In this document: in pieces, positions 1-64,000 of the stretch
Position numbering within the stretch: position 1 is the first letter of the stretch
How the letters are laid out: the number at the start of each line of letters is the position of its first letter
From: Candidatus Bathyarchaeota archaeon
GTDB lineage: Archaea > Thermoproteota > Bathyarchaeia > Bathyarchaeales > Bathycorpusculaceae
Length of the DNA: 64,000 nucleotides
NCBI GenBank assembly: GCA_963811105.1
Contig: CAWEPZ010000002.1
Location: 64,001 to 128,000 of the forward strand
Reading direction: 5' to 3'
Position numbers and translations under genes: made by a program
Notes under the pieces: generated by a model
Seen by the model: the letters and a program-made list of their open reading frames with translations, nothing else
What the model was told of the DNA's origin: nothing
Databases searched by the model: none

Positions 1-103
1 TATCTTTCTCCGGCATGGATATCAGGCTATTGCTCTCTTGGACAGGTTAAACATTATGAGCTTTGCTAAAGGTTCAACATACAATTAAACAGTTGAAAAG
101 GGC

Positions 104-718
104 TTACAGGACTTTTCTTAGTGATTCCATGTTGAAAACCGTGCTTGCACAACCATTTTTTATCAGCGGTATCGCCTGTCCAGTCACGTTCATGCCGTTG
201 AGAAGCGGTCCCATGATTTTCATTTCTTCACCACATGCAACCCCAACAATCCCCTCGTAATGGCGCAATTTGAGAATTTTGGGTATACATGAGCCTCCAG
301 GCAAAAGGTAAACATCATAACCCTTTTTCTTAGCAAACTGTTCTGCTTTGTTTACTAAGCATTCTGGCGAGCAATGTGCACAAGTGTAAGAAGGGATGTT
401 TGCGTCAAATTGAGCTTTGCATCGACTATCCATGTATTTGCGTGAGCAGTGTGGAAGGAAAATAGCCCTTTTTTTTGTCTGCAAAAATTTGTTTCTCTCA
501 ATCATGTTTATTGCCTGCAAATCAATTAAGTCCTTAAGCAAAACTACTGCGTCGGCAAGGTTTAGTCCTGTGGCTTCTTGTATTTTGAATCTTAAAATAA
601 GTTCATATAACTTGTTAAGTACGGCTTTATGCATGCCCTTCTGATAACTTACCTTGGCAATTTCAGTGAAGAAGAAGCGCGGAACCTTAGAGAGGTCGAA
701 CGTAAATCTGTAGGGCAT
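104..718 (-). CDS. DUF116 family protein
   Basis: Family-like Cys motifs FLPHCSR, C..CS.EC, PGGS, GVAC..E and PL...GC..T. Confidence 0.7.
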   Translation of the reverse strand: MPYRFTFDLSKVPRFFFTEIAKVSYQKGMHKAVLNKLYELILRFKIQEATGLNLADAVVLLKDLIDLQAINMIERNKFLQTKKRAIFLPHCSRKYMDSRCKAQFDANIPSYTCAHCSPECLVNKAEQFAKKKGYDVYLLPGGSCIPKILKLRHYEGIVGVACGEEMKIMGPLLNGMNVTGQAIPLIKNGCASTVFNMESLRKVL

Positions 719-762
719 AGAATAGCATAGCTATCAGGCTGCTTAAAAAAATAACTGTGTCT

Positions 763-991
763 TTACGAGAAATTAACCTGGTTATTCTTTTTCACATTCA
801 AAGCTAATGTGTCTTTGATCAAATTAAGCTCTTCACGCCAGTTGTTTTACATCATTTTCAAGCTTGCTAGCTCGTAGCTCAGCATTTTTTGACAGATTAT
901 CTGAATCCGGTTTAAGCTCCAATTGTAACTCCAAGTTTACAAATTAACTCATCAATTTTGTCGCTTCTGAACTTGTAATGGGTTTAGTCAT
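763..991 (-). pseudogene. Possible decayed small coiled-coil gene
   Basis: ATG at 991 gives MTKPITSSEATKLMS*FVNLELQ...SKLENDVKQL, then REELNLIKDTL...FS* in another frame; one stop and one frameshift; no family recognised. Confidence 0.25.
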
Positions 992-1030
992 GGCCCAAAG
1001 CCTATTTCAAAAAGGAAAAAAATGGTTTGA

Positions 1031-1996
1031 TTATATGCTGATTTGGAACATTAACCGTTCAACAAGTTCTTTGTACCTGTTCCGAATAGTAACCTCAGTA
1101 ACTTGCGCAATCTCTGCAATTTCTCTTTGTGTTTTTCGTTCGCCCGTTAGCACTGACGCTACGTAACTTGCTGCTGCTGCGATTCCAGTTGGTCCTCTGC
1201 CTGATGTAAGCTTAAGCTCTTTTGCTGCTGCTAAGATTTTGTGGGCGATTTCTTCCACTTTACCCTGCATTGTCAGTTGATTAGAAAACTTTGTTATATA
1301 TTGGCTTGGTTTAAGCGGTGGAATTGAATAGTTTAGTTCTCTAATTAGAAAACGGTAGCTTCTGCCAACTTCTTTCTTGTTTACAGTTGATGACTGAGCG
1401 ATTTCATCTAAAGTCCGTGGTAACCCACATTGTCTGCATGCCAAGTAAATTGCCGCGGAAGTAACACCCTGAATTGACCTACCTCTGATTAAACGTTCTT
1501 TTACTGCTTTTCGATAAATTACAGATGCTGTTTCAAGAATGCTCTTTGGTAGGTTTAAGTTATTTGAAATCTTTGTGATTTCAGATAGTGCAAATGCCAA
1601 GTTGCGTTCCGTGGCGTCCGAAACTCTGATCCGTCTTTGCCATTTCCTGAGACGATAAACTTGCGCTTTCTGGCCAGGCGAGAGGCTTTTGCCATAAATG
1701 TCTCGGTCGTGCCAGTCAATGGTTGTTGACAAGCCTTTATCATGGATTGTGTATGTTAAAGGGGCTCCAACTCTGGTTCTTTTTGACCTTTGCTCATCAT
1801 CGAAAGCTCGCCATTCTGGTCCCCTGTCAGCTATTTTAGCGGCTACTACCACACCACAGTCCATACATACTATTTCAGCACATTCGTAATCGCGCATAAG
1901 TCGGGTGCTGCCACATTCAGGGCATGATTGTATTTTTGCGGGTTCAGTTTTTGTGGATTGATCTATTTCTTCATGTAACTTGCTATCTCTGCTCAT
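1031..1996 (-). CDS. tfb: Transcription initiation factor IIB (TFB)
   Basis: Zn ribbon CPECGS..CMDCG, B-reader GPEWRAF, two cyclin repeats, C-terminal [13 protein letters not shown]. Confidence 0.97.
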
Positions 1997-2272
1997 CTAT
2001 TTCTTGCTCCATTTCGTTTTCGAGAGAAGCAAGTATACCGGTTTATTCAATATTTTAGCGGGTTCCCTCACGGTTGGCCTAACCACTGCATAAGGAGCCG
2101 AGACTGGACCAATAATGTCAAAAACTTTGCCGACTACATTTAAGTTCTCATCAATAACTTCAGAGCCAATTCTAGGTGCCTTATCAGTTTTAACAATCAT
2201 GTTTTTAGATGGAGTTAACGCCCGCACTCTGCCCAATTTCTGCAAACGCCCATTCCCCCTCTCGAAAAACAT
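1997..2272 (-). CDS. gar1: H/ACA RNP protein Gar1/Naf1 family
   Basis: VGKVFDIIGPVSAPY motif; directly upstream of tfb as in many archaea; true start probably TTG at 2245. Confidence 0.88.
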   Translation of the reverse strand: MFFERGNGRLQKLGRVRALTPSKNMIVKTDKAPRIGSEVIDENLNVVGKVFDIIGPVSAPYAVVRPTVREPAKILNKPVYLLLSKTKWSKK

Positions 2273-2408
2273 GTTAGGAGTCCGTAAGAGCTTATTTAAA
2301 GCTTTCTAAGGCCTTTAAAAGCCCATAGCTTAATCTGACATTCTAGAGTCGAAAGATTCTTAAATAGGAAGTGTGGATAAGACTGTGCCTTAAAAGGGTG
2401 AGGCTAAT

Positions 2409-2789
2409 ATGTCTAAACCATTCTATGTAAAATATGAAGTACCGAAAGAAATCGTAGATGCAGCCTATGAAGCCCTAACGATTGCTTCTAAATCAGGAGT
2501 AGTTAGGAAAGGAACAAACGAAGCAACAAAAGCTGTTGAACGATCACAAGCAAAACTTGTTGTAATAGCAGAAGATGTTGATCCACCAGAAGTAGTAGCG
2601 CATTTACCGCTTCTCTGTGAAGAAAGAAAAATTCCGTACGTATTCGTTCCAAGCAAAGACAAAATCGGGACCTCAATAGGCATCGACGTTCCTTGCGCTG
2701 CAGCATGCATCCTCCGAGAAGGAGACGCCGCAGGATTAATCAAAGAAATAGTCACACGCATCGATCAGGTTAAACGAGGATCTCAGTAA
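2409..2789 (+). CDS. rpl7ae: 50S ribosomal protein L7Ae
   Basis: [32 protein letters not shown]; preceded by SD-like GGGTGA. Confidence 0.97.
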
Positions 2790-3007
2790 TGAGCAAAGAA
2801 GCAGCTGAAGAACTTATTCCGTCAGAAGTTATTCAAATCATAGGTCGCACGGGCGTCACTGGCGAAATCACGCAGGTTAGAGTGCGCATCATGGAAGGCA
2901 AAGATAAAGGCAGAATCATAACAAGAAACGTTAAAGGGCCGGTTCGAGTTCAAGATATTCTGATGCTGCGAGAAACAGAAAGAGAAGCAAAGAAAATCAC
3001 AAGATAG
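2789..3007 (+). CDS. rps28e: 30S ribosomal protein S28e
   Basis: [33 protein letters not shown]. Confidence 0.97.
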
Positions 3008-3025
3008 ACTTTGGAGATATCTTTC

Positions 3026-3223
3026 ATGCCAAAAAACCGTAAATGTTCGTTCTGTGGTACTGATTTCCCAGCTGGCACAGGCATGATGTTCGTTAAAAAC
3101 GACGGTTCAATTCTATGGTTCGATTCTGGTAAATGCAAGAAAAGTTCATTGCAATTCAAACGAGATGCACGCAAACTAAAGTGGACCAAGTACTTTGGTA
3201 AAGAAGAGAAAGGTAAAGGGTAA
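3026..3223 (+). CDS. rpl24e: 50S ribosomal protein L24e
   Basis: CSFCG...GTGMMFVKNDG...RKLKWT; ATG at 3026 after GGAG; conserved L7Ae-S28e-L24e order. Confidence 0.95.
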   Translation: MPKNRKCSFCGTDFPAGTGMMFVKNDGSILWFDSGKCKKSSLQFKRDARKLKWTKYFGKEEKGKG

Positions 3224-3248
3224 CACAAAGTCCTTCTCAACTCAACCC

Positions 3249-3281
3249 ATTTTTTCCTGTTCTATTTTCTATTCTAGTTTT
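3249..3281 (+). terminator. Oligo-T archaeal terminator after the ribosomal protein operon
   Basis: T-rich tracts directly after the rpl24e stop. Confidence 0.45.
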
Positions 3282-3331
3282 TACTGAAAGCTTATCTTTC
3301 GCTGATTTTATCTTCAGGTTCAGGTGACAAC

Positions 3332-3640
3332 TTGCCCCTTTTCCGAACAAAAAAAGAAGCATTCGAATGGCTATGTAGCGGCAAAAAAACAATTGATGTC
3401 CGAAAAGGAATCCCTCTTCATGGAAAAGTTGCAGTTTACTTGTCTGGTCGAAATGTTCTAAGACTAAAAATCATCAAGACAGAAACTGGGATGTTGAGAG
3501 AAGTGGTACGCATGGATAATTTCAGAATGGTTATTCCATCTGCGGTGGCTCTTGATGATGCTTTTTCTTATTTGCTTGGGCTTTATGATGGTTATGATGG
3601 TGTCTTTACTGCTTATCATATTGTGACGATAGAAGCTTGA
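3332..3640 (+). CDS. ASCH/PUA-like domain protein
   Basis: F.W..SGKKTIDVR signature; C-terminal ..LY....GV pattern. Confidence 0.7.
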   Translation: MPLFRTKKEAFEWLCSGKKTIDVRKGIPLHGKVAVYLSGRNVLRLKIIKTETGMLREVVRMDNFRMVIPSAVALDDAFSYLLGLYDGYDGVFTAYHIVTIEA

Positions 3641-3802
3641 GTTTGGATTTTTCGAGTTTCTTTTACGAAAAGACTTAGTTCTTTGCATGAAAGCTTATGG
3701 TTGAATAAGTATTAGAATTCGTTTTTAGTAAAAATACTAATGAAAACGTAATACTTAAATATGGTATTTGTGATTGTTCATCACCCAAACGAGGAATTGA
3801 AA

Positions 3803-4840
3803 ATGTCAATATTTAGCGGATGTTACACTGCACTAATTACCCCCATGAATCGTAATCGTCAAGTCGACTACGAAGGTTTACGGCAATTGATAGATTTCCA
3901 AATAAAAGCAGGCGCAAAAGGCATTCTTGCGGTCGGTACAACAGGCGAAAGCCCTACCTTAGATTGGCATGAACACAACAGTGTAATAGAAAAAACACAC
4001 GAATATGCAGGTAGAAAGGTGTTAACTATAGCTGGAACAGGGAGCAACTCAACTCAAGAAGCAATTGAAGGCACTGAACATGCCCAGAGCTTGGGCGTAG
4101 ATTGCGTTCTGCTTGTTGACCCATATTACAATGGACCAAGCTCTATGGAGATACGTAGAGAGTACATTGAGCCAATCGCAAGCCAATTCCCTGATGTCCA
4201 AGTAATACCATATATTATTCCAGGCAGAACAGGAACTCAACTTTACCCACAAGACCTTGCGGTTCTGCATCATCAATACACAAACGTTCGCTGTGTCAAG
4301 GAAGCTACGGGCGATTTGAAAAATATGGAGCTTACTAGACAGCTTTGTGGAAAAGACTTTGATATTCTTTCAGGAGACGATGACAAGACTTACACAATGA
4401 TGACTTCGCCCGACATCGAAGCAAGCGGTGTCATCTCAGTCGTTTCCAATGTCGCTCCCAATGCAATTGTCGATATGGTACACTACCTGCTGGATGGAAA
4501 CGACGAAGCCGCCAGCGTTATCGCCCAAGCCCTTCAACCGCTATTTAGCTTGGTTACAGTGAAAACTCAAGAGCAAACACCTTATGGGCCAGTTGTCTGC
4601 AAAGCCAGAAATCCTCTAGCTTACAAAACCCTGATGAATGTGCTCGGCATGCCATCTGGACCATGTAGACAACCTTTAGGAAAAATGACGCGCGCTGGTT
4701 TAGAATTAGTCCTCACAAATGTACAGAAAGTCTACGAAGCCAATCCACAAGTTCTGCAGCCCATCGCCGACTACTTCAATGTAGATCTAAAAGACCGATT
4801 ATACAACAAAAAGTACCTAGAAGGCCTATACTATGCTTAA
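3803..4840 (+). CDS. dapA: 4-hydroxy-tetrahydrodipicolinate synthase
   Basis: GTTGESPTL, AGTGSNST, PYYN, Schiff-base KEATG, SGDD; ATG at 3803 after GAGG. Confidence 0.93.
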   Translation: MSIFSGCYTALITPMNRNRQVDYEGLRQLIDFQIKAGAKGILAVGTTGESPTLDWHEHNSVIEKTHEYAGRKVLTIAGTGSNSTQEAIEGTEHAQSLGVDCVLLVDPYYNGPSSMEIRREYIEPIASQFPDVQVIPYIIPGRTGTQLYPQDLAVLHHQYTNVRCVKEATGDLKNMELTRQLCGKDFDILSGDDDKTYTMMTSPDIEASGVISVVSNVAPNAIVDMVHYLLDGNDEAASVIAQALQPLFSLVTVKTQEQTPYGPVVCKARNPLAYKTLMNVLGMPSGPCRQPLGKMTRAGLELVLTNVQKVYEANPQVLQPIADYFNVDLKDRLYNKKYLEGLYYA

Positions 4841-5627
4841 GCTATGTGTAGCAGGCGCTGCGGGCAGAATGGGAAACGCAATCATAACTGAAGCAATCTC
4901 AAGAGGGCATCAGATAGTTGGTGCAATAGAAGCTCCAAACAATCCCTCTATCGGCAAAACCCTGCAGGAACTAGGTATAACGAATTCCGACACTCCAATC
5001 CTGAGCTCCGACAAATTGGGTGAAGCCATCAGAGACGCCGACACCTACATTAGTTTCACAATGCCCATTGCAGAAGTAATCAACATACCCGTAGCGGCAA
5101 AGGCAGGAAAACGTATAATTCTCGGCACCACAGGCTTCACAGCAGAGCAAAACCGACAAGTTATAGCTGCAATGATCGACAGAGTTCCAGCAGTGTTCTC
5201 ACCAAACTACTCTCTCGGTATCAACATACTCTTCAAGGTAGCTGAAGCATTGAAAGCTTTCCCATCAGGATATGATTTCAGCATAAACGAAATTCATCAC
5301 ACTGGCAAGAAGGATGCTCCAAGCGGCACAGCAAAAAAACTTGGAGAAATTATCGCTGACGCACGCGGCTACACGAAAGTTGTATATGGACGAGAAGGCA
5401 TAAGCCCACGCCAAGCAGAAGAACTTGAAATCACATCGTTGCGCGCCGGCGGGGTTCCGGGCATTCATGACTTAATCGTTGCAGGACCATACGAAATGTT
5501 GCGTATCGAGCATACTGCGTTCTCACGTGATGTCTTTGCACAAGGAGCTGTTTATGCCGCTGAATGGTTAAGCAAGCAAAATGAAACTAAAGTATTTACT
5601 ATGGCTGACGTGTTGGGTTTATCTTAA
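4833..5627 (+). CDS. dapB: 4-hydroxy-tetrahydrodipicolinate reductase
   Basis: GAAGRMG, GTTG, EIHHTGKKDAPSGTA, FAQGA. Confidence 0.95.
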   Translation: MLKLCVAGAAGRMGNAIITEAISRGHQIVGAIEAPNNPSIGKTLQELGITNSDTPILSSDKLGEAIRDADTYISFTMPIAEVINIPVAAKAGKRIILGTTGFTAEQNRQVIAAMIDRVPAVFSPNYSLGINILFKVAEALKAFPSGYDFSINEIHHTGKKDAPSGTAKKLGEIIADARGYTKVVYGREGISPRQAEELEITSLRAGGVPGIHDLIVAGPYEMLRIEHTAFSRDVFAQGAVYAAEWLSKQNETKVFTMADVLGLS

Positions 5628-5699
5628 AGGCGTAAATAAACCATTAGCTTTTTTTATCAGGGAGAACCAACTCAAAGGAGCAAAGGGAAGAATAAACAA

Positions 5700-6758
5700 A
5701 TGTCAATGAAGCGAAAAGTAGCAATACTAGGCGCAACCGGTGCCGTTGGACAACGGTACATTCAACTCTTGCAGAAGCACCCGTGGTTTCAAATTGAGGT
5801 GCTTGCTGCTTCAGAGCGGTCAGCAGGCAAAAAATATGGAGATGCTTGCAATTGGGTTATGGAGTCAAACCTGCCAAAGGAAATTGCAGAAATGCCCGTG
5901 GTTAACGCTGATGTTGAGTCTGTAGAAAAGGCGGGCGAGGTTGATTTAGTGTTTTCTTCGTTGCCTGGAGACTTGGCTGGTCCCGTTGAGTCCGAATTTG
6001 CTGCGCTGTATCCAGTGTTTAGTAAAGCTAGTGCTCACAGAATGGAAAAAGACGTTCCATTAATCATTCCAGAAATCAACCCTGACCACGCAGATTTGAT
6101 AAAAATTCAGCAGGAGCTGCGGGGTTGGAAAGGCTTTATTACGACAGATCCTAACTGCAGCACGATTCAGCTCGCGATTACGCTCAAGCCACTGATGCAA
6201 TTTGGCCTCAGGCAAATTATTGTTTCAACAATGCAAGCGCTCAGCGGAGCAGGATATCCTGGTGTAGCATCTTTGGACATAATTGACAATGTAGTTCCCT
6301 TCATTTCGGGTGAAGAAGAGAAAATGGAAGCAGAAGCCCTGAAGATACTAGGTGATTTTGATGGCAAAGCAATTCGGAATGCTGATTTTCAGCTTAGCGC
6401 AAGCTGTAGCAGAGTTCACGTGAAGGATGGGCATTTAGAATCAGTGTTCATAAAGCTCGCAAAGACCCCGTCGATACAAGAAATAGAGGCAGCCTTTGCC
6501 AACTTTGCGGGAGAACCTCAAAAGCTCAAGTTGCCTTCCGCGCCAAGGCAAACAATTGTTATTCGACATGAGAAGAACAGGCCTCAACCTCGCTTTGACC
6601 GCGAAACAGGATGTGGAATGAGTGTTGTGGTCGGTAGAATACGTAAGGATCCAATTATGACTTTCAAGTACATTTGTCTTGGACATAATACTGTTCGAGG
6701 CGGAGCTGGCGCAGGGATTCTGAGCGCGGAATTGTTTGTAGCCAAAGGTTTAGCTTAA
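5700..6758 (+). CDS. asd: Aspartate-semialdehyde dehydrogenase (archaeal/fungal type)
   Basis: [13 protein letters not shown] catalytic Cys, [17 protein letters not shown]. Confidence 0.95.
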
Positions 6759-6803
6759 GCTAATTACTTACAACGGTACTGTATGAAGTGGGTGTAAGCG
6801 GGG

Positions 6804-8090
6804 ATGGTTAAGATGAGAAAGCTTCGTGAACCCTTAGAAGACCGAAAGGGCAGCTTGTTCTTTGATGGTGTTTCAGCTAAAGAGTTGGCGCAACAGCATG
6901 ATACTCCTTTGTACGTTGTGAGCGAGAAACGCATCCTTGATAATTATAACCGCATTCATGATGCTTTAATTCGGAATTACAAGTATGTAAGAGTTTATTA
7001 TGCTGCGAAAGCAAACTCGAACTTAACTGTGCTGAAGATTCTCCAGTCGCAGGGGGCATACTTAGACACTGTCAGTCCAGGCGAGGTGTTCATGGGGTTA
7101 GTCAGTGGATACACACCTGACCGCCTGATGTTCACGGGTACGAGCGTCAGAAATGACGAGTTAAAATTCCTTGCCGACGCAAATGTGACGATAAATATTG
7201 ATTCCCAATCAGAACTTGATAGGCTTCTTAAGATTGCTGTGCCACCTGTTTTGTCGGTTCGAGTTAATCCGGAAATTGGTGCAGGCCATCACAGTCACTG
7301 CATTACGGCTGGTCCAGAATCAAAGTTTGGACTTTGGGAAGAAGAGACAATTCAGGCTTATGCGATTGCTAAGAGGGCCCGTGTGGAACGCTTTGGTATA
7401 CACATGCATATTGGCTCAGGCATCCTTGAGGTTGAACCCTTCGTGCTGGCTGTGGAGAAGCTTCTCAGCATCGCCAAGCGGGTTCATGATGAGGTAGGAA
7501 TAGACTTTGAATTCATAGATATAGGCGGCGGGTTTGGTGTTCCTTACAAGCCTGAGGAAAAAGATTTTGATTTGTCGGAGTTTGCGAGCAGAGTGGTTGC
7601 ACCTTTCAAAGCAAAGATTGCTGAGTATGGTTTGGGCAAGCCATTTCTTTGTATTGAACCAGGTAGGTATTTGGTTTGTGATGCAAGTATTCTCTTAACA
7701 GCCGTTAACACCGTTAAGATTACTCCTGCAAAGAAATTTGTGGGTGTGGATGCGGGTTTCAACACTCTGATAAGGCCAACAATGTATGGGTCATATCATC
7801 CTATGATAGTTGCCAACAAGCTTGAAGTGGCAGAGAAGGAAACCTATGATGTGGTAGGCCCAATTTGTGAGTCAGGCGACGTTTTAGCTAAAGATCGTGA
7901 ATTGCCAATTATTGAAGAAGGGGATTTGTTAGCAGTTTTGAACGCTGGTGCATATGGTTTTAGTATGAGTTCACAATACAATGCACGGCCTCGAGCGGCG
8001 GAAGTTATGATTAGGCAAGGCAAGTCGATCATCATTAGAGCGCGAGAGCAGCTTGATAATTTAACGGCGAATCAGCAGGCGGCAGAGTGA
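6804..8090 (+). CDS. lysA: Diaminopimelate decarboxylase
   Basis: YAAKAN PLP lysine, HMHIGS, EPGR, GPICESGD, GAYG. Confidence 0.95.
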   Translation: MVKMRKLREPLEDRKGSLFFDGVSAKELAQQHDTPLYVVSEKRILDNYNRIHDALIRNYKYVRVYYAAKANSNLTVLKILQSQGAYLDTVSPGEVFMGLVSGYTPDRLMFTGTSVRNDELKFLADANVTINIDSQSELDRLLKIAVPPVLSVRVNPEIGAGHHSHCITAGPESKFGLWEEETIQAYAIAKRARVERFGIHMHIGSGILEVEPFVLAVEKLLSIAKRVHDEVGIDFEFIDIGGGFGVPYKPEEKDFDLSEFASRVVAPFKAKIAEYGLGKPFLCIEPGRYLVCDASILLTAVNTVKITPAKKFVGVDAGFNTLIRPTMYGSYHPMIVANKLEVAEKETYDVVGPICESGDVLAKDRELPIIEEGDLLAVLNAGAYGFSMSSQYNARPRAAEVMIRQGKSIIIRAREQLDNLTANQQAAE

Positions 8091-8929
8091 TTTTGGTGCG
8101 TTTCTGGAAGATGCATGGGCTTGGTAATGACTATATTGTAATTGACAACAGAGCCGAAAAAATCAGCGGAAAAAAAGCTGCAGATTTGGCTAAGAAACTT
8201 TGTGAAAGACGGTTGTCGGTTGGAGCGGACGGGCTTTTGCTGGTTTCGTACTCGAAAGTAGCAGTTGTCAAGATGAGGATTTTTAACTCAGACGGTAGCG
8301 AAGCTGAAATGTGCGGTAACGGCATACGTTGCTTTGCTAAGTATTGTTATGAAAATGGCATTGTGGTCAAGCCAGAGTTCACAGTTGAGACCTTGTCAGG
8401 AATAAGGCATATCTGGTTGACTATAAAGGACAAAGATGTAATAGCTGTTAAGGTGGATATGGGCACGCCAAACTGGCAGAAAAGCTCACTACCAATGACT
8501 GGGGAGGGTATATGCCTCAACCAGGACTTAGAAGTTGACGGAGAAACCTTTAAGGTAACATGTCTTTCGATGGGCAACCCTCACTGCGTACTCTTTGTTG
8601 ACTGTATTGAATGTTTTCCGGTTGAAGAACTCGGTTCAAAAATTGAAAATCACAAAGCCTTTCCAAATCGAACTAATGTGGGATTTGTTGAGGTACTAAA
8701 CGAAAGTGAGTTGAATGTTCGCGTTTGGGAGAGGGGCTGCGGCGAAACTCTTGCTTGCGGAACAGGAACCTGCGCTGCCGTGGCTGCTGCAAACAAACTT
8801 GGAAAAGTTGGAAACAACGTAACTGTTCACGTGTTGGGGGGAGATTTGAAGGTTGAAGTTGCTGAAAGTTTGTTTTTAAGCGGTGCAGCGGAAAAAGTTT
8901 TTGAAGGAACGTTGTTCGGAGAGATATAG
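8087..8929 (+). CDS. dapF: Diaminopimelate epimerase
   Basis: KMHGLGND, EMCGNG, GNPH, ERGCGETLACGTG. Confidence 0.96.
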   Translation: MILVRFWKMHGLGNDYIVIDNRAEKISGKKAADLAKKLCERRLSVGADGLLLVSYSKVAVVKMRIFNSDGSEAEMCGNGIRCFAKYCYENGIVVKPEFTVETLSGIRHIWLTIKDKDVIAVKVDMGTPNWQKSSLPMTGEGICLNQDLEVDGETFKVTCLSMGNPHCVLFVDCIECFPVEELGSKIENHKAFPNRTNVGFVEVLNESELNVRVWERGCGETLACGTGTCAAVAAANKLGKVGNNVTVHVLGGDLKVEVAESLFLSGAAEKVFEGTLFGEI

Positions 8930-8931
8930 CT

Positions 8932-10092
8932 TTGATGTTTGAATACGCTGACAGAATTAATCGGTTGCCCCCGTACTTGTTTGCTGAGATTGAACGGAAA
9001 ATAAAGGAAAAAAAGGCTCAAGGCGTCGATTTAATTTCTCTTAGCGTCGGTGACCCTGACCTTCCGCCGCCAACATTTATCACTGAAGCGTTAAAAGAGG
9101 AAGCAGCTAACCCTGAGAATCATAATTACTCGTTTAGCCAAGGTGAACCTGACTTTCGAGTTGCAGTTGCAGGATGGTGCAAGAACCGATTCAATGTTGA
9201 CTTGCAGCAGGATCAAGTGGTTGCACTTTTAGGTTCCAAAGAGGGTATAGCAAACATCGCGCGGGCTTTCATAAATCCAGGTGACCGTGTGCTTGTGCCT
9301 GACCCAGCTTACCCTGTGTACGCTAATGGCAGCACCATCCTTTGCGATGGGATCTCGGTGCCGCTACCACTTCTTGAGAAAAACGAATTCAGACCCGATT
9401 TTGACTCAATAAAGTCTGAGGGCGTTAAGATGATGTTTCTTAATTACCCCAATAACCCAACCGCTGCAACAATTGATAAAAAGTTTCTCAAAGAAACTGT
9501 AGAATTCGCTAAGGACAACAACATCATCCTCTGCTACGACAACGCATATTCAGAAGTCACCTTCGACCGCTATCGAGCACCTAGCATCTTGGAGATTGAG
9601 GGCGCTATGGATGTCGTTGTAGAATTTCATTCGCTTTCGAAAACCTTCAACATGACAGGCGACCGAATAGCCTTCGCCGTAGGAAATAAGCAACTTGTAG
9701 CTGGGTTAACGAAAGTGAAGTCACAAATCGATTCAGGACCACCAGTTTACACTCAAAAAGTCGCCGTTAAAGCCTTAGGTGCCTATACAAGCCGCGAAGT
9801 TCCAGAGTTCCTAAAGAAAAACAACCAAATCCTGCAAGAACGTCGTGATCTTCTTGTTGACATGCTCTGTAAAATTGGCTTCAAGTGTGACAAGCCTAAA
9901 GCTACGTTTTATGTATGGGTACGTTGCAAAGGCGATTCAATGGATTTCTCCACAAAACTGCTTGATGCTGGGGTAGCTGTGACGCCGGGCGTTGGCTTTG
10001 GCAAGTATGGTGAGGGTTTTGTCAGGATGACGTTTACGCAGCCAAAAGAACGCATTATTGAGGCCTGCAATAGAATAGCCCGAGCTTTCTAA
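8932..10092 (+). CDS. dapL: LL-diaminopimelate aminotransferase (class I PLP)
   Basis: LPPYLFAEI, GSKEG, NYPNNPT, SLSKTFNMTG.R; last gene of a dap operon that has no dapD/dapE. Confidence 0.85.
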   Translation: MMFEYADRINRLPPYLFAEIERKIKEKKAQGVDLISLSVGDPDLPPPTFITEALKEEAANPENHNYSFSQGEPDFRVAVAGWCKNRFNVDLQQDQVVALLGSKEGIANIARAFINPGDRVLVPDPAYPVYANGSTILCDGISVPLPLLEKNEFRPDFDSIKSEGVKMMFLNYPNNPTAATIDKKFLKETVEFAKDNNIILCYDNAYSEVTFDRYRAPSILEIEGAMDVVVEFHSLSKTFNMTGDRIAFAVGNKQLVAGLTKVKSQIDSGPPVYTQKVAVKALGAYTSREVPEFLKKNNQILQERRDLLVDMLCKIGFKCDKPKATFYVWVRCKGDSMDFSTKLLDAGVAVTPGVGFGKYGEGFVRMTFTQPKERIIEACNRIARAF

Positions 10093-10154
10093 TCCTATTT
10101 TTGTATTAAAGAGGTTTTTAGGTACCGCTGTACTTCTATGGTGGCAGTTTTCTC

Positions 10155-10981
10155 TCAAAGTTTTAGGGTTTGTTCTATATCAGACTTAGACCCAACACCA
10201 GGCACCGAAGCAACAATCTCAACATCCCGCTCATTAGCAACGACTTCATCCTGCACACTGACAAACGACCCCATCCTAGCTTCAATATCATGAATTCTTT
10301 CGTTCAAATGATTAACCGTATCCGTCAACTCTTTGAGCACAAAAATATCCTCTTCACTCAGAGCACCTCTAGCACAGCTTTGATCTCATCGCTTCTGTTC
10401 TTAAGCCAAGTATTCTGAGTCTGCTCCAAAACATCCTCAACTGTCTTACCTACCATTAAGCCTTCAAGGATTTCCTTTCCAGCTTTACCGAAAACATCCT
10501 TAAGCCTTGAACCAAGCCTGATGTTCACCCTGTTTAGAACTTTATGACAACGGTTCTTAAACGCCGTCCTTGTTTGCACAAATTTAGCCCTCATCCTAGT
10601 CAACTCACGCAGTTCCCGAACGCGCCTCTCAGGAACATAACTGGGCTTTATTTGTCCACCCAAAAGCAAATGTGCAAGCCACTCAGAGCTGGATTGATCT
10701 GTTTTACGACCCGGAATAGCTTTTACCTGATGCGCATTAGCCAAAGAAACCTCAAATTTCGACTCTTCCAGGGCCAAATATAGAGGAACCCAGTAAACGC
10801 TGGTTGACTCCATAACTGCCTGGTTGCATTCAGACGCTTTGAGCCATCCCTTAAAGGTGTCTATGCCCTCTTCGTCGTTCACAAAGTGTTTAGTTTCTTT
10901 TGATTTATCGTCGGTAAGAACGGTTGCTACTAGCAAATCGCGATGTACATCTACACCGCAAGCTTTCTTAGATTTACTAAT
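10155..10981 (-). pseudogene. IS110 family transposase, frameshifted and C-terminally truncated
   Basis: DEDD RuvC-like N-terminus CGVDVHRD, MESTSVYW, KAIPGRKTD, LRELTRMR; frameshift near 10365 (continues LSEEDIFVLKE...SVPGVG); C-terminal domain absent; in-frame ATT at 10981 six nt after GGAGGTGA. Confidence 0.9.
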
Positions 10982-10998
10982 TTTCGTTCACCTCCATT

Positions 10999-11160
10999 TT
11001 TAGAGTCGCCAGAAGATGCTCCTTTTAGGCATTGTTAGCATTTTGCTATCCGAGCTCGGGGCTCATCCATCTAACCGCCAAAGGAGCGCAAAACATTTTG
11101 GGTTACGAGTTTTCAAAAAATCCTCAAAAACAAATCGATGTTCCTTCCAGCGTCTCTAAA
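10999..11160 (-). ncRNA. Putative IS110 bridge/seek RNA
   Basis: 17-bp closing stem (10999-11015 with 11144-11160) enclosing two stem-internal loop-hairpin lobes, immediately upstream of the transposase. Confidence 0.6.
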
Positions 11161-11396
11161 TAAAAGAAGAGATAATAAACCGAAAAGGCTTTTCATTTCA
11201 TTCTAAGAGCGCTGCGATAATTTGGGTTGCTTTTTTGATTTAGGATCTGTGGCGTTTTCAGGTTGCGTATAGAAAAGTATTGAAACGTTTGGAAAAGGTG
11301 CAAAAAGGCAATAAAAGGATTGAAAAGGTTAAATAAAGACAACGTCAACATATTGGAAAAAATTTGAAGAATAAACAAAAAAGAAGGGTTAGTTGT

Positions 11397-12323
11397 TTAT
11401 TTTGCAGCTGCCTTTGCAAGTTTCTTTAAAATTGCCTCTTTAGCGATGGTGTACGCGATTGAGTAGTCAAATAGTCCCTGCGGTTCGTTGGTTGCGCGTT
11501 TAATCATTTCTGTTTCTGTCTTGATTTTCAGTTTGCCAATGGCTAATGCGCCTATGCCGTAAACGCCTGGTTTGAGTTCTATGCCATCGTCATTTGAGCC
11601 TAAGCCTTCCACACCTACGGGTTTTATGGCGTTGATGTCAGCAACTATTTTGCAGGATGTACCAATCTGTGCAGCAGATAGAAGCTGTATTCCGCCTGCG
11701 CCTGCTGAAAGAATGATTTCTGCTTCTTTTGTTGCTTCTGCTGTTTGTTCGGGTTTTGTTACTTCGACAACTTTGACTCTTTGTGCTCCGACTTCTTGGT
11801 TGATTTTGTCGGCGACAGCTTGCCCTTTTGCTAATGTACGGGAGGTGATTGTTACGTTTGCTTTTTCTGCAGCGTATATTCTTGCGGCTGTTTGGCCGAC
11901 GGGGCCTGTGCCTGCGAGTACGGTGACTTTTTTGCCTTCAAGTGTGCCAAAGCTTTTCTCCATTGCCAATCCGAAGGTTTTTGCTACCGCTGCTGCTGCG
12001 GTTGAGTATCCGCCTCTTGGGTCAACAATTATGCTGTTTCCCCATGGGGCTGATTTCATAGCTTTCTGTGTTGCCTCAACTACTTTTTCAACCATTTCGA
12101 AGTTGCTTCCGTTGATGAAGACTTTGGTGTGTTTTGCTCCTTCAGGTCCTCGTGGAAACAGCATGTCGTAAACGATTTTTGGGGCATCTTCAGCTGTAAC
12201 ATTTTCGTATTTGAAAATCATAGAATCAGGAAAAGCGTCTATAGCTACTAGCATATCAAATGGGCTGCAATATTTGTCCGTGTCTAAGAAAACGAAAACT
12301 GTTTTGAAACTTGGTTGTGTCAA
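11397..12323 (-). CDS. NAD(P)-dependent methylene-H4MPT/H4F dehydrogenase (MtdA/MtdB family)
   Basis: SPFD..VA.DA, F.RGP.G...T..FI.G, DP.G..TAAA, LAGTGPVG, D.NA..P.G.EG, IGALAIG..K. Confidence 0.82.
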   Translation of the reverse strand: MTQPSFKTVFVFLDTDKYCSPFDMLVAIDAFPDSMIFKYENVTAEDAPKIVYDMLFPRGPEGAKHTKVFINGSNFEMVEKVVEATQKAMKSAPWGNSIIVDPRGGYSTAAAAVAKTFGLAMEKSFGTLEGKKVTVLAGTGPVGQTAARIYAAEKANVTITSRTLAKGQAVADKINQEVGAQRVKVVEVTKPEQTAEATKEAEIILSAGAGGIQLLSAAQIGTSCKIVADINAIKPVGVEGLGSNDDGIELKPGVYGIGALAIGKLKIKTETEMIKRATNEPQGLFDYSIAYTIAKEAILKKLAKAAAK

Positions 12324-12577
12324 TTTTCTACACCTTTAATCTCTGTGTGATGCGGTTTAACGATTTAAGAATTGTCTAGGTTTTTCTGTCGCTTAAAATT
12401 AGGAACTGTCCGGACTAACCTTACACAGCAAGGATTCCCCGCTGCAACATTTCCATTCTTGCTCGATTGACTTTGCAAAAACTACCACTCGCTGATGACG
12501 CAGAAATAGTCACGCACAGCAATTGTTTAATAAGTTAGCTTTCAAAGTTGTAGCTATAAAACCTAGAAGGTACGTAA

Positions 12578-13621
12578 TTGTCCATAAACGCAAATTTAGA
12601 GAAACTCTCAAACGCCTGCGGAGTAACAGGCAGAGAGGGCGAAGTCAAAGAATTAATGATTCGGTTAATGACACCCTATGCCGACGAGATAGTTGTAGAT
12701 AGACTTGAAAACGTAATAGCCATCAAAAAAGGCACACAAGACACCCCAAAAATCATGCTAGCCGCGCACATGGACGAAGTAGGCTTAATGGTAAAAACCA
12801 TAACAAAAGACGGCTTTTTACAATTCTCTAAAATGGGCGGAATCGACGACCGTATTCTGCCTGCTCAAAAAGTAACAGTTTTCTCCAGAAAAGGCATCTT
12901 TCCAGGCATAATCGGATCCAAACCGCCGCACATCCAAAAGGAAGAGGAGCGAAAAAAAATCATTGCTTCAGATGAGCTTTTCATTGACATCGGGGCACAG
13001 AGCAAGGATGATGCCTTAGCCTTGGGTATTTCGGTGGGAGATTCAGTAGGCTTTGACATAAAATACGTTCAATTAGGCAGAGATATTGTTATGGGCAAAG
13101 CTTTTGACAATCGTGCAGGTTGTGCTACAATGGTTGAAGCTCTCAAGTTAATGGGAAAAACAGATTATACAGTTTGCGCCGTGGGTACCGTTCAGGAAGA
13201 AGTAGGGTTACGTGGCGCAGCAACCGCAGCGTTCGGCGTTGACCCAGATCTCGCAATAGCACTAGATGTTACCATTGCGGGTGATGTACCCGGCGTAAGA
13301 GAATACGACACTAGCGTAAAGTTGGGAAAAGGACCGGCGCTTACCATTTCTGACTCAGGACTGATAACTCACCCTAAAATTCTACGGTGGCTGATGGACA
13401 CCGCTGAAGAGCAAAAAATTCCATTCCAAATTGAGGCAGGCTTGCTTGGATCAACTGACGCGGCGCGGATTAATTTAACACGGCAAGGAATTCCAAGCGG
13501 CAACATTTCAATCGTTACACGATACATTCACAGTCCAGTAGGAATGTTGTCCTTAAAGGACATAGAGAACTCAGCCAAATTGACAGTTGCAGCCATAAAA
13601 AACACATCAAAGTACTTCTAA
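12578..13621 (+). CDS. M42 family (TET/FrvX) aminopeptidase
   Basis: AAHMDEVG, KAFDNRAG, VQEEVGLRGA, RYIHSP. Confidence 0.92.
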   Translation: MSINANLEKLSNACGVTGREGEVKELMIRLMTPYADEIVVDRLENVIAIKKGTQDTPKIMLAAHMDEVGLMVKTITKDGFLQFSKMGGIDDRILPAQKVTVFSRKGIFPGIIGSKPPHIQKEEERKKIIASDELFIDIGAQSKDDALALGISVGDSVGFDIKYVQLGRDIVMGKAFDNRAGCATMVEALKLMGKTDYTVCAVGTVQEEVGLRGAATAAFGVDPDLAIALDVTIAGDVPGVREYDTSVKLGKGPALTISDSGLITHPKILRWLMDTAEEQKIPFQIEAGLLGSTDAARINLTRQGIPSGNISIVTRYIHSPVGMLSLKDIENSAKLTVAAIKNTSKYF

Positions 13622-13726
13622 ATAGTATCTATGTCTGTGGTTGAAATTTCTTACCATTGGATAATTATTCTTCGGAAGGAGTGGGACAAGGAAAGCGTTT
13701 TTTAGAGAATCCTTTCTAATTAGATA

Positions 13727-14185
13727 GTGATTTACATGAATGCGGAGCAGAAATTTGCAGGAAAATTTGAGTTTTTAGAACATACGGCGGACGTTTACAT
13801 TAGGGCGAATGGCAAGACAATGGAGGAAGCCTACGAAAATGCTGCTCTTGCAATGTTCGAGACCATGACCGACACCGACAAAATTGCTCAGACACAAGAA
13901 GAAATCGTTGAAGTGGAAGCTGAAGACCAATATGCGTTGCTTTATGATTGGCTTGAAGCGTTACTCGTAAAGTTTGAAACGGAAAACATGCTTTACTCAA
14001 AATTCCAAATTATAGAATGGACAGAAACGGCTGAAGACTTCAAGTTTAAAGCCAACGTGTGGGGAGAAAAATTTGATGCTCAAAAGCATCCGCAGAAAGT
14101 AGGTGTTAAAGCAGTGACTTATCATAGAATGGTCATAATAAGGGAAAGAGACCGTGTGGTCTTAGAGTTCATTTTGGACATTTAA
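13727..14185 (+). CDS. Archease
   Basis: FLEHTAD, VKAVTYH, C-terminal ILDI. Confidence 0.93.
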   Translation: MIYMNAEQKFAGKFEFLEHTADVYIRANGKTMEEAYENAALAMFETMTDTDKIAQTQEEIVEVEAEDQYALLYDWLEALLVKFETENMLYSKFQIIEWTETAEDFKFKANVWGEKFDAQKHPQKVGVKAVTYHRMVIIRERDRVVLEFILDI

Positions 14186-14835
14186 GCCAATTTGAGTTTT
14201 TTTAGTTCTGATATTATTTCTTCTACAATTGGTTCTGGCGGTTGAATAAGGTCTGTCGTAGTTACTTTAATTGAGGGCACACTATTCTTCTTAAAATGTT
14301 CCAGCAACGGTTTTGTTTGTTCTTGGTAGACTTGGTGTCTTTTCTTTATTACTTCAGGATTGTCATCTGACCGCAGGTACAAGGGTCCTCCGCATTTGTC
14401 GCAGACGCCTTCAACTTTCGGTTTTAAGAAGCGAATGTTGTAGACTGTTCCGCAATTTCTGCATATTCTCCGCGAAGATAAGCGTTCAATAATTATCCAG
14501 TCTGGAACGTCTAGCAACAATATAACGTCAATTTTGGTAATTACATCAAGAATTTTGGCTTGTTCAGGTGTTCTTGGGAAGCCGTCCAGAATGAAGCCTT
14601 TTTCTTCTGGAATTTTGCTTAAGCGTTTTTTCAGTACTTCTACGACAATCTCGTCTGGGACAAGTAGCCCCTTTTCTACGTAGCCTTTGACTTTTCTGCC
14701 TAGCTCTGAATCTTCCTTCATTAATTCACGGAAAATATCACCTGTTGCGATGACTTCAACGCCGAGTTTTTGTTGAAGCCTTGATGCATATGTGCCTTTC
14801 CCTGCGCCTGGCGCTCCGAACATTATTGCCTTCAT
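14182..14835 (-). CDS. adk: Adenylate kinase (bacterial-type, Zn LID)
   Basis: GAPGAGKGT, LDGFPRT..QA, LID CRNC..CDKC, RSDD. Confidence 0.93.
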   Translation of the reverse strand: MKAIMFGAPGAGKGTYASRLQQKLGVEVIATGDIFRELMKEDSELGRKVKGYVEKGLLVPDEIVVEVLKKRLSKIPEEKGFILDGFPRTPEQAKILDVITKIDVILLLDVPDWIIIERLSSRRICRNCGTVYNIRFLKPKVEGVCDKCGGPLYLRSDDNPEVIKKRHQVYQEQTKPLLEHFKKNSVPSIKVTTTDLIQPPEPIVEEIISELKKLKLA

Positions 14836-14967
14836 TTTTCATTTGCCTCCTTTTTAGCCCCTCGTTTAGAAATAAGCATGTTTTAATAAATTTTGCGCGT
14901 TGCGCAGCTCAATCCATGGAAACATTTATGATTTAACCCGCTTATCAAAGTTAGCCGAGGTGAAGCT

Positions 14968-15879
14968 TTGTACACAAAAGAAATCGGCAAAAACCTGTAC
15001 TTAGTCGAGTTGAACACTGGAGGCTTCAAAAACCTAATTTGCAGTTACGTTATAAAAGGGCTCAAAACAGTTCTTGTAGAGTCTGGCCCAACTTCTTCAG
15101 TTCCTAATCTGATTGATGGGTTAAAAGAACTCGATGTAAAATTTGAGGATGTTGAATACATTGCCATTACTCATATTCACTTAGACCATGGTGGCGGAGT
15201 GGGCACACTTCTAAAATATTTACCAAACGCTAAAGTTATAGTTCATCCCAGAGGCATGCCTCACCTTATTAACCCCGATAGGCTTTGGACCTCAGCGCAA
15301 GAGGTTCTTGGAGTTGTAAGCGAAATTTTCGGGAAACCTGAACCTGTTCCACGAGAAAAAATAATTCCCGTTAACGATGGAACTTTTTGTTTAGATGGTG
15401 GCGTCAAACTGAGCGTTATTGAAACGGTCGGTCATGCCTCACACAACATCAGCTTTCAGGAATCATTAAATGGAGGTGTTTTTCCTGGCGATGCTGCTGG
15501 TACTTATTTTCCAGAGTTCGATGTTGTCATGCCAACTACGCCTCCTCCTTTTTACCTTGACGAAGCACTAGCATCATTAGACAAACTAATCAGTCTCAAA
15601 CCCACAGTTTTGTATTATAGCCATTTTGGGAAAGCTTCAAACGGAGTTCCACGCCTGAAAGATTACAAGTTGCAGCTCCAGCTGTGGGCAAAAATTGCGG
15701 AGGAAGGAATGAAAGAAAACTGGACGCTTGAGCAGATTCGCGATAAGATTGTTGTCGAAGACTTGGTTTTGCGCCAGATTGTGGGTTTTGTTAAGGCTCA
15801 CCCTATTTACTCGAAAACAATTCTGGAAAACTGCGTCAAAGGTTTTATCGATTACGCCAAACATAAACAGGGTTTGTAA
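14968..15879 (+). CDS. Metallo-beta-lactamase fold hydrolase
   Basis: THIHLDHGGG, GHA.H, GDA.G, HFG. Confidence 0.88.
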   Translation: MYTKEIGKNLYLVELNTGGFKNLICSYVIKGLKTVLVESGPTSSVPNLIDGLKELDVKFEDVEYIAITHIHLDHGGGVGTLLKYLPNAKVIVHPRGMPHLINPDRLWTSAQEVLGVVSEIFGKPEPVPREKIIPVNDGTFCLDGGVKLSVIETVGHASHNISFQESLNGGVFPGDAAGTYFPEFDVVMPTTPPPFYLDEALASLDKLISLKPTVLYYSHFGKASNGVPRLKDYKLQLQLWAKIAEEGMKENWTLEQIRDKIVVEDLVLRQIVGFVKAHPIYSKTILENCVKGFIDYAKHKQGL

Positions 15880-15924
15880 ACGTTTATAATGTCATTTATC
15901 TTTTGTTTGAAAAGGTGAAGATTT

Positions 15925-17403
15925 TTGGGTGAAAGTGAAAGCAGAGCGGCTCCTGAGAAAATACCGCTTGAAAAAGTTAATGATTACATGTGGCGGATCC
16001 CCAATTACAAGTCTGCCATGAGAGTTCCAGGCATGGTTTTCGCAAATGAATTTTTATTAGAAAAAATGAAGACTGACCGCACACTTTGGCAGTGCTCAAA
16101 TGTAACTCAGCTGCCTGGAATCTATAAGTACGCAGTAACTTTGCCTGATGGGCATGAAGGCTATGGTTTTCCCATTGGAGGTGTTGCAGCAACCGACTAT
16201 GAAGAAGGCGTTATCAGCCCTGGAGGCGTGGGCTACGACATTAACTGTGGCGTACGCCTCTTGGCCACAACGCTCATTGAAAAAGATATCCGTCCCAAAC
16301 TTGCACCATTAGCTGAAACTATTTTCCGTAATGTACCTTCTGGACTTGGAAGTCGCCGCAAAGACCTCACAATTTCCAATTCAGACCTTGATCATATTGC
16401 TGTTGAGGGTGTAAACTGGCTTATTAAACGCGGGTTCGGTTGGTCAGAAGACGCTGATCACTGTGAAGAACAAGGCTGTATGACTAATGCAGATCCAAAC
16501 AAGGTTTCATCAACGGCCAAGAGCCGAGGATTAACTCAAATTGGAACTTTAGGTTCAGGAAACCATTTCTTAGAAATACAAAAAGTAGATAAAATTTTCA
16601 ATTCCAAAACAGCTAAGGTTTTTGGAATCACTCAGGAAGGTCAAGTAACTGTAATGATTCATTGTGGCTCAAGAGGCTACGGACATCAGGTTTGTTCTGA
16701 CTACCTGCGAGTTATGGAGCATGCAGTGCAAAAGTATAAGATAACTCTGCCTGATCGAGAATTAGCTTGTGCGCCTGGACAGAGTAATGAAGCGCGCGAT
16801 TACTTTCAAGCAATGGCTTGTGCTGTCAACTTTGCGTTTTCTAACAGGCAGGCAATTATGCATTGGGTTAGACAAAGTTTTCAGCAAGTTTTTCATGAAT
16901 CTCCAGAAAAATTCGGGCTAAAACTCGTTTACGACGTAACCCATAACATTGCCAAAATCGAAAATCACAAGATTGATGGCGGAGAAAAAAAGGTTTGGGT
17001 TCATCGCAAAGGGGCGACGCGGGCTTTCCCACCTGGGCATCCAGATATCCCAACTGATTACTGTAGTGAAGGGCAACCTGTGCTTATTCCGGGAAGCATG
17101 GGCACGAGCTCATGGGTTTTGGCAGGTTCGCAGAAAGCTATGGAGTTAACATTTGGCTCTACAGCACATGGCGCTGGGAGAATGATGAGCCGCTCAGCAG
17201 CAAAAAGGCAGTATTGGGGAGCAGACATAAAGGCTGGGCTAGAAAAACGCGGCATCATTGTTCGCGCTGCTAGCGCATCGGTTTTGGCTGAAGAAGCAGA
17301 TCCCGCATACAAAAACGTTGATATCGTTGCTGAAGTTAGTGATAAAGTTGGAATCGCTACTAAAGTTGCACGGCTTGTTCCATTAGCAGTTGTTAAGGGC
17401 TAA
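15925..17403 (+). CDS. rtcB: RNA ligase RtcB
   Basis: PDGHEGYGFPIG, GYDINCG, GSGNHF, HCGSRG, HRKGAT, HGAGR; no intein. Confidence 0.97.
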   Translation: MGESESRAAPEKIPLEKVNDYMWRIPNYKSAMRVPGMVFANEFLLEKMKTDRTLWQCSNVTQLPGIYKYAVTLPDGHEGYGFPIGGVAATDYEEGVISPGGVGYDINCGVRLLATTLIEKDIRPKLAPLAETIFRNVPSGLGSRRKDLTISNSDLDHIAVEGVNWLIKRGFGWSEDADHCEEQGCMTNADPNKVSSTAKSRGLTQIGTLGSGNHFLEIQKVDKIFNSKTAKVFGITQEGQVTVMIHCGSRGYGHQVCSDYLRVMEHAVQKYKITLPDRELACAPGQSNEARDYFQAMACAVNFAFSNRQAIMHWVRQSFQQVFHESPEKFGLKLVYDVTHNIAKIENHKIDGGEKKVWVHRKGATRAFPPGHPDIPTDYCSEGQPVLIPGSMGTSSWVLAGSQKAMELTFGSTAHGAGRMMSRSAAKRQYWGADIKAGLEKRGIIVRAASASVLAEEADPAYKNVDIVAEVSDKVGIATKVARLVPLAVVKG

Positions 17404-17419
17404 TATTTCCTGCTAAAGG

Positions 17420-17690
17420 TTACTTTCTTTTTCTTAGGAAATTAGCCCGTCTTTTTCTATATCCATTCGATGCTCACTTCTAGGTGGTCAGTTATTTCTT
17501 CTTGAGTTTTGGCTACTTTTTACAGTGAGGCATCCGGTTCCTATTGGAAGAGAGCTTCAGCAATTTGGATGTACAAGGTTGCAGTGCCTATTTTTTTGTG
17601 TCCGAGTAGTTCCTTAAAGTGAAGTATGTATTTGGTTTGATGAAGCAGCTAGACTTGCAAGGATGGCTGAAATCCTTTAAAATGCATATG
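17420..17690 (-). pseudogene. Tyrosine recombinase C-terminal remnant
   Basis: LLHQTKYILHFKELLGHKKIGTATLYIQ (LGH...T..Y box II), then KVAKTQEEI..., with several stops and frameshifts. Confidence 0.7.
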
Positions 17691-17846
17691 TAGCTTAGAT
17701 TCAACCGGTTTTCTGATTCAAAAAATTTTAAGATAACAGATTAGAATTTTAAGAGTTTCCCTTTTCTAAAAAATATAGATAGTGCCTAAACATTATTGCA
17801 AATAGTAAGGTAACTTTTTTATTTGTGAGTCAGATAGTAAGAAAAC

Positions 17847-18074
17847 ATGGAAATATTTCTCTTTGTGTTTGGCGTATTATTAGTTATACTTGGGTTGCCG
17901 CTTTGTTTTTTATGTGAGCTTCAAACGTTTTGGAGAAAAAGGTCAAAAAGCAAAAATGGTCAAACCGAAAAAATTGGTTATCAACATAGAATATTGAATC
18001 GAAGTGTTGGTTTAGCTTTAATATTGATTGGTGTTATCCTGATAATTCTTAGTTTTGCAGGTGCAGCTATCTAA
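17847..18074 (+). CDS. Small two-TM membrane protein
   Basis: Two hydrophobic helices flanking a basic loop. Confidence 0.55.
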   Translation: MEIFLFVFGVLLVILGLPLCFLCELQTFWRKRSKSKNGQTEKIGYQHRILNRSVGLALILIGVILIILSFAGAAI

Positions 18075-18242
18075 AAAATCGAGTCATTAATTGGATTAAC
18101 TAAGTTATTTCAAAGTGTCTAAATGCCTCTTTGGTGCGTCTAGAACTGTTTCTTTTACTTTTTCTAAGCTGTTTTTAGCAAAATTTTATCAGTTTTTTTT
18201 GAGGGTCAACAGTTCTATTATTACATTCAAGGAGGTGAACTT

Positions 18243-18403
18243 ATGGCAAAATGTCCCAAGTATGGAAAGGAGTTGCTTCAAAAAAATCTTGGAAGATGGC
18301 TGGCAGACCTGTCTAAGCTAGAAAGAGAATGGAGTTTACAGTTGGCTTGTGCTAGTGCTGTGGCAAAACCTTCAGGACGATAATCAGCAAGCAGAAAATC
18401 TGA
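18243..18403 (+). pseudogene. Cren7-like small chromatin protein pseudogene
   Basis: GGAGGTGA SD then MAKCPKYGK(fs)VASKKSWKMAGRPV*ARKRMEFTVGLC*CCGKTFRTIISKQKI*. Confidence 0.65.
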
Positions 18404-18656
18404 TTTGCTGAAAAAAGACAATCTTTATTTTTTGGATTTAACCGTTTTTATGATTAGAGCCTTCTGCACAAAACAAGCAAATTGTATTTTGCAAAAACCG
18501 TTACCTTAGGTAGGCGAAATAAGCGCATCTTACATCAGGCATTAAAGATGAGTTCAATAGAAGAAGACCAGCAGAAAAGGAGATACAAAAAAGATAGTTC
18601 TAAACAATTGGTGTTGCTGCTGCTTGAAAATCCTAACGTTAAAATTGTTAGTAATT

Positions 18657-19400
18657 TTACGGAATCTGAGGAAATTTTGGGTGGCCAACCACGCTAAGGC
18701 AGATTGCGCTCTCTTCTGTTCCGTCTATATCCACTATTGAATTAATTTCATCGTCAAAGAAAGCCCCAGCGTGGCAGGATCCGCAAGTGATGCTTACCGC
18801 TGCCAATGCCAAATTTTGCGCTATGTGTCCTGCGTCTAAATAGATGTATCGGTAGGCTCTCTGTGAGTATTTCCACTTTGATCTTCTAAAGATGGCTGTC
18901 CAGATAAAGACAACGGATGCGTGTGCGCACATTTCTTGGTCTAGGGCTGCGTGGGCTAATTTGTCGCCAAAATTTCCAAGTTTTATTTCTTCCAACGAAT
19001 TATTCTTTATGTTGTAGTGATAAATGCCTTCCTTTAGTTCTTCTACGTTGTTGGCAGCTATGTATGTCTCGATTGGATATAATGCTCCAGCCGACGGAGC
19101 AGTACGGAATTCATAATCGTGCTCTATTCTTTGGATGCCTGTGGATGCCCAAAGAAGAAAGGCCAAATCGACCTTGCTTAACGGTTGAGTTGAGAAGGAG
19201 CGGTTGCTCTTACGTTCTAGAATAACTTCAGTGAAGTTAGAAGTTGATTCTTGAAACTTACTTGGCAGCTGAACAGTTTTACTGGATGGATAGCTCTTAT
19301 AGGTTTCAGGCTTATTTGCCCAGTCCAGGTTACGACCAAGGCTTTTGTTGCGCATGTACTTTGTTTCTGTTTGGAAATCGTCTCCAACGTTTTTTCCCAC
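18657..19400 (-). CDS. SagB/ThcOx family nitroreductase-like dehydrogenase
   Basis: RKSNRSF, RTAPSAGALYPIE, KY..RAYRY..LDAGH..QN; probable GTG start at 19400. Confidence 0.88.
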   Translation of the reverse strand: MGKNVGDDFQTETKYMRNKSLGRNLDWANKPETYKSYPSSKTVQLPSKFQESTSNFTEVILERKSNRSFSTQPLSKVDLAFLLWASTGIQRIEHDYEFRTAPSAGALYPIETYIAANNVEELKEGIYHYNIKNNSLEEIKLGNFGDKLAHAALDQEMCAHASVVFIWTAIFRRSKWKYSQRAYRYIYLDAGHIAQNLALAAVSITCGSCHAGAFFDDEINSIVDIDGTEESAICLSVVGHPKFPQIP

Positions 19401-19539
19401 TATCTGCACCTTCTTAAAACAGCTTTCTAAATATTTAATCAGCTGGAAAACAGTATTTATTGATTTGCTAAAACCAAGTCTCAATTTGCTCTAACATCTG
19501 AAAAACATTTCAACTGATCAACCTGAATTTCGTTTTACT

Positions 19540-19643
19540 TTCAATCGATGGCAGAGTTCTTTAACTTCAGCTATCCATGCAGTTTGCGGTCAGAAGCCAG
19601 GGGTGCTTTCAATATAGGCTTGGGTTTCTCGGTTAGTTGCCAT
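19540..19643 (-). pseudogene. Fragment of a small hypothetical protein
   Basis: GGAGG upstream, then MATNRETQAYIESTPGF*PQTAWIAEVKELC with an internal stop. Confidence 0.35.
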
Positions 19644-19800
19644 AAGTAGTGGGCATCCTCCTTCTTAAACGCCCATAGAAGTCAATAAGAAGCAAGCAAT
19701 CTCCCTCTTTTTCTTTAACTATCCAACCAAAAGGGGCTATCCAAGTTTTTCATTGATAAATCTTAAATCTGTAAAGCACAGAAAGAAGACTGACTGATTT

Positions 19801-19983
19801 ATGAAGTGCCCTGCTTGCGGTAAAATGCTTGAACGAATTGAAGGTGTATGCGGCGAGTATATCTGTATTAATTCTGAATGTTTAGAAAACAAGAAAACAC
19901 CAGGGCAGAGACACGCGAAGTTTTATGGACTTACTCAAGCAGAAATTTACACTAACTATCGCACAGCCCTTCCCAAAAAGTAG
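19801..19983 (+). CDS. Small zinc-ribbon protein
   Basis: CPACG...CINSEC; TATA-like CTTAAAT upstream. Confidence 0.55.
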   Translation: MKCPACGKMLERIEGVCGEYICINSECLENKKTPGQRHAKFYGLTQAEIYTNYRTALPKK

Positions 19984-20237
19984 AAGGATGATCGCTCGTC
20001 TCTTGGAACTTGTATTCTGCAGCGTCAAGTTCCTTGTTGTGTTTGCATTTATGTCATCTTTGATTCTTTCACCAAGTTTGCTTAAAAATGGCTTTTGCGA
20101 ATGAAATCGACTAGAGCCCTAAGAATACGCCCTTCCCGCCACCAATTTGTTGGGAAAACCAAAAAAATTTTGGAAAAAGAATATAAGTGAGGCACGGCCG
20201 TGCTGTAGTAAATTTGCACTTAAGCAGAGGTGAGTAA

Positions 20238-20642
20238 ATGCGTAGAAGTTTAACAATAACTGCAGAAAACGACAAAAAAGTTCAACTTGCCAGAGGCTTA
20301 TTTCTAAATGACGCAGAGGCTCCAATAGACGTGGACTATACTACGATGGTCAATTTTTTCCTTGAACTCGGACACAAACTATTCTATTCAATGAAAAAAG
20401 ATAGTGCTCAAATAACCATTGTTAAAAATGAAGTTAACAGCATCCTGTCAAAGTACATTATGGGTTCAGAGCTTAAAGATGAGGCGGTTTTAGACCAGTT
20501 TACTGATGTCTTTTATAAGAAACTCATTGAGCAATTACAAAAAACAGCAGTTGAAGTGGGTAATCAAGAATCTGTGCCGGAATTGGCTACTCAAAGATCA
20601 AATTCGACAACCTCAAATAAATCTCCAGAATACGTCTCATAG
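20238..20642 (+). CDS. Hypothetical protein, possible N-terminal RHH-like DNA-binding domain
   Basis: GAGGTGA SD; N-terminal strand-helix-helix pattern. Confidence 0.6.
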   Translation: MRRSLTITAENDKKVQLARGLFLNDAEAPIDVDYTTMVNFFLELGHKLFYSMKKDSAQITIVKNEVNSILSKYIMGSELKDEAVLDQFTDVFYKKLIEQLQKTAVEVGNQESVPELATQRSNSTTSNKSPEYVS

Positions 20643-20831
20643 CACACATAAGGCGCCGAACTCCAAACTTTTCTCATTACAGTTCTAAAAGCGTAGTTGA
20701 TTGATTCCTTTTTCCTCTATTTTCTGCTTGAGGGGGGAATATTGTTTTTATAGCTTGATTAGGGCAATTGTATATCTAAAAAACTTGTAAATGCATAAAT
20801 TAAATCGTTAACAAAAGTAGGAAAATATCAT

Positions 20832-22370
20832 TTGGGCAAGAATCAAATAAGGGTTCATTACAGTGGGTTTATCATTTTTTCGTCACAGTTGATCAGTGTA
20901 GCAACCGGACTCATCTTTACTCTTTTGCTTACCCGAAATATGAATACCGCCCAATTTGGCATTTGGACAAACATCTTTGATTACACAGGTTACTTTATCC
21001 TCTTTAGCAACATTTTGCCCTTCTGGGCAACTCGCTTTATGGCACGCGAGAAAGAAGGAACGGTCAAAACCAGTACTTTGGGGCAACTTTTCATAGCTAT
21101 TGTTTCAACCATAATTTATCTTCCTGCGATATTTCTGATCTCTCAGGCAATCGGTACCCAAACTTACCTGTTGGTCTACCTAGTTTCAGGATTATACATC
21201 TTTAACTTTTTCATGGTTGCTGTCTTTGAAGGCGTTTTGCGCTCTATTAGACCACAGGTAATTGGATATGGCTTGCTCATTGAAGAAGTTGTGAAGGTCG
21301 CCGTTGCTTTACTGGTCATAGTAGGGTTAGGTCAGTTATTCCTCGGTGCAATATTAGCCTTAGTTGTTTCCGGCTTAGTTCAAGTATTGTATTATACCAT
21401 GAATTTAGCTGGCGAATTTAAGCAAAATGTTAACTGGGGCTACCTTAAAGAATGGCTTAAGGGTTCAGCGGCGATTGCATACAGCGCTATTGGCAGCCAA
21501 TTAATGTCATTTGTGTTTATATTGCTCTTCGTTTACGGTGGGTCAGACACCCGAGCCTTTTACCAAGCAGCATTCACATTTACCAACGTAATCGCCTTTT
21601 CTGGTTCTTTGGCTTTTGCCTTGTACCCTAAGCTTTTAGCTAAAACCTGTCCAGAAGAACAGATAGGCGTTTCTTTTAGAACAGTGATGATGTTGGCAAT
21701 TCCATTATCTTCAATAGTGGTGGCTATGTCTACCTCCTTCTTAACGATGCTAAGCGTATCTTACACTGCTGTCTGGCCCGCTGTTATCGCATTAACGCTT
21801 GACACATTTGTGGTTTTGATATCAACCTTTTATTCTTCATGCTTAATGGGTGCAGAAACGTTTGATGAGGAGGGCAAAGTTTCTCTTCGAAAACTAGTCA
21901 GAAGCAAAATCTTTCTCGTATTCAGCCTTCCTTACATTCAGGCGGCGATTGCTGTGCCCGTAACGTATTTGGTTCTAACTCAGCTGACGGTAGCTGGGTC
22001 AACACAAGCAGTAGTATATGTTATTGCTGTGCTCATTAGCGTTCATCTTGCAACCTTAGTTGGATTATATTGGTTCATGCGCAGTTCTGTCAGACTGCCT
22101 GTCGATTGGAAAAGCATATCCAAATATGTTCTTGCCTCAATCCTTATGGGCCTTGCACTTTTCCTGCTTCCTTTTACTTCAACGTTGATTCTAACAGTAT
22201 CTAAAGCAATTGCCGGTTTTGGACTCTATTTTGGTTTACTCTTGGCAATTGATGCCCAAGCAAGAGATCTCCTTCGATTGATCTTGGAAGAAATCAAGGG
22301 CACAATTAGAGATCTATTTAATAGCGTCAATAATTCAGATCAGAACACTTCCGACGCAAGTGAAAATTAA
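20832..22370 (+). CDS. MOP-superfamily polysaccharide/lipid flippase-like membrane protein
   Basis: 512 aa with about 14 TM segments; N-terminal LLTR.....FG.W pattern. Confidence 0.7.
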   Translation: MGKNQIRVHYSGFIIFSSQLISVATGLIFTLLLTRNMNTAQFGIWTNIFDYTGYFILFSNILPFWATRFMAREKEGTVKTSTLGQLFIAIVSTIIYLPAIFLISQAIGTQTYLLVYLVSGLYIFNFFMVAVFEGVLRSIRPQVIGYGLLIEEVVKVAVALLVIVGLGQLFLGAILALVVSGLVQVLYYTMNLAGEFKQNVNWGYLKEWLKGSAAIAYSAIGSQLMSFVFILLFVYGGSDTRAFYQAAFTFTNVIAFSGSLAFALYPKLLAKTCPEEQIGVSFRTVMMLAIPLSSIVVAMSTSFLTMLSVSYTAVWPAVIALTLDTFVVLISTFYSSCLMGAETFDEEGKVSLRKLVRSKIFLVFSLPYIQAAIAVPVTYLVLTQLTVAGSTQAVVYVIAVLISVHLATLVGLYWFMRSSVRLPVDWKSISKYVLASILMGLALFLLPFTSTLILTVSKAIAGFGLYFGLLLAIDAQARDLLRLILEEIKGTIRDLFNSVNNSDQNTSDASEN

Positions 22371-22435
22371 TATGGTTAAAGAGAGCAATTTAGTTTAGGC
22401 GATTTTTCATTCGCTCAGTAAGGTTGATCTAATAA

Positions 22436-23050
22436 GTGAAAGATGAATGTGGAATCTGCGGTCGAGTTCTGCGGGTTTCTTACATGCGTACTTGTCAACG
22501 CTGCAAAAAATTGTACTGTCGAGATTGCATGGTGCCTGACCTCGCAACTGGTGACAATAATATAATGTTGTGTCTCCATTGTGCAAGGCGGGTGGTTGCA
22601 CCAATTTCAAAAGGCAAATATGATGGGCTTGAGCGTCACCTAAAATTCAGAGCTGCCTTCACTGGAATAGTTAAGCTTTCTTTCGCAAGAATTGACGGCT
22701 TAATCGGCAGTAGTCTTCCAATGAGCGCCTTCAAAGATGTAGCTTGGTGGAGTAACTCTTCATCTAGCGCTCATGCTAAAGCCTGGTTGAATGCAGGGTG
22801 GGAAGTTCAAGAGCTTAACCTTAAAGAAGGCTTTGTTGTCTTTAAGAAAGTGCGTGATGTCGCAATCAAAAAAGGTCCTCGACGTAAACTTGAGATAAAC
22901 AAACCCTTCACGCCTGTGCCTGTTCATTTACCACGATCGCGAGTGCCGTCTAAAACCAAGGTATCCAAACTTTATGCTAGAATAAAAAATTTGGAGAAGC
23001 AGCGAGCCACCCCTCAGCGGTTTAGGGGTTTAAAGTCTAGGCGACGGTAA
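22436..23050 (+). CDS. Zinc-finger plus DUF7662-like domain protein
   Basis: Four CxxC pairs, then KY..L...L, LSF..I...IG..LP.SA....WWSN...AW..AGW. Confidence 0.65.
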   Translation: MKDECGICGRVLRVSYMRTCQRCKKLYCRDCMVPDLATGDNNIMLCLHCARRVVAPISKGKYDGLERHLKFRAAFTGIVKLSFARIDGLIGSSLPMSAFKDVAWWSNSSSSAHAKAWLNAGWEVQELNLKEGFVVFKKVRDVAIKKGPRRKLEINKPFTPVPVHLPRSRVPSKTKVSKLYARIKNLEKQRATPQRFRGLKSRRR

Positions 23051-23081
23051 GAAGCTTTTTAGGTTCAAATTACAAATTACA

Positions 23082-23645
23082 GTGGCAATTAACGCTAATC
23101 CGAATGGGTTATTGATGTTTGAGCGTACTGTCAGCTTAGAAATCGATGAAGCATACCAAGACTTGAAAACTACTTTGGTCAAAAAAGGTTGCAAGATAAT
23201 CTCTGAATATCCACCAATGAGAATAATTGTTAAACAAGGGTCATTGTGGGGGATGACTCCTAAAACGGCTAAGAGAAATGTGGATTTTAGTTTGAAATAT
23301 ACTGATTCAGAAACAAAAGTGATGACTTCATCTCGTCTAAGCTCAGACTGGAAAAACATCACATTAATTGGTTGTGCCTTCGCTGCCGTGTTAATTGGAG
23401 TCTGCCTTTGGATAGCGTTTGATTTGAGCTCATTTATGATTATTCAAAAACCCAGTTTTTGGAGTTGGCTTATAACTTTTAACGGCAGCGTGGATTTGCA
23501 AATTGGACAATTTTTTGTTAATATGACAAAAGGCTTTGCGGTTTTTCTTTCGGTAATTATTCTTTTGGAAATTGTCGTCATCGTTTACGTGCATGCAGGA
23601 ATAGACCGGTTTGCTAAAGAAGTCCTTAATTCGCTGTCAAATTGA
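23082..23645 (+). CDS. Hypothetical membrane protein
   Basis: Soluble N-terminal domain and two C-terminal TM helices. Confidence 0.6.
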   Translation: MAINANPNGLLMFERTVSLEIDEAYQDLKTTLVKKGCKIISEYPPMRIIVKQGSLWGMTPKTAKRNVDFSLKYTDSETKVMTSSRLSSDWKNITLIGCAFAAVLIGVCLWIAFDLSSFMIIQKPSFWSWLITFNGSVDLQIGQFFVNMTKGFAVFLSVIILLEIVVIVYVHAGIDRFAKEVLNSLSN

Positions 23646-23653
23646 GGACTTTG

Positions 23654-24790
23654 TTAAGCGATGTTTTTTCCGCATTTTTCGCAATAAGAAGCATAGGATT
23701 TGTTGCTTGAGCCGCAATAAATGCAGAATTTGTTAGAGTCAGAACTAGAATCTGCCGTTTCGATGACGCTTGGATCTGAAGAAATCGCTTGGGTGACGAT
23801 TGGTTGTTCCTTGGGGCTTTTTGCTGATTTGACTGCTACTATGATGCAGATTGCTACTGCAGCTACAATTATTATAAAGAGTATGGGGGCTTCTGAAATT
23901 AGATTGAGTGACATTGGTAGGGCTGGTTGAACGGTTGGTCCTGTAACGTTTGGTGAAGTGGTCGGGTTCGGTTCAAACGTTGGAATTGATGATGGTTCAG
24001 GCGTAGTTGCAGTGATGGTCGGATTGGGGTCAATAGATGTTATTCCTTGAAGGGGTGGAACATATTGTTGATTCTCGTCTACTGAATATACATTAGCGGT
24101 TTGACCGCTGAACTGGTCTGGAAGTTGACCAATTGTGTAGCCGGATGCTGTAGTTTCACAGTAATAATAAGTTTGACTATTGTAGGTCCAGTAGGTGCCT
24201 TTAAGATTATTTCCTAGTATACCTACCGCTAAATGATCTGGTGGATTAATGTAAACTGTGCCGTAATCCAATATTAGCGTTAATGTCGCAAAAAGTGTTG
24301 AATGGGATTTGCAGTCACCAACTTGATCAACTAAAGTTTCAATAGGGAATCTTGGGTATGATTGGTAACCTGTGCTCACATTGTCTGTTTGGTAAGGTAT
24401 ACTTTGCACGAAGGCCAAAACAAAGTTCACTTGGTCGTATGAGCTGTATCCCAGCTGTGTTGAGGTTTCATTTAGTTTCTCTGCTAAACTTCGAAGGTAG
24501 GAATCTTGAGTTGAAGTGAAGTAGCCAAAGTTGTCAGCTCCAAACTGGGTTCGCACTGAATCTGGAACAGCTTTGTACGCGGCATACGATGCTGCTGGAA
24601 CGCTAAGGTTCCATGTCCAATGATGACCTTGGTAGTCCCATGCAAACAATCGGTCATAATATTGGGTTTCGTTGCGGCTTTGGGCGGTGACGGTTTGGAA
24701 GGGACTAATTATTGGCAAGGAGACAATACATGCTAATGTAAATATGATTAATAGTTTAATTGGTTTTGAGTTTAGGCGTGTTTTGCCCAT
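23654..24790 (-). CDS. Secreted transglutaminase-like protein with Pro/Thr linker, TM anchor and C-terminal zinc ribbon
   Basis: Signal peptide, FVQSIPY, P.ETL....GDC, HLAVG, YYCETT; TM then CIYCG...CEKCG. Confidence 0.75.
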   Translation of the reverse strand: MGKTRLNSKPIKLLIIFTLACIVSLPIISPFQTVTAQSRNETQYYDRLFAWDYQGHHWTWNLSVPAASYAAYKAVPDSVRTQFGADNFGYFTSTQDSYLRSLAEKLNETSTQLGYSSYDQVNFVLAFVQSIPYQTDNVSTGYQSYPRFPIETLVDQVGDCKSHSTLFATLTLILDYGTVYINPPDHLAVGILGNNLKGTYWTYNSQTYYYCETTASGYTIGQLPDQFSGQTANVYSVDENQQYVPPLQGITSIDPNPTITATTPEPSSIPTFEPNPTTSPNVTGPTVQPALPMSLNLISEAPILFIIIVAAVAICIIVAVKSAKSPKEQPIVTQAISSDPSVIETADSSSDSNKFCIYCGSSNKSYASYCEKCGKNIA

Positions 24791-24859
24791 TTAAACATCT
24801 TCGATCGATAAGATGTATCATTCAATCGTTTAAAACTTCTCCCAAATTGCTTCTAATAG

Positions 24860-25237
24860 TTAACTGTTAAACGAGTGTAACAAGTGGTTAGACTGTAGAA
24901 CAGCCACTATCAAAAGACAAACAAGCACCAATATTGACGAATAAGAAACTGACTGAAAAAGCATTGAGAACGAAACTGAAGCAGGAACCACAAGCAACAA
25001 AAAATAAACAAAAACAATCGCTCCAAGCCTATTTCCAACACTTTCTTTTTTAACAAATCCCCTTCCGAAGAATGAACCTGCAAGTCTTCCAAATCCGATC
25101 GTGCCTGAAATGCATATGACCCAGCTGATGCAACATAGTCTACGCAAAATAATGTGGATTAATAACGTTTCAAAAAATAGGTATAGCCAACCATAAGTTT
25201 GGTTGAAAAAGAATACGCCCAAGAAAGCGAGAAACAC
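24860..25237 (-). CDS. Hypothetical membrane protein, possibly 5'-decayed
   Basis: Hydrophobic ORF; an upstream in-frame ATG is separated from it by two stops. Confidence 0.35.
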   Translation of the reverse strand: MFLAFLGVFFFNQTYGWLYLFFETLLIHIILRRLCCISWVICISGTIGFGRLAGSFFGRGFVKKESVGNRLGAIVFVYFLLLVVPASVSFSMLFQSVSYSSILVLVCLLIVAVLQSNHLLHSFNS

Positions 25238-25325
25238 GCATGAAAGAAGCCCAAGATTTTCCCAAATAATCAGGCGACGGGTGATTCGAGTTTTTCTTCA
25301 GTTAAGAGTTTAGCTCATGTTTCTG

Positions 25326-25655
25326 TTACTTTTGCTTGATTATGCCGTAGCTTTGCTTCTTCCACGCATCTCTAAACTTGTTGTAATAATCAATCGGTTG
25401 AAAAACAGGTGCATAAGTTAACTCCCACTCAAGGCCACATTTGCATACAGCGTACACTTGTTTTTTGTATATATTCGCTAAAATCTGAAGAAGTTCCTTG
25501 TGGCATTTCGGGCAATAATAGGGGCCATTAACCATTTGCTTGGCATCTTTAGTTAGAATTTTCATACGACTATTAGGAACTTTTTTGTTAGGTACCTTCC
25601 CAGTTTCCTTTCCTAAACCCATCTTTTTCGACCTAATCAAAATATACCCATGCAC
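25326..25655 (-). CDS. Elf1-like zinc-ribbon protein
   Basis: Basic N-terminus, YCPKC..VCKCG, PIDYYNKF.D resembling Elf1 PVD.Y..F.D; start probably near 25622. Confidence 0.6.
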   Translation of the reverse strand: MHGYILIRSKKMGLGKETGKVPNKKVPNSRMKILTKDAKQMVNGPYYCPKCHKELLQILANIYKKQVYAVCKCGLEWELTYAPVFQPIDYYNKFRDAWKKQSYGIIKQK

Positions 25656-25854
25656 AGACTAAGATATACCATTCCATCTAAAAAACAGAATTTTTTTGGT
25701 TTTGGCTTTGTTTACTTTTTTTTGCAAATTCTTGAACTAGCTATTTTGGTGGCTTTTCTAATTATTGGGTTTGTGGTGTTTGCAGATTGCGTCTAGAATT
25801 ATCGCAAATTATCGTGAAACAAATTTTTGACCTGTTTTGAATGGCATAATAATT

Positions 25855-26277
25855 CTATCTTAATTTAGTGCAAATTTTGTTTGTTCGATTTGAATTGTTG
25901 AATTGCATATTTAATACATGTACACTTTGAGCAATTTTATTCTTGCATTTCTCACAATGCTCTGCATCTTCATCAATTATTGCTTCACAATATGGACAAG
26001 TGGTTTTACTAGGAAGGCTTAGTTGTTTGATTGGAATAAATGCCGGGGTATTCTTCCGCAAAAACATTGAACCAAAAGCTATGAAGCCAATTCCAAAGAA
26101 GATATCTCCAAAATTGGAGCTAATAGAATAATGTATCAATGACAGCAGCCCCACAATTATTAGAATAATGCCTATAATTGCTCCAGCCAAGTAAACAATC
26201 CTCATATTATCTAATAGGTCACCCAAGTTATTCCCACCACAATAATACTTCAAATTAAAGTTAAATCTTTGAAACAT
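25855..26277 (-). CDS. Membrane protein with zinc ribbon
   Basis: Two TM helices then CPYC...CEKC; true start uncertain. Confidence 0.55.
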   Translation of the reverse strand: MFQRFNFNLKYYCGGNNLGDLLDNMRIVYLAGAIIGIILIIVGLLSLIHYSISSNFGDIFFGIGFIAFGSMFLRKNTPAFIPIKQLSLPSKTTCPYCEAIIDEDAEHCEKCKNKIAQSVHVLNMQFNNSNRTNKICTKLR

Positions 26278-26494
26278 CTAAAGAACTTCTTTTATCGATG
26301 GCAAGGGCAAGTTCTCTTATCACCAGCAAATTAAAGAATGGCTCAAAGTCAGCTAAAAGTCAAAGATTCTACTAATAACCAATTGAACACTAATGCTAGT
26401 AAGATTAATCAGCTGAATGTTCAAAACCTTCCTGAGGATGAGTGCAATAAACTTAAATCAAGCATAGATAATGGAAATACAAGCAATATCGTAT

Positions 26495-26573
26495 GCGGTC
26501 GTCGTCTAGTCTGGTTTAGGACATTAGCCTTCCAAGCTAATGATCCCGGGTTCAAATCCCGGCGACCGCACCA
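26495..26573 (+). tRNA. tRNA-Gly (TCC), intron-less, CCA encoded
   Basis: Acceptor stem GCGGTCG/CGACCGC, anticodon arm TTAGC-CTTCCAA-GCTAA, T arm CCGGG-TTCAAAT-CCCGG; TATA-like CTTAAAT upstream. Confidence 0.96.
26526..26546 (+). repeat. attL core, within tRNA-Gly
   Basis: Identical to 31405-31425. Confidence 0.88.
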
Positions 26574-26621
26574 TTTCTACCTTCTGTTCTAAAAATACAA
26601 CCCGATTTAAGCTCTGTTTGG

Positions 26622-26661
26622 GGTTACTAAATTCTGTAACTGGTTACAATTTTCCGTAACC
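26622..26661. promoter_or_regulatory. Two tandem 20-bp palindromic sites GGTTAC-N8-GTAACY
   Basis: GGTTACtaaattctGTAACT followed immediately by GGTTACaattttccGTAACC. Confidence 0.55.
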
Positions 26662-26926
26662 ATAATTCCAGCGTTCTAAAGCAGCCTCAATTCTTCCCGT
26701 AGCTCCTCAATTTTTACTCGTATCCGATGTTTTAAGCGTCTTAGTGTAATTCGCGTTGAAGCTTTGAGGGACCCGAGTTAAAAACAGCCTGTGTGAACTA
26801 TGCAGATGCGCGTGTCCGATTGCTGCGGAAGCAGAGTTCAATTCGTTGTGAAATAAGAAAAAGTATGGTGCAAAGGCCTTCAAAATTCGCCATTGCTACC
26901 AATTGCATGCGCTTGCAGACTCTTGC

Positions 26927-27283
26927 CTAAATCAGCAGAGGTATGCTTTTTGGCGTCGTTCCGTCGAGAGCAAGGTGACTTCCATATGCAACGCCGAGTG
27001 ATAGCAGCCAAGCTTTTTGATTTTCCGTGAGTTGTTTGTCCTGCAATATTCTGTTGCCGCCATAGGAAATCAAACCCAACGTTGCACCGCTGTGGAACAA
27101 GCTCCTATGATTAGGATTAGTGGCAGGCTCAAGCATATCGGGAACCAACGCAACCGCCGCTCCGCTTATTCCTACCGCAAGCACTTCCCAGAAGTTTATC
27201 GGCTGGTCTTTCGACAATTTGTAAAGCAAGTAGAAAGCACTTGCTAATACGCCTCCCGAAATTGCGTGACCTTTTGCATCCAT
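26927..27283 (-). CDS. Membrane metal-dependent hydrolase (YdjM-like)
   Basis: N-terminal H, PD..EP...HRSLFHS, Y.SHL.LD..T. Confidence 0.8.
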   Translation of the reverse strand: MDAKGHAISGGVLASAFYLLYKLSKDQPINFWEVLAVGISGAAVALVPDMLEPATNPNHRSLFHSGATLGLISYGGNRILQDKQLTENQKAWLLSLGVAYGSHLALDGTTPKSIPLLI

Positions 27284-27297
27284 TCTTTTTCACCTCC

Positions 27298-27537
27298 TCA
27301 ACTATCGTCGCCTAAGATTTTCGCGATTGCAGCGATGCCAAGTAAGAGTAACAGGAAGCCTGCTAAGTTTCCAAGCGCGGTGTCGTTGTTTTGTTTTCCC
27401 GCTTTCAAATCTGCTAAGAATCCACCAACTATCTTGTCAACCATTTCGCTTCTACTTGATGCTGCGCCGCGGCTCACGAGTTCGTCAATAGCTTTGAGGT
27501 GTTCTTGGCGTAATGTAACCAGGACTTTTTCAGACAT
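27298..27537 (-). CDS. Ribbon-helix-helix (CopG-like) regulator with C-terminal hydrophobic helix
   Basis: V.V.L....L..IDELV.RG...SRSE RHH signature followed by FLLLLLGIAAIAKIL. Confidence 0.72.
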   Translation of the reverse strand: MSEKVLVTLRQEHLKAIDELVSRGAASSRSEMVDKIVGGFLADLKAGKQNNDTALGNLAGFLLLLLGIAAIAKILGDDS

Positions 27538-27540
27538 TGT

Positions 27541-27595
27541 TATCTATCCTATATCTATTAGATATAATTAGATATTGTTAGCGTTTCAATAGATA
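27541..27595. promoter_or_regulatory. Divergent promoter region with repeated TATCTA/TAGATA boxes
   Basis: Five copies, including the palindrome ATATCTA-T-TAGATAT, directly upstream of the RHH gene. Confidence 0.5.
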
Positions 27596-27673
27596 AGTGT
27601 TATTGACACGAATAAGTAAAGGAAGAAGACGATTACGTGCAGAAAAACAAATGTTAAATCTTAAAAAGTCTGA

Positions 27674-28678
27674 TTGAGATACATGCACAATCACGATAAT
27701 TCACAAGGCTTGAAAAGATGGCAAATCGTTCAGAAAGCTGCACGAGAACTCGGAAAAGATATCTTCTCAGCAAGTGATATTGTCAAAAAAATTCATGAGA
27801 ATATGCCCGATGTGCCAACAGGGACCATTACAGCTTATGTAATCTCTATGGCTCCGAAGCATCCATCATACGATGAGTATCCAACGCATCATGACTATTT
27901 CGAGTTTCTCGGTAGCGGGAAATATAGGCTGCTAAGTAAAGATTGTTTGCCGCCGACTTCGATGCCGCCTGTTGCCTTTGGTAAAACAGGCGTGTCTTTA
28001 GCAGATGATAACATTAAAAACGATTTTCTGAAAAAATACCGAGATTTAATCGTGTCTTGGGCGAAGGAGCACAAAGATGAGCTTATAGCGGGCAGACGAG
28101 ATTATCGCTGGACGAACAATACCTTAGCAGAATCCTTGGAAAAGCGAAACAATTTGACAAGGTTAATTGTTCAATCAAGAATAAAAAACGATGGCGCGGT
28201 GGACTTGGCAACCCTTGACAAGATTATGGAATGGGGCTTTCCAAAAAATCCTCAATTTACGCCGCGAGACTCAAACGAGTGCTTGAAAAAAACCCGTCAA
28301 GCCTTCAATTTGCTGGATGAAGGAAAACCAGCCGAAGCCATCTGCAAACTCATGTCATTTCCCTTGATAATATCGAGGGCGTCCAAAATAATTGGGCTTT
28401 CAGACCCGAACTATTTCGCAATCTATGATAGCCGAGTCGGGCTTGCCCTTGCTACCCTGCAAGATGGCGGAGAGAGGGTAATCAAAATTCCGGGAAGAAG
28501 ACCACAACCAGGACGGTTTTTCTTGTCGGATGAAGGCAAATGTACTTCTAAGGATTGGGGCGCGAACTATGAGAAACTCGTGTGGGTTTTGGAAGTAATT
28601 GCGAATGTACTTAACGAAGAGGGCTATCCGTTCAACCTTGCAGACGTGGAAATGGCGTTATTCATGGTGGGAAAATAG
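27674..28678 (+). CDS. wHTH (DUF7669-like) fused to an HhH/OGG-glycosylase-like domain
   Basis: N-terminal F...DIV...H...P...TI....F...G.GKYRL; C-terminal KIMEWG, ISRASK..., AIYDSRV, DVEMALF. Confidence 0.6.
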   Translation: MRYMHNHDNSQGLKRWQIVQKAARELGKDIFSASDIVKKIHENMPDVPTGTITAYVISMAPKHPSYDEYPTHHDYFEFLGSGKYRLLSKDCLPPTSMPPVAFGKTGVSLADDNIKNDFLKKYRDLIVSWAKEHKDELIAGRRDYRWTNNTLAESLEKRNNLTRLIVQSRIKNDGAVDLATLDKIMEWGFPKNPQFTPRDSNECLKKTRQAFNLLDEGKPAEAICKLMSFPLIISRASKIIGLSDPNYFAIYDSRVGLALATLQDGGERVIKIPGRRPQPGRFFLSDEGKCTSKDWGANYEKLVWVLEVIANVLNEEGYPFNLADVEMALFMVGK

Positions 28679-28683
28679 AACTA

Positions 28684-29493
28684 ATGAAAGAATATTCAAG
28701 ACAGCATTATGTGCCCCAATTCTACCTTAAGCTGTTTTCGCCAGAAAAGGATGGCGATTATATCTTTTGCTATGACAAGAAAAATGGGAAGACCTTTAGA
28801 ACAAACGCAAGGCAGGTGTGCTATGAAATCGGCTTTAATAGTGATGTGAATAAGCCAGATAAGCTTGTAGAGACGGCTTTTTCATCGCTTGAAGGTAAAT
28901 GTTGCGAGTTATTAATGAAGATTATAAACGCAGAAGACTTGCACGTTTTAGACATAGAAGAATTTGAAAATTTCGTTGAGTTCATGCTGCTGTTTAAGCA
29001 GAGAACCAAGAAACGAAGGGAAATTGTAAGTTTGGCTCGAAATATCTGGCTTGAAAGGAAAAATAGTCAACTTGTAAATAATCAAATTACCGATTGGAAA
29101 GTAGTTTCATCGGCTGACAATCCTGAGCAATCGGACCATCTTTGGTCAATGATTGAAACGTTTGACGATGAGATGCGGCTTATACTCAAAAACGATTGGC
29201 AATTAATCATAAACAAGACTAATGTGCCATTTTTGACATCAGACGACCCATTACTCCAACAGCTTGTTAAAAACGACCCATTATTCAAAGAACCTTACGT
29301 TAAAAACTATTTTGCCTTAACACCAACATTGCTTGTCCATTCCCAACCTTTGGTTGGCAACTATGTGAATTTAACAAGAGCAACCGTAATAGACGAAGAT
29401 TTGGTCCACAATGTTAACCGACTAACATGGAATAACGCTCAAAGGTTCGTAATATCAAAAGAGGACAAATTCCTTGCAACACCCACCTGCTGA
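28684..29493 (+). CDS. DUF4238 domain protein
   Basis: QHYVPQFYLK.F N-terminal motif; PFLTSD.P. Confidence 0.8.
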   Translation: MKEYSRQHYVPQFYLKLFSPEKDGDYIFCYDKKNGKTFRTNARQVCYEIGFNSDVNKPDKLVETAFSSLEGKCCELLMKIINAEDLHVLDIEEFENFVEFMLLFKQRTKKRREIVSLARNIWLERKNSQLVNNQITDWKVVSSADNPEQSDHLWSMIETFDDEMRLILKNDWQLIINKTNVPFLTSDDPLLQQLVKNDPLFKEPYVKNYFALTPTLLVHSQPLVGNYVNLTRATVIDEDLVHNVNRLTWNNAQRFVISKEDKFLATPTC

Positions 29494-29581
29494 GATTGGG
29501 GCTGCAAGGTTTTATAAATTCTGCAAGTTAAAACGCTATCGGGGATAGACAATCAGCGACTTCACTAAAGGAACCAAGGAC

Positions 29582-30346
29582 TTGGTCGAGCAGCTTTATG
29601 GAGCGGAGATTACCAAAAACTTTCCTAATTATGGAGAGTTTTGGATTAAGTTCATAGGCGACCCACAAAAGGACATTCCCGTGCCGTACGGTTTAGATTT
29701 CACAAATGCTCCAACAGGAACGAACATTGCACAGATTAACCAGAGCTACGAGGAGCTTTGTATGGCTCATTACTCACTATTTTGCCATTTAGCAGGAGCA
29801 CATTATCAGCAGGTTGTTTTGGGTGAAGCCATAAAACTCCCTGACTCCAACGAAAAGAAGTTCAAGCATTGGGAAGCTTTTGAAACGAGTTACATCCACC
29901 TTGGCTCCGTTTTTAACCAGATGTATCATGTTTGGGGAATCGTTTTTCTCCTCAGAAATGAGGTACGCAAAGTTATAGACAAGCGGGGCAAGGAACACCT
30001 GGAACCGAAAGTGCATGAAACACTCAAACAATTTCTTGAAAAGAATGGCCAGAAGATGATTAACGACAGAAAAACTAAGATTGACCTTAGCATCACATCT
30101 CTCAGAAACAGTATTGTTCATTTTTCAAGGTCAGCTTCGACTTACCAAAATGGCGAGTTTATGGTCCCCAGACAAAATCAGCAGGTTGTATGGTCAAAAC
30201 AGCCCATGAAGGAAGCATACGAAACATCAGGAAAACTACAAAATGACATCGCAGAAACGGAGAAAATCATTAACGACACTCACGTTTACCTTATTCAGCA
30301 ATATGAAGATTTTCTAACTACAAATAAAATAGCGGTTAACAAGTGA
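29582..30346 (+). CDS. HEPN-like domain protein
   Basis: Helical protein with RxxxxH motif LRNSIVH. Confidence 0.55.
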   Translation: MVEQLYGAEITKNFPNYGEFWIKFIGDPQKDIPVPYGLDFTNAPTGTNIAQINQSYEELCMAHYSLFCHLAGAHYQQVVLGEAIKLPDSNEKKFKHWEAFETSYIHLGSVFNQMYHVWGIVFLLRNEVRKVIDKRGKEHLEPKVHETLKQFLEKNGQKMINDRKTKIDLSITSLRNSIVHFSRSASTYQNGEFMVPRQNQQVVWSKQPMKEAYETSGKLQNDIAETEKIINDTHVYLIQQYEDFLTTNKIAVNK

Positions 30347-30360
30347 AGGAGGCGATGTAG

Positions 30361-30516
30361 ATAACAACCTGTCCAGATTGCGGTTCAACGCTTGTTGAGG
30401 AAACCATTATGACATCCAAGGGGCAAACTAATAATTCAGGTTCTGCTGATGCACGCCTAATTACATACACGAAAATTCTGAAATGCCCAAAATGCCCGTA
30501 CAGAACGTTTGGCTAA
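30361..30516 (+). CDS. Small zinc-ribbon protein, not in the ORF track; ATA start or pseudogene
   Basis: ITTCPDCGS...KCPKCPY, 51 aa; GGAGG at 30348-30352 is 8 nt before ATA. Confidence 0.5.
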   Translation: MTTCPDCGSTLVEETIMTSKGQTNNSGSADARLITYTKILKCPKCPYRTFG

Positions 30517-30529
30517 GTTGACCTGCACC

Positions 30530-31425
30530 TTACACGCCTATTTCCTGCGAAAGCCCACTTCTAAGTTTAGCAAGATAATCCGCGTATTTCGGGTAGAACC
30601 CATCTGCCTGCTTGAGTAAAGCGGTGTAATGATTTGCCCCAATTTTCTTTAGTACGCGCCCTTCGATAAAATCGGCGACGCTTTCAGGAACGTTGAACCC
30701 TTCGCTAATCATCGTGTCAAACGCGAATTTGCGGAGATATTTTGGAGCTGGGAAACCCGTTTTGTAGGCGTAAGCCGATGCTCCGTTTGCGCTGACTTTA
30801 TCTTTATTCCGCTTAAGAAGTTCACAAGCGTAAGGGGTAAAATATGCCGCATACACTAACTTTGAGCCTCGGAAATATCCTAAAGTGCACCTGCAGAATC
30901 CGTTAACCTCCACTATCTCCGCCGAACCTTTGTTAAACTCACCAATTAAACGCTCAGCTTCCGTAAGCCTTAGCCCCGAATCCAAAAGCAAATTGAAGAA
31001 CGCTTGGTACCTTAGCGGCGCATTATGAATTTTGCTGAGAATACTCAAAATTTCGCTTTCAATGGGCACGTTCAAATCTACGCCCACGTTGTCTTTAGGT
31101 ATCGCTTTCCTGAGTACAGCCAGGTAGCCGATGTCTACGCCTTTTAGCTCGTAGAACCTGAAAAGTGCGGATAACGCGCGGTTGATGTTGTGGTTTTGGC
31201 CGTTGGTTAAGTTGGCGCAGATTTTCACAATATCCATCGGCTCGCGGATGACGGTTATGAAACGTTCCAATTGCCTCAAGATTGCCTTCGAGTATGACGA
31301 ATTCAAATGTTGCGCGCCAAGATATTCCTCGAACTCGCTTTTTTCGAGTCGCCAATCTATAAATAAACTCGAATTAAACCGATTTACGCAATTAGAGCCA
31401 GTAGAGCCTTCCAAGCTAATGATCC
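30530..31425 (-). CDS. SSV1-type tyrosine integrase, C-terminal fragment (intC)
   Basis: SGLRL.E, KYLRKF, FIEGR, HY catalytic Tyr; the frame runs through the att copy (IISLEG). Confidence 0.88.
31405..31425 (+). repeat. attR core, partial tRNA-Gly copy
   Basis: 21-bp copy of the tRNA anticodon region. Confidence 0.88.
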
Positions 31426-32057
31426 GGGGATCTTATGGGGCAAAGCCGCTTTTTCAAATAGTAAACGTTATAAAACCGCTTTTGCGATATCGTCTTCTCG
31501 GTGACTTGCATGCGTAAAGTAATAGTGTTAACAGCGATTTTTCTAATTGCGGTTTGGTTTTTAATGCTTAGTTACCAAATTTTTGTTGAAAAGCTCTAAC
31601 CCCATTAGCGTTAACACTGCAAGAGCCTAATTCTGCTTCTGGTGTCATCCTTAGTTCTAACATTACAGTTGGTGTTTTCGTTTGTTCGTTCGCTGTGGAT
31701 GTTTGTGTTATCTTCCGTAATTTCAAACCTATTGTTTGGTAAACAAAAACGAATTTTCACCCAATTCCTAATCGGCTTAATATTGACGATAACAGGTACT
31801 GCGGCATTTGAAGATTGAAGACTTTTGGCTATGACTTAGCCAATCCAAATACTCTGCTATCCAATTCCTTCGCTCCAAAATATTTGGCAACGCCTATTTT
31901 TCTTTCTTTTATCTTTCCCTGCCCTTCATCTTCATGATATAGTTGACTTACGAGCAATCACAAACAATACAAAAAATAGCTTTTTATGAGCAGACAACCT
32001 TTGAGCGAAAAGGTGAAAAGGCACAAGTACTGTCTAATTTGCAAAGGAGACTTAGAA

Positions 32058-32261
32058 ATGAGCGACGTAGATATGGCGACAATCCAACTTAAAGGTGTAA
32101 AACAATCATTCATGTTGAGTGGAGAGAAGAATTTTAAGACTGGAAGCAAAGGTTTTCACGCCCAAGGAAAAATGCAGGTCGGCGATAAAAACTATCAAAT
32201 AAACATTTTAGCTGTTGAAATTGGTTCGAAGCAAAAAGCGATGGAAGAGAAGAAAAAATAG
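32058..32261 (+). CDS. Small conserved hypothetical protein
   Basis: AGGAG SD before ATG 32058; motif K.FKTGS.GF...GK....K.YQ......IGSK. Confidence 0.65.
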   Translation: MSDVDMATIQLKGVKQSFMLSGEKNFKTGSKGFHAQGKMQVGDKNYQINILAVEIGSKQKAMEEKKK

Positions 32262-32302
32262 CTTCTCCAAGTTTTTTCTTTTAAGACAATAAATAAAGAA
32301 AA

Positions 32303-33037
32303 TTAGGATATTATTTTTGCGCTAATTATGGTTACTGGATTCACTGGTTGGCTGTTTTCGCCTGTATATGAATTTGTGGTCACTTGAGCAATAGAAATAG
32401 CATATACAACGTTTTGTCCTGCGATAACTTGACCGAAAACTGTGTAGACGGAATCAAATTTTGTACCTTGAGCATCTATCGCATTGTTACCGTTGTCTGC
32501 CACGTTTATGAAGAATTGGCTGGTTGCAGAGTTAGGGGCGCTAGTTTTTGCCATGGCTATTGTGTAGGCCACATTGCGGTTGTCCTTTCCTATCTCATCT
32601 GATATAGATGGAACGGTCTGGGTAATTCCTCCGCCTTGAATCATGAAGCCAGCTATTACACGGTGGAAAATCGTGTTGTCATAATACCCTTTCTTAACTA
32701 TGTTAATGAAGTTAGCAGTTGTAATCGGCTTATCATTTCTTAATTGTATTGTTATGTCGCCTGCACTGGTGTGCAAGAGAACTTTGGTTGAAGTGGCAGA
32801 ATATTCACTATTACTGGTTGGAGTTGTTGTCGGTGTTGTAGTTGCAGATGAAGTTGGCGTTGGGGTTGGTGTAGCTGTTGGCGTGTTTGGCGGTTGACTA
32901 CCTATTTGTCCTAACACTACATATCCACTGATAGCAACTATAACTATTATTGCTATTATGCCTATTGCAAGCCACAGATTTTTTTTAGATTTAGGCTTTG
33001 ACACTCTACTATTCTTATTAGGAGTCATGCCCTTCAA
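32303..33037 (-). CDS. Membrane-anchored cyclophilin-type peptidyl-prolyl isomerase
   Basis: FHRVI.GFMIQGG, AMAKT...SATSQFFIN, YTVFGQV; N-terminal TM and Pro/Thr linker. Confidence 0.9.
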   Translation of the reverse strand: MKGMTPNKNSRVSKPKSKKNLWLAIGIIAIIVIVAISGYVVLGQIGSQPPNTPTATPTPTPTSSATTTPTTTPTSNSEYSATSTKVLLHTSAGDITIQLRNDKPITTANFINIVKKGYYDNTIFHRVIAGFMIQGGGITQTVPSISDEIGKDNRNVAYTIAMAKTSAPNSATSQFFINVADNGNNAIDAQGTKFDSVYTVFGQVIAGQNVVYAISIAQVTTNSYTGENSQPVNPVTIISAKIIS

Positions 33038-33107
33038 ACTAACATCTATTCATATAAAATTTTCTAAATTACACAGTTAATAACGCAATTGCGGATGGCA
33101 CCAGAAT

Positions 33108-33560
33108 TCAGCTAACTTGCGATGATTTCCGCCTGTTCTGAAGAAAACCTTCAACGGTGAAAACACCCAGCGCCAACCCAGTTATAGCCGTAAATAGAAG
33201 AAAGAAAACTTTGAATTCAAAAGTCTCATATGGAAAGTGAACAATTAAAACAAAGAGCTCAAGAATTAAAATTCCCAAGAAAACAAATGAGTAGCTCCAC
33301 ATCTTCGGTATCAAGTGGCGACCAACCCAAACATAGCCGCTTATGTGAGCCTTGTTTTTTGCAGTGTACTCGCCATACTCGTTTTTTTGCAGGTAGCCAA
33401 GGTCTTCAAGTTTCTGCAGGTGCCTATAAGCTACACTTGGACTGCTAAGGTTCGCAGCTTTCATAACGTCCCTGGGGCCGACCGGTTTGCCTTTCTTGAT
33501 AACCTGTAAGTACACGCTTAATGTGATTCCTTCCAGTTCCTCCATGTTGCCCCTTGTCAC
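33108..33560 (-). CDS. Winged-HTH transcriptional regulator with two C-terminal TM helices
   Basis: G.RDVM....LSSPSVAYRHLQKL..LG, then hydrophobic helices. Confidence 0.72.
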   Translation of the reverse strand: MTRGNMEELEGITLSVYLQVIKKGKPVGPRDVMKAANLSSPSVAYRHLQKLEDLGYLQKNEYGEYTAKNKAHISGYVWVGRHLIPKMWSYSFVFLGILILELFVLIVHFPYETFEFKVFFLLFTAITGLALGVFTVEGFLQNRRKSSQVS

Positions 33561-33820
33561 AGATTAAGCCTCACTGTAAAACGTTAATGTGCAATGTATG
33601 CGTATTAGTCTTACTCAAATTTTCATAGTTCTTAATTGAAATAAGTGTTCTGCAAATGACAAAATAAAAACATCATCGTTCTACCGTTAAGGTTGCAAAC
33701 AGGTTGTCCATTAGATAATTTCTCATTTTAAAATATATATCCTATAAGAGACTTTAGGAAAGTCTTATAAAAGTAATGCAGCTAAAATGAAAGCAAGAAA
33801 TATAGGAGATTAATGAAAGG

Positions 33821-35209
33821 ATGTCTAAACCAAAAGATTATTCATGGATGACTAAAGATAAACTAATGACTTACACCTTTATTGCACTTGTAATTCTTGC
33901 AGTCGTGACTGCTATTTTGTGGTCACCAGTAACTCCATTTGACCCAGTCTCCACCGCCACTACAAATTACATGAACTTAGGATTAACAGTTGCCATAAAC
34001 TGCATCATCGCCGTTGGAATTGCTGTAGGAATTGATGCGCTACTCTTCAAAGTAACATCAGACAGTCCATTGAACACAATGTCCGCTGCCGTCTTCGGCT
34101 TAATCGTAGCACTCTCGTACTCACTGGGTATTCCAGCAATGGCGTCAATTGAAGAATCAATGTTACCGCTGGTTGCCCCTCAATGCTTTCTTTACGTCGC
34201 ATTGATTGCACTCTTAGGCATGGTTGTATTCAAGAAAATTCAGGGCCTAGCTGGCAGAAAATTCCTTAACCCTGCTGCCGCAGCTAAACTACTTGTACTC
34301 ATACCATTCCTGTACGTTCTCTTTCTACCGAAAGACCATGCTGGTGATATTCCAACTCTTGCAACAAAACTTGACTATTCCGGCGCATCTTCGTTCGGAG
34401 CTTGGATGAGATTCTGCTTTAGCAATCCAAACGAAATACACACAATAACATCCGTCAACCTGAAAACTCCAAGTTTTACCGCAACTGATGTTTTCCAAGT
34501 CCTTTTCCTTGATAAGTTCCACGGCTGGACAGGCGGCGCTTCAGCTCTTGCAGTCATTATAGTGGGTGTTGCACTCTTTGTTATTGCCCGCAGATACATT
34601 AAATGGAGAATAACTGCAGCTTACATCGGTACAACCATAATAATGTCATTGATATTCTTCGCAATTTACGGTGGAGATCCGCTACTTCGACTCATGTTTG
34701 AACTCTTCATAGGCAGCTCAATATTCTTGGCGTTCTTCATGGCAACGGATCCAGCGTCAACGCCTCTAACATACATGGGACAAATAATATTTGGAGTTGG
34801 ACTAGCAATAATAACTGTACTGTTGCAAACTTATGCTAACTTCTTTGGAGGTTCACTCGTAGCATTGTTAATAATGAACCTAACCTCGCCGGCACTTGAC
34901 AGGGTTGGCAGAACAAAACCAACAACCGAAAGCAAAGAGCCCAAACTGCCCAAAGCCAAAGCATTTGCTCCTGAAAAAGTCAAAACCTACGAATGCATGA
35001 GATGCGGTGCATGCATGAGAGTCTGCTGCCACAAACTAAGCCCCATATTCATTAAGCAGGCATTTGATAAAATGGACGTCAACAGCATGGTTAATCTTAA
35101 CGCTGACTATTGCACAGGATGCGGACACTGCAGCTACGTTTGCCCCTCAAGAATCGACCTTAAAGGTGCGGTACTAAGATCAAAAGCGATGCTTCGCCAA
35201 CAAGAATAG
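33821..35209 (+). CDS. RnfD/NqrB-like membrane protein fused to an RnfC-like 2x[4Fe-4S] domain
   Basis: FLNPAA, G..GG.SALA, AFFMATDP.S.P, LIMN...P.LD; C-terminal CMRCGAC..VC and CTGCGHCSYVCPS. Confidence 0.8.
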   Translation: MSKPKDYSWMTKDKLMTYTFIALVILAVVTAILWSPVTPFDPVSTATTNYMNLGLTVAINCIIAVGIAVGIDALLFKVTSDSPLNTMSAAVFGLIVALSYSLGIPAMASIEESMLPLVAPQCFLYVALIALLGMVVFKKIQGLAGRKFLNPAAAAKLLVLIPFLYVLFLPKDHAGDIPTLATKLDYSGASSFGAWMRFCFSNPNEIHTITSVNLKTPSFTATDVFQVLFLDKFHGWTGGASALAVIIVGVALFVIARRYIKWRITAAYIGTTIIMSLIFFAIYGGDPLLRLMFELFIGSSIFLAFFMATDPASTPLTYMGQIIFGVGLAIITVLLQTYANFFGGSLVALLIMNLTSPALDRVGRTKPTTESKEPKLPKAKAFAPEKVKTYECMRCGACMRVCCHKLSPIFIKQAFDKMDVNSMVNLNADYCTGCGHCSYVCPSRIDLKGAVLRSKAMLRQQE

Positions 35210-35299
35210 AAGCATCAATTTTCCCCTAACTTTTCTTTCTTTTTTGAAAAAATAGAGTCAGAAGTATTACTTTTAGACCTAAATGAAAAAGAAAATTAC

Positions 35300-36610
35300 T
35301 TATCGATTTCTGAGATCATCGCTTTTTGAAGCGAATTCCCAAACGATGTTGCCTTTCCAAATATCGCCGAGTTTTGTAACTGTGATTTCTTTATCGGTAA
35401 TTTCGATGAGGCCTTTGTCTTTTAGTCTTTGAAGCTTTTCTGGAAAGACATCTTCTGGCAATTTTCCGAATTTCTGTTTAAATTCTACTTTGTCTACTGG
35501 CAATCTCAGGTAGAGCCTTGTCATTACTTTTCTCATCATATCTTCAATAGGTGATTCAGCAAGCCTAGCGATGGGTAATCTGCCTGCGTTAACAGCTGCC
35601 ATGTACTCGTTTATGTCCTCTATGTTTGAGTAGGAAAACCTTTCAAAGTAACCCATAAAGCATCCTGCGCCAGTGGTGAGCTGAGCTGCAAAAGGCCAAC
35701 CCATGAGGCATGATTCCTTAAAATGCCATGGTTCCCTTGAAAAACGATCGTGACCAACTGCTTTGTAACCTGCGTCTGTTAAAAGTCTGTAAGCGTTAAG
35801 ATACATTTGGGTCTCAAATTCTGAGTTTCCCGGTGCAGGCATTTTTCCTTCTTTTATTTGCCTCGCCAGCTGTGTCTCAGGATAAACCTCTAATGCATAG
35901 CAGTCAATTTCTACGTCTAATTCAATGGCTTTTTTGAGAGTGCTCATCCAACTCTCCATTGTTTGCCCTGGAAGATTATACATTAAATCGACGCATACAC
36001 AAACCCCAAGTTTTCGCGCTTTTTTAATCGCTGCAGCCAAATGCTCAGCTGAATCTGGCAAGCAAAGCTTTTTCCTAAGTTCATCGTCGAAGGTTTGTGC
36101 GCCCATGTCCATTTGAAAAACGCCGTAAGCTGCTAATTTATCAATTTTATTTGAGTCAAAGCTCTTGGATGACGCTGTTACTTTGATGAAGTACTCATCA
36201 CTTGTCATAAACCGCTTTTTACAAAAATCTACTAAATCAATTATTTGCTCAGCGCTAAGGATGCTGGGGGTTCCTCCGCCCAGAACTATTTCGTCAAATA
36301 CGCTGGTTTTAATGTATTTTGTTTTAGCGTACATTTCTAATTCTTTTTTAAGAGTTATTAAATACGGCTCTATGTGCGCTTTGCTTGTCGGTGTTGTGGG
36401 GAAATAACAAAAAGAACATTTTGAGTCGCATATGGATACCCACGGCTGCAATTCCATCAATTTGTTAGATGTGTTCTCTGTTGATAAAAACTCAATAAAT
36501 GCCTTGTACATTTCAGGCTTAATATCTGGATAGTCCCTGTAAGTGTAAGGTGGCCAGTTTGACCTTAAATCATAAACAGCTGGTTTCTTTTCAGGAGCCT
36601 GGTTTTTCAT
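35300..36610 (-). CDS. HemN/HemW-like (class C) radical SAM protein
   Basis: CDSKCSFC, GGGTPS, G.QTF, DLMY.LP.QT, HemN_C-like tail. Confidence 0.82.
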   Translation of the reverse strand: MKNQAPEKKPAVYDLRSNWPPYTYRDYPDIKPEMYKAFIEFLSTENTSNKLMELQPWVSICDSKCSFCYFPTTPTSKAHIEPYLITLKKELEMYAKTKYIKTSVFDEIVLGGGTPSILSAEQIIDLVDFCKKRFMTSDEYFIKVTASSKSFDSNKIDKLAAYGVFQMDMGAQTFDDELRKKLCLPDSAEHLAAAIKKARKLGVCVCVDLMYNLPGQTMESWMSTLKKAIELDVEIDCYALEVYPETQLARQIKEGKMPAPGNSEFETQMYLNAYRLLTDAGYKAVGHDRFSREPWHFKESCLMGWPFAAQLTTGAGCFMGYFERFSYSNIEDINEYMAAVNAGRLPIARLAESPIEDMMRKVMTRLYLRLPVDKVEFKQKFGKLPEDVFPEKLQRLKDKGLIEITDKEITVTKLGDIWKGNIVWEFASKSDDLRNR

Positions 36611-36709
36611 CGTTCGCTTTCCTCAAGGTTTACTTTTTAAAAGGTTGATAGCATAATAAAGTTTCTGTTAAAAATGCGTGAATTAAAGAAAAGCGTTTTT
36701 GACCTACAA

Positions 36710-38969
36710 TTAATGGGTAAACAACTTTATGCCCCGTTTTTTGATTCGAATTATCACTAATATAACTACTGCTAAAGCAACAAAACCCAACAACGTAGAT
36801 AGCAAAACTAAAATCGGTTGTGGAGTTAGATTTGGAACCTCATAATTTTGAACTGCTCCGACAGCGTAAATCATTCGGTCATATGAACCAACGTAGACAA
36901 CGCCATTCACAACCGCTGGAGAAGAAACAACTTTGTCACCAGTCAAATAACTCCAAACTAGGTTGCCGCTTGCTTGATTTACCGCGTAGAGGTTGCCGTC
37001 GTATGAACCTACAAAAACCATGCCGCCTGCAACCGCTGGGGAAGAAGCAACATCGCCCTTTGTTTGGTAACTCCACATGTAATTGCCAGTCAAAGCGTCG
37101 ATCGGCGTAAAGTTTCCCGTCATCGGACCCTACGTAGACAACGCCTTCAGCTATTGCTGGAGAAGAAGCCACAGCGCCACCAGTTTTATAATTCCATAAA
37201 CGTTTGCCATTAGTCTCGTTTAAGGCGTAAAGGTTGCCGTCATAGGACCCAAAATATACCTTGCCATCAGCAACGGCAGGCGAAGAACTCACCATGTCAA
37301 GCGTCGTAAAATTCCAAAGTATAGCCCCAGTTGATGCGTTTAAAGCATAGATGTTGCGATCTAAGGAGTCGATGAAAACTCTTCCATCTGCAACCGCAGG
37401 AGAAGAAGTAACAATCATATTGTCCGCAATAAAACTCCAAATTAGCTTGCCTGTTGAAGCATCTAAGGCGTAGGTTTGGTTGTCTTCTGAGCCAACATAG
37501 ATGATGCCGTCAGCCACGGTTGGCGAAGAAACCACTGCGTAGCCTGTTTGATAGCTCCATTTGAAGGCGCCGGTAACCGCATTCAAAGCGTAGATTTTTC
37601 CATCGTATGAGCCCACGTAGGCGGTGTCATTTGTTACAGCAGGTGAAGACAACATAATCATGTTGCCAGCCGTAAAACTCCAAATGACATTGTTGTGTAG
37701 CTCCCAATCGTAGCCAACCATGCCTGTAGAAGCGTTTAAGGCGTAAAGTTTGCCATCATGTGAACCCACATAAACCATCCCATAGGCAACGGTCGGGGAA
37801 GAATCAACTTTACCGCCACTTTCAAACTTCCATTCCAAATTGCCGTTAATGCGGTTTAGAGCGTAAAGTTGGCCATCCCAAGACCCTACATAGACCACGC
37901 CGTCAGCTACGGCTGGACGAGTTATTACCATATCGCCAGTCGCAAAACTCCATTGCAAGTCGCCTGTTTGAGTATTTAAAGCATAAATTTTGTTGCTGTA
38001 CGAACCCACATAAACCATGCCGTTGAAAATGGTTGGGGAGGAAGCGACGCCGTTGCCTGTATTGAACTGCCACTTGAGGCTACCCTCAGCTGAGCTTAGG
38101 GCGTAAACTTTTCCGTCGATGGACCCAACATAAACTACGCCGTCAATTACTGCCGGGGAAGAAAAAATTTCGTTACCAGTTGTGAAATTCCAAATTTCCC
38201 TGCCATTATTGGCGTTTAAAGCGTAAACTTTGTTGTCTAATGACCCAATGTAAACTATGCCGTTAGCGACTGTTGGAGTAGAAACAATATTGTCTCCCGT
38301 TGTGTAATTCCATATTTTATTGCCATTTAAAGCGTCTAAAGCGTAGATTGAATGGTCTAACGAGCCGCAATACAAGATGCCATCTGCTATGGCGGGTGAC
38401 GAAAGCATAATTTGTCCCCCTAGCGCGTAACTCCAGATGAGTTCGCCTGTCAAAGCATTTATTGCGTAGACATTCTTGTCTACAGAGCAAACGTATACTA
38501 TGCCATTTGAGACAATTGGGTCAGAATCTACATAGTAACCAGTCTTATAACTCCAAATTAGGCTGCCAGTTTCCGCGTTTAAAGCATATAATTTGTCATC
38601 TTCTGAACCCACATAAACCACACCGTCCGCAACAGCAGGACAAGAAACCACTCTGCCCCCAGTTGTGTATTTCCAGATTACAGCGCCATTTTTAGCGTTG
38701 AAAGCGTAGATTTTATTGTCATATGAACCCACGTAAACAACGCCGCCATTAACAGTGGGCGAACCCATTTGACCTCCAGTGCTGAATTTCCATAAAGTTT
38801 GGTTAGTGATTGGGGCGGAAGTGTCAGATGCGCCTGTATGTGTTAGGTCATGATGAAACATGGGCCAAGCCTCTTCAGTTGACTGTGCTGAGGAAATACT
38901 GTTCATTAAAAATAGAGGGGTCAAAAATAGCGTCATCAGCGCTAAAGTGAAAATTATTTTGTTTTTCAT
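36710..38969 (-). CDS. Surface protein with 16 PQQ-type beta-propeller repeats, split by a one-base frameshift near 37104
   Basis: Signal peptide, WPMFHHD..HTG, 16 repeats W....G....SSP.V..G.VYVGS.D...YAL; TM and basic tail lie in the second frame. Confidence 0.85.
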
Positions 38970-39109
38970 CTATTTTGCCCCTCTTGAATTAAGATAACAA
39001 CCAACATGTATGCCTATGGTCAATTGTGGGCTTAGCATAATAAAAATTTCTACTAACAGATGTTGATTTGATGTTTTTAATGAAAAGCTGAAAAATTTTG
39101 GAAAGGGAC

Positions 39110-40183
39110 TTATTTCTTGCGTAAGCTTTCAGGAATGTAAGCGCATGCTGGATCTTCACCGTAAATGTCGTTTGTGTATGCGTAAGCTCTGTTTCTGCAA
39201 CCGCCACATATTTCTCTGTATTCGCAGACCCCGCATTTTCCTTTCAGGACACTTCGGTCTCTGAAGCTCGTGAAGTAAGGTGATTTTTGCATTTCTTCCC
39301 ATGTTTGTTTGAGGCTCTTGTCTCTTATGTTTCCCAGCATCATTGCTTCCATAGGACGAAGGTCAGTGTAGAAGCATGGAATTAAGTTGCCGTTTTCCGT
39401 TACGCTGATATATCCACCAAAAGCGAAGTAGGTGCATTTGCCGTGATATTTGCGGTCGTACCATTCTTGGAAGTTAGGAATGTTCCTTTGTTTTACTACC
39501 CGTGCGTAATGTGGGCAATGCACGTGAATGTCAAAAACGCCTTCATACTTAACTGATAAATCCCATATGTGGTTTAATGCTTCCTCGTATTGTTCTGGGG
39601 TTGGAGTTAACTCCATTGTTTCCTTTGCTCTTCCGCTCGGAACCAAATGATTGAACCATACAAAATTGGCATGGTATTTTGCAGCTAACTCGCAAACATG
39701 ATCAAGATGATTATAATTAACAGACGTTATTGCAGCCGCTAAACCGTTAAGGATTTTTCCCGCTGATAATTTTTCGATGGCTGCTAACGCCTTTTGGTAT
39801 GAGCCTTTGCCTCTCAAAATATCGTTAACTTCTTCGGGCCCATCGATGCTAACCGATGTCCATACTTGATTTTTTACTAGATTATCGTAGATTGCCCCGT
39901 CAACAAAGCAGCCGTTTGTCAAAAGACACACGTTGAGACCTTTATTTTTTGCGTATGTGACTATTTCAAATATGTCTTTTCTAAGAAGCGGCTCTCCGCC
40001 TTTTAAGCCAAACCATCTTACCCCAAAATCATAGACCTGATCAACCAGACGTAGGGCTTCTTGTGTGGTCAATTCTTTTGGGGCATGCGCGTCTGTGGCG
40101 TTTACGTTACAGTATTTGCAGCGTGCGTTGCAGGCTCCAGTAGCCCTCCATGAAGTCATAAGTAATGGCCCTTTTTGTGCCAA
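39110..40183 (-). CDS. Radical SAM/SPASM protein (AhbC/AhbD/NirJ-like)
   Basis: CNARCKYC, GGEPL, SPASM C..G.......G...PC and GKCGVCEY...CGGCR.RAY......DP.C. Confidence 0.85.
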   Translation of the reverse strand: MAQKGPLLMTSWRATGACNARCKYCNVNATDAHAPKELTTQEALRLVDQVYDFGVRWFGLKGGEPLLRKDIFEIVTYAKNKGLNVCLLTNGCFVDGAIYDNLVKNQVWTSVSIDGPEEVNDILRGKGSYQKALAAIEKLSAGKILNGLAAAITSVNYNHLDHVCELAAKYHANFVWFNHLVPSGRAKETMELTPTPEQYEEALNHIWDLSVKYEGVFDIHVHCPHYARVVKQRNIPNFQEWYDRKYHGKCTYFAFGGYISVTENGNLIPCFYTDLRPMEAMMLGNIRDKSLKQTWEEMQKSPYFTSFRDRSVLKGKCGVCEYREICGGCRNRAYAYTNDIYGEDPACAYIPESLRKK

Positions 40184-40471
40184 CTAAAATGCACCTTTAC
40201 GCTCAAACATTTTGTCATACCTAGGATTTCGTAGTAAAAAAAGATTGTGCGCTAAGGACTTTAATTGCTCTTTTGGTTGTCCTTGGAAGAAAAGCAAGCG
40301 CCTCTTCTTGAAATTAAGCCAACAAAGATAGCTTTTAGTTATTCAACACAGCACCTTTTCCGTAAGGTTTATAGTGGATACAAAAACATACCAATAAGTT
40401 AGTCACGGGCTTAGCTAGCTCTAATTAGCAAAAATCGACGTGAAATTAGACGTGATCCGCTAAAGGAATGA

Positions 40472-42034
40472 GTGAATATCGTGTCAGCCGATTTAGTGTT
40501 GCTTGAGGGGAAAGTTTTAACAATGAATCCACTTGCGCCTCTTGCCGAAGCTGTAGCTGTGAAAGGTGACAGAATTATTCAAGTTGGTTCAATTGAAGCT
40601 GTGAGCAAAAAAATTGGAAAAAGAACAAAAATTATTCGTCTAAATGGCAAAACGGTTATTCCAGGCATAATTGATACACACATTCATCTCGCTGATTTTG
40701 GCAGAATCCTAACTTGGCTAAACCTTGAACAAGTATCATCCATCAAAACACTGCAGTATTCCCTAAGACAACGCATAAAACAGACTTCAAAAGGCAAATG
40801 GATTATTGGACGAGGCTTGGATCAAAAACATTTTGCAGAAAAACGTTTGCCGACTCGGTTTGATCTCGACATTGTTTCTTCTGCTAACCCTGTAGTTTTG
40901 TATCATAAATCCGGGCAAGTTTGCGTTATTAACAGCCGTGCATCCGAAATAGTTGACGTTGCTAAACAGTCAGCCTCTACTATTGAAAAAAACCAAAAGG
41001 GTGAATTTACGGGTATTCTGCGAAATGAAGCCACTAACTTAGTGTGGAACGCAATTCCAGCCCCTGATGTAGAGGAATTGACTGCTGGAGCACGAATAGC
41101 CTGCAAAAAAATAGTTGAAGCAGGAATAACCAGCATACACTGGATAATTCTATCTCCAGTTGAGCTTTCCATTATCCAGAAATTGAATCAACAAAACAAG
41201 TTACCACTTAGGATTAACGTTATATCGCCTGTAACTCTTCTTGATGAAATCTCAGCTTTGAAGGAAAACTTCAAGCAGGACTGGTTAAGGTTTGGCGGCT
41301 TTGTTATTTTTGCGGACGGCTACCTATCTGCCCGAACTGCAGCGTTATTTGAGCCTTACAATGATTACCCCACAGAACAAGGACGGCTGCTTTTTTCAAC
41401 AGAAGAAATGGTCAAGTTAGCATTGAAGATAAGCAAAGCAGGTTTTCAACTAATCATTCATGCAGTTGGCGACAAGGCGGTGGATGCCGCTTTAAGTGTT
41501 ATCGAACAAACCCAACGCTTAGAAGCGGGCAAGGCTTTGCGTCCTCGCATTGAGCAGGCTGCCCTGCTAAACCAAAAATTGCTGGAGCGAATAAAAAAGG
41601 AGCAAGTAGTCGTTTCCGTCCAGCCCCGCGTCGTAGCCTCAGAGTTTTCAGTTTGGTCAGCCCTAAGCCATTTAGGAACTGAGAGGGGAAGTTGGCTTTT
41701 TCCATTGAAAACTTTGGTTGAAGCTGGCATCCGGGTTATCGGGGGTTCTGATTGCCCCATGGAACCTCTAAATCCGATGCTTGGAATTCAAGATGCTGTT
41801 AACAGACAATTTTTTGCTAAGGAGCAGGTAAGCATTGAAGAAGCTTTACGAATGTATACGATTGATGCTGCTTATTCTAGCTTTGAAGAAGACGTTAAAG
41901 GCTCAATTGAAGTGGGCAAGTTAGCGGACATAACTGTTCTTACAGGCAACCCGAAAACTTCCCATCCTAACAAAATAGGCGATATTGCTGTTGAAATAAC
42001 CATTGTAGGCGGGCGAGTGATTCATTCAAAATAA
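40472..42034 (+). CDS. YtcJ-like amidohydrolase (amidohydrolase 3 family)
   Basis: PG.IDTHIH, HAVGD, GSDCP, GSIE.GKLAD. Confidence 0.85.
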   Translation: MNIVSADLVLLEGKVLTMNPLAPLAEAVAVKGDRIIQVGSIEAVSKKIGKRTKIIRLNGKTVIPGIIDTHIHLADFGRILTWLNLEQVSSIKTLQYSLRQRIKQTSKGKWIIGRGLDQKHFAEKRLPTRFDLDIVSSANPVVLYHKSGQVCVINSRASEIVDVAKQSASTIEKNQKGEFTGILRNEATNLVWNAIPAPDVEELTAGARIACKKIVEAGITSIHWIILSPVELSIIQKLNQQNKLPLRINVISPVTLLDEISALKENFKQDWLRFGGFVIFADGYLSARTAALFEPYNDYPTEQGRLLFSTEEMVKLALKISKAGFQLIIHAVGDKAVDAALSVIEQTQRLEAGKALRPRIEQAALLNQKLLERIKKEQVVVSVQPRVVASEFSVWSALSHLGTERGSWLFPLKTLVEAGIRVIGGSDCPMEPLNPMLGIQDAVNRQFFAKEQVSIEEALRMYTIDAAYSSFEEDVKGSIEVGKLADITVLTGNPKTSHPNKIGDIAVEITIVGGRVIHSK

Positions 42035-42159
42035 ATATAAGCTGGATGACTTGAAATTTTTATATGCCACTGCCAAAGTGGTTCAGAGCTGAGGCATTAA
42101 ATTTATAAACTCGCCCAAACGATAATACTCTTATAATATAAAATTAAAAGGGATAAAAA

Positions 42160-42930
42160 TTGGAAACACAAAAATTTAGACTCATTGACATACTCTACGG
42201 CGTAATCATTCCACTCGTTCTAGTTCTACTTATCTTCCTTCTAGCAGTTTACGTAAACCCTGGCGGATCATACCACGTTCTCGGACTTACTGGTTTAACA
42301 GGTACCATCGGTGTCATTCTAACTCAGGGCTTTGCTCAAATGATCGTTCTCGGTGTTCCACTAGTACTAGGATTGCTCTGGAATAAATGGGCAGGCGGCG
42401 CAGCAGGCTTCATCATGGGAGGCGCTTATTATATGGCCAGCGCAGGGCTTTATAATGGATACTACGCTTATCTTGGCGTTGCTTATGCTAGTGATCCTAT
42501 ATACCACAACTTCTACGGCGACTTAAGCATGCTCTTCTACCTAGTAAATGCTGTCATCATCGGCTACATGGCAGGAGCATTAACAAACGGATCAACGAAT
42601 TTCAAACGAATGCTAGGCGCAGGCCTAACAGCTGCATCACTAACTGCAATAATACAAGTCTTCATGAACTACAACTACTCGCTTACATTTGCAGGTGCAT
42701 CTTCCACATCGGTATTGGACTATTCACCACGGAACATGGCTCATGGACTTTGGGCGGTTACAAATACAGGAATACACGTAAGTGGAGCATTCGTACCCTT
42801 CCAATATGACGTTGGGTCAATCTTGTACGGATTCACGTTAGCCTTCATACCAAGCATTGCCCTAGGCATAATCATACCAATCATTGCAAAAGTAATGATG
42901 TGGTATGGCATGCAGCCAATGAGGCATTAA
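42160..42930 (+). CDS. Membrane protein, ECF S-component-like
   Basis: About 6 TM helices; P...GL.W..WAG...GF.MG pattern. Confidence 0.5.
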   Translation: METQKFRLIDILYGVIIPLVLVLLIFLLAVYVNPGGSYHVLGLTGLTGTIGVILTQGFAQMIVLGVPLVLGLLWNKWAGGAAGFIMGGAYYMASAGLYNGYYAYLGVAYASDPIYHNFYGDLSMLFYLVNAVIIGYMAGALTNGSTNFKRMLGAGLTAASLTAIIQVFMNYNYSLTFAGASSTSVLDYSPRNMAHGLWAVTNTGIHVSGAFVPFQYDVGSILYGFTLAFIPSIALGIIIPIIAKVMMWYGMQPMRH

Positions 42931-43018
42931 TAAAATCCCCTTCTTCTTTCTTTTTTAGTTTCAGCTACCGAAAACTCTTGCGGTTGGCTCCATCAAAGAT
43001 TTTAGGCAAGAATAGTTT

Positions 43019-44407
43019 TTACTTGAACTTTGATTTAGCCGCTTTGGACAGATAGAAAAAATATTTTTTTGTCGCTGCGTAACCCGACGCGACACCTTTA
43101 TGCCACATACGAAGTACATAGCTTGGTCGCATATAGAAGCTTGCAAAAGCTTTCTGATAGAGCTCTTCTAAATCTTTAAGGCTCAACGTCGGCGTCTCAA
43201 AAATCGGAGTAGTTGCATCATAATCGTCAAAGTTAGTTACCCTTAACCAACCGTTTTTGATAACCATGTCATACATAGGTGTACCAGGATAAGGTGTTGC
43301 AATGTTGTAGTATGCGATTTCGTCTGGGCTAATTTTCTCCGCAAACTTTATGGTTTTCATAGCCGACTCTTTCGTTTCGCCTGGAAAACCAAGAAGCACG
43401 TTAGGCGTCGGTCTTAAACCAAGTTCCCTAACCCAACCAACAGTTCGCTCTGTCATTTCTGGCGAAATTCCCTTATGCATATTATCTAAAACTTTCTGTG
43501 TTCCTGACTCAACACCAAACCATACAGAAACACAGCCCGTATCCTTCATTTTCTGCAGAAGCTCCTTTGTAACCATGTCAACGCGGGTACCGCAATTCCA
43601 TTGAATCTTGAGCCCACGTTTTTTAATTTCATCGCATAAAGCGACAGTCCTCACTTGGTCAACGGTAAAGGCGTCATCACAGAAAGTGTAATATTTTGCA
43701 CCAAATGTCTTGTAAAGATACTCAAGCTCATCTGCAACGTTTTGAACGCTTCGCATGCGGTATCTTCTTCCAAACATGCGCACGGCAGCGCAGAATTCAC
43801 ACCAGTAAACGCAGCCTCGAGTCGTTGTTAAATAAAACATGTCTTCTGCTTTTCGGATTGCTTCAAGATCCCAAAGATGCCTCGCTGGAAACGGCAGCTC
43901 ATCAAGGTTCTCAATGTATGGTCTGTCCGGGTTTACTTTGAACCCATCGCCATTTCGGACGGTAGTGCCAATAACGTCTTCATAACTTTTACCAGTAGCT
44001 ATTCTCTGCACTATTTCCAGTAATGTATATTCCCCTTCTTTCCTAACAACAATATCCAGCTCGGGACATTCTTGCAGAGTTTTCTCATTCCAAAAAGTAA
44101 CGTGGGGACCCCCAAGAGCAGTTACACAGTTCGGATGCACTTCTTTGGCAATCTTAATAATTTCTTTAGCCGAATTATATAGACGTGTAGCCGCAGTAAC
44201 TCCGACAAGGTCGGGATTACGTTTGGCAATTTCCCGTCTAAAATCATCATATCTGTAATCTGAGGCTTGACAATCAATGACTTCAACGTCAAAACCGTTT
44301 TTTTCCAAAACCGCTGCAAGATAACCTACACCTAGCGGTGGAAAAGGTGGATGTTGATGCGGTTTAGTACGATACGGTGGAACAACAAGAGTTACATTGA
44401 GCCCCAT
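43019..44407 (-). CDS. Cobalamin-binding radical SAM protein
   Basis: PPLG..YLAA.L, GGPH, RGCVYWCEFC, FGVESG, TPYPGT. Confidence 0.9.
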   Translation of the reverse strand: MGLNVTLVVPPYRTKPHQHPPFPPLGVGYLAAVLEKNGFDVEVIDCQASDYRYDDFRREIAKRNPDLVGVTAATRLYNSAKEIIKIAKEVHPNCVTALGGPHVTFWNEKTLQECPELDIVVRKEGEYTLLEIVQRIATGKSYEDVIGTTVRNGDGFKVNPDRPYIENLDELPFPARHLWDLEAIRKAEDMFYLTTTRGCVYWCEFCAAVRMFGRRYRMRSVQNVADELEYLYKTFGAKYYTFCDDAFTVDQVRTVALCDEIKKRGLKIQWNCGTRVDMVTKELLQKMKDTGCVSVWFGVESGTQKVLDNMHKGISPEMTERTVGWVRELGLRPTPNVLLGFPGETKESAMKTIKFAEKISPDEIAYYNIATPYPGTPMYDMVIKNGWLRVTNFDDYDATTPIFETPTLSLKDLEELYQKAFASFYMRPSYVLRMWHKGVASGYAATKKYFFYLSKAAKSKFK

Positions 44408-44514
44408 TATTCTCTTTCCTAAAGCTTTTTATCTTCCGCAAATACAGAGCGCCAAATCTTTAAAGCTTTCGAAAATGCACCAACCCAACGCTCAAAGAGC
44501 AGAATTTGTGGAAA

Positions 44515-45516
44515 TTAAAGTGGCAATCCCCAAAAGAATGGCCAGTAAAGCCCAACTACCACAATTATGGGCAAAACCAAGAGAATACAAAGTATTATAG
44601 ATAAGTCACGAATTTTTAAGGAGCGCAAAATCTTGTCTGCCGAAATTACTTCAATGGTGTCTCCGACAGTGTATCTTCCAGGCTTTTCCAACTGCACGTG
44701 CAAGGCACCTGCGATAGCTGCCATTTGCCATCCATGGTTTCTGCTTTGCACTCGTTTGTGGTCTCGGCGTGCGATTTTCCAAGCGTTTTTGTAATCGTCG
44801 CCTAAAATTGCCGCAGAAATAATCATTAGTGCCGTTGTAAATCGTGATGGAACGTAATTGATTATTGTGTCCAAGTTAGCAGAGAACCAACCCGTATTCA
44901 GATGCTCTTTATCTTTGAAACCAACCATACCATCCAATGTATTAACCGCGCGAAAAGCCACAGCGCCCGGCAAACCAAAAAAAGCAAAATAGATAAATGG
45001 CGATAGTTTAAAGTCAGTCAGGTTTTCAACCATTGATTCTATGACGGCTGAACCGATTTGTGGACCTGTTAGTAGGCTGGGGTCTCTGCGTGAGAAGTGA
45101 GCGTATTTTCTTGCCTCTGCTAAGTCGTTGTTTTGGATTGCTTTGGCAACTGCGACGGCACCGGCGGTTTCCAGCTTTATGCAGATTGTAAACTTGAAAA
45201 TTATTGTTGCAACAATTACATATGCGATTGCACCGAGAAATATGAATAGATATTTTAGCCCCAAATAGACTGGCACACTGATTGCTGCCATAACTATTAG
45301 AGCTAAGAAGACGCCTCCAATTTTTTCTATTTTTGCGTTGGCATTCTTGAAGTGGGGTTCTAAGGCTTCAGTTAATTTGCCAAGCCAAACGGTTGGATGT
45401 AGGTTGTAGATACGTTTCCAAGGCTTCCAGGGTGAAATGTCGCCGACAAATAAATCTAGAATTATGGCTGAAAGCAGTATGCTTATTCCTATTATCACAG
45501 GTGAGACTGTAATCAT
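44515..45516 (-). CDS. cbiB: Adenosylcobinamide-phosphate synthase CbiB
   Basis: D...GD......HP..W.G, RD...L....I..A.IES..EN, RAVNTLD.MVG, LD...NY.P.R, N.GW..AA.AGAL; start probably ATG 45516. Confidence 0.88.
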   Translation of the reverse strand: MITVSPVIIGISILLSAIILDLFVGDISPWKPWKRIYNLHPTVWLGKLTEALEPHFKNANAKIEKIGGVFLALIVMAAISVPVYLGLKYLFIFLGAIAYVIVATIIFKFTICIKLETAGAVAVAKAIQNNDLAEARKYAHFSRRDPSLLTGPQIGSAVIESMVENLTDFKLSPFIYFAFFGLPGAVAFRAVNTLDGMVGFKDKEHLNTGWFSANLDTIINYVPSRFTTALMIISAAILGDDYKNAWKIARRDHKRVQSRNHGWQMAAIAGALHVQLEKPGRYTVGDTIEVISADKILRSLKIRDLSIILCILLVLPIIVVVGLYWPFFWGLPL

Positions 45517-45728
45517 TGTAAACGTAAACTTCTTTTGGAAATTTATCCCTATCGATAACTTTCCAATAACTGGAGTCTTAGCAGCGTTGGCAGTGTCAAG
45601 CAATATGTCAATCTTTGTCATCAGTGGGCACTTTCCACTCACTGTTATAAGCTAATCCCGTGAAATCAATGTAATAGAGAAAAAGCAATTCTACAACAGC
45701 TTCTCTAAAAATTAAGGAGAAAAACAAG

Positions 45729-48269
45729 ATGAATAAAAGAAAGACTACAATAGCTACAGCAATAGTTTTAGCGTTACTAATGACGTCGCTAATACCATTG
45801 TCAAGCACAATACAACCAGTCAAAGCTCAACTATCCAAAACACAACCAAATTCTGGACCAATTCCAGCCGGAGTAACTCCCAATGCAACGGTGACAAGCG
45901 GAGCTTATCTCAGCTTTAGACCAAATCCTGTAGGTTTAGGTCAGTCAGTCTTGGTTAACATGTGGATCACGCCAGCCCCTGAAGCCATGAGAATGTTCCT
46001 AGATTTCAAAGTCACAATCACAAAACCTGATGCCACCGTAGAGACCCGAACACTTAATTCATATACTGACGACGGAACAGCCTGGTTTGAGTATACACCC
46101 GACCAAACTGGAACATGGAAATTCAAGTTTGATTTTCCTGGAACATTCTTCCCAGCAGGTAACTACTTGAGCGGATATATCGTAGCTAATTCCTCAGGCA
46201 CCGCTTACACAGGCACAAACTATTACACACCCGCATCAACTCCAGAACAAACGCTGACAGTACAGAAAGATTTGGTGGCTTCCTGGCCTCAAGCAGCATT
46301 ACCAACTGACTACTGGAATAGACCAATAAACACTGAAAACAGAGAATGGTGGGTCATAGGTGGAGACTTTCCATGGCGAGGTCCGGGAGGCGGCCCAACA
46401 TGGGATCAACTCTATCCGAACACAACTCCCTACTGGAGCACTAGTTATGCTTTTATACCATGGGTTCAGGGACCTAACAGTGCACACATTGTTTGGAAAC
46501 GCCAAGGAGCATTCGGAGGATTAATAGGCGGAGACAACGGCTACACATCCTATACTTCAGGCGGCGGTAACCCGAATATTGTTTTTCAAGGAAGATGCTA
46601 TCAATCAATCACGAAGGTAATGCCTACTACAGTTAACGGCTCTGTTCTAACTATGCCTGTAAGCGTTTGGCAATGCTATGATTTGCGGACTGGAGAAATT
46701 TTCTGGGAGCAAACAGGCGTTAGCGCGCCAACAGTAATAGAGTACTCCAAAGGCTCAGCAGGACCGGTAGCTGGCTCTGAATTCGGGATCAGTGCAAGTG
46801 CAAGCCTGGTATTCATTGGCAGCAGCAGGCTCATAAAATACAACCCCTTCACCGGAGCTGTCACCCTGAACATTTCAATCCCAGTATCATCAGCAACCTA
46901 CTACATGAACGGATACGCCTTCAGTGTGCAAACCATCAATGCCACGGCAAGTCAATACCGTTTAGTAAACTGGACAACTCAAGGAACGGACACTAACTTT
47001 GCAAATAGGATTGCAGGCAACGTTTCATGCTCCTACAGCCTTTCTGCTGACACGACGTGGGATTGGAATAGCGGCGTAGCAATTTGGACACGCACTTCAC
47101 GTGTAGCGCAAGCGCGAGTTGGAACAGCATTAACAGCGGTTAACCTCGAAACTGGTCAAATGCTATGGGACAAAATTATTCCCGAATACATGTACAACCC
47201 TATTTGCAACCTTATCGACCATGGTAAGCTCGCAGTTCTAACTGCATTGGGATATTACAACTTCTATGACGAGTTTTCAGGTCAATTACTAGGCAAAAGT
47301 GACTTATTCCCGTATCCATGGGACAAACCTGGCTTCGGAGCTTACGATTCAACTTCAGCCTACGGCATGTTCTTCCGAAACGCGTATTCAGCGATATATG
47401 CAGTCGATTGGCAAACCGGCAAAATAGTCTGGAAATACGAATCACCAAACAATCCTTATGAAACTCCATATACTGACGCGAATGGTACAGGTGTAAGTTC
47501 TTGGAACGGTGCCATTATGGTTGCTGACGGAAAAGTTTACGCTTCAAACACTGAACACACACCGAGCCAGCCAATCACCAGAGGCTGGAGACTCCACTGC
47601 ATCAATGCAACAACTGGCCAAGGAATATGGAATATAAGCGGCTCAATGGGAGTCGGCGCTGTTTCTGACGGCTATTTCACCGCATCTAACTCTTATGATG
47701 GGTACATGTACGTTTTCGGCAAAGGCAAGACCACCACAACCGTAACTGCACCTAATATTGTAGTGCAAAAGGGAACAGGCATCGTAATTCAAGGCACAAT
47801 TCTCGATATTTCACCCGCTCAACCAGGCACCCCAGCAGTCTCAAAAGACTCAATGAGTACAGAGATGCAATACCTCCATATGCAATACCCTATCGACGGA
47901 ATCTGGCATAACGAATCAATAACTGGAGTTCCAGTGACCTTAACCGCACTTGATTCTAACGGCAACTCTGAAAACATTGGAACAGTTACAACAGACGGAT
48001 ATTACGGCACTTTCAGCAAGACCTGGACTCCACCAATCGAAGGAGACTACAAGATTATCGCTTCTTTCGCAGGAGACGATTCCTATGGCAGCTCGTCTGC
48101 AGCAACCACTATTTCAGTCGGCACAGCAGCGGCAACACCAACCGCAACATCAGCTCCAGTTCAAGCAGCACAAGACACCACACCTCTTATGGCTGCAACA
48201 TTTGGAATAATAATAGCAATCGCAGTAGCCACTGCATTGATACTTCTGACGTTAAGAAGACGATCATAG
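45729..48269 (+). CDS. Large surface protein with Ig-like and PQQ-like beta-propeller domains and a C-terminal TM anchor
   Basis: Signal peptide, PNPVG.GQ, TG...W repeats, YDG.MY.FGKG, TM followed by RRRS. Confidence 0.8.
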   Translation: MNKRKTTIATAIVLALLMTSLIPLSSTIQPVKAQLSKTQPNSGPIPAGVTPNATVTSGAYLSFRPNPVGLGQSVLVNMWITPAPEAMRMFLDFKVTITKPDATVETRTLNSYTDDGTAWFEYTPDQTGTWKFKFDFPGTFFPAGNYLSGYIVANSSGTAYTGTNYYTPASTPEQTLTVQKDLVASWPQAALPTDYWNRPINTENREWWVIGGDFPWRGPGGGPTWDQLYPNTTPYWSTSYAFIPWVQGPNSAHIVWKRQGAFGGLIGGDNGYTSYTSGGGNPNIVFQGRCYQSITKVMPTTVNGSVLTMPVSVWQCYDLRTGEIFWEQTGVSAPTVIEYSKGSAGPVAGSEFGISASASLVFIGSSRLIKYNPFTGAVTLNISIPVSSATYYMNGYAFSVQTINATASQYRLVNWTTQGTDTNFANRIAGNVSCSYSLSADTTWDWNSGVAIWTRTSRVAQARVGTALTAVNLETGQMLWDKIIPEYMYNPICNLIDHGKLAVLTALGYYNFYDEFSGQLLGKSDLFPYPWDKPGFGAYDSTSAYGMFFRNAYSAIYAVDWQTGKIVWKYESPNNPYETPYTDANGTGVSSWNGAIMVADGKVYASNTEHTPSQPITRGWRLHCINATTGQGIWNISGSMGVGAVSDGYFTASNSYDGYMYVFGKGKTTTTVTAPNIVVQKGTGIVIQGTILDISPAQPGTPAVSKDSMSTEMQYLHMQYPIDGIWHNESITGVPVTLTALDSNGNSENIGTVTTDGYYGTFSKTWTPPIEGDYKIIASFAGDDSYGSSSAATTISVGTAAATPTATSAPVQAAQDTTPLMAATFGIIIAIAVATALILLTLRRRS

Positions 48270-48439
48270 ACTTTCCAACAAGAATCTCACTATCCCTTTT
48301 TATTTTTTTCAGCTTCAAATTCTATTTCTATCTCCATTTGTTTGTTGCTATTAGCTTTCAATCTAGCCGTACATTCTTATATGCACCAGAAACAAATACA
48401 AAGACAAACCAAAAACCCAAACCACGGTGACAGCCAAAA

Positions 48440-49090
48440 ATGTCTAACGTAGTTGTCTCATTATCAGGCGGAAAAGACTCAGTTTATGCTTTATACACTG
48501 CATTAAGAGAAGGATTAAACGTAACTCACCTGATGTTCATAATGACTGGCGGCAAGGGGCACTTAGAAAACAAATCGATGCTTAAGCTGGTTTCGGAAGC
48601 CATTGGCATACCCTCAATCGTAGTTGGCAGAAAACCAGATGACATAAGAAAAGCCCTTAAAAAAATCAACGCCGACATGTTGGTTTCTGGTGTCATGACT
48701 ACTCCCGAGCACCTGGAATACTACAAAGAAATTCTTGACCCTATCAACGTTAAGCAGTACGCGCCTCTTTTTGGCAAAAACCCATTGGTTTCACTAGCTG
48801 AGATGCAGCAATTAGGATTCCATAATCTTATCATCGAAATTGACGCCGCGTTGGGGTCAAACAAGAACTGGCTTGGACGGGAAATTGACCAAGGAGTAAT
48901 AGATGAAATCACCGAGTTGGTGAATAATAAGAAGATGAACCCAATAGGTGAATGGGGCGAATACCACACAATCGTCGTTGACAGCCCAATCTACAAGAAA
49001 AAAATCCAAGTTGAAAAATCCAAAACTGCCTGGAAAGGCACCAAAGGGTACTTTATAATCAAAAAAGCATCTCTGCAACCAAAGAATTAA
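48440..49090 (+). CDS. Diphthamide-synthase-family (Dph6-like) PP-loop ATPase
   Basis: SGGKDS, GE.GEYHT.V.D.P. Confidence 0.8.
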   Translation: MSNVVVSLSGGKDSVYALYTALREGLNVTHLMFIMTGGKGHLENKSMLKLVSEAIGIPSIVVGRKPDDIRKALKKINADMLVSGVMTTPEHLEYYKEILDPINVKQYAPLFGKNPLVSLAEMQQLGFHNLIIEIDAALGSNKNWLGREIDQGVIDEITELVNNKKMNPIGEWGEYHTIVVDSPIYKKKIQVEKSKTAWKGTKGYFIIKKASLQPKN

Positions 49091-49179
49091 AGACAAATTC
49101 TATTCTCTTTTCTTACCTCACTCTAATCTGCACAAAGTTTTTTAGAATGTATTCGTCTTAAAAAACGAAGGCTTCTATT

Positions 49180-49818
49180 ATGAATAAAAAACTGATTGTG
49201 GTAGTGTTTTCGATCTTTCTGATGTTAAGCTTAATTGGCATTGCATCCGCCCAATTGACCGTTGGCGTGAAAGCAGGTGATTGGATTCAATATCAAGTTT
49301 CCTTCACCGGCACGCCTCCCGATCCCAGTCACTCTGTAGTTAGCGCAAACATGACCGTCTTGGGCGTTCAAGGAACAGCAATAAATGTCAACATTATTTC
49401 AACATTGTCAAACGGCACCCAACTCTCAACCGACTCTACACTTAACTTGCAAACTGGACAGTTAATCGATAATTTCATCATTCCAGCTAACTTAGCAAAA
49501 GGTGACCAATTCTACGATTCAAACGTGGGTAACATAACAATTGCAAACGTTTATGAGGGGACGTACGCAGGCGCAACAAGAACAGTTGTTAACGCCACAA
49601 GCGGCAGTAACACCTACGTGTGGGATCAAACAACAGGCATCGATGTTGAAGGCTTCTCAAGCGGCACAAATTACACAATGCATACTTTAGTTGTTGCAAC
49701 TAATATTTGGCAATCACAAGTTCCAGAATTCAACACAACAATCATTGGCTCAATTACCATCATTGGAGCAATTGCTGTCGTAACAGTGGCAGTCGTCTTA
49801 ACACGCAAAAGAAAATAA
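49180..49818 (+). CDS. Secreted protein with a PEF-CTERM-like anchor
   Basis: Signal peptide, GVK.GDW..Y, WD..TG, then VPEF + TM + RKRK. Confidence 0.7.
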   Translation: MNKKLIVVVFSIFLMLSLIGIASAQLTVGVKAGDWIQYQVSFTGTPPDPSHSVVSANMTVLGVQGTAINVNIISTLSNGTQLSTDSTLNLQTGQLIDNFIIPANLAKGDQFYDSNVGNITIANVYEGTYAGATRTVVNATSGSNTYVWDQTTGIDVEGFSSGTNYTMHTLVVATNIWQSQVPEFNTTIIGSITIIGAIAVVTVAVVLTRKRK

Positions 49819-49902
49819 TCAAAAAAATCATTCCACCCTTTTATTTCAAGCAGTTAAAGTTTGAAAATTGCAGCAAATTTTACTTACAAAACAGGTTTAG
49901 CA

Positions 49903-51378
49903 TTACTTTAACTGTTTAGCTTTCGCCCTTTGTCTTTTGAAGAGAATTCCTACCGCATTCTTAGGATTACGCATAGCCCTCAAAACTCGGTCACGAGTCA
50001 CCGTTGGGTTAACCAAATTCGCTTCTGCAGCTAAACACCGCAAGTCATCAACTGTGAACTCTGGGGTTTCGATTAGCGGCTGCACTTCAGAAAGCGCATC
50101 ATCGCTGAAGTCAGAAACTAAAAAGCCACCTTCTTTGGCTTGCCTATAAAGTTCAGTGCCGTAGAGTGGCGTAGCATAGCTGAAATAGAAGTATTCAGCC
50201 CCCAACCCCCGAAGTTTATGAGCGAACTTGATTGTCTCGGTCATATCCTTTTTTGTTTCACCAATCATGCCCAAAATAAAAAAGCAACCGACTTTAATGC
50301 CCAACTTATGCGCTGCGCGCACAACTTCTTCTACTTGTTGTAGGCTCTGTTTCTTCTTGATAACATCGTCAACAATGTGTTGGACACCGGATTCAGGAGC
50401 GACCAAAATCTTCTGGCAGCCAGCAGCCCGCATTTTCGCCAAAAGCTCAGCATCAAGCGAATCCGCCCTGACACCGTTTGGCGTACACCATTCAATATGA
50501 AGGAGTTTCTGCACCAGCAGGTCACAGATGGTTTCTAGACGTTTCCTATCAAATGCTATGTTATCATCCAAAAAATCAATCTGCTTAATACCATAAGTTC
50601 TGACAATTTGCTCAATCTCAGCAACCACGTTTTCGGCGCTTCTTGCACGCCACTTCCTGCCCATCACGATATTGTTTGAGCAGAAAATACACCCATAAGG
50701 GCAACCACGACTTGTAAGCATTCGTATAGACGGTTTCTTTAGGTTGCCGCTGATTGGAATTTTTTTTGCCGCTTCAAAAAACTGCTTCATAGGCAATAGA
50801 TGCCTAGCCGGGAAAGGTAAGACGTCTAAGTCCTCAATAAATGGTCTTGGTGCTGTAATAGTAATTTTTCCATTTTGGATAAACCCGATTCCCTTCACTT
50901 GCGCCAAATCAGCAGCGTTGATCTTCTCAAGTGCGTTTGCTAACTCAGCCACTGTCAACTCAGGCTCGCCGATTACGACATAATCAACATTTTCTTGTTT
51001 AAGGCATTCGTTAGGTCTAGCAGAAGCGTGTAATCCGAAAAGTGCAACCTTAATTTCGCGGTCAACGCTTTTCACCGTAGCTGCAACTTCGAAAGCTGCA
51101 GTTGCCCAACCTGAAAATGGGACTGAAATCAAAACGAGCCTAGGGCCAAAGTTCTTGATCCGCTCAACTATAATCTCGCTCTTAAGCCCTTGACGATATT
51201 TTGACCCGCTAATTTCCTCCAGCAGATTCCACCCTTCATTTGGTACGTCAATAACTAGTACTTCCTGTTGCTTCTCAAGAACGGCAGCTACATATGCCAA
51301 GTCCATGGGTTGGTAAACGCTTGGTTTCCCCCAAGCTTTGGGTTGAATTCTTGGCGGATTAATGAGGCAAACACGCAT
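49903..51378 (-). CDS. Cobalamin-binding radical SAM protein
   Basis: P..LAY.AA.L, TSRGCPYGCIFC, PESG, ATPLYGT. Confidence 0.9.
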   Translation of the reverse strand: MRVCLINPPRIQPKAWGKPSVYQPMDLAYVAAVLEKQQEVLVIDVPNEGWNLLEEISGSKYRQGLKSEIIVERIKNFGPRLVLISVPFSGWATAAFEVAATVKSVDREIKVALFGLHASARPNECLKQENVDYVVIGEPELTVAELANALEKINAADLAQVKGIGFIQNGKITITAPRPFIEDLDVLPFPARHLLPMKQFFEAAKKIPISGNLKKPSIRMLTSRGCPYGCIFCSNNIVMGRKWRARSAENVVAEIEQIVRTYGIKQIDFLDDNIAFDRKRLETICDLLVQKLLHIEWCTPNGVRADSLDAELLAKMRAAGCQKILVAPESGVQHIVDDVIKKKQSLQQVEEVVRAAHKLGIKVGCFFILGMIGETKKDMTETIKFAHKLRGLGAEYFYFSYATPLYGTELYRQAKEGGFLVSDFSDDALSEVQPLIETPEFTVDDLRCLAAEANLVNPTVTRDRVLRAMRNPKNAVGILFKRQRAKAKQLK

Positions 51379-51489
51379 GTTAATTACCGAAATACTCTTT
51401 GGCTTTCAACTAGGGTTGAGTCTTTCTGAAATACCTTTAGTAAATAAAGTCACGGTTGTTTTTAGGGATAAAAAAGCAGTTCAAAAAGC

Positions 51490-52884
51490 TTAGAAATGTG
51501 CTTTGATTCGCCAAACAAGATGATTCAAAGCAACCCTAGCCATGGTCCGACTGTAAAAGTTCTGTTTAAACATGTTCCTAAATACGTATTTGGGGGTATA
51601 GAAACTATCGTAAAATTCTCTTCTCAGCTTGCAAGCTTCTTCATCTGACAAAAGTGGGTTCTCAAAAACAGGCGTAGTTGTGTCGTAGCGTTCCCAGTCG
51701 GTGGACATTTTCAAACCCATCTTCTCAACAAGCAACCGCAGGTCAGTGCCTGGGTAAGGTGTAGCAATGCAAAGGTAAACGTCATCAGGTTCTGCTCGTC
51801 TGAGGAAATCTAACGTTTCCTTGCGCATCTCAGCTGTTTCGCCTGGGTAACCAATAATGATGGATATAGCTACAAACAAACCAGCTTTCTTAGCCATTTT
51901 GATAGCTGCCTCATTCTGCTCAACAGTGGTACGCTTTTTAACCCAATCCAAAACGTCCTGGCAACCAGATTCAGCTCCAAAAAACACTTGTTGGCAGTTT
52001 GTTTCTTTCATTTTAGCTAAGACTTCTTCGGAAATCTGGTCAACGCGAGTCTGGCAATCCCAGGGAATATCAATCTTGCGAGTTTTTATTTCATTGCAAA
52101 TTTCAAAAATCCGTTTTTTATCAAGCGTCAAAGTATCATCGTAGAAGGTGAAAGAATCGGCATGGTATTCGTTTTTGAGTAGTTCAAGTTCGTCACCGAT
52201 GTTTTTGGCGGTTCTGGCCCTGTACTGTTTGCCTAAGATGCGTGAGGTCGTGCAAAATGAACATTGAAAAGGGCACCCTCTGCTGGTAATTACCGGGAAA
52301 AACAACTTTCCAAAAAGCCTATAACTGTCCAATGGAAACTGCTTGTAGGCTGGAAAAGGCAATTCATCAAGGTTTTGAATGTATGCTCGCGTTGGGTTTT
52401 GAAGAATTTGTCCTTCTTTCCTAAATGTTATGCCCTCAACATCGTTGAGGCTTTCTTGGTTTGTGATTTTCCCTGTTAATTCTAAGAGAGTTTGCTCTCC
52501 TTCGCCTCTAACTACGATATCAACCGATGTTTCTTGGCTAAGGATTTCTTTGTCCATGAAGGTAGCGTGTGGCCCGCCTAGAACTATTGTTGCGTTTGGG
52601 CATGCTTCTTTAGCTCCTTTCGCGGCAAGCATGGTTGAAGGTACCATAGGAGTCATGGAACTGATACCGATTACATTTGGGTTAAATGCGGAAAGTTTTT
52701 GCTTTAATTTTTCTTGGTCAATGTCCGATGCCAAACAGTCAAAAACCAAAACTTCATTGCCTTTCTGCTCTAAAACAGCCGCCAAATAAGCTAAGCCAAT
52801 AGGTAAGTATGGGTGATGATGGAAAACTCCCTTCACGGGTGGCGGATTAACTAATGCTACTTTAGCTGTTTTGCTCATTTTCAA
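51490..52884 (-). CDS. Cobalamin-binding radical SAM protein
   Basis: PIGLAYLAA, GGPH, TSRGCPFQCSFC, TPYPGT. Confidence 0.9.
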   Translation of the reverse strand: MKMSKTAKVALVNPPPVKGVFHHHPYLPIGLAYLAAVLEQKGNEVLVFDCLASDIDQEKLKQKLSAFNPNVIGISSMTPMVPSTMLAAKGAKEACPNATIVLGGPHATFMDKEILSQETSVDIVVRGEGEQTLLELTGKITNQESLNDVEGITFRKEGQILQNPTRAYIQNLDELPFPAYKQFPLDSYRLFGKLFFPVITSRGCPFQCSFCTTSRILGKQYRARTAKNIGDELELLKNEYHADSFTFYDDTLTLDKKRIFEICNEIKTRKIDIPWDCQTRVDQISEEVLAKMKETNCQQVFFGAESGCQDVLDWVKKRTTVEQNEAAIKMAKKAGLFVAISIIIGYPGETAEMRKETLDFLRRAEPDDVYLCIATPYPGTDLRLLVEKMGLKMSTDWERYDTTTPVFENPLLSDEEACKLRREFYDSFYTPKYVFRNMFKQNFYSRTMARVALNHLVWRIKAHF

Positions 52885-52922
52885 TCCTGCACCAGATAAT
52901 TAGGAAAAGGAAGGAAATCAAC

Positions 52923-54308
52923 CTAGAACGCTGCTTTTATTTTTCTTCTCATATGTGCCAATGCTGTTCTTGTGGCTGATTTGCCGTAGACTCCGCCTTT
53001 TCTCCACATCTTGTATATATAGCTTGGTCGTATGTAGAAGCTTTGGAACGCTTTTTCCCTCATTTCCTTAAGTTCCTTTGAGCTTATCAGAGGAGTTTCA
53101 AAAATTGGTGTGGCAGTGTCATAGCGATTGAAATCTGTAATTTTTAGCCAGCCTTTCTGTGTAACGAGTTCATGCATTGGAGTACCTGGATAAGGCGTAG
53201 CAATGTAGTAGCCAACGTCGTCAGGATTAAGTTCTTCAATAAACTTGGTTGTTTCCCTAAGTGTTTCAGGTGTCTCTTCAGGGAAGCCCAGGACAACGCT
53301 TGCAACGGTCATCAAGCCAATTTCTTGCGCCATTTTGAATGCTTTCTTGATCTTCTCTAAAGTATAGCCTTTACCCATGGCGTCAATAACCATCTGTGAA
53401 CCAGCTTCAACACCAAACCAGACAGCAATACAGCCTGAATCCTTCATGGTTTGAAGCAACTCGCGTGTAACCATGTCAACTCGGGTTTCGCAGTCCCACT
53501 TAATTTTCAAGTTGCGATTCTTGATTTCTTGGCAGATTTCTTTGACCCGGTTTTGGTCGACGGAGAATGCGTCATCGTAGAAGGTGAATTGTTGTGCGCC
53601 AAAGTCCTTGACAAGATGTTCAAGTTCGTCAACTACGCTTTTCGGGCTTCGAATTCGATATCCTCTGCCGAACATTCGTACTGCCGAGCAGAAGTTGCAC
53701 CAGAAAGTGCATCCTCGGCTTGTGTATACAGGGAAAATGACGATACCATACTTGTTTAAGTGTTCAAGTGGGAAAAGGTGGTGAGCTGGAAAAGGTAAAG
53801 CGTCGAGGTCTTGAATGTATGGTCTATCTGGATTTTTAACGATTTCGCTGCCTTTTCGGCAAGTAGTGCCCACAACATCATAGTAAAGTTTTCCTGCTTC
53901 AATTCTTTGCATAAGCTCAATTATGGTGTTTTCGCCTTCTTTTCTTACAATAATGTCAAACTGTGGATATTCTCTTAAGGCGTTTTCATCCCAAAATGAA
54001 ACGTGAGGACCACCAATCATGGTAATGCATTTTGGATTGAGTTCTTTTGCTATCTTGGCCATTTCAGCCGCAGACTTATAGGTTAGAGTGGTTGAAGTCA
54101 TTCCCACTACGTCTGGATTGCGCTTACTAAGTTCAATCCTAAATTGATCAGGTGTAAGTTTGAGCGCCTGACAATCAATAACATCTACTGGGTAACCAGC
54201 TTTTTCTAAAACAGCAGCCAAATATCCGATTCCCAACGGAATAAACGGTGGATGTTGGTGTGCACCTTCTGGATAAGGTGGGTTAACAAGTGTTACATGC
54301 GGCTTCAT
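52923..54308 (-). CDS. Cobalamin-binding radical SAM protein
   Basis: PLGIGYLAA, GGPH, TSRGCTFWCNFC, TPYPGT; close paralog of 43019-44407. Confidence 0.9.
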   Translation of the reverse strand: MKPHVTLVNPPYPEGAHQHPPFIPLGIGYLAAVLEKAGYPVDVIDCQALKLTPDQFRIELSKRNPDVVGMTSTTLTYKSAAEMAKIAKELNPKCITMIGGPHVSFWDENALREYPQFDIIVRKEGENTIIELMQRIEAGKLYYDVVGTTCRKGSEIVKNPDRPYIQDLDALPFPAHHLFPLEHLNKYGIVIFPVYTSRGCTFWCNFCSAVRMFGRGYRIRSPKSVVDELEHLVKDFGAQQFTFYDDAFSVDQNRVKEICQEIKNRNLKIKWDCETRVDMVTRELLQTMKDSGCIAVWFGVEAGSQMVIDAMGKGYTLEKIKKAFKMAQEIGLMTVASVVLGFPEETPETLRETTKFIEELNPDDVGYYIATPYPGTPMHELVTQKGWLKITDFNRYDTATPIFETPLISSKELKEMREKAFQSFYIRPSYIYKMWRKGGVYGKSATRTALAHMRRKIKAAF

Positions 54309-54608
54309 TGCTATCCCTGAATCTATGGATGGATTGATAGATGGGCTACTTTAATTAATATATGTTTTCGATTCGAGCGATTTATACACAAATGAGATTT
54401 TAGAGCTATCTTTTCTCCCTACAGCCTTATAGGAGCTTTACTTCACCCTACTCAGAAAACGATAACTCCGCTAGAAATAAAAAACAATTCCCTTTCCTTT
54501 TTTCGTTTAAGTCTGTTAGACTAATTAATTTGAAGTTAAGGGTTCTTTTTGCTTTAAGTCAATTGTTATATAATCCTTAAATTGTAGTGAACCTTGATTT
54601 AGAAACCG

Positions 54609-55316
54609 ATGCTATCCTCCCTTAAAAGACATTTACATGGGCTTACTTATCTACTAACGAATCCAGCTCAAGTAAGGCACCTGATCATTAGAGAAACCTT
54701 GTATCGTCAAAGAAACCATAACAGAAGAGGTTGGGTAGAATGGCAAAAATACGACACTTACACTGCAGCGTCAATGCATAGCACGGCAGTTGCTTATGCT
54801 AGGCCCTTAAATTTGGCAAGAATCAACACATTTACCACAATGATTAACCAAATCGGCAAAGGGCTGACGGTGCTGGACGTGGGTTGCGGTGATGGCTTAC
54901 TTAGTGAGCCTATAGCAAAAATTGGCAACACGGTTGCATCCGTAGATTTGCCAACGATTACTCCAGTAGCTCAAAAACGTCACATTTCATTTGTCGTATC
55001 AGGAGACGCGGAGAAACTCGCTTTTGCAAACAATAGTTTTGATTTGGTTTTAGCTTCTGAAGTAGTTGAGCACCTGTGGAATCCTGATAATTTCTTGGCT
55101 GAAGCCTACAGGGTTCTTAAACCCAAAGGTTTCCTAATAGTTGAAGCTCCAGAAGGCAAAGAAGGCTTGCGATATGATGCACATAAGCACTGGTTCACAG
55201 TTGAGATTCTGCAGCATATGGTGGGTTCAAAATTCAGCCTGATTAGGTCAGAACGGTTTTCGCCTGAGTGGGGCGCACCGACTCCAACCTTCATTGCGCT
55301 TTTTCATAAAAACTAG
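54609..55316 (+). CDS. Class I SAM-dependent methyltransferase
   Basis: VLDVGCGDG, SFDLV..SEV.EH, RVLKP.G. Confidence 0.88.
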   Translation: MLSSLKRHLHGLTYLLTNPAQVRHLIIRETLYRQRNHNRRGWVEWQKYDTYTAASMHSTAVAYARPLNLARINTFTTMINQIGKGLTVLDVGCGDGLLSEPIAKIGNTVASVDLPTITPVAQKRHISFVVSGDAEKLAFANNSFDLVLASEVVEHLWNPDNFLAEAYRVLKPKGFLIVEAPEGKEGLRYDAHKHWFTVEILQHMVGSKFSLIRSERFSPEWGAPTPTFIALFHKN

Positions 55317-55324
55317 AAATTAAG

Positions 55325-56389
55325 TTAAGTCACTTTTCTAAGCATGTCTATAATGGATAAGTTATAGGGACATTTAGGTTCACGCTGACCGCATCCATTG
55401 CATTCGTCAGCCTCAACTTCTAATCCGCCATAGAGCTTTGTGCCCAATTTTCTAATTCATAGGTCATGTAAATCATGTGGAATCTCAGAATTGCCGGTAT
55501 GTTTAGGTTCTCAGAGTAACGCATGCAAAGACCGCTGTCTCGACTGTAACTTCCATCAGGCACAAAGTTGAATCGGTTTTTTTCGTCTCTTGTTAAGCCG
55601 TTAAATTCATTTCCAGCCTTGCTGGCAACTCTACTTCTTCAGTTGACCTAAACCCTGGAATTGTTATGGCCTTATTTTGGCTCAAAACATACCCCGGCGG
55701 GCTGGAAACCATTGCATTCTGGGTCTGTGTCCCAACCACTCTAAGTTCCGTTTCATCTGAAACAAGCGATAGCGAAGGCTTATACAAACGGTTATTAGTT
55801 TTGAGGTTTTGGCTGACAGCGGCTTCATAATGGCAACTCCGACATTATTTTTTTTGCATCTGGTAATAACTCTTCAAGTGCCTGCAGAGTCACGAAGTTA
55901 AGCAGAACAAGATCTATGTCAATCTTCCCCGTTTCAATGGCTCTTAATAGAACTCGGGGTCTGTGGCAAGTGATACCAATAAAATCAATTAAGCCTCTAG
56001 AACGTGTTTGCTTGCAAGTTTGCAGGGAGCCATGCTACCCCATTGCCTTGGATAGAGTTTTTTCGTCATCAATTCCATGCAGTTGAATTATCTATCTTGT
56101 AAGTTTGAAGTCTTCTTAGGCTATTTTCAACGTGTTCTACTAATTTTTTTGTTCTTGATCCAGTTCTTGTATCTATAACACAGTTGTTTCGGACATTTTT
56201 CAGGGCGGAGACGATTTTTTCTTCGTTGTCGCTATCAAGCTTTGCGGCGTCAAAATATTTAATGCCTCAATCGAAGGCTTTTCTGACAACTTGTAAGGTG
56301 GAATTCATGCTTAATTCTGAAATCCATGTTCCGTCAAATCCGATTACGCTTACTTGAAGGTCTATTCTTCCAAGCCTTCTTTTTTGCAA
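55325..56389 (-). pseudogene. Aldo/keto reductase with C-terminal Fe-S domain, heavily decayed
   Basis: LQKRRLGRIDLQVSVIGF..., AFD*GIKYFD.A, QLHG, FIGIT.H.P, NIPAILRF; many stops and frameshifts. Confidence 0.75.
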
Positions 56390-56399
56390 TCAAAGCCAT

Positions 56400-57776
56400 C
56401 TACGCCATGCCTGAACTATGAACAGCATCGGGGTTTAATCTTCGCTTGGCAAAGTTCAAAATGCCTTCACGTTTTACCCTTTTCATTATTTGTTTTGGGG
56501 ACCTATGGAACTCCCGGAAAAACTTTTTTTGAATTTGCACAAGGGTATCATAGTTGTACTCATCGGTTTTTACGCTGATCAAAAACTCGTCAAGACGCGT
56601 GTACCGTTTGCTTTCGAGCATTTCCTGATAGAGTTTGCTGTCTGGATAGGCAATGAAAATGTTGAATTGACACCAATCAGGATCCAACTTCTTTGCGAAT
56701 TTCAGCGAAGCTTCCATGTCTTGAAGAGTTTCGTCAGGTAAACCAAGCATGAATGAGCAAGCGACTTTTATACCGTTTTTGCGGCAAAGGCTAAACGCGT
56801 ACTCTATTTGCCTTAGTGTTGTGTTTCTGCCAATGCGCTGCAGTATCCTGGGTGAACCTGATTCAACTCCGAACCAGATAGTTTTGCATCCAGCTTTACT
56901 CATTGCTGCTAGCATTTCCTGATTGACCAAGTCTACCCGTGTGTCGCAAACCCACTCCAAATCAAGCTTATTCTCAATCATCTGGCTGCAAAGTTCAAGA
57001 GTTTCCTTTTTTCTAAGGGTAAAATTATCGTTAATGAAGTAAATTCCTTTTGTGCCGTACCTGCTTTGTAGGTCTTGTATTTCGCCGATTACTCTTTTCG
57101 GGCTGAAGCTGCGGCATATATTACCCCAAAGCTTTCTTGTCTCGCAGAAACCACAGTTGAAGACGCATCCGCGCGAGATGCTCATGACATCAGCTGGCTT
57201 AGCCTTTAAAAACTCAATTGTCCTGTCATAGAGTTCAAGTGGTAACAAATGCCTTGCGGGATATGGGATTTCATCGGGATTTTCAATGAATTTGGGCTGG
57301 TTTAGAATGTTTTTGCCTTGGCGAGTGCATGAAACACCCGGTATGGTTGCCGCGATAGGCTCATTGCCGTTTGTAAGTGCTGTGACTAGGTCTACTATGG
57401 CTCTTTCGCCTTCACCCATAACTACATAGTCAATCTCTGAGTTAGCCAGCAAAGTCTCAGGCATGTAGGAAGCATGCCATCCACCGACTACTACTTTGCA
57501 GTTTGGCAGAGCTTCTTTAATGAATTTTGCTGTTTCTATACAGCGTCTGAAGGTTGCTGAGCCGCAGGTTATTCCCACAATTTGCGGGTTAACCTTTGTA
57601 ATATACTCTTTGAGTTCACTGCTTGATTTGTTCATAAGGTAATTATCAAGCATTTGGACTGGGAAGCCTGCTTTTTCCAGTGCAGCGGCCACATACATTA
57701 ATCCAATTGGAGGCAACCGTTTGCCATGAAACCACGCGCTGTTTTCAGGCGGAGCTGTAGTCATAAGCAGAATCAA
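56400..57776 (-). CDS. Cobalamin-binding radical SAM protein
   Basis: PPIGLMYVAA, GGWH, SRGCVFNCGFC, FGVESG. Confidence 0.9.
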   Translation of the reverse strand: MILLMTTAPPENSAWFHGKRLPPIGLMYVAAALEKAGFPVQMLDNYLMNKSSSELKEYITKVNPQIVGITCGSATFRRCIETAKFIKEALPNCKVVVGGWHASYMPETLLANSEIDYVVMGEGERAIVDLVTALTNGNEPIAATIPGVSCTRQGKNILNQPKFIENPDEIPYPARHLLPLELYDRTIEFLKAKPADVMSISRGCVFNCGFCETRKLWGNICRSFSPKRVIGEIQDLQSRYGTKGIYFINDNFTLRKKETLELCSQMIENKLDLEWVCDTRVDLVNQEMLAAMSKAGCKTIWFGVESGSPRILQRIGRNTTLRQIEYAFSLCRKNGIKVACSFMLGLPDETLQDMEASLKFAKKLDPDWCQFNIFIAYPDSKLYQEMLESKRYTRLDEFLISVKTDEYNYDTLVQIQKKFFREFHRSPKQIMKRVKREGILNFAKRRLNPDAVHSSGMA

Positions 57777-58027
57777 GCAGTTTTCTCCCCTTCGTATGGC
57801 AAGTCAGCTGGCACCCTTGAAATGTTTGCATAAAGCGATTATTTGCAAGTTAATAGCTTTAACGGAACATTACGCTATGATGTTGGCTTAGGCTTTTTTG
57901 CTGTTCCCTTTTTTCTTTCAGGAAGAGTCAACTATTTGTTGTTGAAATCGATTTACAAAAAGATATGGAAAGAGGTCTATCAATTTCAGAAATTGATTTT
58001 TGTGGAAAATTGAAAAGCGGTTCACTC

Positions 58028-59140
58028 TTATTTTGCTAATATTTTTGATATGGCTGTTATGAGTTTTTGGTTGTCTTCAGCTGATCTGATTGTGACTCTG
58101 AAATAGCTGTCGTCTAAGCCCATGAATGTGCAGCAGTCGCGGATTAGTATGCGTTGATTTGTAAGAACTTCTTTGAGTTTAGTGGATGTGATTTTCCCGT
58201 TTGTTATTTTTACAAGCAGAAAGTTTGTTACGGACGGGTAAACATGTAAACCAACTATTTCCTCCAAGCCTTTGGCAAGCATTGCTCTCTCTTTAGCGAT
58301 GATGACTTTAGTATTTTGTATGAATTCTGTGTCCTTGAACGCTGCAAGCGTCGCAAAACTTGCAAGGCCATTAATGCTCCAGGGCAGGCGAATTGCATCT
58401 AGCTTGTTCACCAAGTTTTTTGCGGCGATGCCGTAGCCAAAGCGTATTCCAGCCATGCCGTAGAATTTCGTGACTGATCGGATAACAAACAGGTTCTCAT
58501 ACTCATTTATCATGCCTGCTAACGTGGTGAATTCGCCTTTTTCTGCAAACTCAATGTAATTCTCGTCGATGCTGAAGATAATGTCTTTCTTATGGCAGAA
58601 ATCCAAAAGCTCCAACACCGACTCTTTACTGTACAATGTGCCCGATGGGCTGTGCGGGTTGCAGATGCAAATTATTTTTGTGTCATCGGTAACTGCTTTC
58701 TTTATTCGCTCATTATCTAAGGAAAAATCTTCGGGCAACTGAACAAAAACCGCTTTGCCTCCGACACGTATAGTAGCTTTTTCATATTCGGAAAATGAGG
58801 GTATAGGAATTACCGCGTTAAAATTGGCAGACAAAATTTCGGTTATGGCGTAAATGAGTTCGATTGAGCCGTTTCCTAAAACGATGTTTTCTTCTTCAAC
58901 GCCTTGCCCAACGTACTTGGCGATTTCTTCTTTGAATTCCACTGGATTTGGGTCAGGATAAAACTTTATGAACTTAGCATATTGCTTCACTGCTTCTACG
59001 GCTTTAGGTGAAGGCCCAAGGAAATTAATGGGTCCACTGAATTCAAGCACTTCTTCAAGTGGGACATCGTATTTTCTGCTGAAACCCCAGATGTCTCCGC
59101 CGTGGCTAACAAACCTGCGTTCCTTACATGTGCTTGCCAG
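58028..59140 (-). CDS. cobD: Threonine-phosphate decarboxylase CobD-like (HisC-family PLP enzyme)
   Basis: HGG.I upstream of the tracked start, EFS..IN.LGP, GNGS.ELI, NP.SP.G, RS.TKFYG.AG.R.GY; in-frame CTG at 59140 after GGAGG; HisC activity not excluded. Confidence 0.72.
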   Translation of the reverse strand: MASTCKERRFVSHGGDIWGFSRKYDVPLEEVLEFSGPINFLGPSPKAVEAVKQYAKFIKFYPDPNPVEFKEEIAKYVGQGVEEENIVLGNGSIELIYAITEILSANFNAVIPIPSFSEYEKATIRVGGKAVFVQLPEDFSLDNERIKKAVTDDTKIICICNPHSPSGTLYSKESVLELLDFCHKKDIIFSIDENYIEFAEKGEFTTLAGMINEYENLFVIRSVTKFYGMAGIRFGYGIAAKNLVNKLDAIRLPWSINGLASFATLAAFKDTEFIQNTKVIIAKERAMLAKGLEEIVGLHVYPSVTNFLLVKITNGKITSTKLKEVLTNQRILIRDCCTFMGLDDSYFRVTIRSAEDNQKLITAISKILAK

Positions 59141-59678
59141 CTTTCCCTTCCTCCATTATCCTACCTATTTCTTTCTCAACTACTGATTGAGCTTTGAAGT
59201 GAGCGTTATACAAGTTAATTACCTTGTATAGCCAGTAAACTCCTCCAACGCCCAACGTAAATATGGTGACGAAAACATAAGTTTTTATCGGTATCGTCTG
59301 AGGCATAAACATCCGCTCTGGAAAAGCAGCCGCCAAAAACGCATCTTGATTTCGCTCATGCACCAGTAAATCCATAGACAATAAATATACGATTACAAAT
59401 GCTGGTATAACCAAAATTATGCTGGCAGCCCACGCCTTGGCGTTCCGCTCGGCCAAATTCTCGCTTGCTACAGGTGGCCGCTTTCCGCGGCTTATTAGAT
59501 AATCAGCAACCTGCTTCTCCACCTTAGCATCATGCTGAAAATGCTTGTTTCTGCCTTTAACAAGACGGTGAAACATAGGGAAAAAAGCTACGCCAAAAGT
59601 AATAACTGCTCCAAGAAACCACATGGAAAACCACATTTTCTTATCAGAGTAATTATTACTGCACATAGCGGTTTCCAT
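59124..59678 (-). CDS. Membrane protein (DUF4234-like)
   Basis: Repeated ITFG/FTLG...YW.Y....N.H motifs. Confidence 0.55.
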   Translation of the reverse strand: METAMCSNNYSDKKMWFSMWFLGAVITFGVAFFPMFHRLVKGRNKHFQHDAKVEKQVADYLISRGKRPPVASENLAERNAKAWAASIILVIPAFVIVYLLSMDLLVHERNQDAFLAAAFPERMFMPQTIPIKTYVFVTIFTLGVGGVYWLYKVINLYNAHFKAQSVVEKEIGRIMEEGKAGKHM

Positions 59679-59761
59679 CTAAGCGTCAATTGTCCATTAA
59701 ACTGCTTATAAGGTTGGAGTAGCCAAACTTTATAAGTTCTTCCATTGGCATCTAAGATAAA

Positions 59762-60460
59762 ATGAACCACGAGGAAATGCTGCTTTCGATAATTATCCCC
59801 GTCTACAACGAAGAATTAACGATAGGCAACATCATCGACCGAACCAAAATTGTTGTGCAGCAAACAGGATTAAGAAATGAAATAATTGTTGTGGACGACC
59901 GCTCGCATGATAAATCTCTTGAAATTGCCAAACGCTACAGTGTTAGATTATTCACTTTGAAACAGCACTTGGGCAAGGGCTATGCGTTGCGGGCTGGTTT
60001 CTTCAAAGCCAAAGGTGAAATAATAATCACCATCGACTCAGATGGTTCACATAAACCGGAAGAACTGCCCGAAGTTTTGGAGCCCATTCTCCAAGATAAA
60101 GCAGACCTTGTTATAGGCTCCAGATACCTTAACCACAAAAAAGTAGCGGCAAGAAAACTAAACGCCTTCGGAGTTGGGCTTTTCAACTCACTGATTGCAC
60201 TCCTAACGGGCGTAGTCATTACGGACTCACAATCAGGCTACCGTGCCATGAAACGTCAAATCCTCAAAGATCAAAAACTAGAATCAGGTGGATACGAAAT
60301 AGAATCTGAAATGCTGGTTAAAACTGCGAAAAAAAATTTCAGAATCACCGAGGTTCCGATAAGTTTCCAGCAGCGAACGTATGGCAGGTCAGGAGTTGAC
60401 CCGGTAATAGACGGCTTCAAGATTTTGCTATCAATAGTTTCAGCTGACTTGAAGGGTTAA
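59762..60460 (+). CDS. GT2 glycosyltransferase (polyprenol-phosphate sugar synthase-like)
   Basis: IIPVYNEE, VDD.S.D, GKG.A, D.DG.H, GSR, D.QSG. Confidence 0.88.
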   Translation: MNHEEMLLSIIIPVYNEELTIGNIIDRTKIVVQQTGLRNEIIVVDDRSHDKSLEIAKRYSVRLFTLKQHLGKGYALRAGFFKAKGEIIITIDSDGSHKPEELPEVLEPILQDKADLVIGSRYLNHKKVAARKLNAFGVGLFNSLIALLTGVVITDSQSGYRAMKRQILKDQKLESGGYEIESEMLVKTAKKNFRITEVPISFQQRTYGRSGVDPVIDGFKILLSIVSADLKG

Positions 60461-60465
60461 GCAAG

Positions 60466-61470
60466 TTGGCTGGAAATGAATATCCCAAAGTTTCAATCAT
60501 AGTTGCAGCTTACAACAGCGAACATACGATTGAAGAATGCCTCAAATCTATTTTAGCGCTGGATTACTCAGCGGACTCGGTAGAAATTATTGTTATGGAT
60601 GGCGGATCAAAAGATGATACTGTTCAAAAAGCACAAAAATATCCCGTAAAAGTCATTTCCATCCGCTTAAACGCACCTGCAGCCTACAACTACGCCATGA
60701 AAATCGCCAGACATCCCGTTTTAGGCTTCATTGATGCAGACGCCAAAGTCCAAGCAAACTGGCTGCACCTTCTTGCGCCTGACTTGAAAGAAACCCAGGT
60801 AGCCGGAGTAAGCGGCAGCATAGAAACATGGAACAATAATAATCCGTGGGCAAGAAGCATCGGCTACGAACTCAAAAACCGCTATCAACGTGTAGGAAAA
60901 TACACGAGCCGTATAGCCACTATGAATCTTCTGATGAAAAAAGCGGTCATTGAAGAGGTTGGCGGATGGGATGAGACTCTGCCAAGTCAGTACGACACTG
61001 ATTTAGGTTTTAGAATAAGTGCTAAAGGCTACAGATTCGCTTATGATCCAAGAGCCGTTTGCTACCATTTTAATAGGCCTACTTTGAAAGCTTATTATCG
61101 GCAGCAGTTGCAGTATGGCAAAAACACGTTGAGACTTTATTTCAAGCATGGTTCCTTGGCGAAGGGCGATGAAATTACAGATTTTGGCATGAACATCCAA
61201 CCTGTTCTTCTTTTAGTTGTTAGTGTATCTTTCCTGATCGGTCTGTTTCCGTTTATGAGATCTTTATGGTATGTTACGGGTTTAATTTTGGGTATTATGC
61301 TTGTTTACTTTGTTTACTCAGCCGCCAAACTTGCTTCAAAGTTTCACGACCATGTTGCTTATCGGTTAGTGGTGCTTTGTTTTGTGCGAGCGTTCGCGTG
61401 GTTCGTCGGGGCAGTAATAACCACAGCCAACTACCTGCTGGGCAGGGGGAGGAAAAAACACAATGCGTAG
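60466..61470 (+). CDS. GT2 glycosyltransferase with C-terminal TM helices
   Basis: VSII...YN, DGGS.D, DAD, GGWDE, D.DL..R. Confidence 0.87.
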   Translation: MAGNEYPKVSIIVAAYNSEHTIEECLKSILALDYSADSVEIIVMDGGSKDDTVQKAQKYPVKVISIRLNAPAAYNYAMKIARHPVLGFIDADAKVQANWLHLLAPDLKETQVAGVSGSIETWNNNNPWARSIGYELKNRYQRVGKYTSRIATMNLLMKKAVIEEVGGWDETLPSQYDTDLGFRISAKGYRFAYDPRAVCYHFNRPTLKAYYRQQLQYGKNTLRLYFKHGSLAKGDEITDFGMNIQPVLLLVVSVSFLIGLFPFMRSLWYVTGLILGIMLVYFVYSAAKLASKFHDHVAYRLVVLCFVRAFAWFVGAVITTANYLLGRGRKKHNA

Positions 61471-62656
61471 TGTATGTTTTGTTTCTCCTGAATACTGGCC
61501 TCTATCTGGCGGAACAGGCGCTTATGTTTACTATCTTTCCAATGAACTTATTAAAAACAACTACAAGATCTGGGTGGTAACTGGCTCAAACCAGACCATA
61601 GACGTCAAAGTAAACGAGCAGTTGTACGTTTTCTTTCTTAAAATCCCAAGGACGCCAATAATAAAATCTTTTTTGCTTGCAGCCTCAAGCTACCGTAAAC
61701 TCAACAGCGTTCGTCATAGCGTCGATTTGGATATTACGCATGCTAACTTGCCTTTGACTCCGAATTTTGCTGTGCCCCCAAACTTTGGAAAAACCTTGAT
61801 TTGCACTGTACATTCAACATGGAAAGGCGAAGCAGAAGCAATAAAGGACGAGCCTTATAGTAGGCTGAACGCCAACGAGAAGTTCATGGTCAGCTTTAAC
61901 TGGTTTTTAAGGATTTTTGAAGAAAGAATGCTTGAGAAGGCACAGAAAATCATTGCTGTAAGTCATTTCACAAAACGCGAGTTAGTTGAGTACTACAAAA
62001 TTCCTGAGGACAAAATTCGGGTTATTCATAACGGCGTTGACGTGAAAAAATTCAAGCCCGCTCAGGATAAGCACAAAATCAAGCAAGAACTTGGGTTTGA
62101 CCCAGATGATTTACTTATTCTCTCCGTTGGGCGGCTTTATGCGCGCAAAGGCTTATTCACTCTTATTGAAAGCATGCCAGCCGTGATTCAGCGGTTCAAA
62201 AACGTGAAATTCGTGATTTCAGGCAAAGGGCAAAGCAACGAAATGAGAAAGCTGGTAGTTCACGCCGAAAAACTAGGGGTAGAAGATAACATAGTCTTCA
62301 CAGGTTATTACCCAGATAAGAAATTACCCAAACTCTATCAAGCCGCAGACGTGTTCGCCTTCTCCACTTTCTATGAGCATCATCCTTTTGCTGTTTTAGA
62401 GGCGCTTGCAACGGGCTTGCCTGTGGTGACAACTTGGGTTGGTGGAATTCCTGAAACTATTGAAAGTGGCAAAAACGGCTTTTTAGTTGAACCGTTCAAT
62501 TCTAAACAATTCGCAGAACGCATACTGTACCTACTTGAGCATCCCTCTGAGGCAGCCCAGATGGGTGCGTTTGCCAGAAAAACAATCCTTGAACATTTTG
62601 ACTGGAGAATAGTTGTTAAAGAAGCAATAAAAGTCTACGATGAAGTGCTCCGTTAA
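61463..62656 (+). CDS. GT4 glycosyltransferase
   Basis: P..GG, HNGVD, VGRL..RKG, E.....LEA.A.G.PVV. Confidence 0.9.
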   Translation: MRSVCFVSPEYWPLSGGTGAYVYYLSNELIKNNYKIWVVTGSNQTIDVKVNEQLYVFFLKIPRTPIIKSFLLAASSYRKLNSVRHSVDLDITHANLPLTPNFAVPPNFGKTLICTVHSTWKGEAEAIKDEPYSRLNANEKFMVSFNWFLRIFEERMLEKAQKIIAVSHFTKRELVEYYKIPEDKIRVIHNGVDVKKFKPAQDKHKIKQELGFDPDDLLILSVGRLYARKGLFTLIESMPAVIQRFKNVKFVISGKGQSNEMRKLVVHAEKLGVEDNIVFTGYYPDKKLPKLYQAADVFAFSTFYEHHPFAVLEALATGLPVVTTWVGGIPETIESGKNGFLVEPFNSKQFAERILYLLEHPSEAAQMGAFARKTILEHFDWRIVVKEAIKVYDEVLR

Positions 62657-63615
62657 GCGATTTCTATTGGCTCTTGTCTATATGCCTTGGTTATTTTCTG
62701 GAAAAGTTTCACAATATCCAAAGAGCAAAACAGAAACTTTGTTGCGTACTCATGCTGGTAAATCATCATCTGAGCTTTCACTGGCAAATCGATTCTTGGG
62801 GGCTCAAACCTATGTGCCACTTCGGACACCTGTAAACCTTCAACCGATATGGTTTGCTCTTGTAAGCCTGTTTTTTTGGCTATGTAGTTGAGATAGGTCT
62901 GTTTCCAATCTAACTCCATGATTTCTGTAGCGGTTATGTCTACAGCTAAAGCGTCGTTGCCAGTTATCATTAACCCCATTTTAACTGGTTTGCCTTTTGT
63001 TGGGCCGTTGCCTTCGATGCCTGTCCGTGCATCCATAATCGTTAATTGTGGCTTGAACAGGGTGTAAAGGCGATAGAACACTTCGGGCAAGTATGGATGC
63101 AAATAGATACGTTTGTTGCTGGGCACGCAGCCAAAGAGGTTTTTGACGGCGCCGCTATAAGCCATAAACTCATGAGTTTTCATCAAAGGCAAATCCACAA
63201 CAGCATCAGCCTCAAGAACGGTTTTGGGCAGAAACAGTCGGCTCAATGGAGTGTTGCCTTGAAATTTTACTTCAACAACTTTATCTTCTGACAAGTTGAT
63301 GACGCTGCCTCCTGCCGCTTTCACTGCAGCTTCGACGCCCGTTTTATCGAAGGCATTCCAGCAGGGGTAGTTGAACCCATTTGATTCGCCCACGATGACT
63401 TCACTGTTCCAATCCCGCAACAAGCCGACGAGTTGTTGTATCAATTTGGGACTCGTAACGACACCAGGCAGGTATTCGGGGTGACTTAGGTTTGGCTTAA
63501 TGAAAATTTTGTGTTTGCCTTGTAGCCCTGAATTGGTGACGGCTTCCTTTACAATATCACTTATATCGTCTTTTACACGAAAAATTTTGACGGTTTTTTG
63601 ATGTGCGCCGGGCAA
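62653..63615 (-). CDS. DUF362 family protein
   Basis: IKPNL, T.P, KTH......GAVKNLFG, EG.GP..G, D..A.D. Confidence 0.82.
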   Translation of the reverse strand: MPGAHQKTVKIFRVKDDISDIVKEAVTNSGLQGKHKIFIKPNLSHPEYLPGVVTSPKLIQQLVGLLRDWNSEVIVGESNGFNYPCWNAFDKTGVEAAVKAAGGSVINLSEDKVVEVKFQGNTPLSRLFLPKTVLEADAVVDLPLMKTHEFMAYSGAVKNLFGCVPSNKRIYLHPYLPEVFYRLYTLFKPQLTIMDARTGIEGNGPTKGKPVKMGLMITGNDALAVDITATEIMELDWKQTYLNYIAKKTGLQEQTISVEGLQVSEVAHRFEPPRIDLPVKAQMMIYQHEYATKFLFCSLDIVKLFQKITKAYRQEPIEIA

Positions 63616-63617
63616 TA

Positions 63618-64000
63618 TTATGCTCCTCTTGTTTGTTTTCCCATTATACAGCCCGGGTCAGAATCCAGCATGTCACCGTTATGGTATGCTGCTGAACGTG
63701 CTCTGCATCCCCCACAGATGTATTTGTAAGTACATTTTCCGCAGGCGCCTTTGAGGTTTGCTCGGTTTCTGAAGGAGATGAAGAGTGGTGCGTTTAACCA
63801 TATGTCTTGGAACTTTTTGGTTTTCAAGTTGCCAACATTTACTGGCAAGAAGACACATGGGTGAACATCTCCCTGTGGCGACAACGAACAATACAGCCTT
63901 CCTGCCCCACATCCGCCTATGAAGTCTGCCAGTGGCACAGCTTTCTTGGTTACTTTAACTGTTTGTAAGTGCGCCATAGACATTGTTACTTCGCCGGTAC
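63618..64000 (-). CDS. Radical SAM/SPASM protein, C-terminal part (runs off the window)
   Basis: CGAGR.Y.....G.V.PC and G.CG.C.Y...CGGCRAR......D..C. Confidence 0.8.
   Translation of the reverse strand, partial: TGEVTMSMAHLQTVKVTKKAVPLADFIGGCGAGRLYCSLSPQGDVHPCVFLPVNVGNLKTKKFQDIWLNAPLFISFRNRANLKGACGKCTYKYICGGCRARSAAYHNGDMLDSDPGCIMGKQTRGA

Follow-up and report, generated by a model that had tools for sequence, protein, structure and literature searches.

Where does an archaeal integrase gene begin when the attachment site that it uses lies inside its own reading frame and inside a tRNA? The question is raised by a ∼4.9-kb insertion (26547-31425) in the tRNA-Gly(UCC) gene of a Candidatus Bathyarchaeota genome, found in a 64,000-nucleotide stretch of DNA (the window, to which all coordinates refer). 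A first-pass annotation had placed the integrase start codon and its first 16 codons antisense in the 3′ end of the tRNA. On the basis of the catalytic domain, the junctions of related elements, and the remnants beside the tRNA, we consider it likely that the locus is a cryptic, decaying element whose SSV-type ("suicidal", type I) tyrosine integrase was split by integration, and that the N-terminal part of this integrase extended well beyond the tRNA.

Target site and content of the insertion

The features of the locus are collected in Table 1. A whole-genome ARAGORN search detected 37 tRNAs, of which the target gene is the single Gly-TCC. The window contains two exact copies of the 21-mer AGCCTTCCAAGCTAATGATCC, one at each end of the element, and these are also its only exact sites in the 3.49-Mb genome; the repeat lengthens to 28 bp if two mismatches are allowed. 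The attL copy spans the anticodon stem and loop, the 3′ stem, the variable loop, and the first T-stem base. In close relatives the canonical att continues to the 3′ end of the tRNA, for a total of 44-50 bp. In the window the tRNA is intact at attL, whereas the outermost 27 bp of the tRNA 3′ half are absent from attR, and no tRNA-like match was found there. The loss has a sharp edge exactly where the core ends. The non-tRNA sequence that follows (31426-31457) has 10/27 positions in common with the tRNA 3′ part, as judged by eye; positions 31435-31450 show a possible weak match to the related locus L046, and a strand-switch or palindrome origin did not fit. Because attR retains only 21 of ∼47 bp, excision would destroy the only tRNA-Gly(UCC) detected in the genome. 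The element is presumably immobile now.

Table 1. Coordinates of features at the tRNA-Gly(UCC) insertion
Feature	Position	Strand	Basis or remark
tRNA-Gly(UCC) gene	26495..26573	+	tRNA-Gly(TCC) by ARAGORN and by Rfam
Micro-ORF, ATG + 15 codons + TAA	26524..26574	-	antisense to tRNA 3′ half
attL copy of 21-bp core	26526..26546	.	exact direct repeat
int(N) pseudogene	26527..26883	-	tblastn of L043 Int(N) and DNA alignment
YdjM-like membrane protein, 118 aa (cargo)	26927..27283	-	PF04307, E 8.5e-12
79-aa ORF (cargo)	27298..27537	-	no significant family; also in related element of L046
DUF7669 protein, 334 aa (cargo)	27674..28678	+	PF24706, E 4.5e-14
DUF4238 protein, 269 aa (cargo)	28684..29493	+	PF14022, E 2.8e-34
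254-aa ORF (cargo)	29582..30346	+	weak Cas13a-model match, E 6e-4, not conclusive
int(C), SSV-type integrase catalytic part	30530..31414	-	PF16795, E 1.1e-23; 294 codons
attR copy of 21-bp core	31405..31425	.	exact direct repeat; truncated
Right host flank	31426..31560	.	homology to relatives begins ∼31458-31554

When the cargo was searched for defence genes, PADLOC gave weak matches only. Related copies, both without the 5′ two-thirds of int(C), are present at loci L045 and L046. Window positions 26887-27620 are 91.4% identical to L046. Parts of the element are 82-96% identical to these two copies, compared with 65-77% for the host flanks; the greater likeness of the element points to horizontal spread, and the idea of an ancient, vertically inherited fossil is not supported. 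Four genomes of the same genus (G230, G216, G171, and G222) have a tRNA-Gly(TCC) gene 123-1093 bp from sequence homologous to the window at 32003 or 31554, and the insertion is absent at this site in all four. Among eight whole contigs screened for free circular relatives, none had a terminal overlap, and the whole viral contig L074 has no direct repeat.

The catalytic piece at attR

The int(C) product scored 84.4 bits with PF16795 (Phage_integr_3), for which the cut-off is 27. It also matched phrog_5127 ("integrase"; E 7.7e-37) over profile positions 122-352 of 355 only, and therefore ∼120 N-terminal positions are missing from this piece. Structure-database searches aligned its SGLRLTE, RGSK, KYLRKF, DFIEGR, and HY motifs with PDB entries 3uxu, 3vcf, and 4dks (E ∼1e-8). 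The 3uxu and 3vcf entries are labelled only "Probable integrase" in the search output; we take their chains to be the SSV1 integrase, and we likewise assume the identity of the catalytic residues. The SGLRLTE, KYLRKF, and HY motifs match those of 3uxu and 3vcf and correspond to R...KxxR...Y, the SSV1-type consensus signature given in the excerpted text of PMC8371274.

The listed int(C) ORF starts at a TTG codon (31412-31414) inside the core, but its frame is open as far as 31432, with a TAA at 31433-31435. Across the right core copy it reads stop-DPR-IISLEG-STGSNCV and is continuous with the 294-codon ORF, which contains no stop or frameshift. The sequence directly after att behaves as coding: compared with L043, dN/dS was 0.195/0.617 for codons 17-40 and 0.164/1.146 for codons 17-70. 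Joining the two pieces across the core by their coordinates, as an in silico excision, gave an unbroken frame of 307 codons. Several parts of the first-pass annotation are thereby borne out: the att frame at the right end runs into the catalytic integrase, recombination across the 21-bp core would fuse the pieces in frame, and the tRNA 3′ half is dual-coding, its antisense frame joining that of int(C). Equally supported is an SSV-type integrase that carries attP inside its own frame, with its pieces at opposite ends of the insertion.

Related elements with both junctions

We compared seven loci with both junctions, which represent six distinct elements because L050 and L051 share junction sequences. 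Two of the six, L043 and L050, are related and have the same target tRNA, so that the elements are only partly independent. The targets and att lengths were Gly-UCC and 47 bp (L043), Gly-GCC and 49 bp (L078), Gly-CCC and 46 bp (L079), Arg-GCG and 44 bp (L081), Gly-UCC and 50 bp (L050/L051), and Gly-GCC and 49 bp (L057). In all six, att was read in one frame both by the element-side ORF at attL and by int(C) at attR. Upstream of att on the element side, this frame was open for 100, 94, 74, 79, 95, and 70 codons. The corresponding lengths on the outer flank of attR were 1, 12, 16, 23, 2, and 25 codons, the last value being cut by a contig edge. The layout with attP within the integrase ORF was found in 6/6 relatives with both ends; in the window, int(N) remnants lie flush with attL and int(C) lies flush with attR, and one frame runs across the core.

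These frames account for the N termini of annotated homologues. The T-arm-antisense motif was located within the first 45 residues of 53 of the 120 homologues listed (at index 5-6 in 38 of them), one protein (P0003) starts with the same 16 residues as the window micro-ORF, and attR of L043 has an intact 306-aa ORF. The MVRSPG-type N termini are starts set by gene callers on att+int(C) pieces at attR junctions, where the outer flank closes the frame, and they are not true starts. A reading in which Int(N) has zero length and integration swaps only the promoter had rested on the homologue N termini and the 306-aa ORF; it was overturned by the element-side frames and the Int(N) domain.

Two classes of Int(N) domain were recognized. 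A conserved ∼80-aa domain precedes att in 4/6 elements (L043, L078, L081, and L050), and the attL ORFs of the first three share 43-48% identity (alignment A4). A profile search with A4 matched 240 representative proteins (clusters) at E<=0.001 and 85 at E<=1e-10. The 150 matches listed are mostly 41-181 aa, and three are 383-422 aa and fused to recombinase domains: in P0153 the Int(N) domain (residues 1-73) is followed by a T-arm-antisense-like peptide and finally by PF16795, and in P0235 and P0242 it precedes PF00589. P0153 is the sole PF16795 fusion among the 150, and its catalytic part is distant from the window integrase (25% identity). No Pfam or PHROG family was found for this domain. 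The second class, in L079 and L057, is a ribbon-helix-helix (RHH) N-terminal domain, and five of the 120 homologues listed (P0048, P0084, P0088, P0091, and P0108) combine an RHH domain, the att peptide, and int(C) in one ORF.

Among close relatives of the window integrase, no single Int(N)-att-Int(C) protein was seen; the Int(N) motif [VIL]TE.[CS]N was absent from the first 200 residues of all 120 homologues listed, and a word-indexed search, which is weak evidence, returned no longer proteins with the L043 Int(N). In principle, the attL ORF may instead be an independent small gene whose end happens to fall in att.

An int(N) pseudogene beside the tRNA

The L043 Int(N) sequence was used in tblastn searches of the window. 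Its residues 6-98 matched 26805-26527 in frame -2 (E 1.3e-21), and residues 27-70 matched 26741-26610 in frame -3 with 61% identity and one internal stop. A remnant ORF (26707-26883, minus strand) includes FLTRVPQSFNANYTKTLK; the central stretch (26610-26741) is legible only in the other frame (LKHRIRVKIEELREELRLL), with a TAG at 26676-26678; and the att-proximal part (26527-26643) returns to the integrase frame. Two frameshifts are implied, one of +1 near 26737 and one of -1 near 26640/26641, and the DNA alignment with L043 shows one extra and one missing base. The window int(N) is a pseudogene, with its start lost, two frameshifts, and one stop codon; three disabling lesions fall in ∼93 aligned codons. 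The claim that int(N) is essentially the tRNA sequence alone is not supported, as remnants of the Int(N) domain lie upstream of the ATG. A conserved block beside the tRNA (E1 in alignment A3), with a TATA-like box and two GGTTAC-N8-GTAAC palindromes, had been considered as a promoter; this reading was dropped because the block is int(N) coding sequence in relatives.

Proposed splitting of the integrase and alternative readings

The anatomy, homology, frames, and lesions of the element are direct observations, and they suggest the following course of events. In the free circular form there would be a single integrase gene of three parts: an N-terminal domain of ∼80 residues from element DNA, ∼16 residues from attP that are the antisense of the tRNA 3′ half, and a catalytic part of ∼290 residues. 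The Int(N)-att-Int(C) frame would be translated as one protein in this form. Crossover in the tRNA would leave int(N)+att at attL, beside the rebuilt tRNA, and att+int(C) at attR, at the opposite end of the element. The window copy has lost the int(N) start and the outer 27 bp of attR and carries the two frameshifts and the stop.

It is possible, but doubtful, that att+int(C) is under selection as a "headless" recombinase even after int(N) decay, with a start codon supplied by att (TTG in the core in the window; ATG, GTG, or TTG at the CCA end in relatives). If so, integrated Bathyarchaeia elements of this large and so far undescribed clade would keep a catalytic module usable by a superinfecting relative or by the host. 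As an explanation of the window, a still working att+int(C) gene kept by selection appears improbable. The 294 lesion-free codons, set against three lesions in ∼93 aligned codons of int(N), speak for it, although this comparison was made post hoc on small counts; the columns invariant in alignment A1 (25 sequences) are kept in the window protein, by definition. Against it, the L045 and L046 copies lack most of int(C), and truncated integrases are inactive in vitro according to work cited in the available part of PMC8371274. Candidate starts for such a protein are the TTG in the core or a later ATG, and its roles might be helper-dependent excision or a domesticated function.

That the integrase starts at the ATG of the tRNA CCA end, with an int(N) of 16 tRNA-antisense codons and a complete 307-aa integrase restored by excision, is very unlikely. 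The first-pass annotation correctly described the ATG, formed by CCA plus the next T, and the SD-like GAAGGT before it. The reverse complement from 26574 reads ATG GTG CGG TCG CCG GGA TTT GAA CCC GGG ATC ATT AGC TTG GAA GGC TAA and translates to MVRSPGFEPGIISLEG before the stop. GAAGGT is present at -10 to -5 (plus strand 26579-26584) and agrees at 5/6 positions with GGAGGT, which is complementary to the 3′ end of the 16S rRNA in this genome (GGATCACCTCCT). The open joined frame and the many homologues annotated with an M/V + RSPGFEPG start, including P0003, also fit a start in the tRNA. However, such N termini derive from attR junctions of integrated copies, and the element-side frame is 70-100 codons longer in 6/6 relatives, with a conserved domain in four of them and its remnants in the window, so that these are not the first integrase codons. 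The micro-ORF codons are the att-encoded integrase codons, equivalent to residues 83-98 of the 98-aa L043 int(N) ORF, and by DNA alignment the SD-like motif and 5′ leader are homologous to L043 coding sequence. Nor is the ATG conserved: the CCA+T position encodes K, L, L, V, or M at other attL junctions (AAG in L043, GTG in L046, and TTG in L050 and L078). The ATG resembles a start only because the -1 frameshift, a 1-nt deletion relative to L043, made an in-frame stop 24 codons upstream. From these alignments, we conclude that the ATG is most probably an internal or accidental codon preceding the att-encoded Val-Arg-Ser-Pro.

Chance or non-recombinational duplication of the 21-bp repeat, with no mobile element, has next to no probability: attR does lack the remaining tRNA half, but 0/100 shuffles gave a match, the insertion is missing from the same site in the four same-genus genomes, the integrase is flush with the repeat and in the att frame, and homologous elements have full att repeats at the same tRNA.

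Relation to known systems and significance

The proposed split integrase resembles those of SSV1/SSV2, pTN3, and pT26-2. In the excerpted texts of PMC8371274 and PMC7253208, SSV1, pTN3, and pT26-2 have a split int(N)/att/int(C) arrangement, a translated att, and tRNA 3′-end targets of 40-50 bp, and PMC8371274 places the suicidal integrases of the pTN3-like, pT26-2-like, and SSV groups in PF16795. Shared with the present system are the PF16795 catalytic domain, a translated attP inside the integrase ORF, the tRNA 3′ part as target (att of 44-50 bp in relatives of the window element), and, after integration, an int(N) that overlaps the tRNA at one end and an int(C) at the other. It differs in its host, a member of the Bathyarchaeia, whereas the available part of PMC8371274 describes the system for hyperthermophiles; in an Int(N) domain outside Pfam and PHROG families; and, in the window, in a pseudogenized int(N) and an attR of only 21 bp. 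NitEve-E3 of Thaumarchaeota, as described in the excerpt of PMC6563490, is comparable in being small and cryptic, in lacking viral hallmark genes, and in having an SSV1-like integrase that is split on integration, but its host belongs to another phylum.

Full-text literature searches found no paper on an SSV-type integrase in Bathyarchaeota and, for Phage_integr_3 in archaea, a 2021 review alone; the available parts of PMC10848311 and PMC11697101 do not describe the split layout. With 442 homologues of Int(C) and 240 representative clusters for Int(N) found by sequence similarity, the self-splitting integrase system is common in Bathyarchaeia. This sets a trap for annotation: Bathyarchaeia MAGs show SSV-type integrases mostly as att+int(C) pieces, whose called N termini (MVRSPGFEPG..., WCGRRDLNPG...) are tRNA antisense and not true starts, and the partner int(N) ORFs, of ∼95 aa and with no Pfam family, lie kilobases away beside the tRNA. 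Pairing int(N) with int(C) gives exact element boundaries. The host range of these integrases, which in the excerpted literature covers hyperthermophiles and one thaumarchaeal element, also includes Bathyarchaeia.

Reading frame across the tRNA-derived core repeat

The 21-bp core of the tRNA-Gly(TCC) gene occurs at only two sites across the 3.49-Mb genome, one at each end of the ~4.9-kb insertion. The repeat was matched in 0 of 100 shuffles and lengthens to 28 bp when extended with two mismatches. On the minus strand from position 26574, ATG GTG CGG ... GGC TAA encodes MVRSPGFEPGIISLEG and then a stop, the ATG being complementary to C75, A76, and the T that follows CCA. The same frame at the right core reads stop-DPR-IISLEG-STGSNCV and then on through the 294-codon int(C) ORF, the catalytic part of an integrase that is single-copy in this genome and that also matched phrog_5127 (E 7.7e-37) and PDB chains 3uxu, 3vcf, and 4dks (E ~1e-8). 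The first-pass annotation had described the repeat, the ATG micro-ORF, and the shared frame correctly in every detail, and its claim that excision across the core fuses the halves in frame was borne out by an in-silico join by coordinates, which gave an open frame of 307 codons.

Features of the insertion in the window
Feature	Coordinates	Strand	Position or basis
tRNA-Gly(TCC)	26495-26573	+	ARAGORN and Rfam
21-bp core copy 1, AGCCTTCCAAGCTAATGATCC	26526-26546		Exact match; within tRNA, anticodon stem to first T-stem base
21-bp core copy 2, AGCCTTCCAAGCTAATGATCC	31405-31425		Exact match
int(C), "archaeal phage integrase" ORF, 294 codons	30530-31414	-	PF16795, E 1.1e-23

An Int(N) domain is predicted to precede the att-encoded peptide

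Both junctions were obtained for seven related loci that represent six distinct elements, the junction sequences of L050 and L051 being identical; at L080, the fifth genome region, an exact repeat of at least 24 bp was not found. In all six relatives, att extends from the anticodon stem as far as the tRNA 3' end, and in 6/6 the element-side ORF at attL and int(C) at attR share one reading frame through att. The proposal that the integrase start and first 16 codons lie in the tRNA is contradicted by these element-side frames, which stay open for 70-100 codons upstream of att in every relative. They likewise overturned the idea that the integrase ORF is unsplit and that integration merely swaps its promoter.

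Relatives with both junctions
Locus	tRNA	att (bp)	Distance between ends (bp)	Open codons upstream of att, attL element side	Open codons upstream of att, attR outer flank
L043	Gly-UCC	47	5265	100	1
L078	Gly-GCC	49	6333	94	12
L079	Gly-CCC	46	8458	74	16
L081	Arg-GCG	44	5576	79	23
L050 / L051	Gly-UCC	50	6622	95	2
L057	Gly-GCC	49	6142	70	25 (contig edge)

The attL ORFs of L043 (15020-15316, 98 aa), L078, and L081 share 43-48% identity (alignment A4), and L050 carries the same domain, which matched no Pfam or PHROG family. When the A4 profile was searched against 1.84 billion representatives, 240 proteins were recovered at E<=0.001, and 85 of these passed E<=1e-10. Of the 150 best of these 240 matches, most were 41-181 aa long, the size of int(N) ORFs, and only three were long proteins: in P0153 (383 aa), residues 1-73 form the Int(N) domain, followed by a T-arm-antisense-like peptide and PF16795 in that order, and in P0235 (422 aa) and P0242 (410 aa) the domain is followed by PF00589. 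The phrog_5127 profile itself has ~120 positions N-terminal of where the alignment of the window ORF begins. As judged from the element-side frames, the A4 domain, the long fused proteins, and the extent of the PHROG profile, the att-encoded peptide is predicted to be internal to the integrase, with a real Int(N) of ~80 residues preceding it. The conserved domain upstream of att in relatives also counts against the suggestion that intN is essentially the tRNA sequence alone.

In a second integrase class, seen in L079, L057, and L054, a ribbon-helix-helix N-terminal domain takes the place of the A4 domain. Among the 120 best homologues of the window integrase, P0048, P0084, P0088, P0091, and P0108 hold the ribbon-helix-helix domain, att peptide, and int(C) in one ORF, the linking att peptide being read in the WCGRRDLNP frame. 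No close full-length fused Int(N)-att-Int(C) homologue was found among these 120 or in a search for longer proteins with L043 Int(N), and no free circular relative was found among eight whole contigs checked for terminal overlap or in the viral contig L074, checked for a direct repeat. From the frames, conservation, and the distant fused examples, we infer that Int(N)-att-Int(C) would be translated as one protein in the subfamily to which the window integrase belongs.

On the outer side of attR, L043 encodes a 92-aa CcdA-like ribbon-helix-helix ORF (9792-10070; PF07362, E 1.4e-5) that enters the att copy in a frame other than that of int(C). The 5 kb beyond lack Pfam matches and are not syntenic with the right flank of the window; this region is possibly another element, in tandem with the first.

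The apparent start at the tRNA end in database proteins

Searching with the 294-aa ORF gave 442 homologues at E<=0.001, the best 120 of which were examined; those with named sources came from Bathyarchaeia, Bathyarchaeota, Crenarchaeota, or Thermoproteota. Many of 24 homologues hand-picked from the 120 by high query coverage and aligned have the tRNA-antisense peptide as their N-terminus, and the first 16 residues of P0003 (306 aa) are identical to the window micro-ORF. A simple regex located a T-arm-antisense motif within the first 45 residues in 53 of the best 120 of 442, at index 5-6 in 38 of the 53. A T-loop-antisense DNA regex matched 14/22 metagenome and viral loci, with the motif in the integrase frame in 14/14 (a stop lies two codons upstream of it in L063). 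The order-level genome search found a homologue in 23/201 genomes, and most chromosomal copies keep the tRNA-antisense peptide upstream of the integrase. Such N-termini are misleading because most database proteins are from integrated copies, where the sequence upstream of att at the int(C) end is outer flank, not element. At the CCA+T position, L043 has AAG, L046 has GTG, L050 and L078 both have TTG, and the int(N)-type ORF P0121 has ATG, its Met-Val at residues 75-76 preceding RSPRFEPG; the codon is set by whichever base comes after the tRNA end.

The integrase match begins 43-181 nt from a contig end in six of six viral-collection matches (IMG/VR contigs L072-L077), a pattern that breakage of contigs or provirus calls at the tRNA-like att would produce. 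Several homologues (L004, L006, L007, L018, P0064, P0092, and P0104) have a long N-terminal extension, whose upstream open frame contains RVQIPPG and VQNPS-type peptides resembling sense translations of tRNA T-arms; L004 and L007 have an intact tRNA upstream on the same strand.

Decay of int(N) and of the right end

L043 Int(N) matched the window by tblastn at 26805-26527 (E 1.3e-21, frame -2), in an alignment that is poor at its centre and has stops there; its residues 27-70 gave a frame -3 match to 26741-26610 (61% identity) that contains a single internal stop. DNA alignment with L043 resolved three lesions: an additional base near 26737, a TAG at 26676-26678 in place of the L043 GAG, and one missing base near 26640/26641 (window ctgtaac-tggttaca, L043 ctgtaacctggttaca), which gives rise to an in-frame TAA 24 codons before the CCA+T ATG. 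The same alignment shows that the start codon and the conserved N-terminal motif are gone as well. The stretch from TAA to ATG (window KQSLNRVVFLEQKVE, L043 KQSLNQVAFQEQGLE) is homologous to L043 coding sequence; it includes the "SD-like" GAAGGT noted earlier, which is indeed present before the ATG. By its sequence, the window int(N) is a pseudogene.

The related locus L044 keeps 46 bp of att at the integrase start. In the window attR, unrelated sequence stands in place of the outer 27 bp and begins abruptly where the core ends. ARAGORN called no tRNA in the in-silico attB and one in the control attL region as it stands. As tRNA-Gly(TCC) is the sole such gene among the 37 ARAGORN-detected tRNAs of the genome, recombination across the 21-bp core would remove the cell's copy. 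The core retains the anticodon loop, to which strand exchange of SSV1 was mapped according to a passage in PMC8371274.

There were 0 disabling lesions in the 294 codons of int(C) and three in ~93 aligned codons of int(N), a post hoc comparison of small counts that leaves room for int(C) still being in use; some precedent for Int(C) assisting an exogenous integrase is given in a passage of the same review (PMC8371274). The dN/dS values for the window versus L043 were 0.195/0.617 for codons 17-40, 0.164/1.146 for codons 17-70, and 0.075/1.207 for codons 71-130. The low values directly after att show coding constraint in the family and say nothing of present function.

Insertion site, cargo, and spread of the element family

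In four genomes of the same genus (G230, G216, G171, and G222), a tRNA-Gly(TCC) of identical or nearly identical sequence is separated by 123-1093 bp from homologues of window position 32003 or 31554, with left-flank homologues on the opposite side of the tRNA. The window therefore contains ~5 kb extra, bounded by both core copies. The region downstream of the tRNA (window 31426-32003) is highly variable in the genus, the first shared gene being 123 to 1093 bp away, which suggests that insertions and deletions have recurred here. The cargo comprises a YdjM-like membrane protein, a 79-aa ORF, a DUF7669 protein, a DUF4238 protein, and a 254-aa ORF; NCBIfam and PADLOC searches of it gained nothing solid. 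The 254-aa ORF (29582-30346, + strand), which adjoins the DUF4238 and DUF7669 genes, showed a weak match over residues 111-230 to a Cas13a model (E 6e-4). It contains RNSIVH, an R-x4-H motif of the HEPN-nuclease type.

Two MAG contigs (L045 and L046) carry related degraded copies at the same tRNA, with int(C) cut in both at the same point, window 30773; L045 has a second copy of the tRNA half. Identity with the window is 82-96% for element segments and 65-77% for host flanks. Since the element exceeds its host flanks in identity, the data point to fairly recent horizontal spread of the element family among these lineages, with decay afterwards.

The tRNA-Gly homologues of L039 (780-892) and L045 (12657-12765) are ~29-33 nt longer than that of the window and drew no ARAGORN call; the extra length may be an intron or insertion. 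At the syntenic site in G219 (L032), a tRNA-Gly 3' fragment is joined to a D-loop-like piece (2441-2480) and a separate T-arm-antisense fragment lies at ~2610-2630, with no intact tRNA and no integrase within the 3.7-kb locus. The window spans 64001-128000 of contig C2. On contig C9 of the same genome, tRNA-Gly(GCC) (C9:217171-217247) is followed, 1.5 and 6 kb downstream, by two orphan tRNA-Gly-like 3' fragments (C9:218729-218775 and 223271-223297). The first fragment reads antisense as ATG, VRSPRFEPGSSAWKA, and a stop, resembling an att/int(N) end; tblastn at E<=10 found no integrase homologue near them.

Relation to known split integrases

Suicidal integrases are reviewed in PMC8371274 (2021), pT26-2 integrases are covered in PMC7253208, and an SSV1-like split integrase is reported for NitEve-E3 of Thaumarchaeota (PMC6563490). 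The window's integrase family is not described for Bathyarchaeia in the passages of these three papers or in those on Bathyarchaeia viruses and MAGs in PMC10848311 and PMC11697101, and a full-text search for "SSV-type integrase" with "Bathyarchaeota" found no literature. The layout of SSV1, pTN3, and pT26-2 is described in sections of PMC8371274 and PMC7253208 as Int(N) before an internal translated att, the same as here. We conclude that the window element is a decayed member of a known split-integrase system, and the Int(N) domain, lacking a Pfam or PHROG family, is a small addition to what is known of split integrases.

Follow-up and report, generated by a model that had tools for sequence, protein, structure and literature searches.

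A conserved supercluster of about 50 kb was found in a lineage of Bathyarchaeia, and most of it lies inside the window, the 64,000-nucleotide stretch of DNA analysed here. In the reading we favour, the block is an island that tailors tetraether lipids of the membrane, with genes for late cobamide assembly interspersed; we put the chance of this at somewhat below one half, roughly 45%. It starts at position 33108 and reaches about 19 kb beyond the window end at base 64000 (Table 1). The original prediction had drawn its limits at 33821 and 64000, which proved too narrow, although the genes it named were all recovered in place by open reading frame (ORF) calls, Pfam and NCBIfam. Pfam was scanned over all 23 ORFs of region 33821-64000, and NCBIfam profiles were also run. 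As predicted, the region holds eight radical SAM (rSAM) enzymes, all with an intact CX3CX2C motif, and five of these are B12-binding.

Table 1. Features of the block within the window.
Feature	Position	Strand	Evidence
Small protein, winged-helix N-terminus	33108-33560	-	weak LexA_DNA_bind, HTH_IclR, TrmB, E ~1e-3
RnfD/NqrB-like membrane protein fused to 2x[4Fe-4S] ferredoxin (RnfD-Fd)	33821-35209	+	PF03116 132.6 bits, Fer4 families
HemN-like rSAM with HemN_C	35300-36610	-	PF04055, PF06969
Secreted PQQ-repeat beta-propeller protein	36936-38969	-	PF13570, PF13360; N-terminal hydrophobic segment
Short-form AhbD/NirJ-like rSAM/SPASM	39110-40183	-	PF04055, PF13186
Amidohydro_3 metal hydrolase	40472-42034	+	PF07969 311 bits
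Polytopic membrane protein	42160-42930	+	five hydrophobic segments
B12-rSAM paralog 1	43019-44407	-	PF02310 91 bits, PF04055 81 bits
CbiB', second divergent adenosylcobinamide-phosphate synthase paralog	44515-45642	-	NF002281 277.3 bits (cut-off 273)
Surface protein: propeller, Ig-like domain, C-terminal anchor	45729-48269	+	PF13360, Big_3_5
Dph6-like PP-loop ATP pyrophosphatase paralog	48440-49090	+	PF01902 148 bits
Small secreted protein with C-terminal anchor	49180-49818	+	hydrophobic segments at both ends
B12-rSAM paralog 2	49903-51378	-	PF04055, PF02310
B12-rSAM paralog 3	51490-52884	-	PF02310, PF04055
B12-rSAM paralog 4	52923-54308	-	PF02310, PF04055
Class I SAM methyltransferase	54609-55316	+	PF08241 80.7 bits
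Broken aldo/keto reductase + 4Fe-4S gene	55325-56389	-	at least four fragments
B12-rSAM paralog 5	56400-57776	-	PF02310, PF04055
CobD', second PLP-dependent threonine-phosphate-decarboxylase-like paralog	58028-59050	-	TIGR01140 258.4 bits (cut-off 290.55)
Small membrane protein	59124-59678	-	only weak DUF4234, BCHF matches
GT2, AglJ / dolichyl-phosphate-hexose-synthase-like	59762-60460	+	PF00535; TIGR04182 160.7 bits (cut-off 325)
GT2 with C-terminal membrane segments	60466-61470	+	PF00535, PF13632
GT4	61463-62656	+	PF00534, PF13439
DUF362 protein	62653-63615	-	PF04015 165 bits
Gms-type rSAM/SPASM, C-terminal part	63618..64000 (window edge)	-	AhbD-like core

What the analysis shows directly is which genes the block has, their paralogy, how far they are conserved and the families they belong to. 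The same gene set occurs in shuffled order in four genomes from the genus of the host, a soil archaeon (G003, G014, G012 and G001), and in one from another family (G040), giving five larger regions from two families that share the block's genes. Among 79 related loci fetched around orthologues of B12-rSAM paralog 4, 77 keep at least two B12-rSAM genes within 10 kb, as do all 48 loci of at least 20 kb in carrying two or more, so that the genes are not scattered in close relatives. The genome has 12 matches to the B12-binding domain, 11 of them in rSAM proteins, and five B12-rSAM genes inside 14.8 kb would be expected with P ~1e-5 under uniform placement; the grouping exceeds chance. The original prediction of one pathway is supported as far as a conserved unit is concerned (79 loci, two families), but not as far as taking all 30 kb to be a single pathway. 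Many members of the block are second, ancient copies, with further copies elsewhere in the genome (CbiB', CobD', CobY', CobS', the Dph6-like ATPase and Tes').

The five B12-rSAM paralogs each carry one CX3CX2C motif and share 29-56% pairwise identity, an old divergence that rules out recent tandem duplication as their source. They represent four old orthogroups, with paralogs 1 and 4 in one and paralogs 2, 3 and 5 each in its own; paralog 5 is the most divergent. Paralog 1 has orthologues in G003 and G040, paralogs 2, 3 and 5 each group in the tree with genes of these two genomes, and 38 of the 41 relatives gave a match to paralog 4 at E<=1e-30. Across the 79 loci, paralogs 2 and 3 are present in 48 each and paralog 5 in 56. 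The best NCBIfam match was HpnJ for paralog 1 (245 bits, cut-off 577.6) and the Sden_1168 family for paralog 2 (203 bits, cut-off 575), and paralogs 3, 4 and 5 scored 249.5, 261.6 and 201.6 bits against the BchE model (cut-off 481). None of the five reached an NCBIfam cut-off, which counts against a role in lipid tailoring.

Among the products originally listed, Tes', the Gms-type gene and the Gmm-type relatives speak most strongly for a modified membrane (glyco)lipid. The full Gms-type gene, of 474 aa, runs beyond the window (L001:618-2042, ending at G000:C2:129042). The AhbD model aligns to residues 118-467 of the protein, after a 117-aa N-terminal Cys4 extension that includes CPAC and CEKC motifs. 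This is the architecture published for GMGT synthase (Gms), an AhbD homologue with an extension of ~100 aa (PMC11214058). In a search of 151 genomes, long-form relatives (42-49% identity) were common across the phylum. In 11 other genomes, from seven families, the gene that best matches the profile of the five paralogs sits directly beside the Gms-type gene on the same strand, and this adjacency, confirmed in all 10 loci fetched and in G033, corresponds to the published gms-gmm pairing (PMC11214058). A quick tree, with SH-aLRT support only and a midpoint root, groups the Gms-adjacent B12-rSAMs in a clade (SH-aLRT 90) that is sister (86) to one holding window paralogs 1, 3 and 4, with paralogs 2 and 5 branching farther out. 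None of the window paralogs falls inside the Gms-adjacent clade, a second point against the lipid interpretation. The family placement of the window's B12-rSAM and Gms-type proteins is putative and also counts against lipids, as it comes from gene neighbourhood and architecture rather than from comparison with Gmm, Grs, Ted or Gms proteins of verified function.

Beyond the window, Tes' (L001:5438-6919) scores 454.8 bits, over the curated Tes cut-off of 450, and exists besides the canonical Tes (668 bits) at C2:32648-34069. A Tes' of 450-494 bits was found in all five genomes checked: it adjoins the cluster in G003, G014, G012 and G040 and is ~40 kb away in G001. It occurs in this genome (G000), in 18 of 24 genus genomes and in G040, and is absent from all 15 other relatives searched. 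The CobS' and CobY' genes share 4 nt, the Gms-type and DUF362 genes come next on that strand, and this set faces the overlapping epimerase, UbiA' and Tes' genes across a 38-bp gap, a layout kept in the genus and mostly in G040. UbiA' resembles DGGGP synthase. No Tes match at E<=1e-90 was found in G033, which has a Gms-type/B12-rSAM operon, or in G028, which has a B12-rSAM of the same clade; this too weighs against lipids.

The original prediction that the block supplies its own cobamide gained support in an unexpected form, as its CbiB and CobD are second, divergent copies. CbiB' is 42% identical to the canonical CbiB and CobD' 37% to the canonical CobD (300.2 bits with TIGR01140), and both canonical genes belong to a full hem/cbi cluster ~190 kb off. 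The true start of CbiB' is probably ~40 codons downstream of the longest-ORF start, and its homologues are mostly 327-335 aa. G000, G040 and 23 of the 24 further genus genomes carry CbiB', which all 15 remaining relatives lack. CobD' occurs in 25 of the 79 loci, and the single-copy small membrane protein at 59124-59678 invariably adjoins it in the conserved block. The Dph6-like protein, a candidate carboxylate amidase, scores 135.9 bits against the Dph6 model (cut-off 197.3) and is one of three PF01902 proteins in the genome, of which the top scorer (226.7 bits) is on another contig. The Dph6-like gene (59 of 79 loci) and CbiB' (39) are the most constant non-rSAM neighbours. Presumably both act on carboxylates or amides, with no obvious hydrocarbon-tail role, and their constancy counts against lipid substrates. 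One rival view is that the product is a variant cobamide or a tetrapyrrole. Its Bza-type form, a lower-ligand route with a BzaD/E-type role, is unlikely, since TIGR04385 gives 92-151 bits (cut-off 450) and the genome yielded no gene of the ThiC/BzaF family.

Sugars or glycans are another candidate substrate. In other organisms, GT2, GT4, DUF362 and class I methyltransferase domains occur as fusions with distant B12-rSAM relatives (methyltransferase in P0177 and P0125, DUF362 with GT4 in P0138 and P0150), and among solved relatives the sugar-acting AprD4 scores best (114 bits); together these hint at sugar substrates. Lignin or a peptide is a further alternative. The block's GT4 matches glycolipid synthases and the rSAM-associated TIGR04157 family weakly, and the GT2 at 60466-61470 has three hydrophobic segments. 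The surface protein at 45729-48269, with an N-terminal hydrophobic segment, is from a very large family (65 tblastn matches in the genome) and is possibly a bystander. The secreted propeller has 21 such matches, and in G003 and G014 its orthologue adjoins the SPASM gene. The protein at 42160-42930 (15 of 79 loci) had no match in Pfam or NCBIfam, and the one at 49180-49818 (poorly conserved, 2 of 79) fell into no family.

Several redox genes accompany the rSAM enzymes. The RnfD-Fd protein, a candidate membrane electron donor, has ten hydrophobic segments, two CX2CX2CX3C motifs and SGAS at residue 187; its gene is single copy and kept in G003, G014, G012 and G040. In the first three it stays beside the gene at 33108-33560, which lies outside the originally drawn region and encodes a candidate membrane-tethered regulator with two hydrophobic segments. 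The stretch 55325-56389 is not empty, as it holds a broken aldo/keto-reductase-ferredoxin gene whose fragments match 26-31 related loci; intact 361-aa Aldo_ket_red and Fer4 ORFs directly follow the paralog 5 orthologue in L002 and L005. The DUF362, class I methyltransferase (25 of 79 loci) and Amidohydro_3 (24 of 79) genes are single copy. So is the HemN-like rSAM, for which the best NCBIfam is ChuW/HutW (191 bits, cut-off 400) and orthologues at 65-71% identity occur in the G003, G014, G012 and G040 clusters. The short SPASM rSAM scores 222 bits with the AhbD model (cut-off 500), its core beginning at residue 9 without an N-terminal extension. Tailoring of lipids gives no role to the HemN-like rSAM, the short SPASM protein or Amidohydro_3, which is counted against it.

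According to the original prediction, no archaeal cluster of this composition was known to be characterised, and this must be qualified. Bathyarchaeota with more than one Gmm-like copy have been published: PMC11214058 reports gms-gmm(-grs) clusters and several 'Gmm2' copies in many Bathyarchaeota, and 10.1101/2025.10.20.683597 gives a bathyarchaeal Gmm homologue as a tetraether desaturase. The organisation of paralogous cobamide genes with Tes' was not found in the published literature.

Tailoring of tetraether lipids is favoured by the conservation of the block, Tes', the Gms-type gene and its pairing, the tree, the operon layout and these published reports. For the island as a tailor of such lipids, we infer the substrates, the reactions and the joint action of its parts in one pathway. 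The five B12-rSAMs would share a family with the lipid-tail enzymes Gmm, Grs and Ted, and would methylate, desaturate or form rings at inert carbons of biphytanyl chains. Making or bridging the core lipid would fall to Tes', the DGGGP-synthase-like UbiA' and the Gms-type cross-linker, and the glycosyltransferases would attach sugar head groups to it. Electrons may come from the RnfD-ferredoxin, DUF362 and aldo/keto-reductase-ferredoxin proteins, the last broken in this genome. CbiB', CobD', CobY', CobS' and the Dph6-like amidases, with the canonical CobZ-CobT-CobS-CobY genes alongside, would provide the B12-rSAMs with cobamide, possibly in a variant form.

The gene block that starts in the second half of the window is read here as an island that may tailor tetraether membrane lipids, with a probability of roughly 45%; the remaining weight is divided between a product of the cobamide or tetrapyrrole kind, chemistry on sugars, other substrates, and mere neighbourhood. 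Every gene named by the original prediction in 33821–64000 is recovered in the ORF listing and in the Pfam (23 of 23 ORFs scanned) and NCBIfam searches, and its count of eight radical SAM (rSAM) enzymes stands: five that bind B12, one that is HemN-like, and two with SPASM domains. The block begins one gene earlier than proposed, with a winged-helix protein whose gene adjoins the RnfD-ferredoxin gene in relatives too, and it continues past base 64000 into the adjoining stretch, L001. There, the remainder of the long SPASM (Gms-type) gene is followed by a CobY-like nucleotidyltransferase (CobY'), a CobS paralog (CobS'), a GalE-like epimerase, a DGGGP-synthase-like UbiA (UbiA'), a Tes-family enzyme (Tes'), DUF1616, GT2, and GT4 genes, and a CobZ-like phosphatase (129 bits vs a cut-off of 152.5). 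Farther on come a second Dph6-like gene, CobT (406 vs 240), CobS (127 vs 110), and a second CobY-like gene. The primed CobS' and CobY' genes overlap by 4 nt on the same strand as the Gms-type gene and DUF362, and they face the epimerase, UbiA', and Tes' genes across 38 bp.

The genome (G000; 3.49 Mb in 15 contigs), in which the window spans C2:64001–128000, is 96.65% complete, and the upstream genes of the window are archaeal (TFIIB, L7Ae, RtcB, archease, and Elf1). An Rfam search of 30000–64000 at gathering thresholds found no cobalamin riboswitch and no other known RNA. A mobile island is unsupported, since GC content is even across the window and the sole integrase sits in a separate upstream element. 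That small element is bounded by a 28-nt direct repeat (26/28 identical), one copy of which lies inside a tRNA gene and the other beside the integrase gene; DUF7669, DUF4238, and one ORF of no known family lie between the repeats.

Coordinates of features in the window (plain numbers) and at other loci, with scores in bits against model cut-offs
Feature	Location	Strand	Remarks
Lysine (diaminopimelate) operon	3761–10092		intact; DapA, DapB, Asd, LysA, DapF, and an aminotransferase
IS110-type transposase	10358–10936		fragment
tRNA-Gly(TCC)	26495–26573		holds one copy of the repeat
Integrated element	26526–31432		about 4.9 kb
Archaeal integrase	30530–31414
Second copy of the repeat	31405–31432
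Winged-helix protein	33108–33560		two membrane segments; block start
HemN-like rSAM	35300–36610
SPASM rSAM	39110–40183		AhbD, 222 vs 500
B12-rSAM paralog 1	43019–44407	minus	HpnJ, 245 vs 577.6
Dph6-like gene	48440–49090		TIGR03679, 135.9 vs 197.3
B12-rSAM paralog 2	49903–51378	minus	Sden_1168 family, 203 vs 575
B12-rSAM paralog 3	51490–52884	minus	BchE, 250 vs 481
B12-rSAM paralog 4	52923–54308	minus	BchE, 262 vs 481
Aldo/keto reductase (AKR)	55325–56389	minus	broken into at least 4 fragments
B12-rSAM paralog 5	56400–57776	minus	BchE, 202 vs 481
Long SPASM (Gms-type) gene	63618–end		continues into L001
Tes'	L001:5438–6919		NF045702, 454.8 vs 450
Further Dph6-like gene	L001:16945–17622
Intact AKR	L002:7950–9035; L005:7935–9020		loci around paralog-4 orthologues
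hem/cbi cluster	C2:298–325 kb		same contig as the window
Additional B12-rSAM genes	G000:C11:1006001–1021000 (L107); C11:740001–755000 (L108)		one in each stretch; about 593 aa each
Compact operon	L113 (G033:C52) 5116–11418		509-aa divergent rSAM, B12-rSAM, Gms-type gene
Dph6-like gene of G035	L116:9771–10460		inside a cobamide operon

The five B12-binding enzymes, 458–491 aa long, each carry an N-terminal B12-binding domain (PF02310), an rSAM core (PF04055), and one CX3CX2C motif. None reaches an NCBIfam cut-off, and that of BchE (TIGR02026) is missed by all (151–262 bits vs 481.35). NCBIfam holds no models for Gmm, Grs, Ted, or Gms, no structure of these four was found in the PDB, and the matches in the ESM Atlas carry only generic names. 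The family is very large, since a profile of the five paralogs finds 35,892 cluster representatives at E<=1e-30. Among the representatives are giant predicted proteins (P0121–P0150; 1000–2600 aa) with two to five tandem rSAM cores, some of which also have B12-binding, SPASM, DUF362, GT4, GT2, methyltransferase, or TPR domains; these could be true fusions or merged gene calls. In the genome itself, there are 12 B12-binding matches, five of them in the block and 11 of them in B12-rSAM genes, and to find five of 11 such genes within 14.8 kb has a probability of about 1e-5 under uniform placement. Recent tandem duplication was rejected, given the identity of the others to paralog 1 (29–56%) and the fact that each orthogroup is common to another family. 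Outside the block, the B12-rSAM genes of L107 and L108, which have no NCBIfam match at E<=1e-40, each adjoin a gene for a secreted PQQ-repeat propeller of 830–880 aa, so the pairing of B12-rSAM and propeller recurs outside the cluster.

A quick IQ-TREE analysis of 35 sequences (SH-aLRT support only, midpoint root, six long-branch sequences left out) gives four orthogroups, namely paralog 5, paralog 2, paralog 3, and paralogs 4 and 1 together, each with members from this genome, a genome of the same genus (G003), and one of another family in the order (G040). The enzymes encoded next to Gms-type genes form one clade (support 90), which excludes all five window paralogs; its sister group (86) holds paralogs 1, 3, and 4 (92), and paralogs 2 and 5 branch outside both. 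In this tree, the window enzymes are thus close relatives of the Gms-coupled clade and not members of it. This sister placement fits the remark, in the accessible part of PMC11214058, that many Bathyarchaeota have several “Gmm2” copies.

The long SPASM gene at the window's end was compared to GMGT synthase (Gms). In Garcia et al. (PMC11214058, accessible part), Gms is an AhbD homologue with an N-terminal extension of about 100 aa annotated as COG4001, and 188 Gms sequences were counted in Bathyarchaeota. The 474-aa protein here has that architecture: the AhbD model aligns to residues 118–467 (309.6 bits vs a cut-off of 500), PF04055 lies at 123–277 and SPASM at 378–438, and the first 117 residues carry a CPAC...CEKC motif with weak matches to zinc ribbons. 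Of 151 genomes drawn from the phylum, 73 match it at E<=1e-60, and two classes of matches can be told apart. Long forms are 42–49% identical, align from query positions 10–70, and lie in frames of 470–540 aa, and short forms begin at positions 104–117. By architecture and distribution, the gene was filed as Gms-type, with a putative activity. Within the same draw, 66 genomes have a match to the five-paralog profile at E<=1e-60, and in 11 of these, from seven families (G033, G084, G138, G159, G097, G151, G085, G061, G049, G100, and G115), the top match directly adjoins the Gms-type gene on the same strand. The pairing was confirmed in all 10 fetched loci and in G033, and stop and start codons often overlap. 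This adjacency is the gms-gmm arrangement described in PMC11214058. In G033, the divergent rSAM, B12-rSAM, and Gms-type genes make up a compact operon, followed by two TauE/SafE-family membrane proteins; in G037, a B12-rSAM gene lies between two TauE genes.

The likeness to the gms-gmm clusters thus consists of an AhbD-like rSAM with an N-terminal extension, B12-binding rSAMs, and the pairing in 11 related genomes; it was judged from gene neighbourhood and architecture. The published threshold of similarity to a verified Gmm is E<=1e-65 (PMC11214058, in part). The block differs in having five B12-rSAMs in four orthogroups, none inside the Gms-adjacent clade, and in that about 6 kb separate its Gms-type gene from the nearest of them, paralog 5. 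It also adds Tes', UbiA', four second cobamide loop genes, Dph6-like genes, RnfD-Fd, a HemN-like rSAM, and an amidohydrolase. A second known system is the Ted-Hgs-Grs locus of Ca. Bathyarchaeota B1_G15, where a Bathyarchaeal Gmm-related B12-rSAM acts on tetraether tails. The available part of that 2025 preprint (10.1101/2025.10.20.683597) reports that Gmm-related homologues methylate or desaturate tetraethers, and the B1_G15 desaturase means that members of the family can do chemistry beyond methylation. Unlike the published Ted homologues, which were gathered with a lower length limit of 500 aa and whose genes overlap that of an AttH-like hydratase, the window paralogs are shorter, and family scans of the block proteins found no AttH-like member.

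Tes', which carries the Zn_ribbon_HMPTM and Radical_SAM domains, is the lower-scoring of two copies in the genome (668.3 and 454.4 bits) and is 38% identical to the canonical one. Its type (450–494 bits vs 560–690) is present in this genome, in 18 of 24 others of the genus, and in G040, and in none of the other 15 relatives; G032 has a single Tes copy, which scores 443.8. There is no Tes match at E<=1e-90 in G033 and G028, though both have B12-rSAMs of the Gms-adjacent clade, and G033 carries the Gms-type gene itself as well. In the proposed mechanism, Tes' and UbiA' would make a distinct tetraether core that the Gms-type enzyme would bridge. The four B12-rSAM orthogroups would then act on the chains at differing sites or through different reactions, head groups would come from the glycosyltransferases, and RnfD-Fd, DUF362, and the AKR-ferredoxin protein would provide electrons, with the cofactor supplied by the cobamide genes. 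The parts of this scheme that were observed are family membership, paralogy, overlaps between operon genes, and conservation. One of the proposed electron carriers, an AKR that ends in a 4Fe-4S domain, has a broken gene here; the intact 361-aa ORF directly follows the paralog-5 orthologue in two relatives' loci, L002 and L005. Because the fragments are only about 55–75% identical to L002, compared to 86–93% for the flanking genes, decay rather than assembly error is suggested.

The cobamide genes of the block are not the only ones in the genome. A complete hem/cbi cluster encodes HemA, L, B, C, and D; CobA; CbiA, X/C, D, E, T, L, F, G, and H; cobalt transport; and canonical CbiB (324.9 bits) and CobD (300.2 vs 290.55). 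The in-block CbiB', CobD', CobY', and CobS' belong to the same families as the archaeal nucleotide-loop assembly enzymes, and the canonical CobZ-like, CobT, CobS, and CobY genes lie at the supercluster's far end. Unlike the canonical set, however, the in-block copies are second paralogs (42% identical to the canonical copy for CbiB', 37% for CobD', 34% for CobY', and 31% for CobS'), and CobT is present in the genome only once. CbiB' scores above its curated cut-offs (NF002281, 277.3 vs 273; TIGR00380, 233.2 vs 165.9), whereas the other three miss theirs (CobD' has 258.4 vs 290.55 for TIGR01140). CbiB' (236–253 Pfam bits vs 285–304 for the canonical type) occurs in this genome, in 23 of 24 other genus genomes, and in G040, and in 0 of the other 15 relatives; it is split in two genus genomes, and the one exception is a genome that is 65% complete. 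CobS' follows the same pattern as CbiB' and Tes', and the cobamide and Tes copies are old paralogs. The three patterns are not independent counts, because they rest on two lineages.

A full second set of loop genes beside the canonical set, with a CbiB' that passes the curated cut-off, could also mean that the block is a second late assembly line for a variant cobamide or new tetrapyrrole, in which the B12-rSAM, HemN-like, and AhbD/NirJ-like enzymes would work on the macrocycle or on its ligand and the product would be a modified corrinoid, not a lipid. For nearly every rSAM family here, tetrapyrrole-acting enzymes (BchE, BchQ/R, AhbC/D, NirJ, HemN, and ChuW) are among the relatives, and they supply the top named models for most of the block's rSAMs. 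All of these scores are well under their cut-offs, though: AhbD/NirJ (TIGR04545, TIGR04051, TIGR04055) gives at most 310 bits, for the Gms-type protein, vs 500, and ChuW 191 vs 400, and the canonical hem/cbi cluster is elsewhere. In addition, a cobamide product does not explain why Tes', UbiA', the Gms-type gene, and glycosyltransferases are in the same conserved operons, and it has to do with a single CobT. Some genomes, G033 among them, also have Gms-adjacent relatives but neither CbiB nor CobS. A product of the cobamide or tetrapyrrole kind is considered unlikely.

A further known system is the anaerobic benzimidazole pathway (BzaA/B or BzaF, BzaC, BzaD, BzaE). The block resembles it in having a class I methyltransferase flanked by B12-rSAMs near cobamide genes, and B12-rSAMs of Bathy-6 have been called BzaCDE homologues (PMC11697101, accessible part). 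The original prediction had named BzaD and BzaE among the members of this enzyme class. The comparison with them fails: TIGR04385 (BzaD) scores 92–151 against 450, and PF01964, the ThiC family, has 0 matches in the 96.65%-complete genome, so that a lower-ligand pathway of this type, which would include a ThiC or BzaF gene, was rejected.

In view of the Dph6-like genes, part of the block may still serve a cobamide or tetrapyrrole product. Three PF01902 genes were found in the genome, and the one that scores best lies elsewhere, on contig 11 (226.7 vs 147.7 bits); the copy between paralogs 1 and 2 misses the Dph6 model. At E<=1e-20, none of 41 relatives has a CobQ/CbiP match, and in the window's genome its only matches are weak, partial, and all inside the CbiA gene, despite an otherwise present cbi pathway. 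Also, extra PF01902 copies track the cobamide genes, with one copy in 12 of 13 order relatives without CbiB and two to five in most CbiB-bearing genomes, and they co-localise with CbiB, CobT, and CobS. In G035, a Dph6-like gene is found within a clean cobamide operon (CobD-CbiB-CbiS ... CobY-CobS) in which CobY is fused to an asparagine-synthase-like domain. Dph6-like and CbiB' genes are the commonest and most constant non-rSAM neighbours of the B12-rSAMs, and both enzymes act on carboxylates. Because of these neighbours, the missing CobQ/CbiP, the copy tracking, and the G035 operon, the Dph6-like genes are good candidates for corrin amidation, and together with the G035 fusion they may be non-orthologous amidases for corrin side chains.

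Simple cofactor supply, as in the lipid-tailoring mechanism, does not explain the tight coupling of CobS' and CobY'. Since the two are coupled on the strand of the Gms-type gene, facing UbiA' and Tes', and there is no second CobT, one could consider a lipid-linked line rather than a spare cobamide route. In it, CbiB', CobD', CobY', and CobS' would form a phosphodiester between an isoprenoid ether lipid and either an amino-alcohol phosphate or a whole cobinamide. Its product may be a membrane-anchored corrinoid for the B12 enzymes at the membrane, or a lipid head group of a new kind, with aminopropanol phosphate. As a separate bold idea, Dph6-like PP-loop enzymes may replace the missing CbiP/CobQ. 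All this is a long shot.

How well the block holds together was followed in relatives. Of 41 relatives, 38 carry a paralog-4 homologue (E<=1e-30), and so do 24/24 genomes of the same genus. The 79 loci extending 10 kb to either side of its orthologues were searched with the window proteins by tblastn; they differ in length, so low feature counts are lower bounds. At least two B12-rSAM genes are found in 77/79 (48/48 of the loci of 20 kb or more), a Dph6-like gene in 59, the paralog-5 type in 56, the paralog-2 and paralog-3 types in 48 each, CbiB' in 39, any of the block's glycosyltransferases in 28, the methyltransferase and CobD' in 25 each, and the long SPASM gene in 11. The refuting case named by the original prediction did not appear: the genes are not scattered in close relatives, because larger regions of G003, G014, G012, and G001 of the same genus and of G040 hold the same families, in shuffled order, and one long stretch is almost fixed. 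It runs CobD', small membrane protein, GT2, GT2, GT4, DUF362, long SPASM, CobY', and CobS', and then epimerase, UbiA', Tes', DUF1616, GT2, GT4, CobZ-like, Dph6-like, CobT, CobS, and CobY.

The shuffling can be taken the other way, to mean that there is no single pathway and that separate B12-dependent and envelope genes are kept near cobamide loop genes by shared regulation or inheritance. The genes are on both strands, some members (the propellers and a small secreted protein among them) show poor conservation or come from huge families, and one member is broken in this genome. Yet the same 20-plus families are kept despite the shuffling, in two families of organisms, and overlapping, putatively translationally coupled genes join cobamide-type with lipid-type members; Tes', CbiB', and CobS' share a phyletic pattern too, but over two lineages only. 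Mere neighbourhood is held to be distinctly unlikely.

The five or six glycosyltransferases of the block, with its epimerase, could instead build a surface glycan, an N-glycan, or the head group of a glycolipid, with sugars that the B12-rSAMs would C-methylate, deoxygenate, or epimerise. The best solved relative is AprD4, a sugar-acting enzyme, and among 20 high-scoring relatives there are fusions of B12-rSAM domains to DUF362 and GT4 (P0138, P0150), to GT2 and a class I methyltransferase (P0125), and to a glycosyltransferase-like domain (P0148). Other fusions in the same 20 are with a class I methyltransferase alone (one) and with SPASM (four). These fusions come from distant relatives, however, with scores summed over two to four domains, and Gms-type genes, rather than glycosyltransferases, are the partners of the nearest defined relatives. 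The block's GT4 weakly matches the rSAM-associated TIGR04157, and AglJ-like GT2s, DUF1616, and GH130 are close by. Secreted propeller proteins also lie within the block, but propellers are so abundant in the genome (65 and 21 tblastn matches) that they may be bystanders. Sugar chemistry as the main role is quite improbable.

The same propellers enter into a catabolic explanation, in which the rSAMs and secreted PQQ proteins attack lignin-derived aromatics. The 7–20 B12-rSAM genes of each Bathy-6 genome and its many secreted PQQ-domain proteins have been interpreted as lignin-related (PMC11697101, in the part available), but the rSAM enzymes are cytoplasmic and the propellers secreted. Alternatively, the block might mature a ribosomal peptide or a peptide-derived cofactor, as RiPP clusters typically contain SPASM proteins, a class I methyltransferase, and C-methyltransferases of the B12-rSAM type, and matches to ApyD reach 130–242 bits, with PqqE matched as well. 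The original prediction had seen no precursor peptide, and this was borne out: of 30 short ORFs lying clear of the large genes, 22 have any match, and the six found in more than two loci are pieces of the broken reductase. With no conserved small ORF, a RiPP cluster was rejected as the main reading; nor does the block have a transporter, protease, or leader-binding gene. Neither the catabolic nor the peptide explanation accounts for Tes', the Gms pairing, or the cobamide paralogs, and the two together are very unlikely.

That Bathyarchaeota carry multiple Gmm-like genes, and that gms-gmm clusters exist, is already published (PMC11214058, accessible part). In the literature covered, no description was found of the supercluster, its second Tes, or its second set of cobamide loop genes, and none that joins DUF362 with radical SAM.

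In soils and sediments, Bathyarchaeia belong to the most abundant archaea, and their tetraether lipids feed widely used environmental proxies. To our knowledge, their lipid-modifying genes are almost untested. The block offers four defined orthogroups of B12-rSAMs, a second tetraether synthase, and a Gms-type gene, all of which can be tested in the hosts used for Gmm and Ted. Beyond lipids, the systematic duplication of late cobamide genes and the possible replacement of cobyric acid synthase bear on which cobamides these archaea make and share with their communities.
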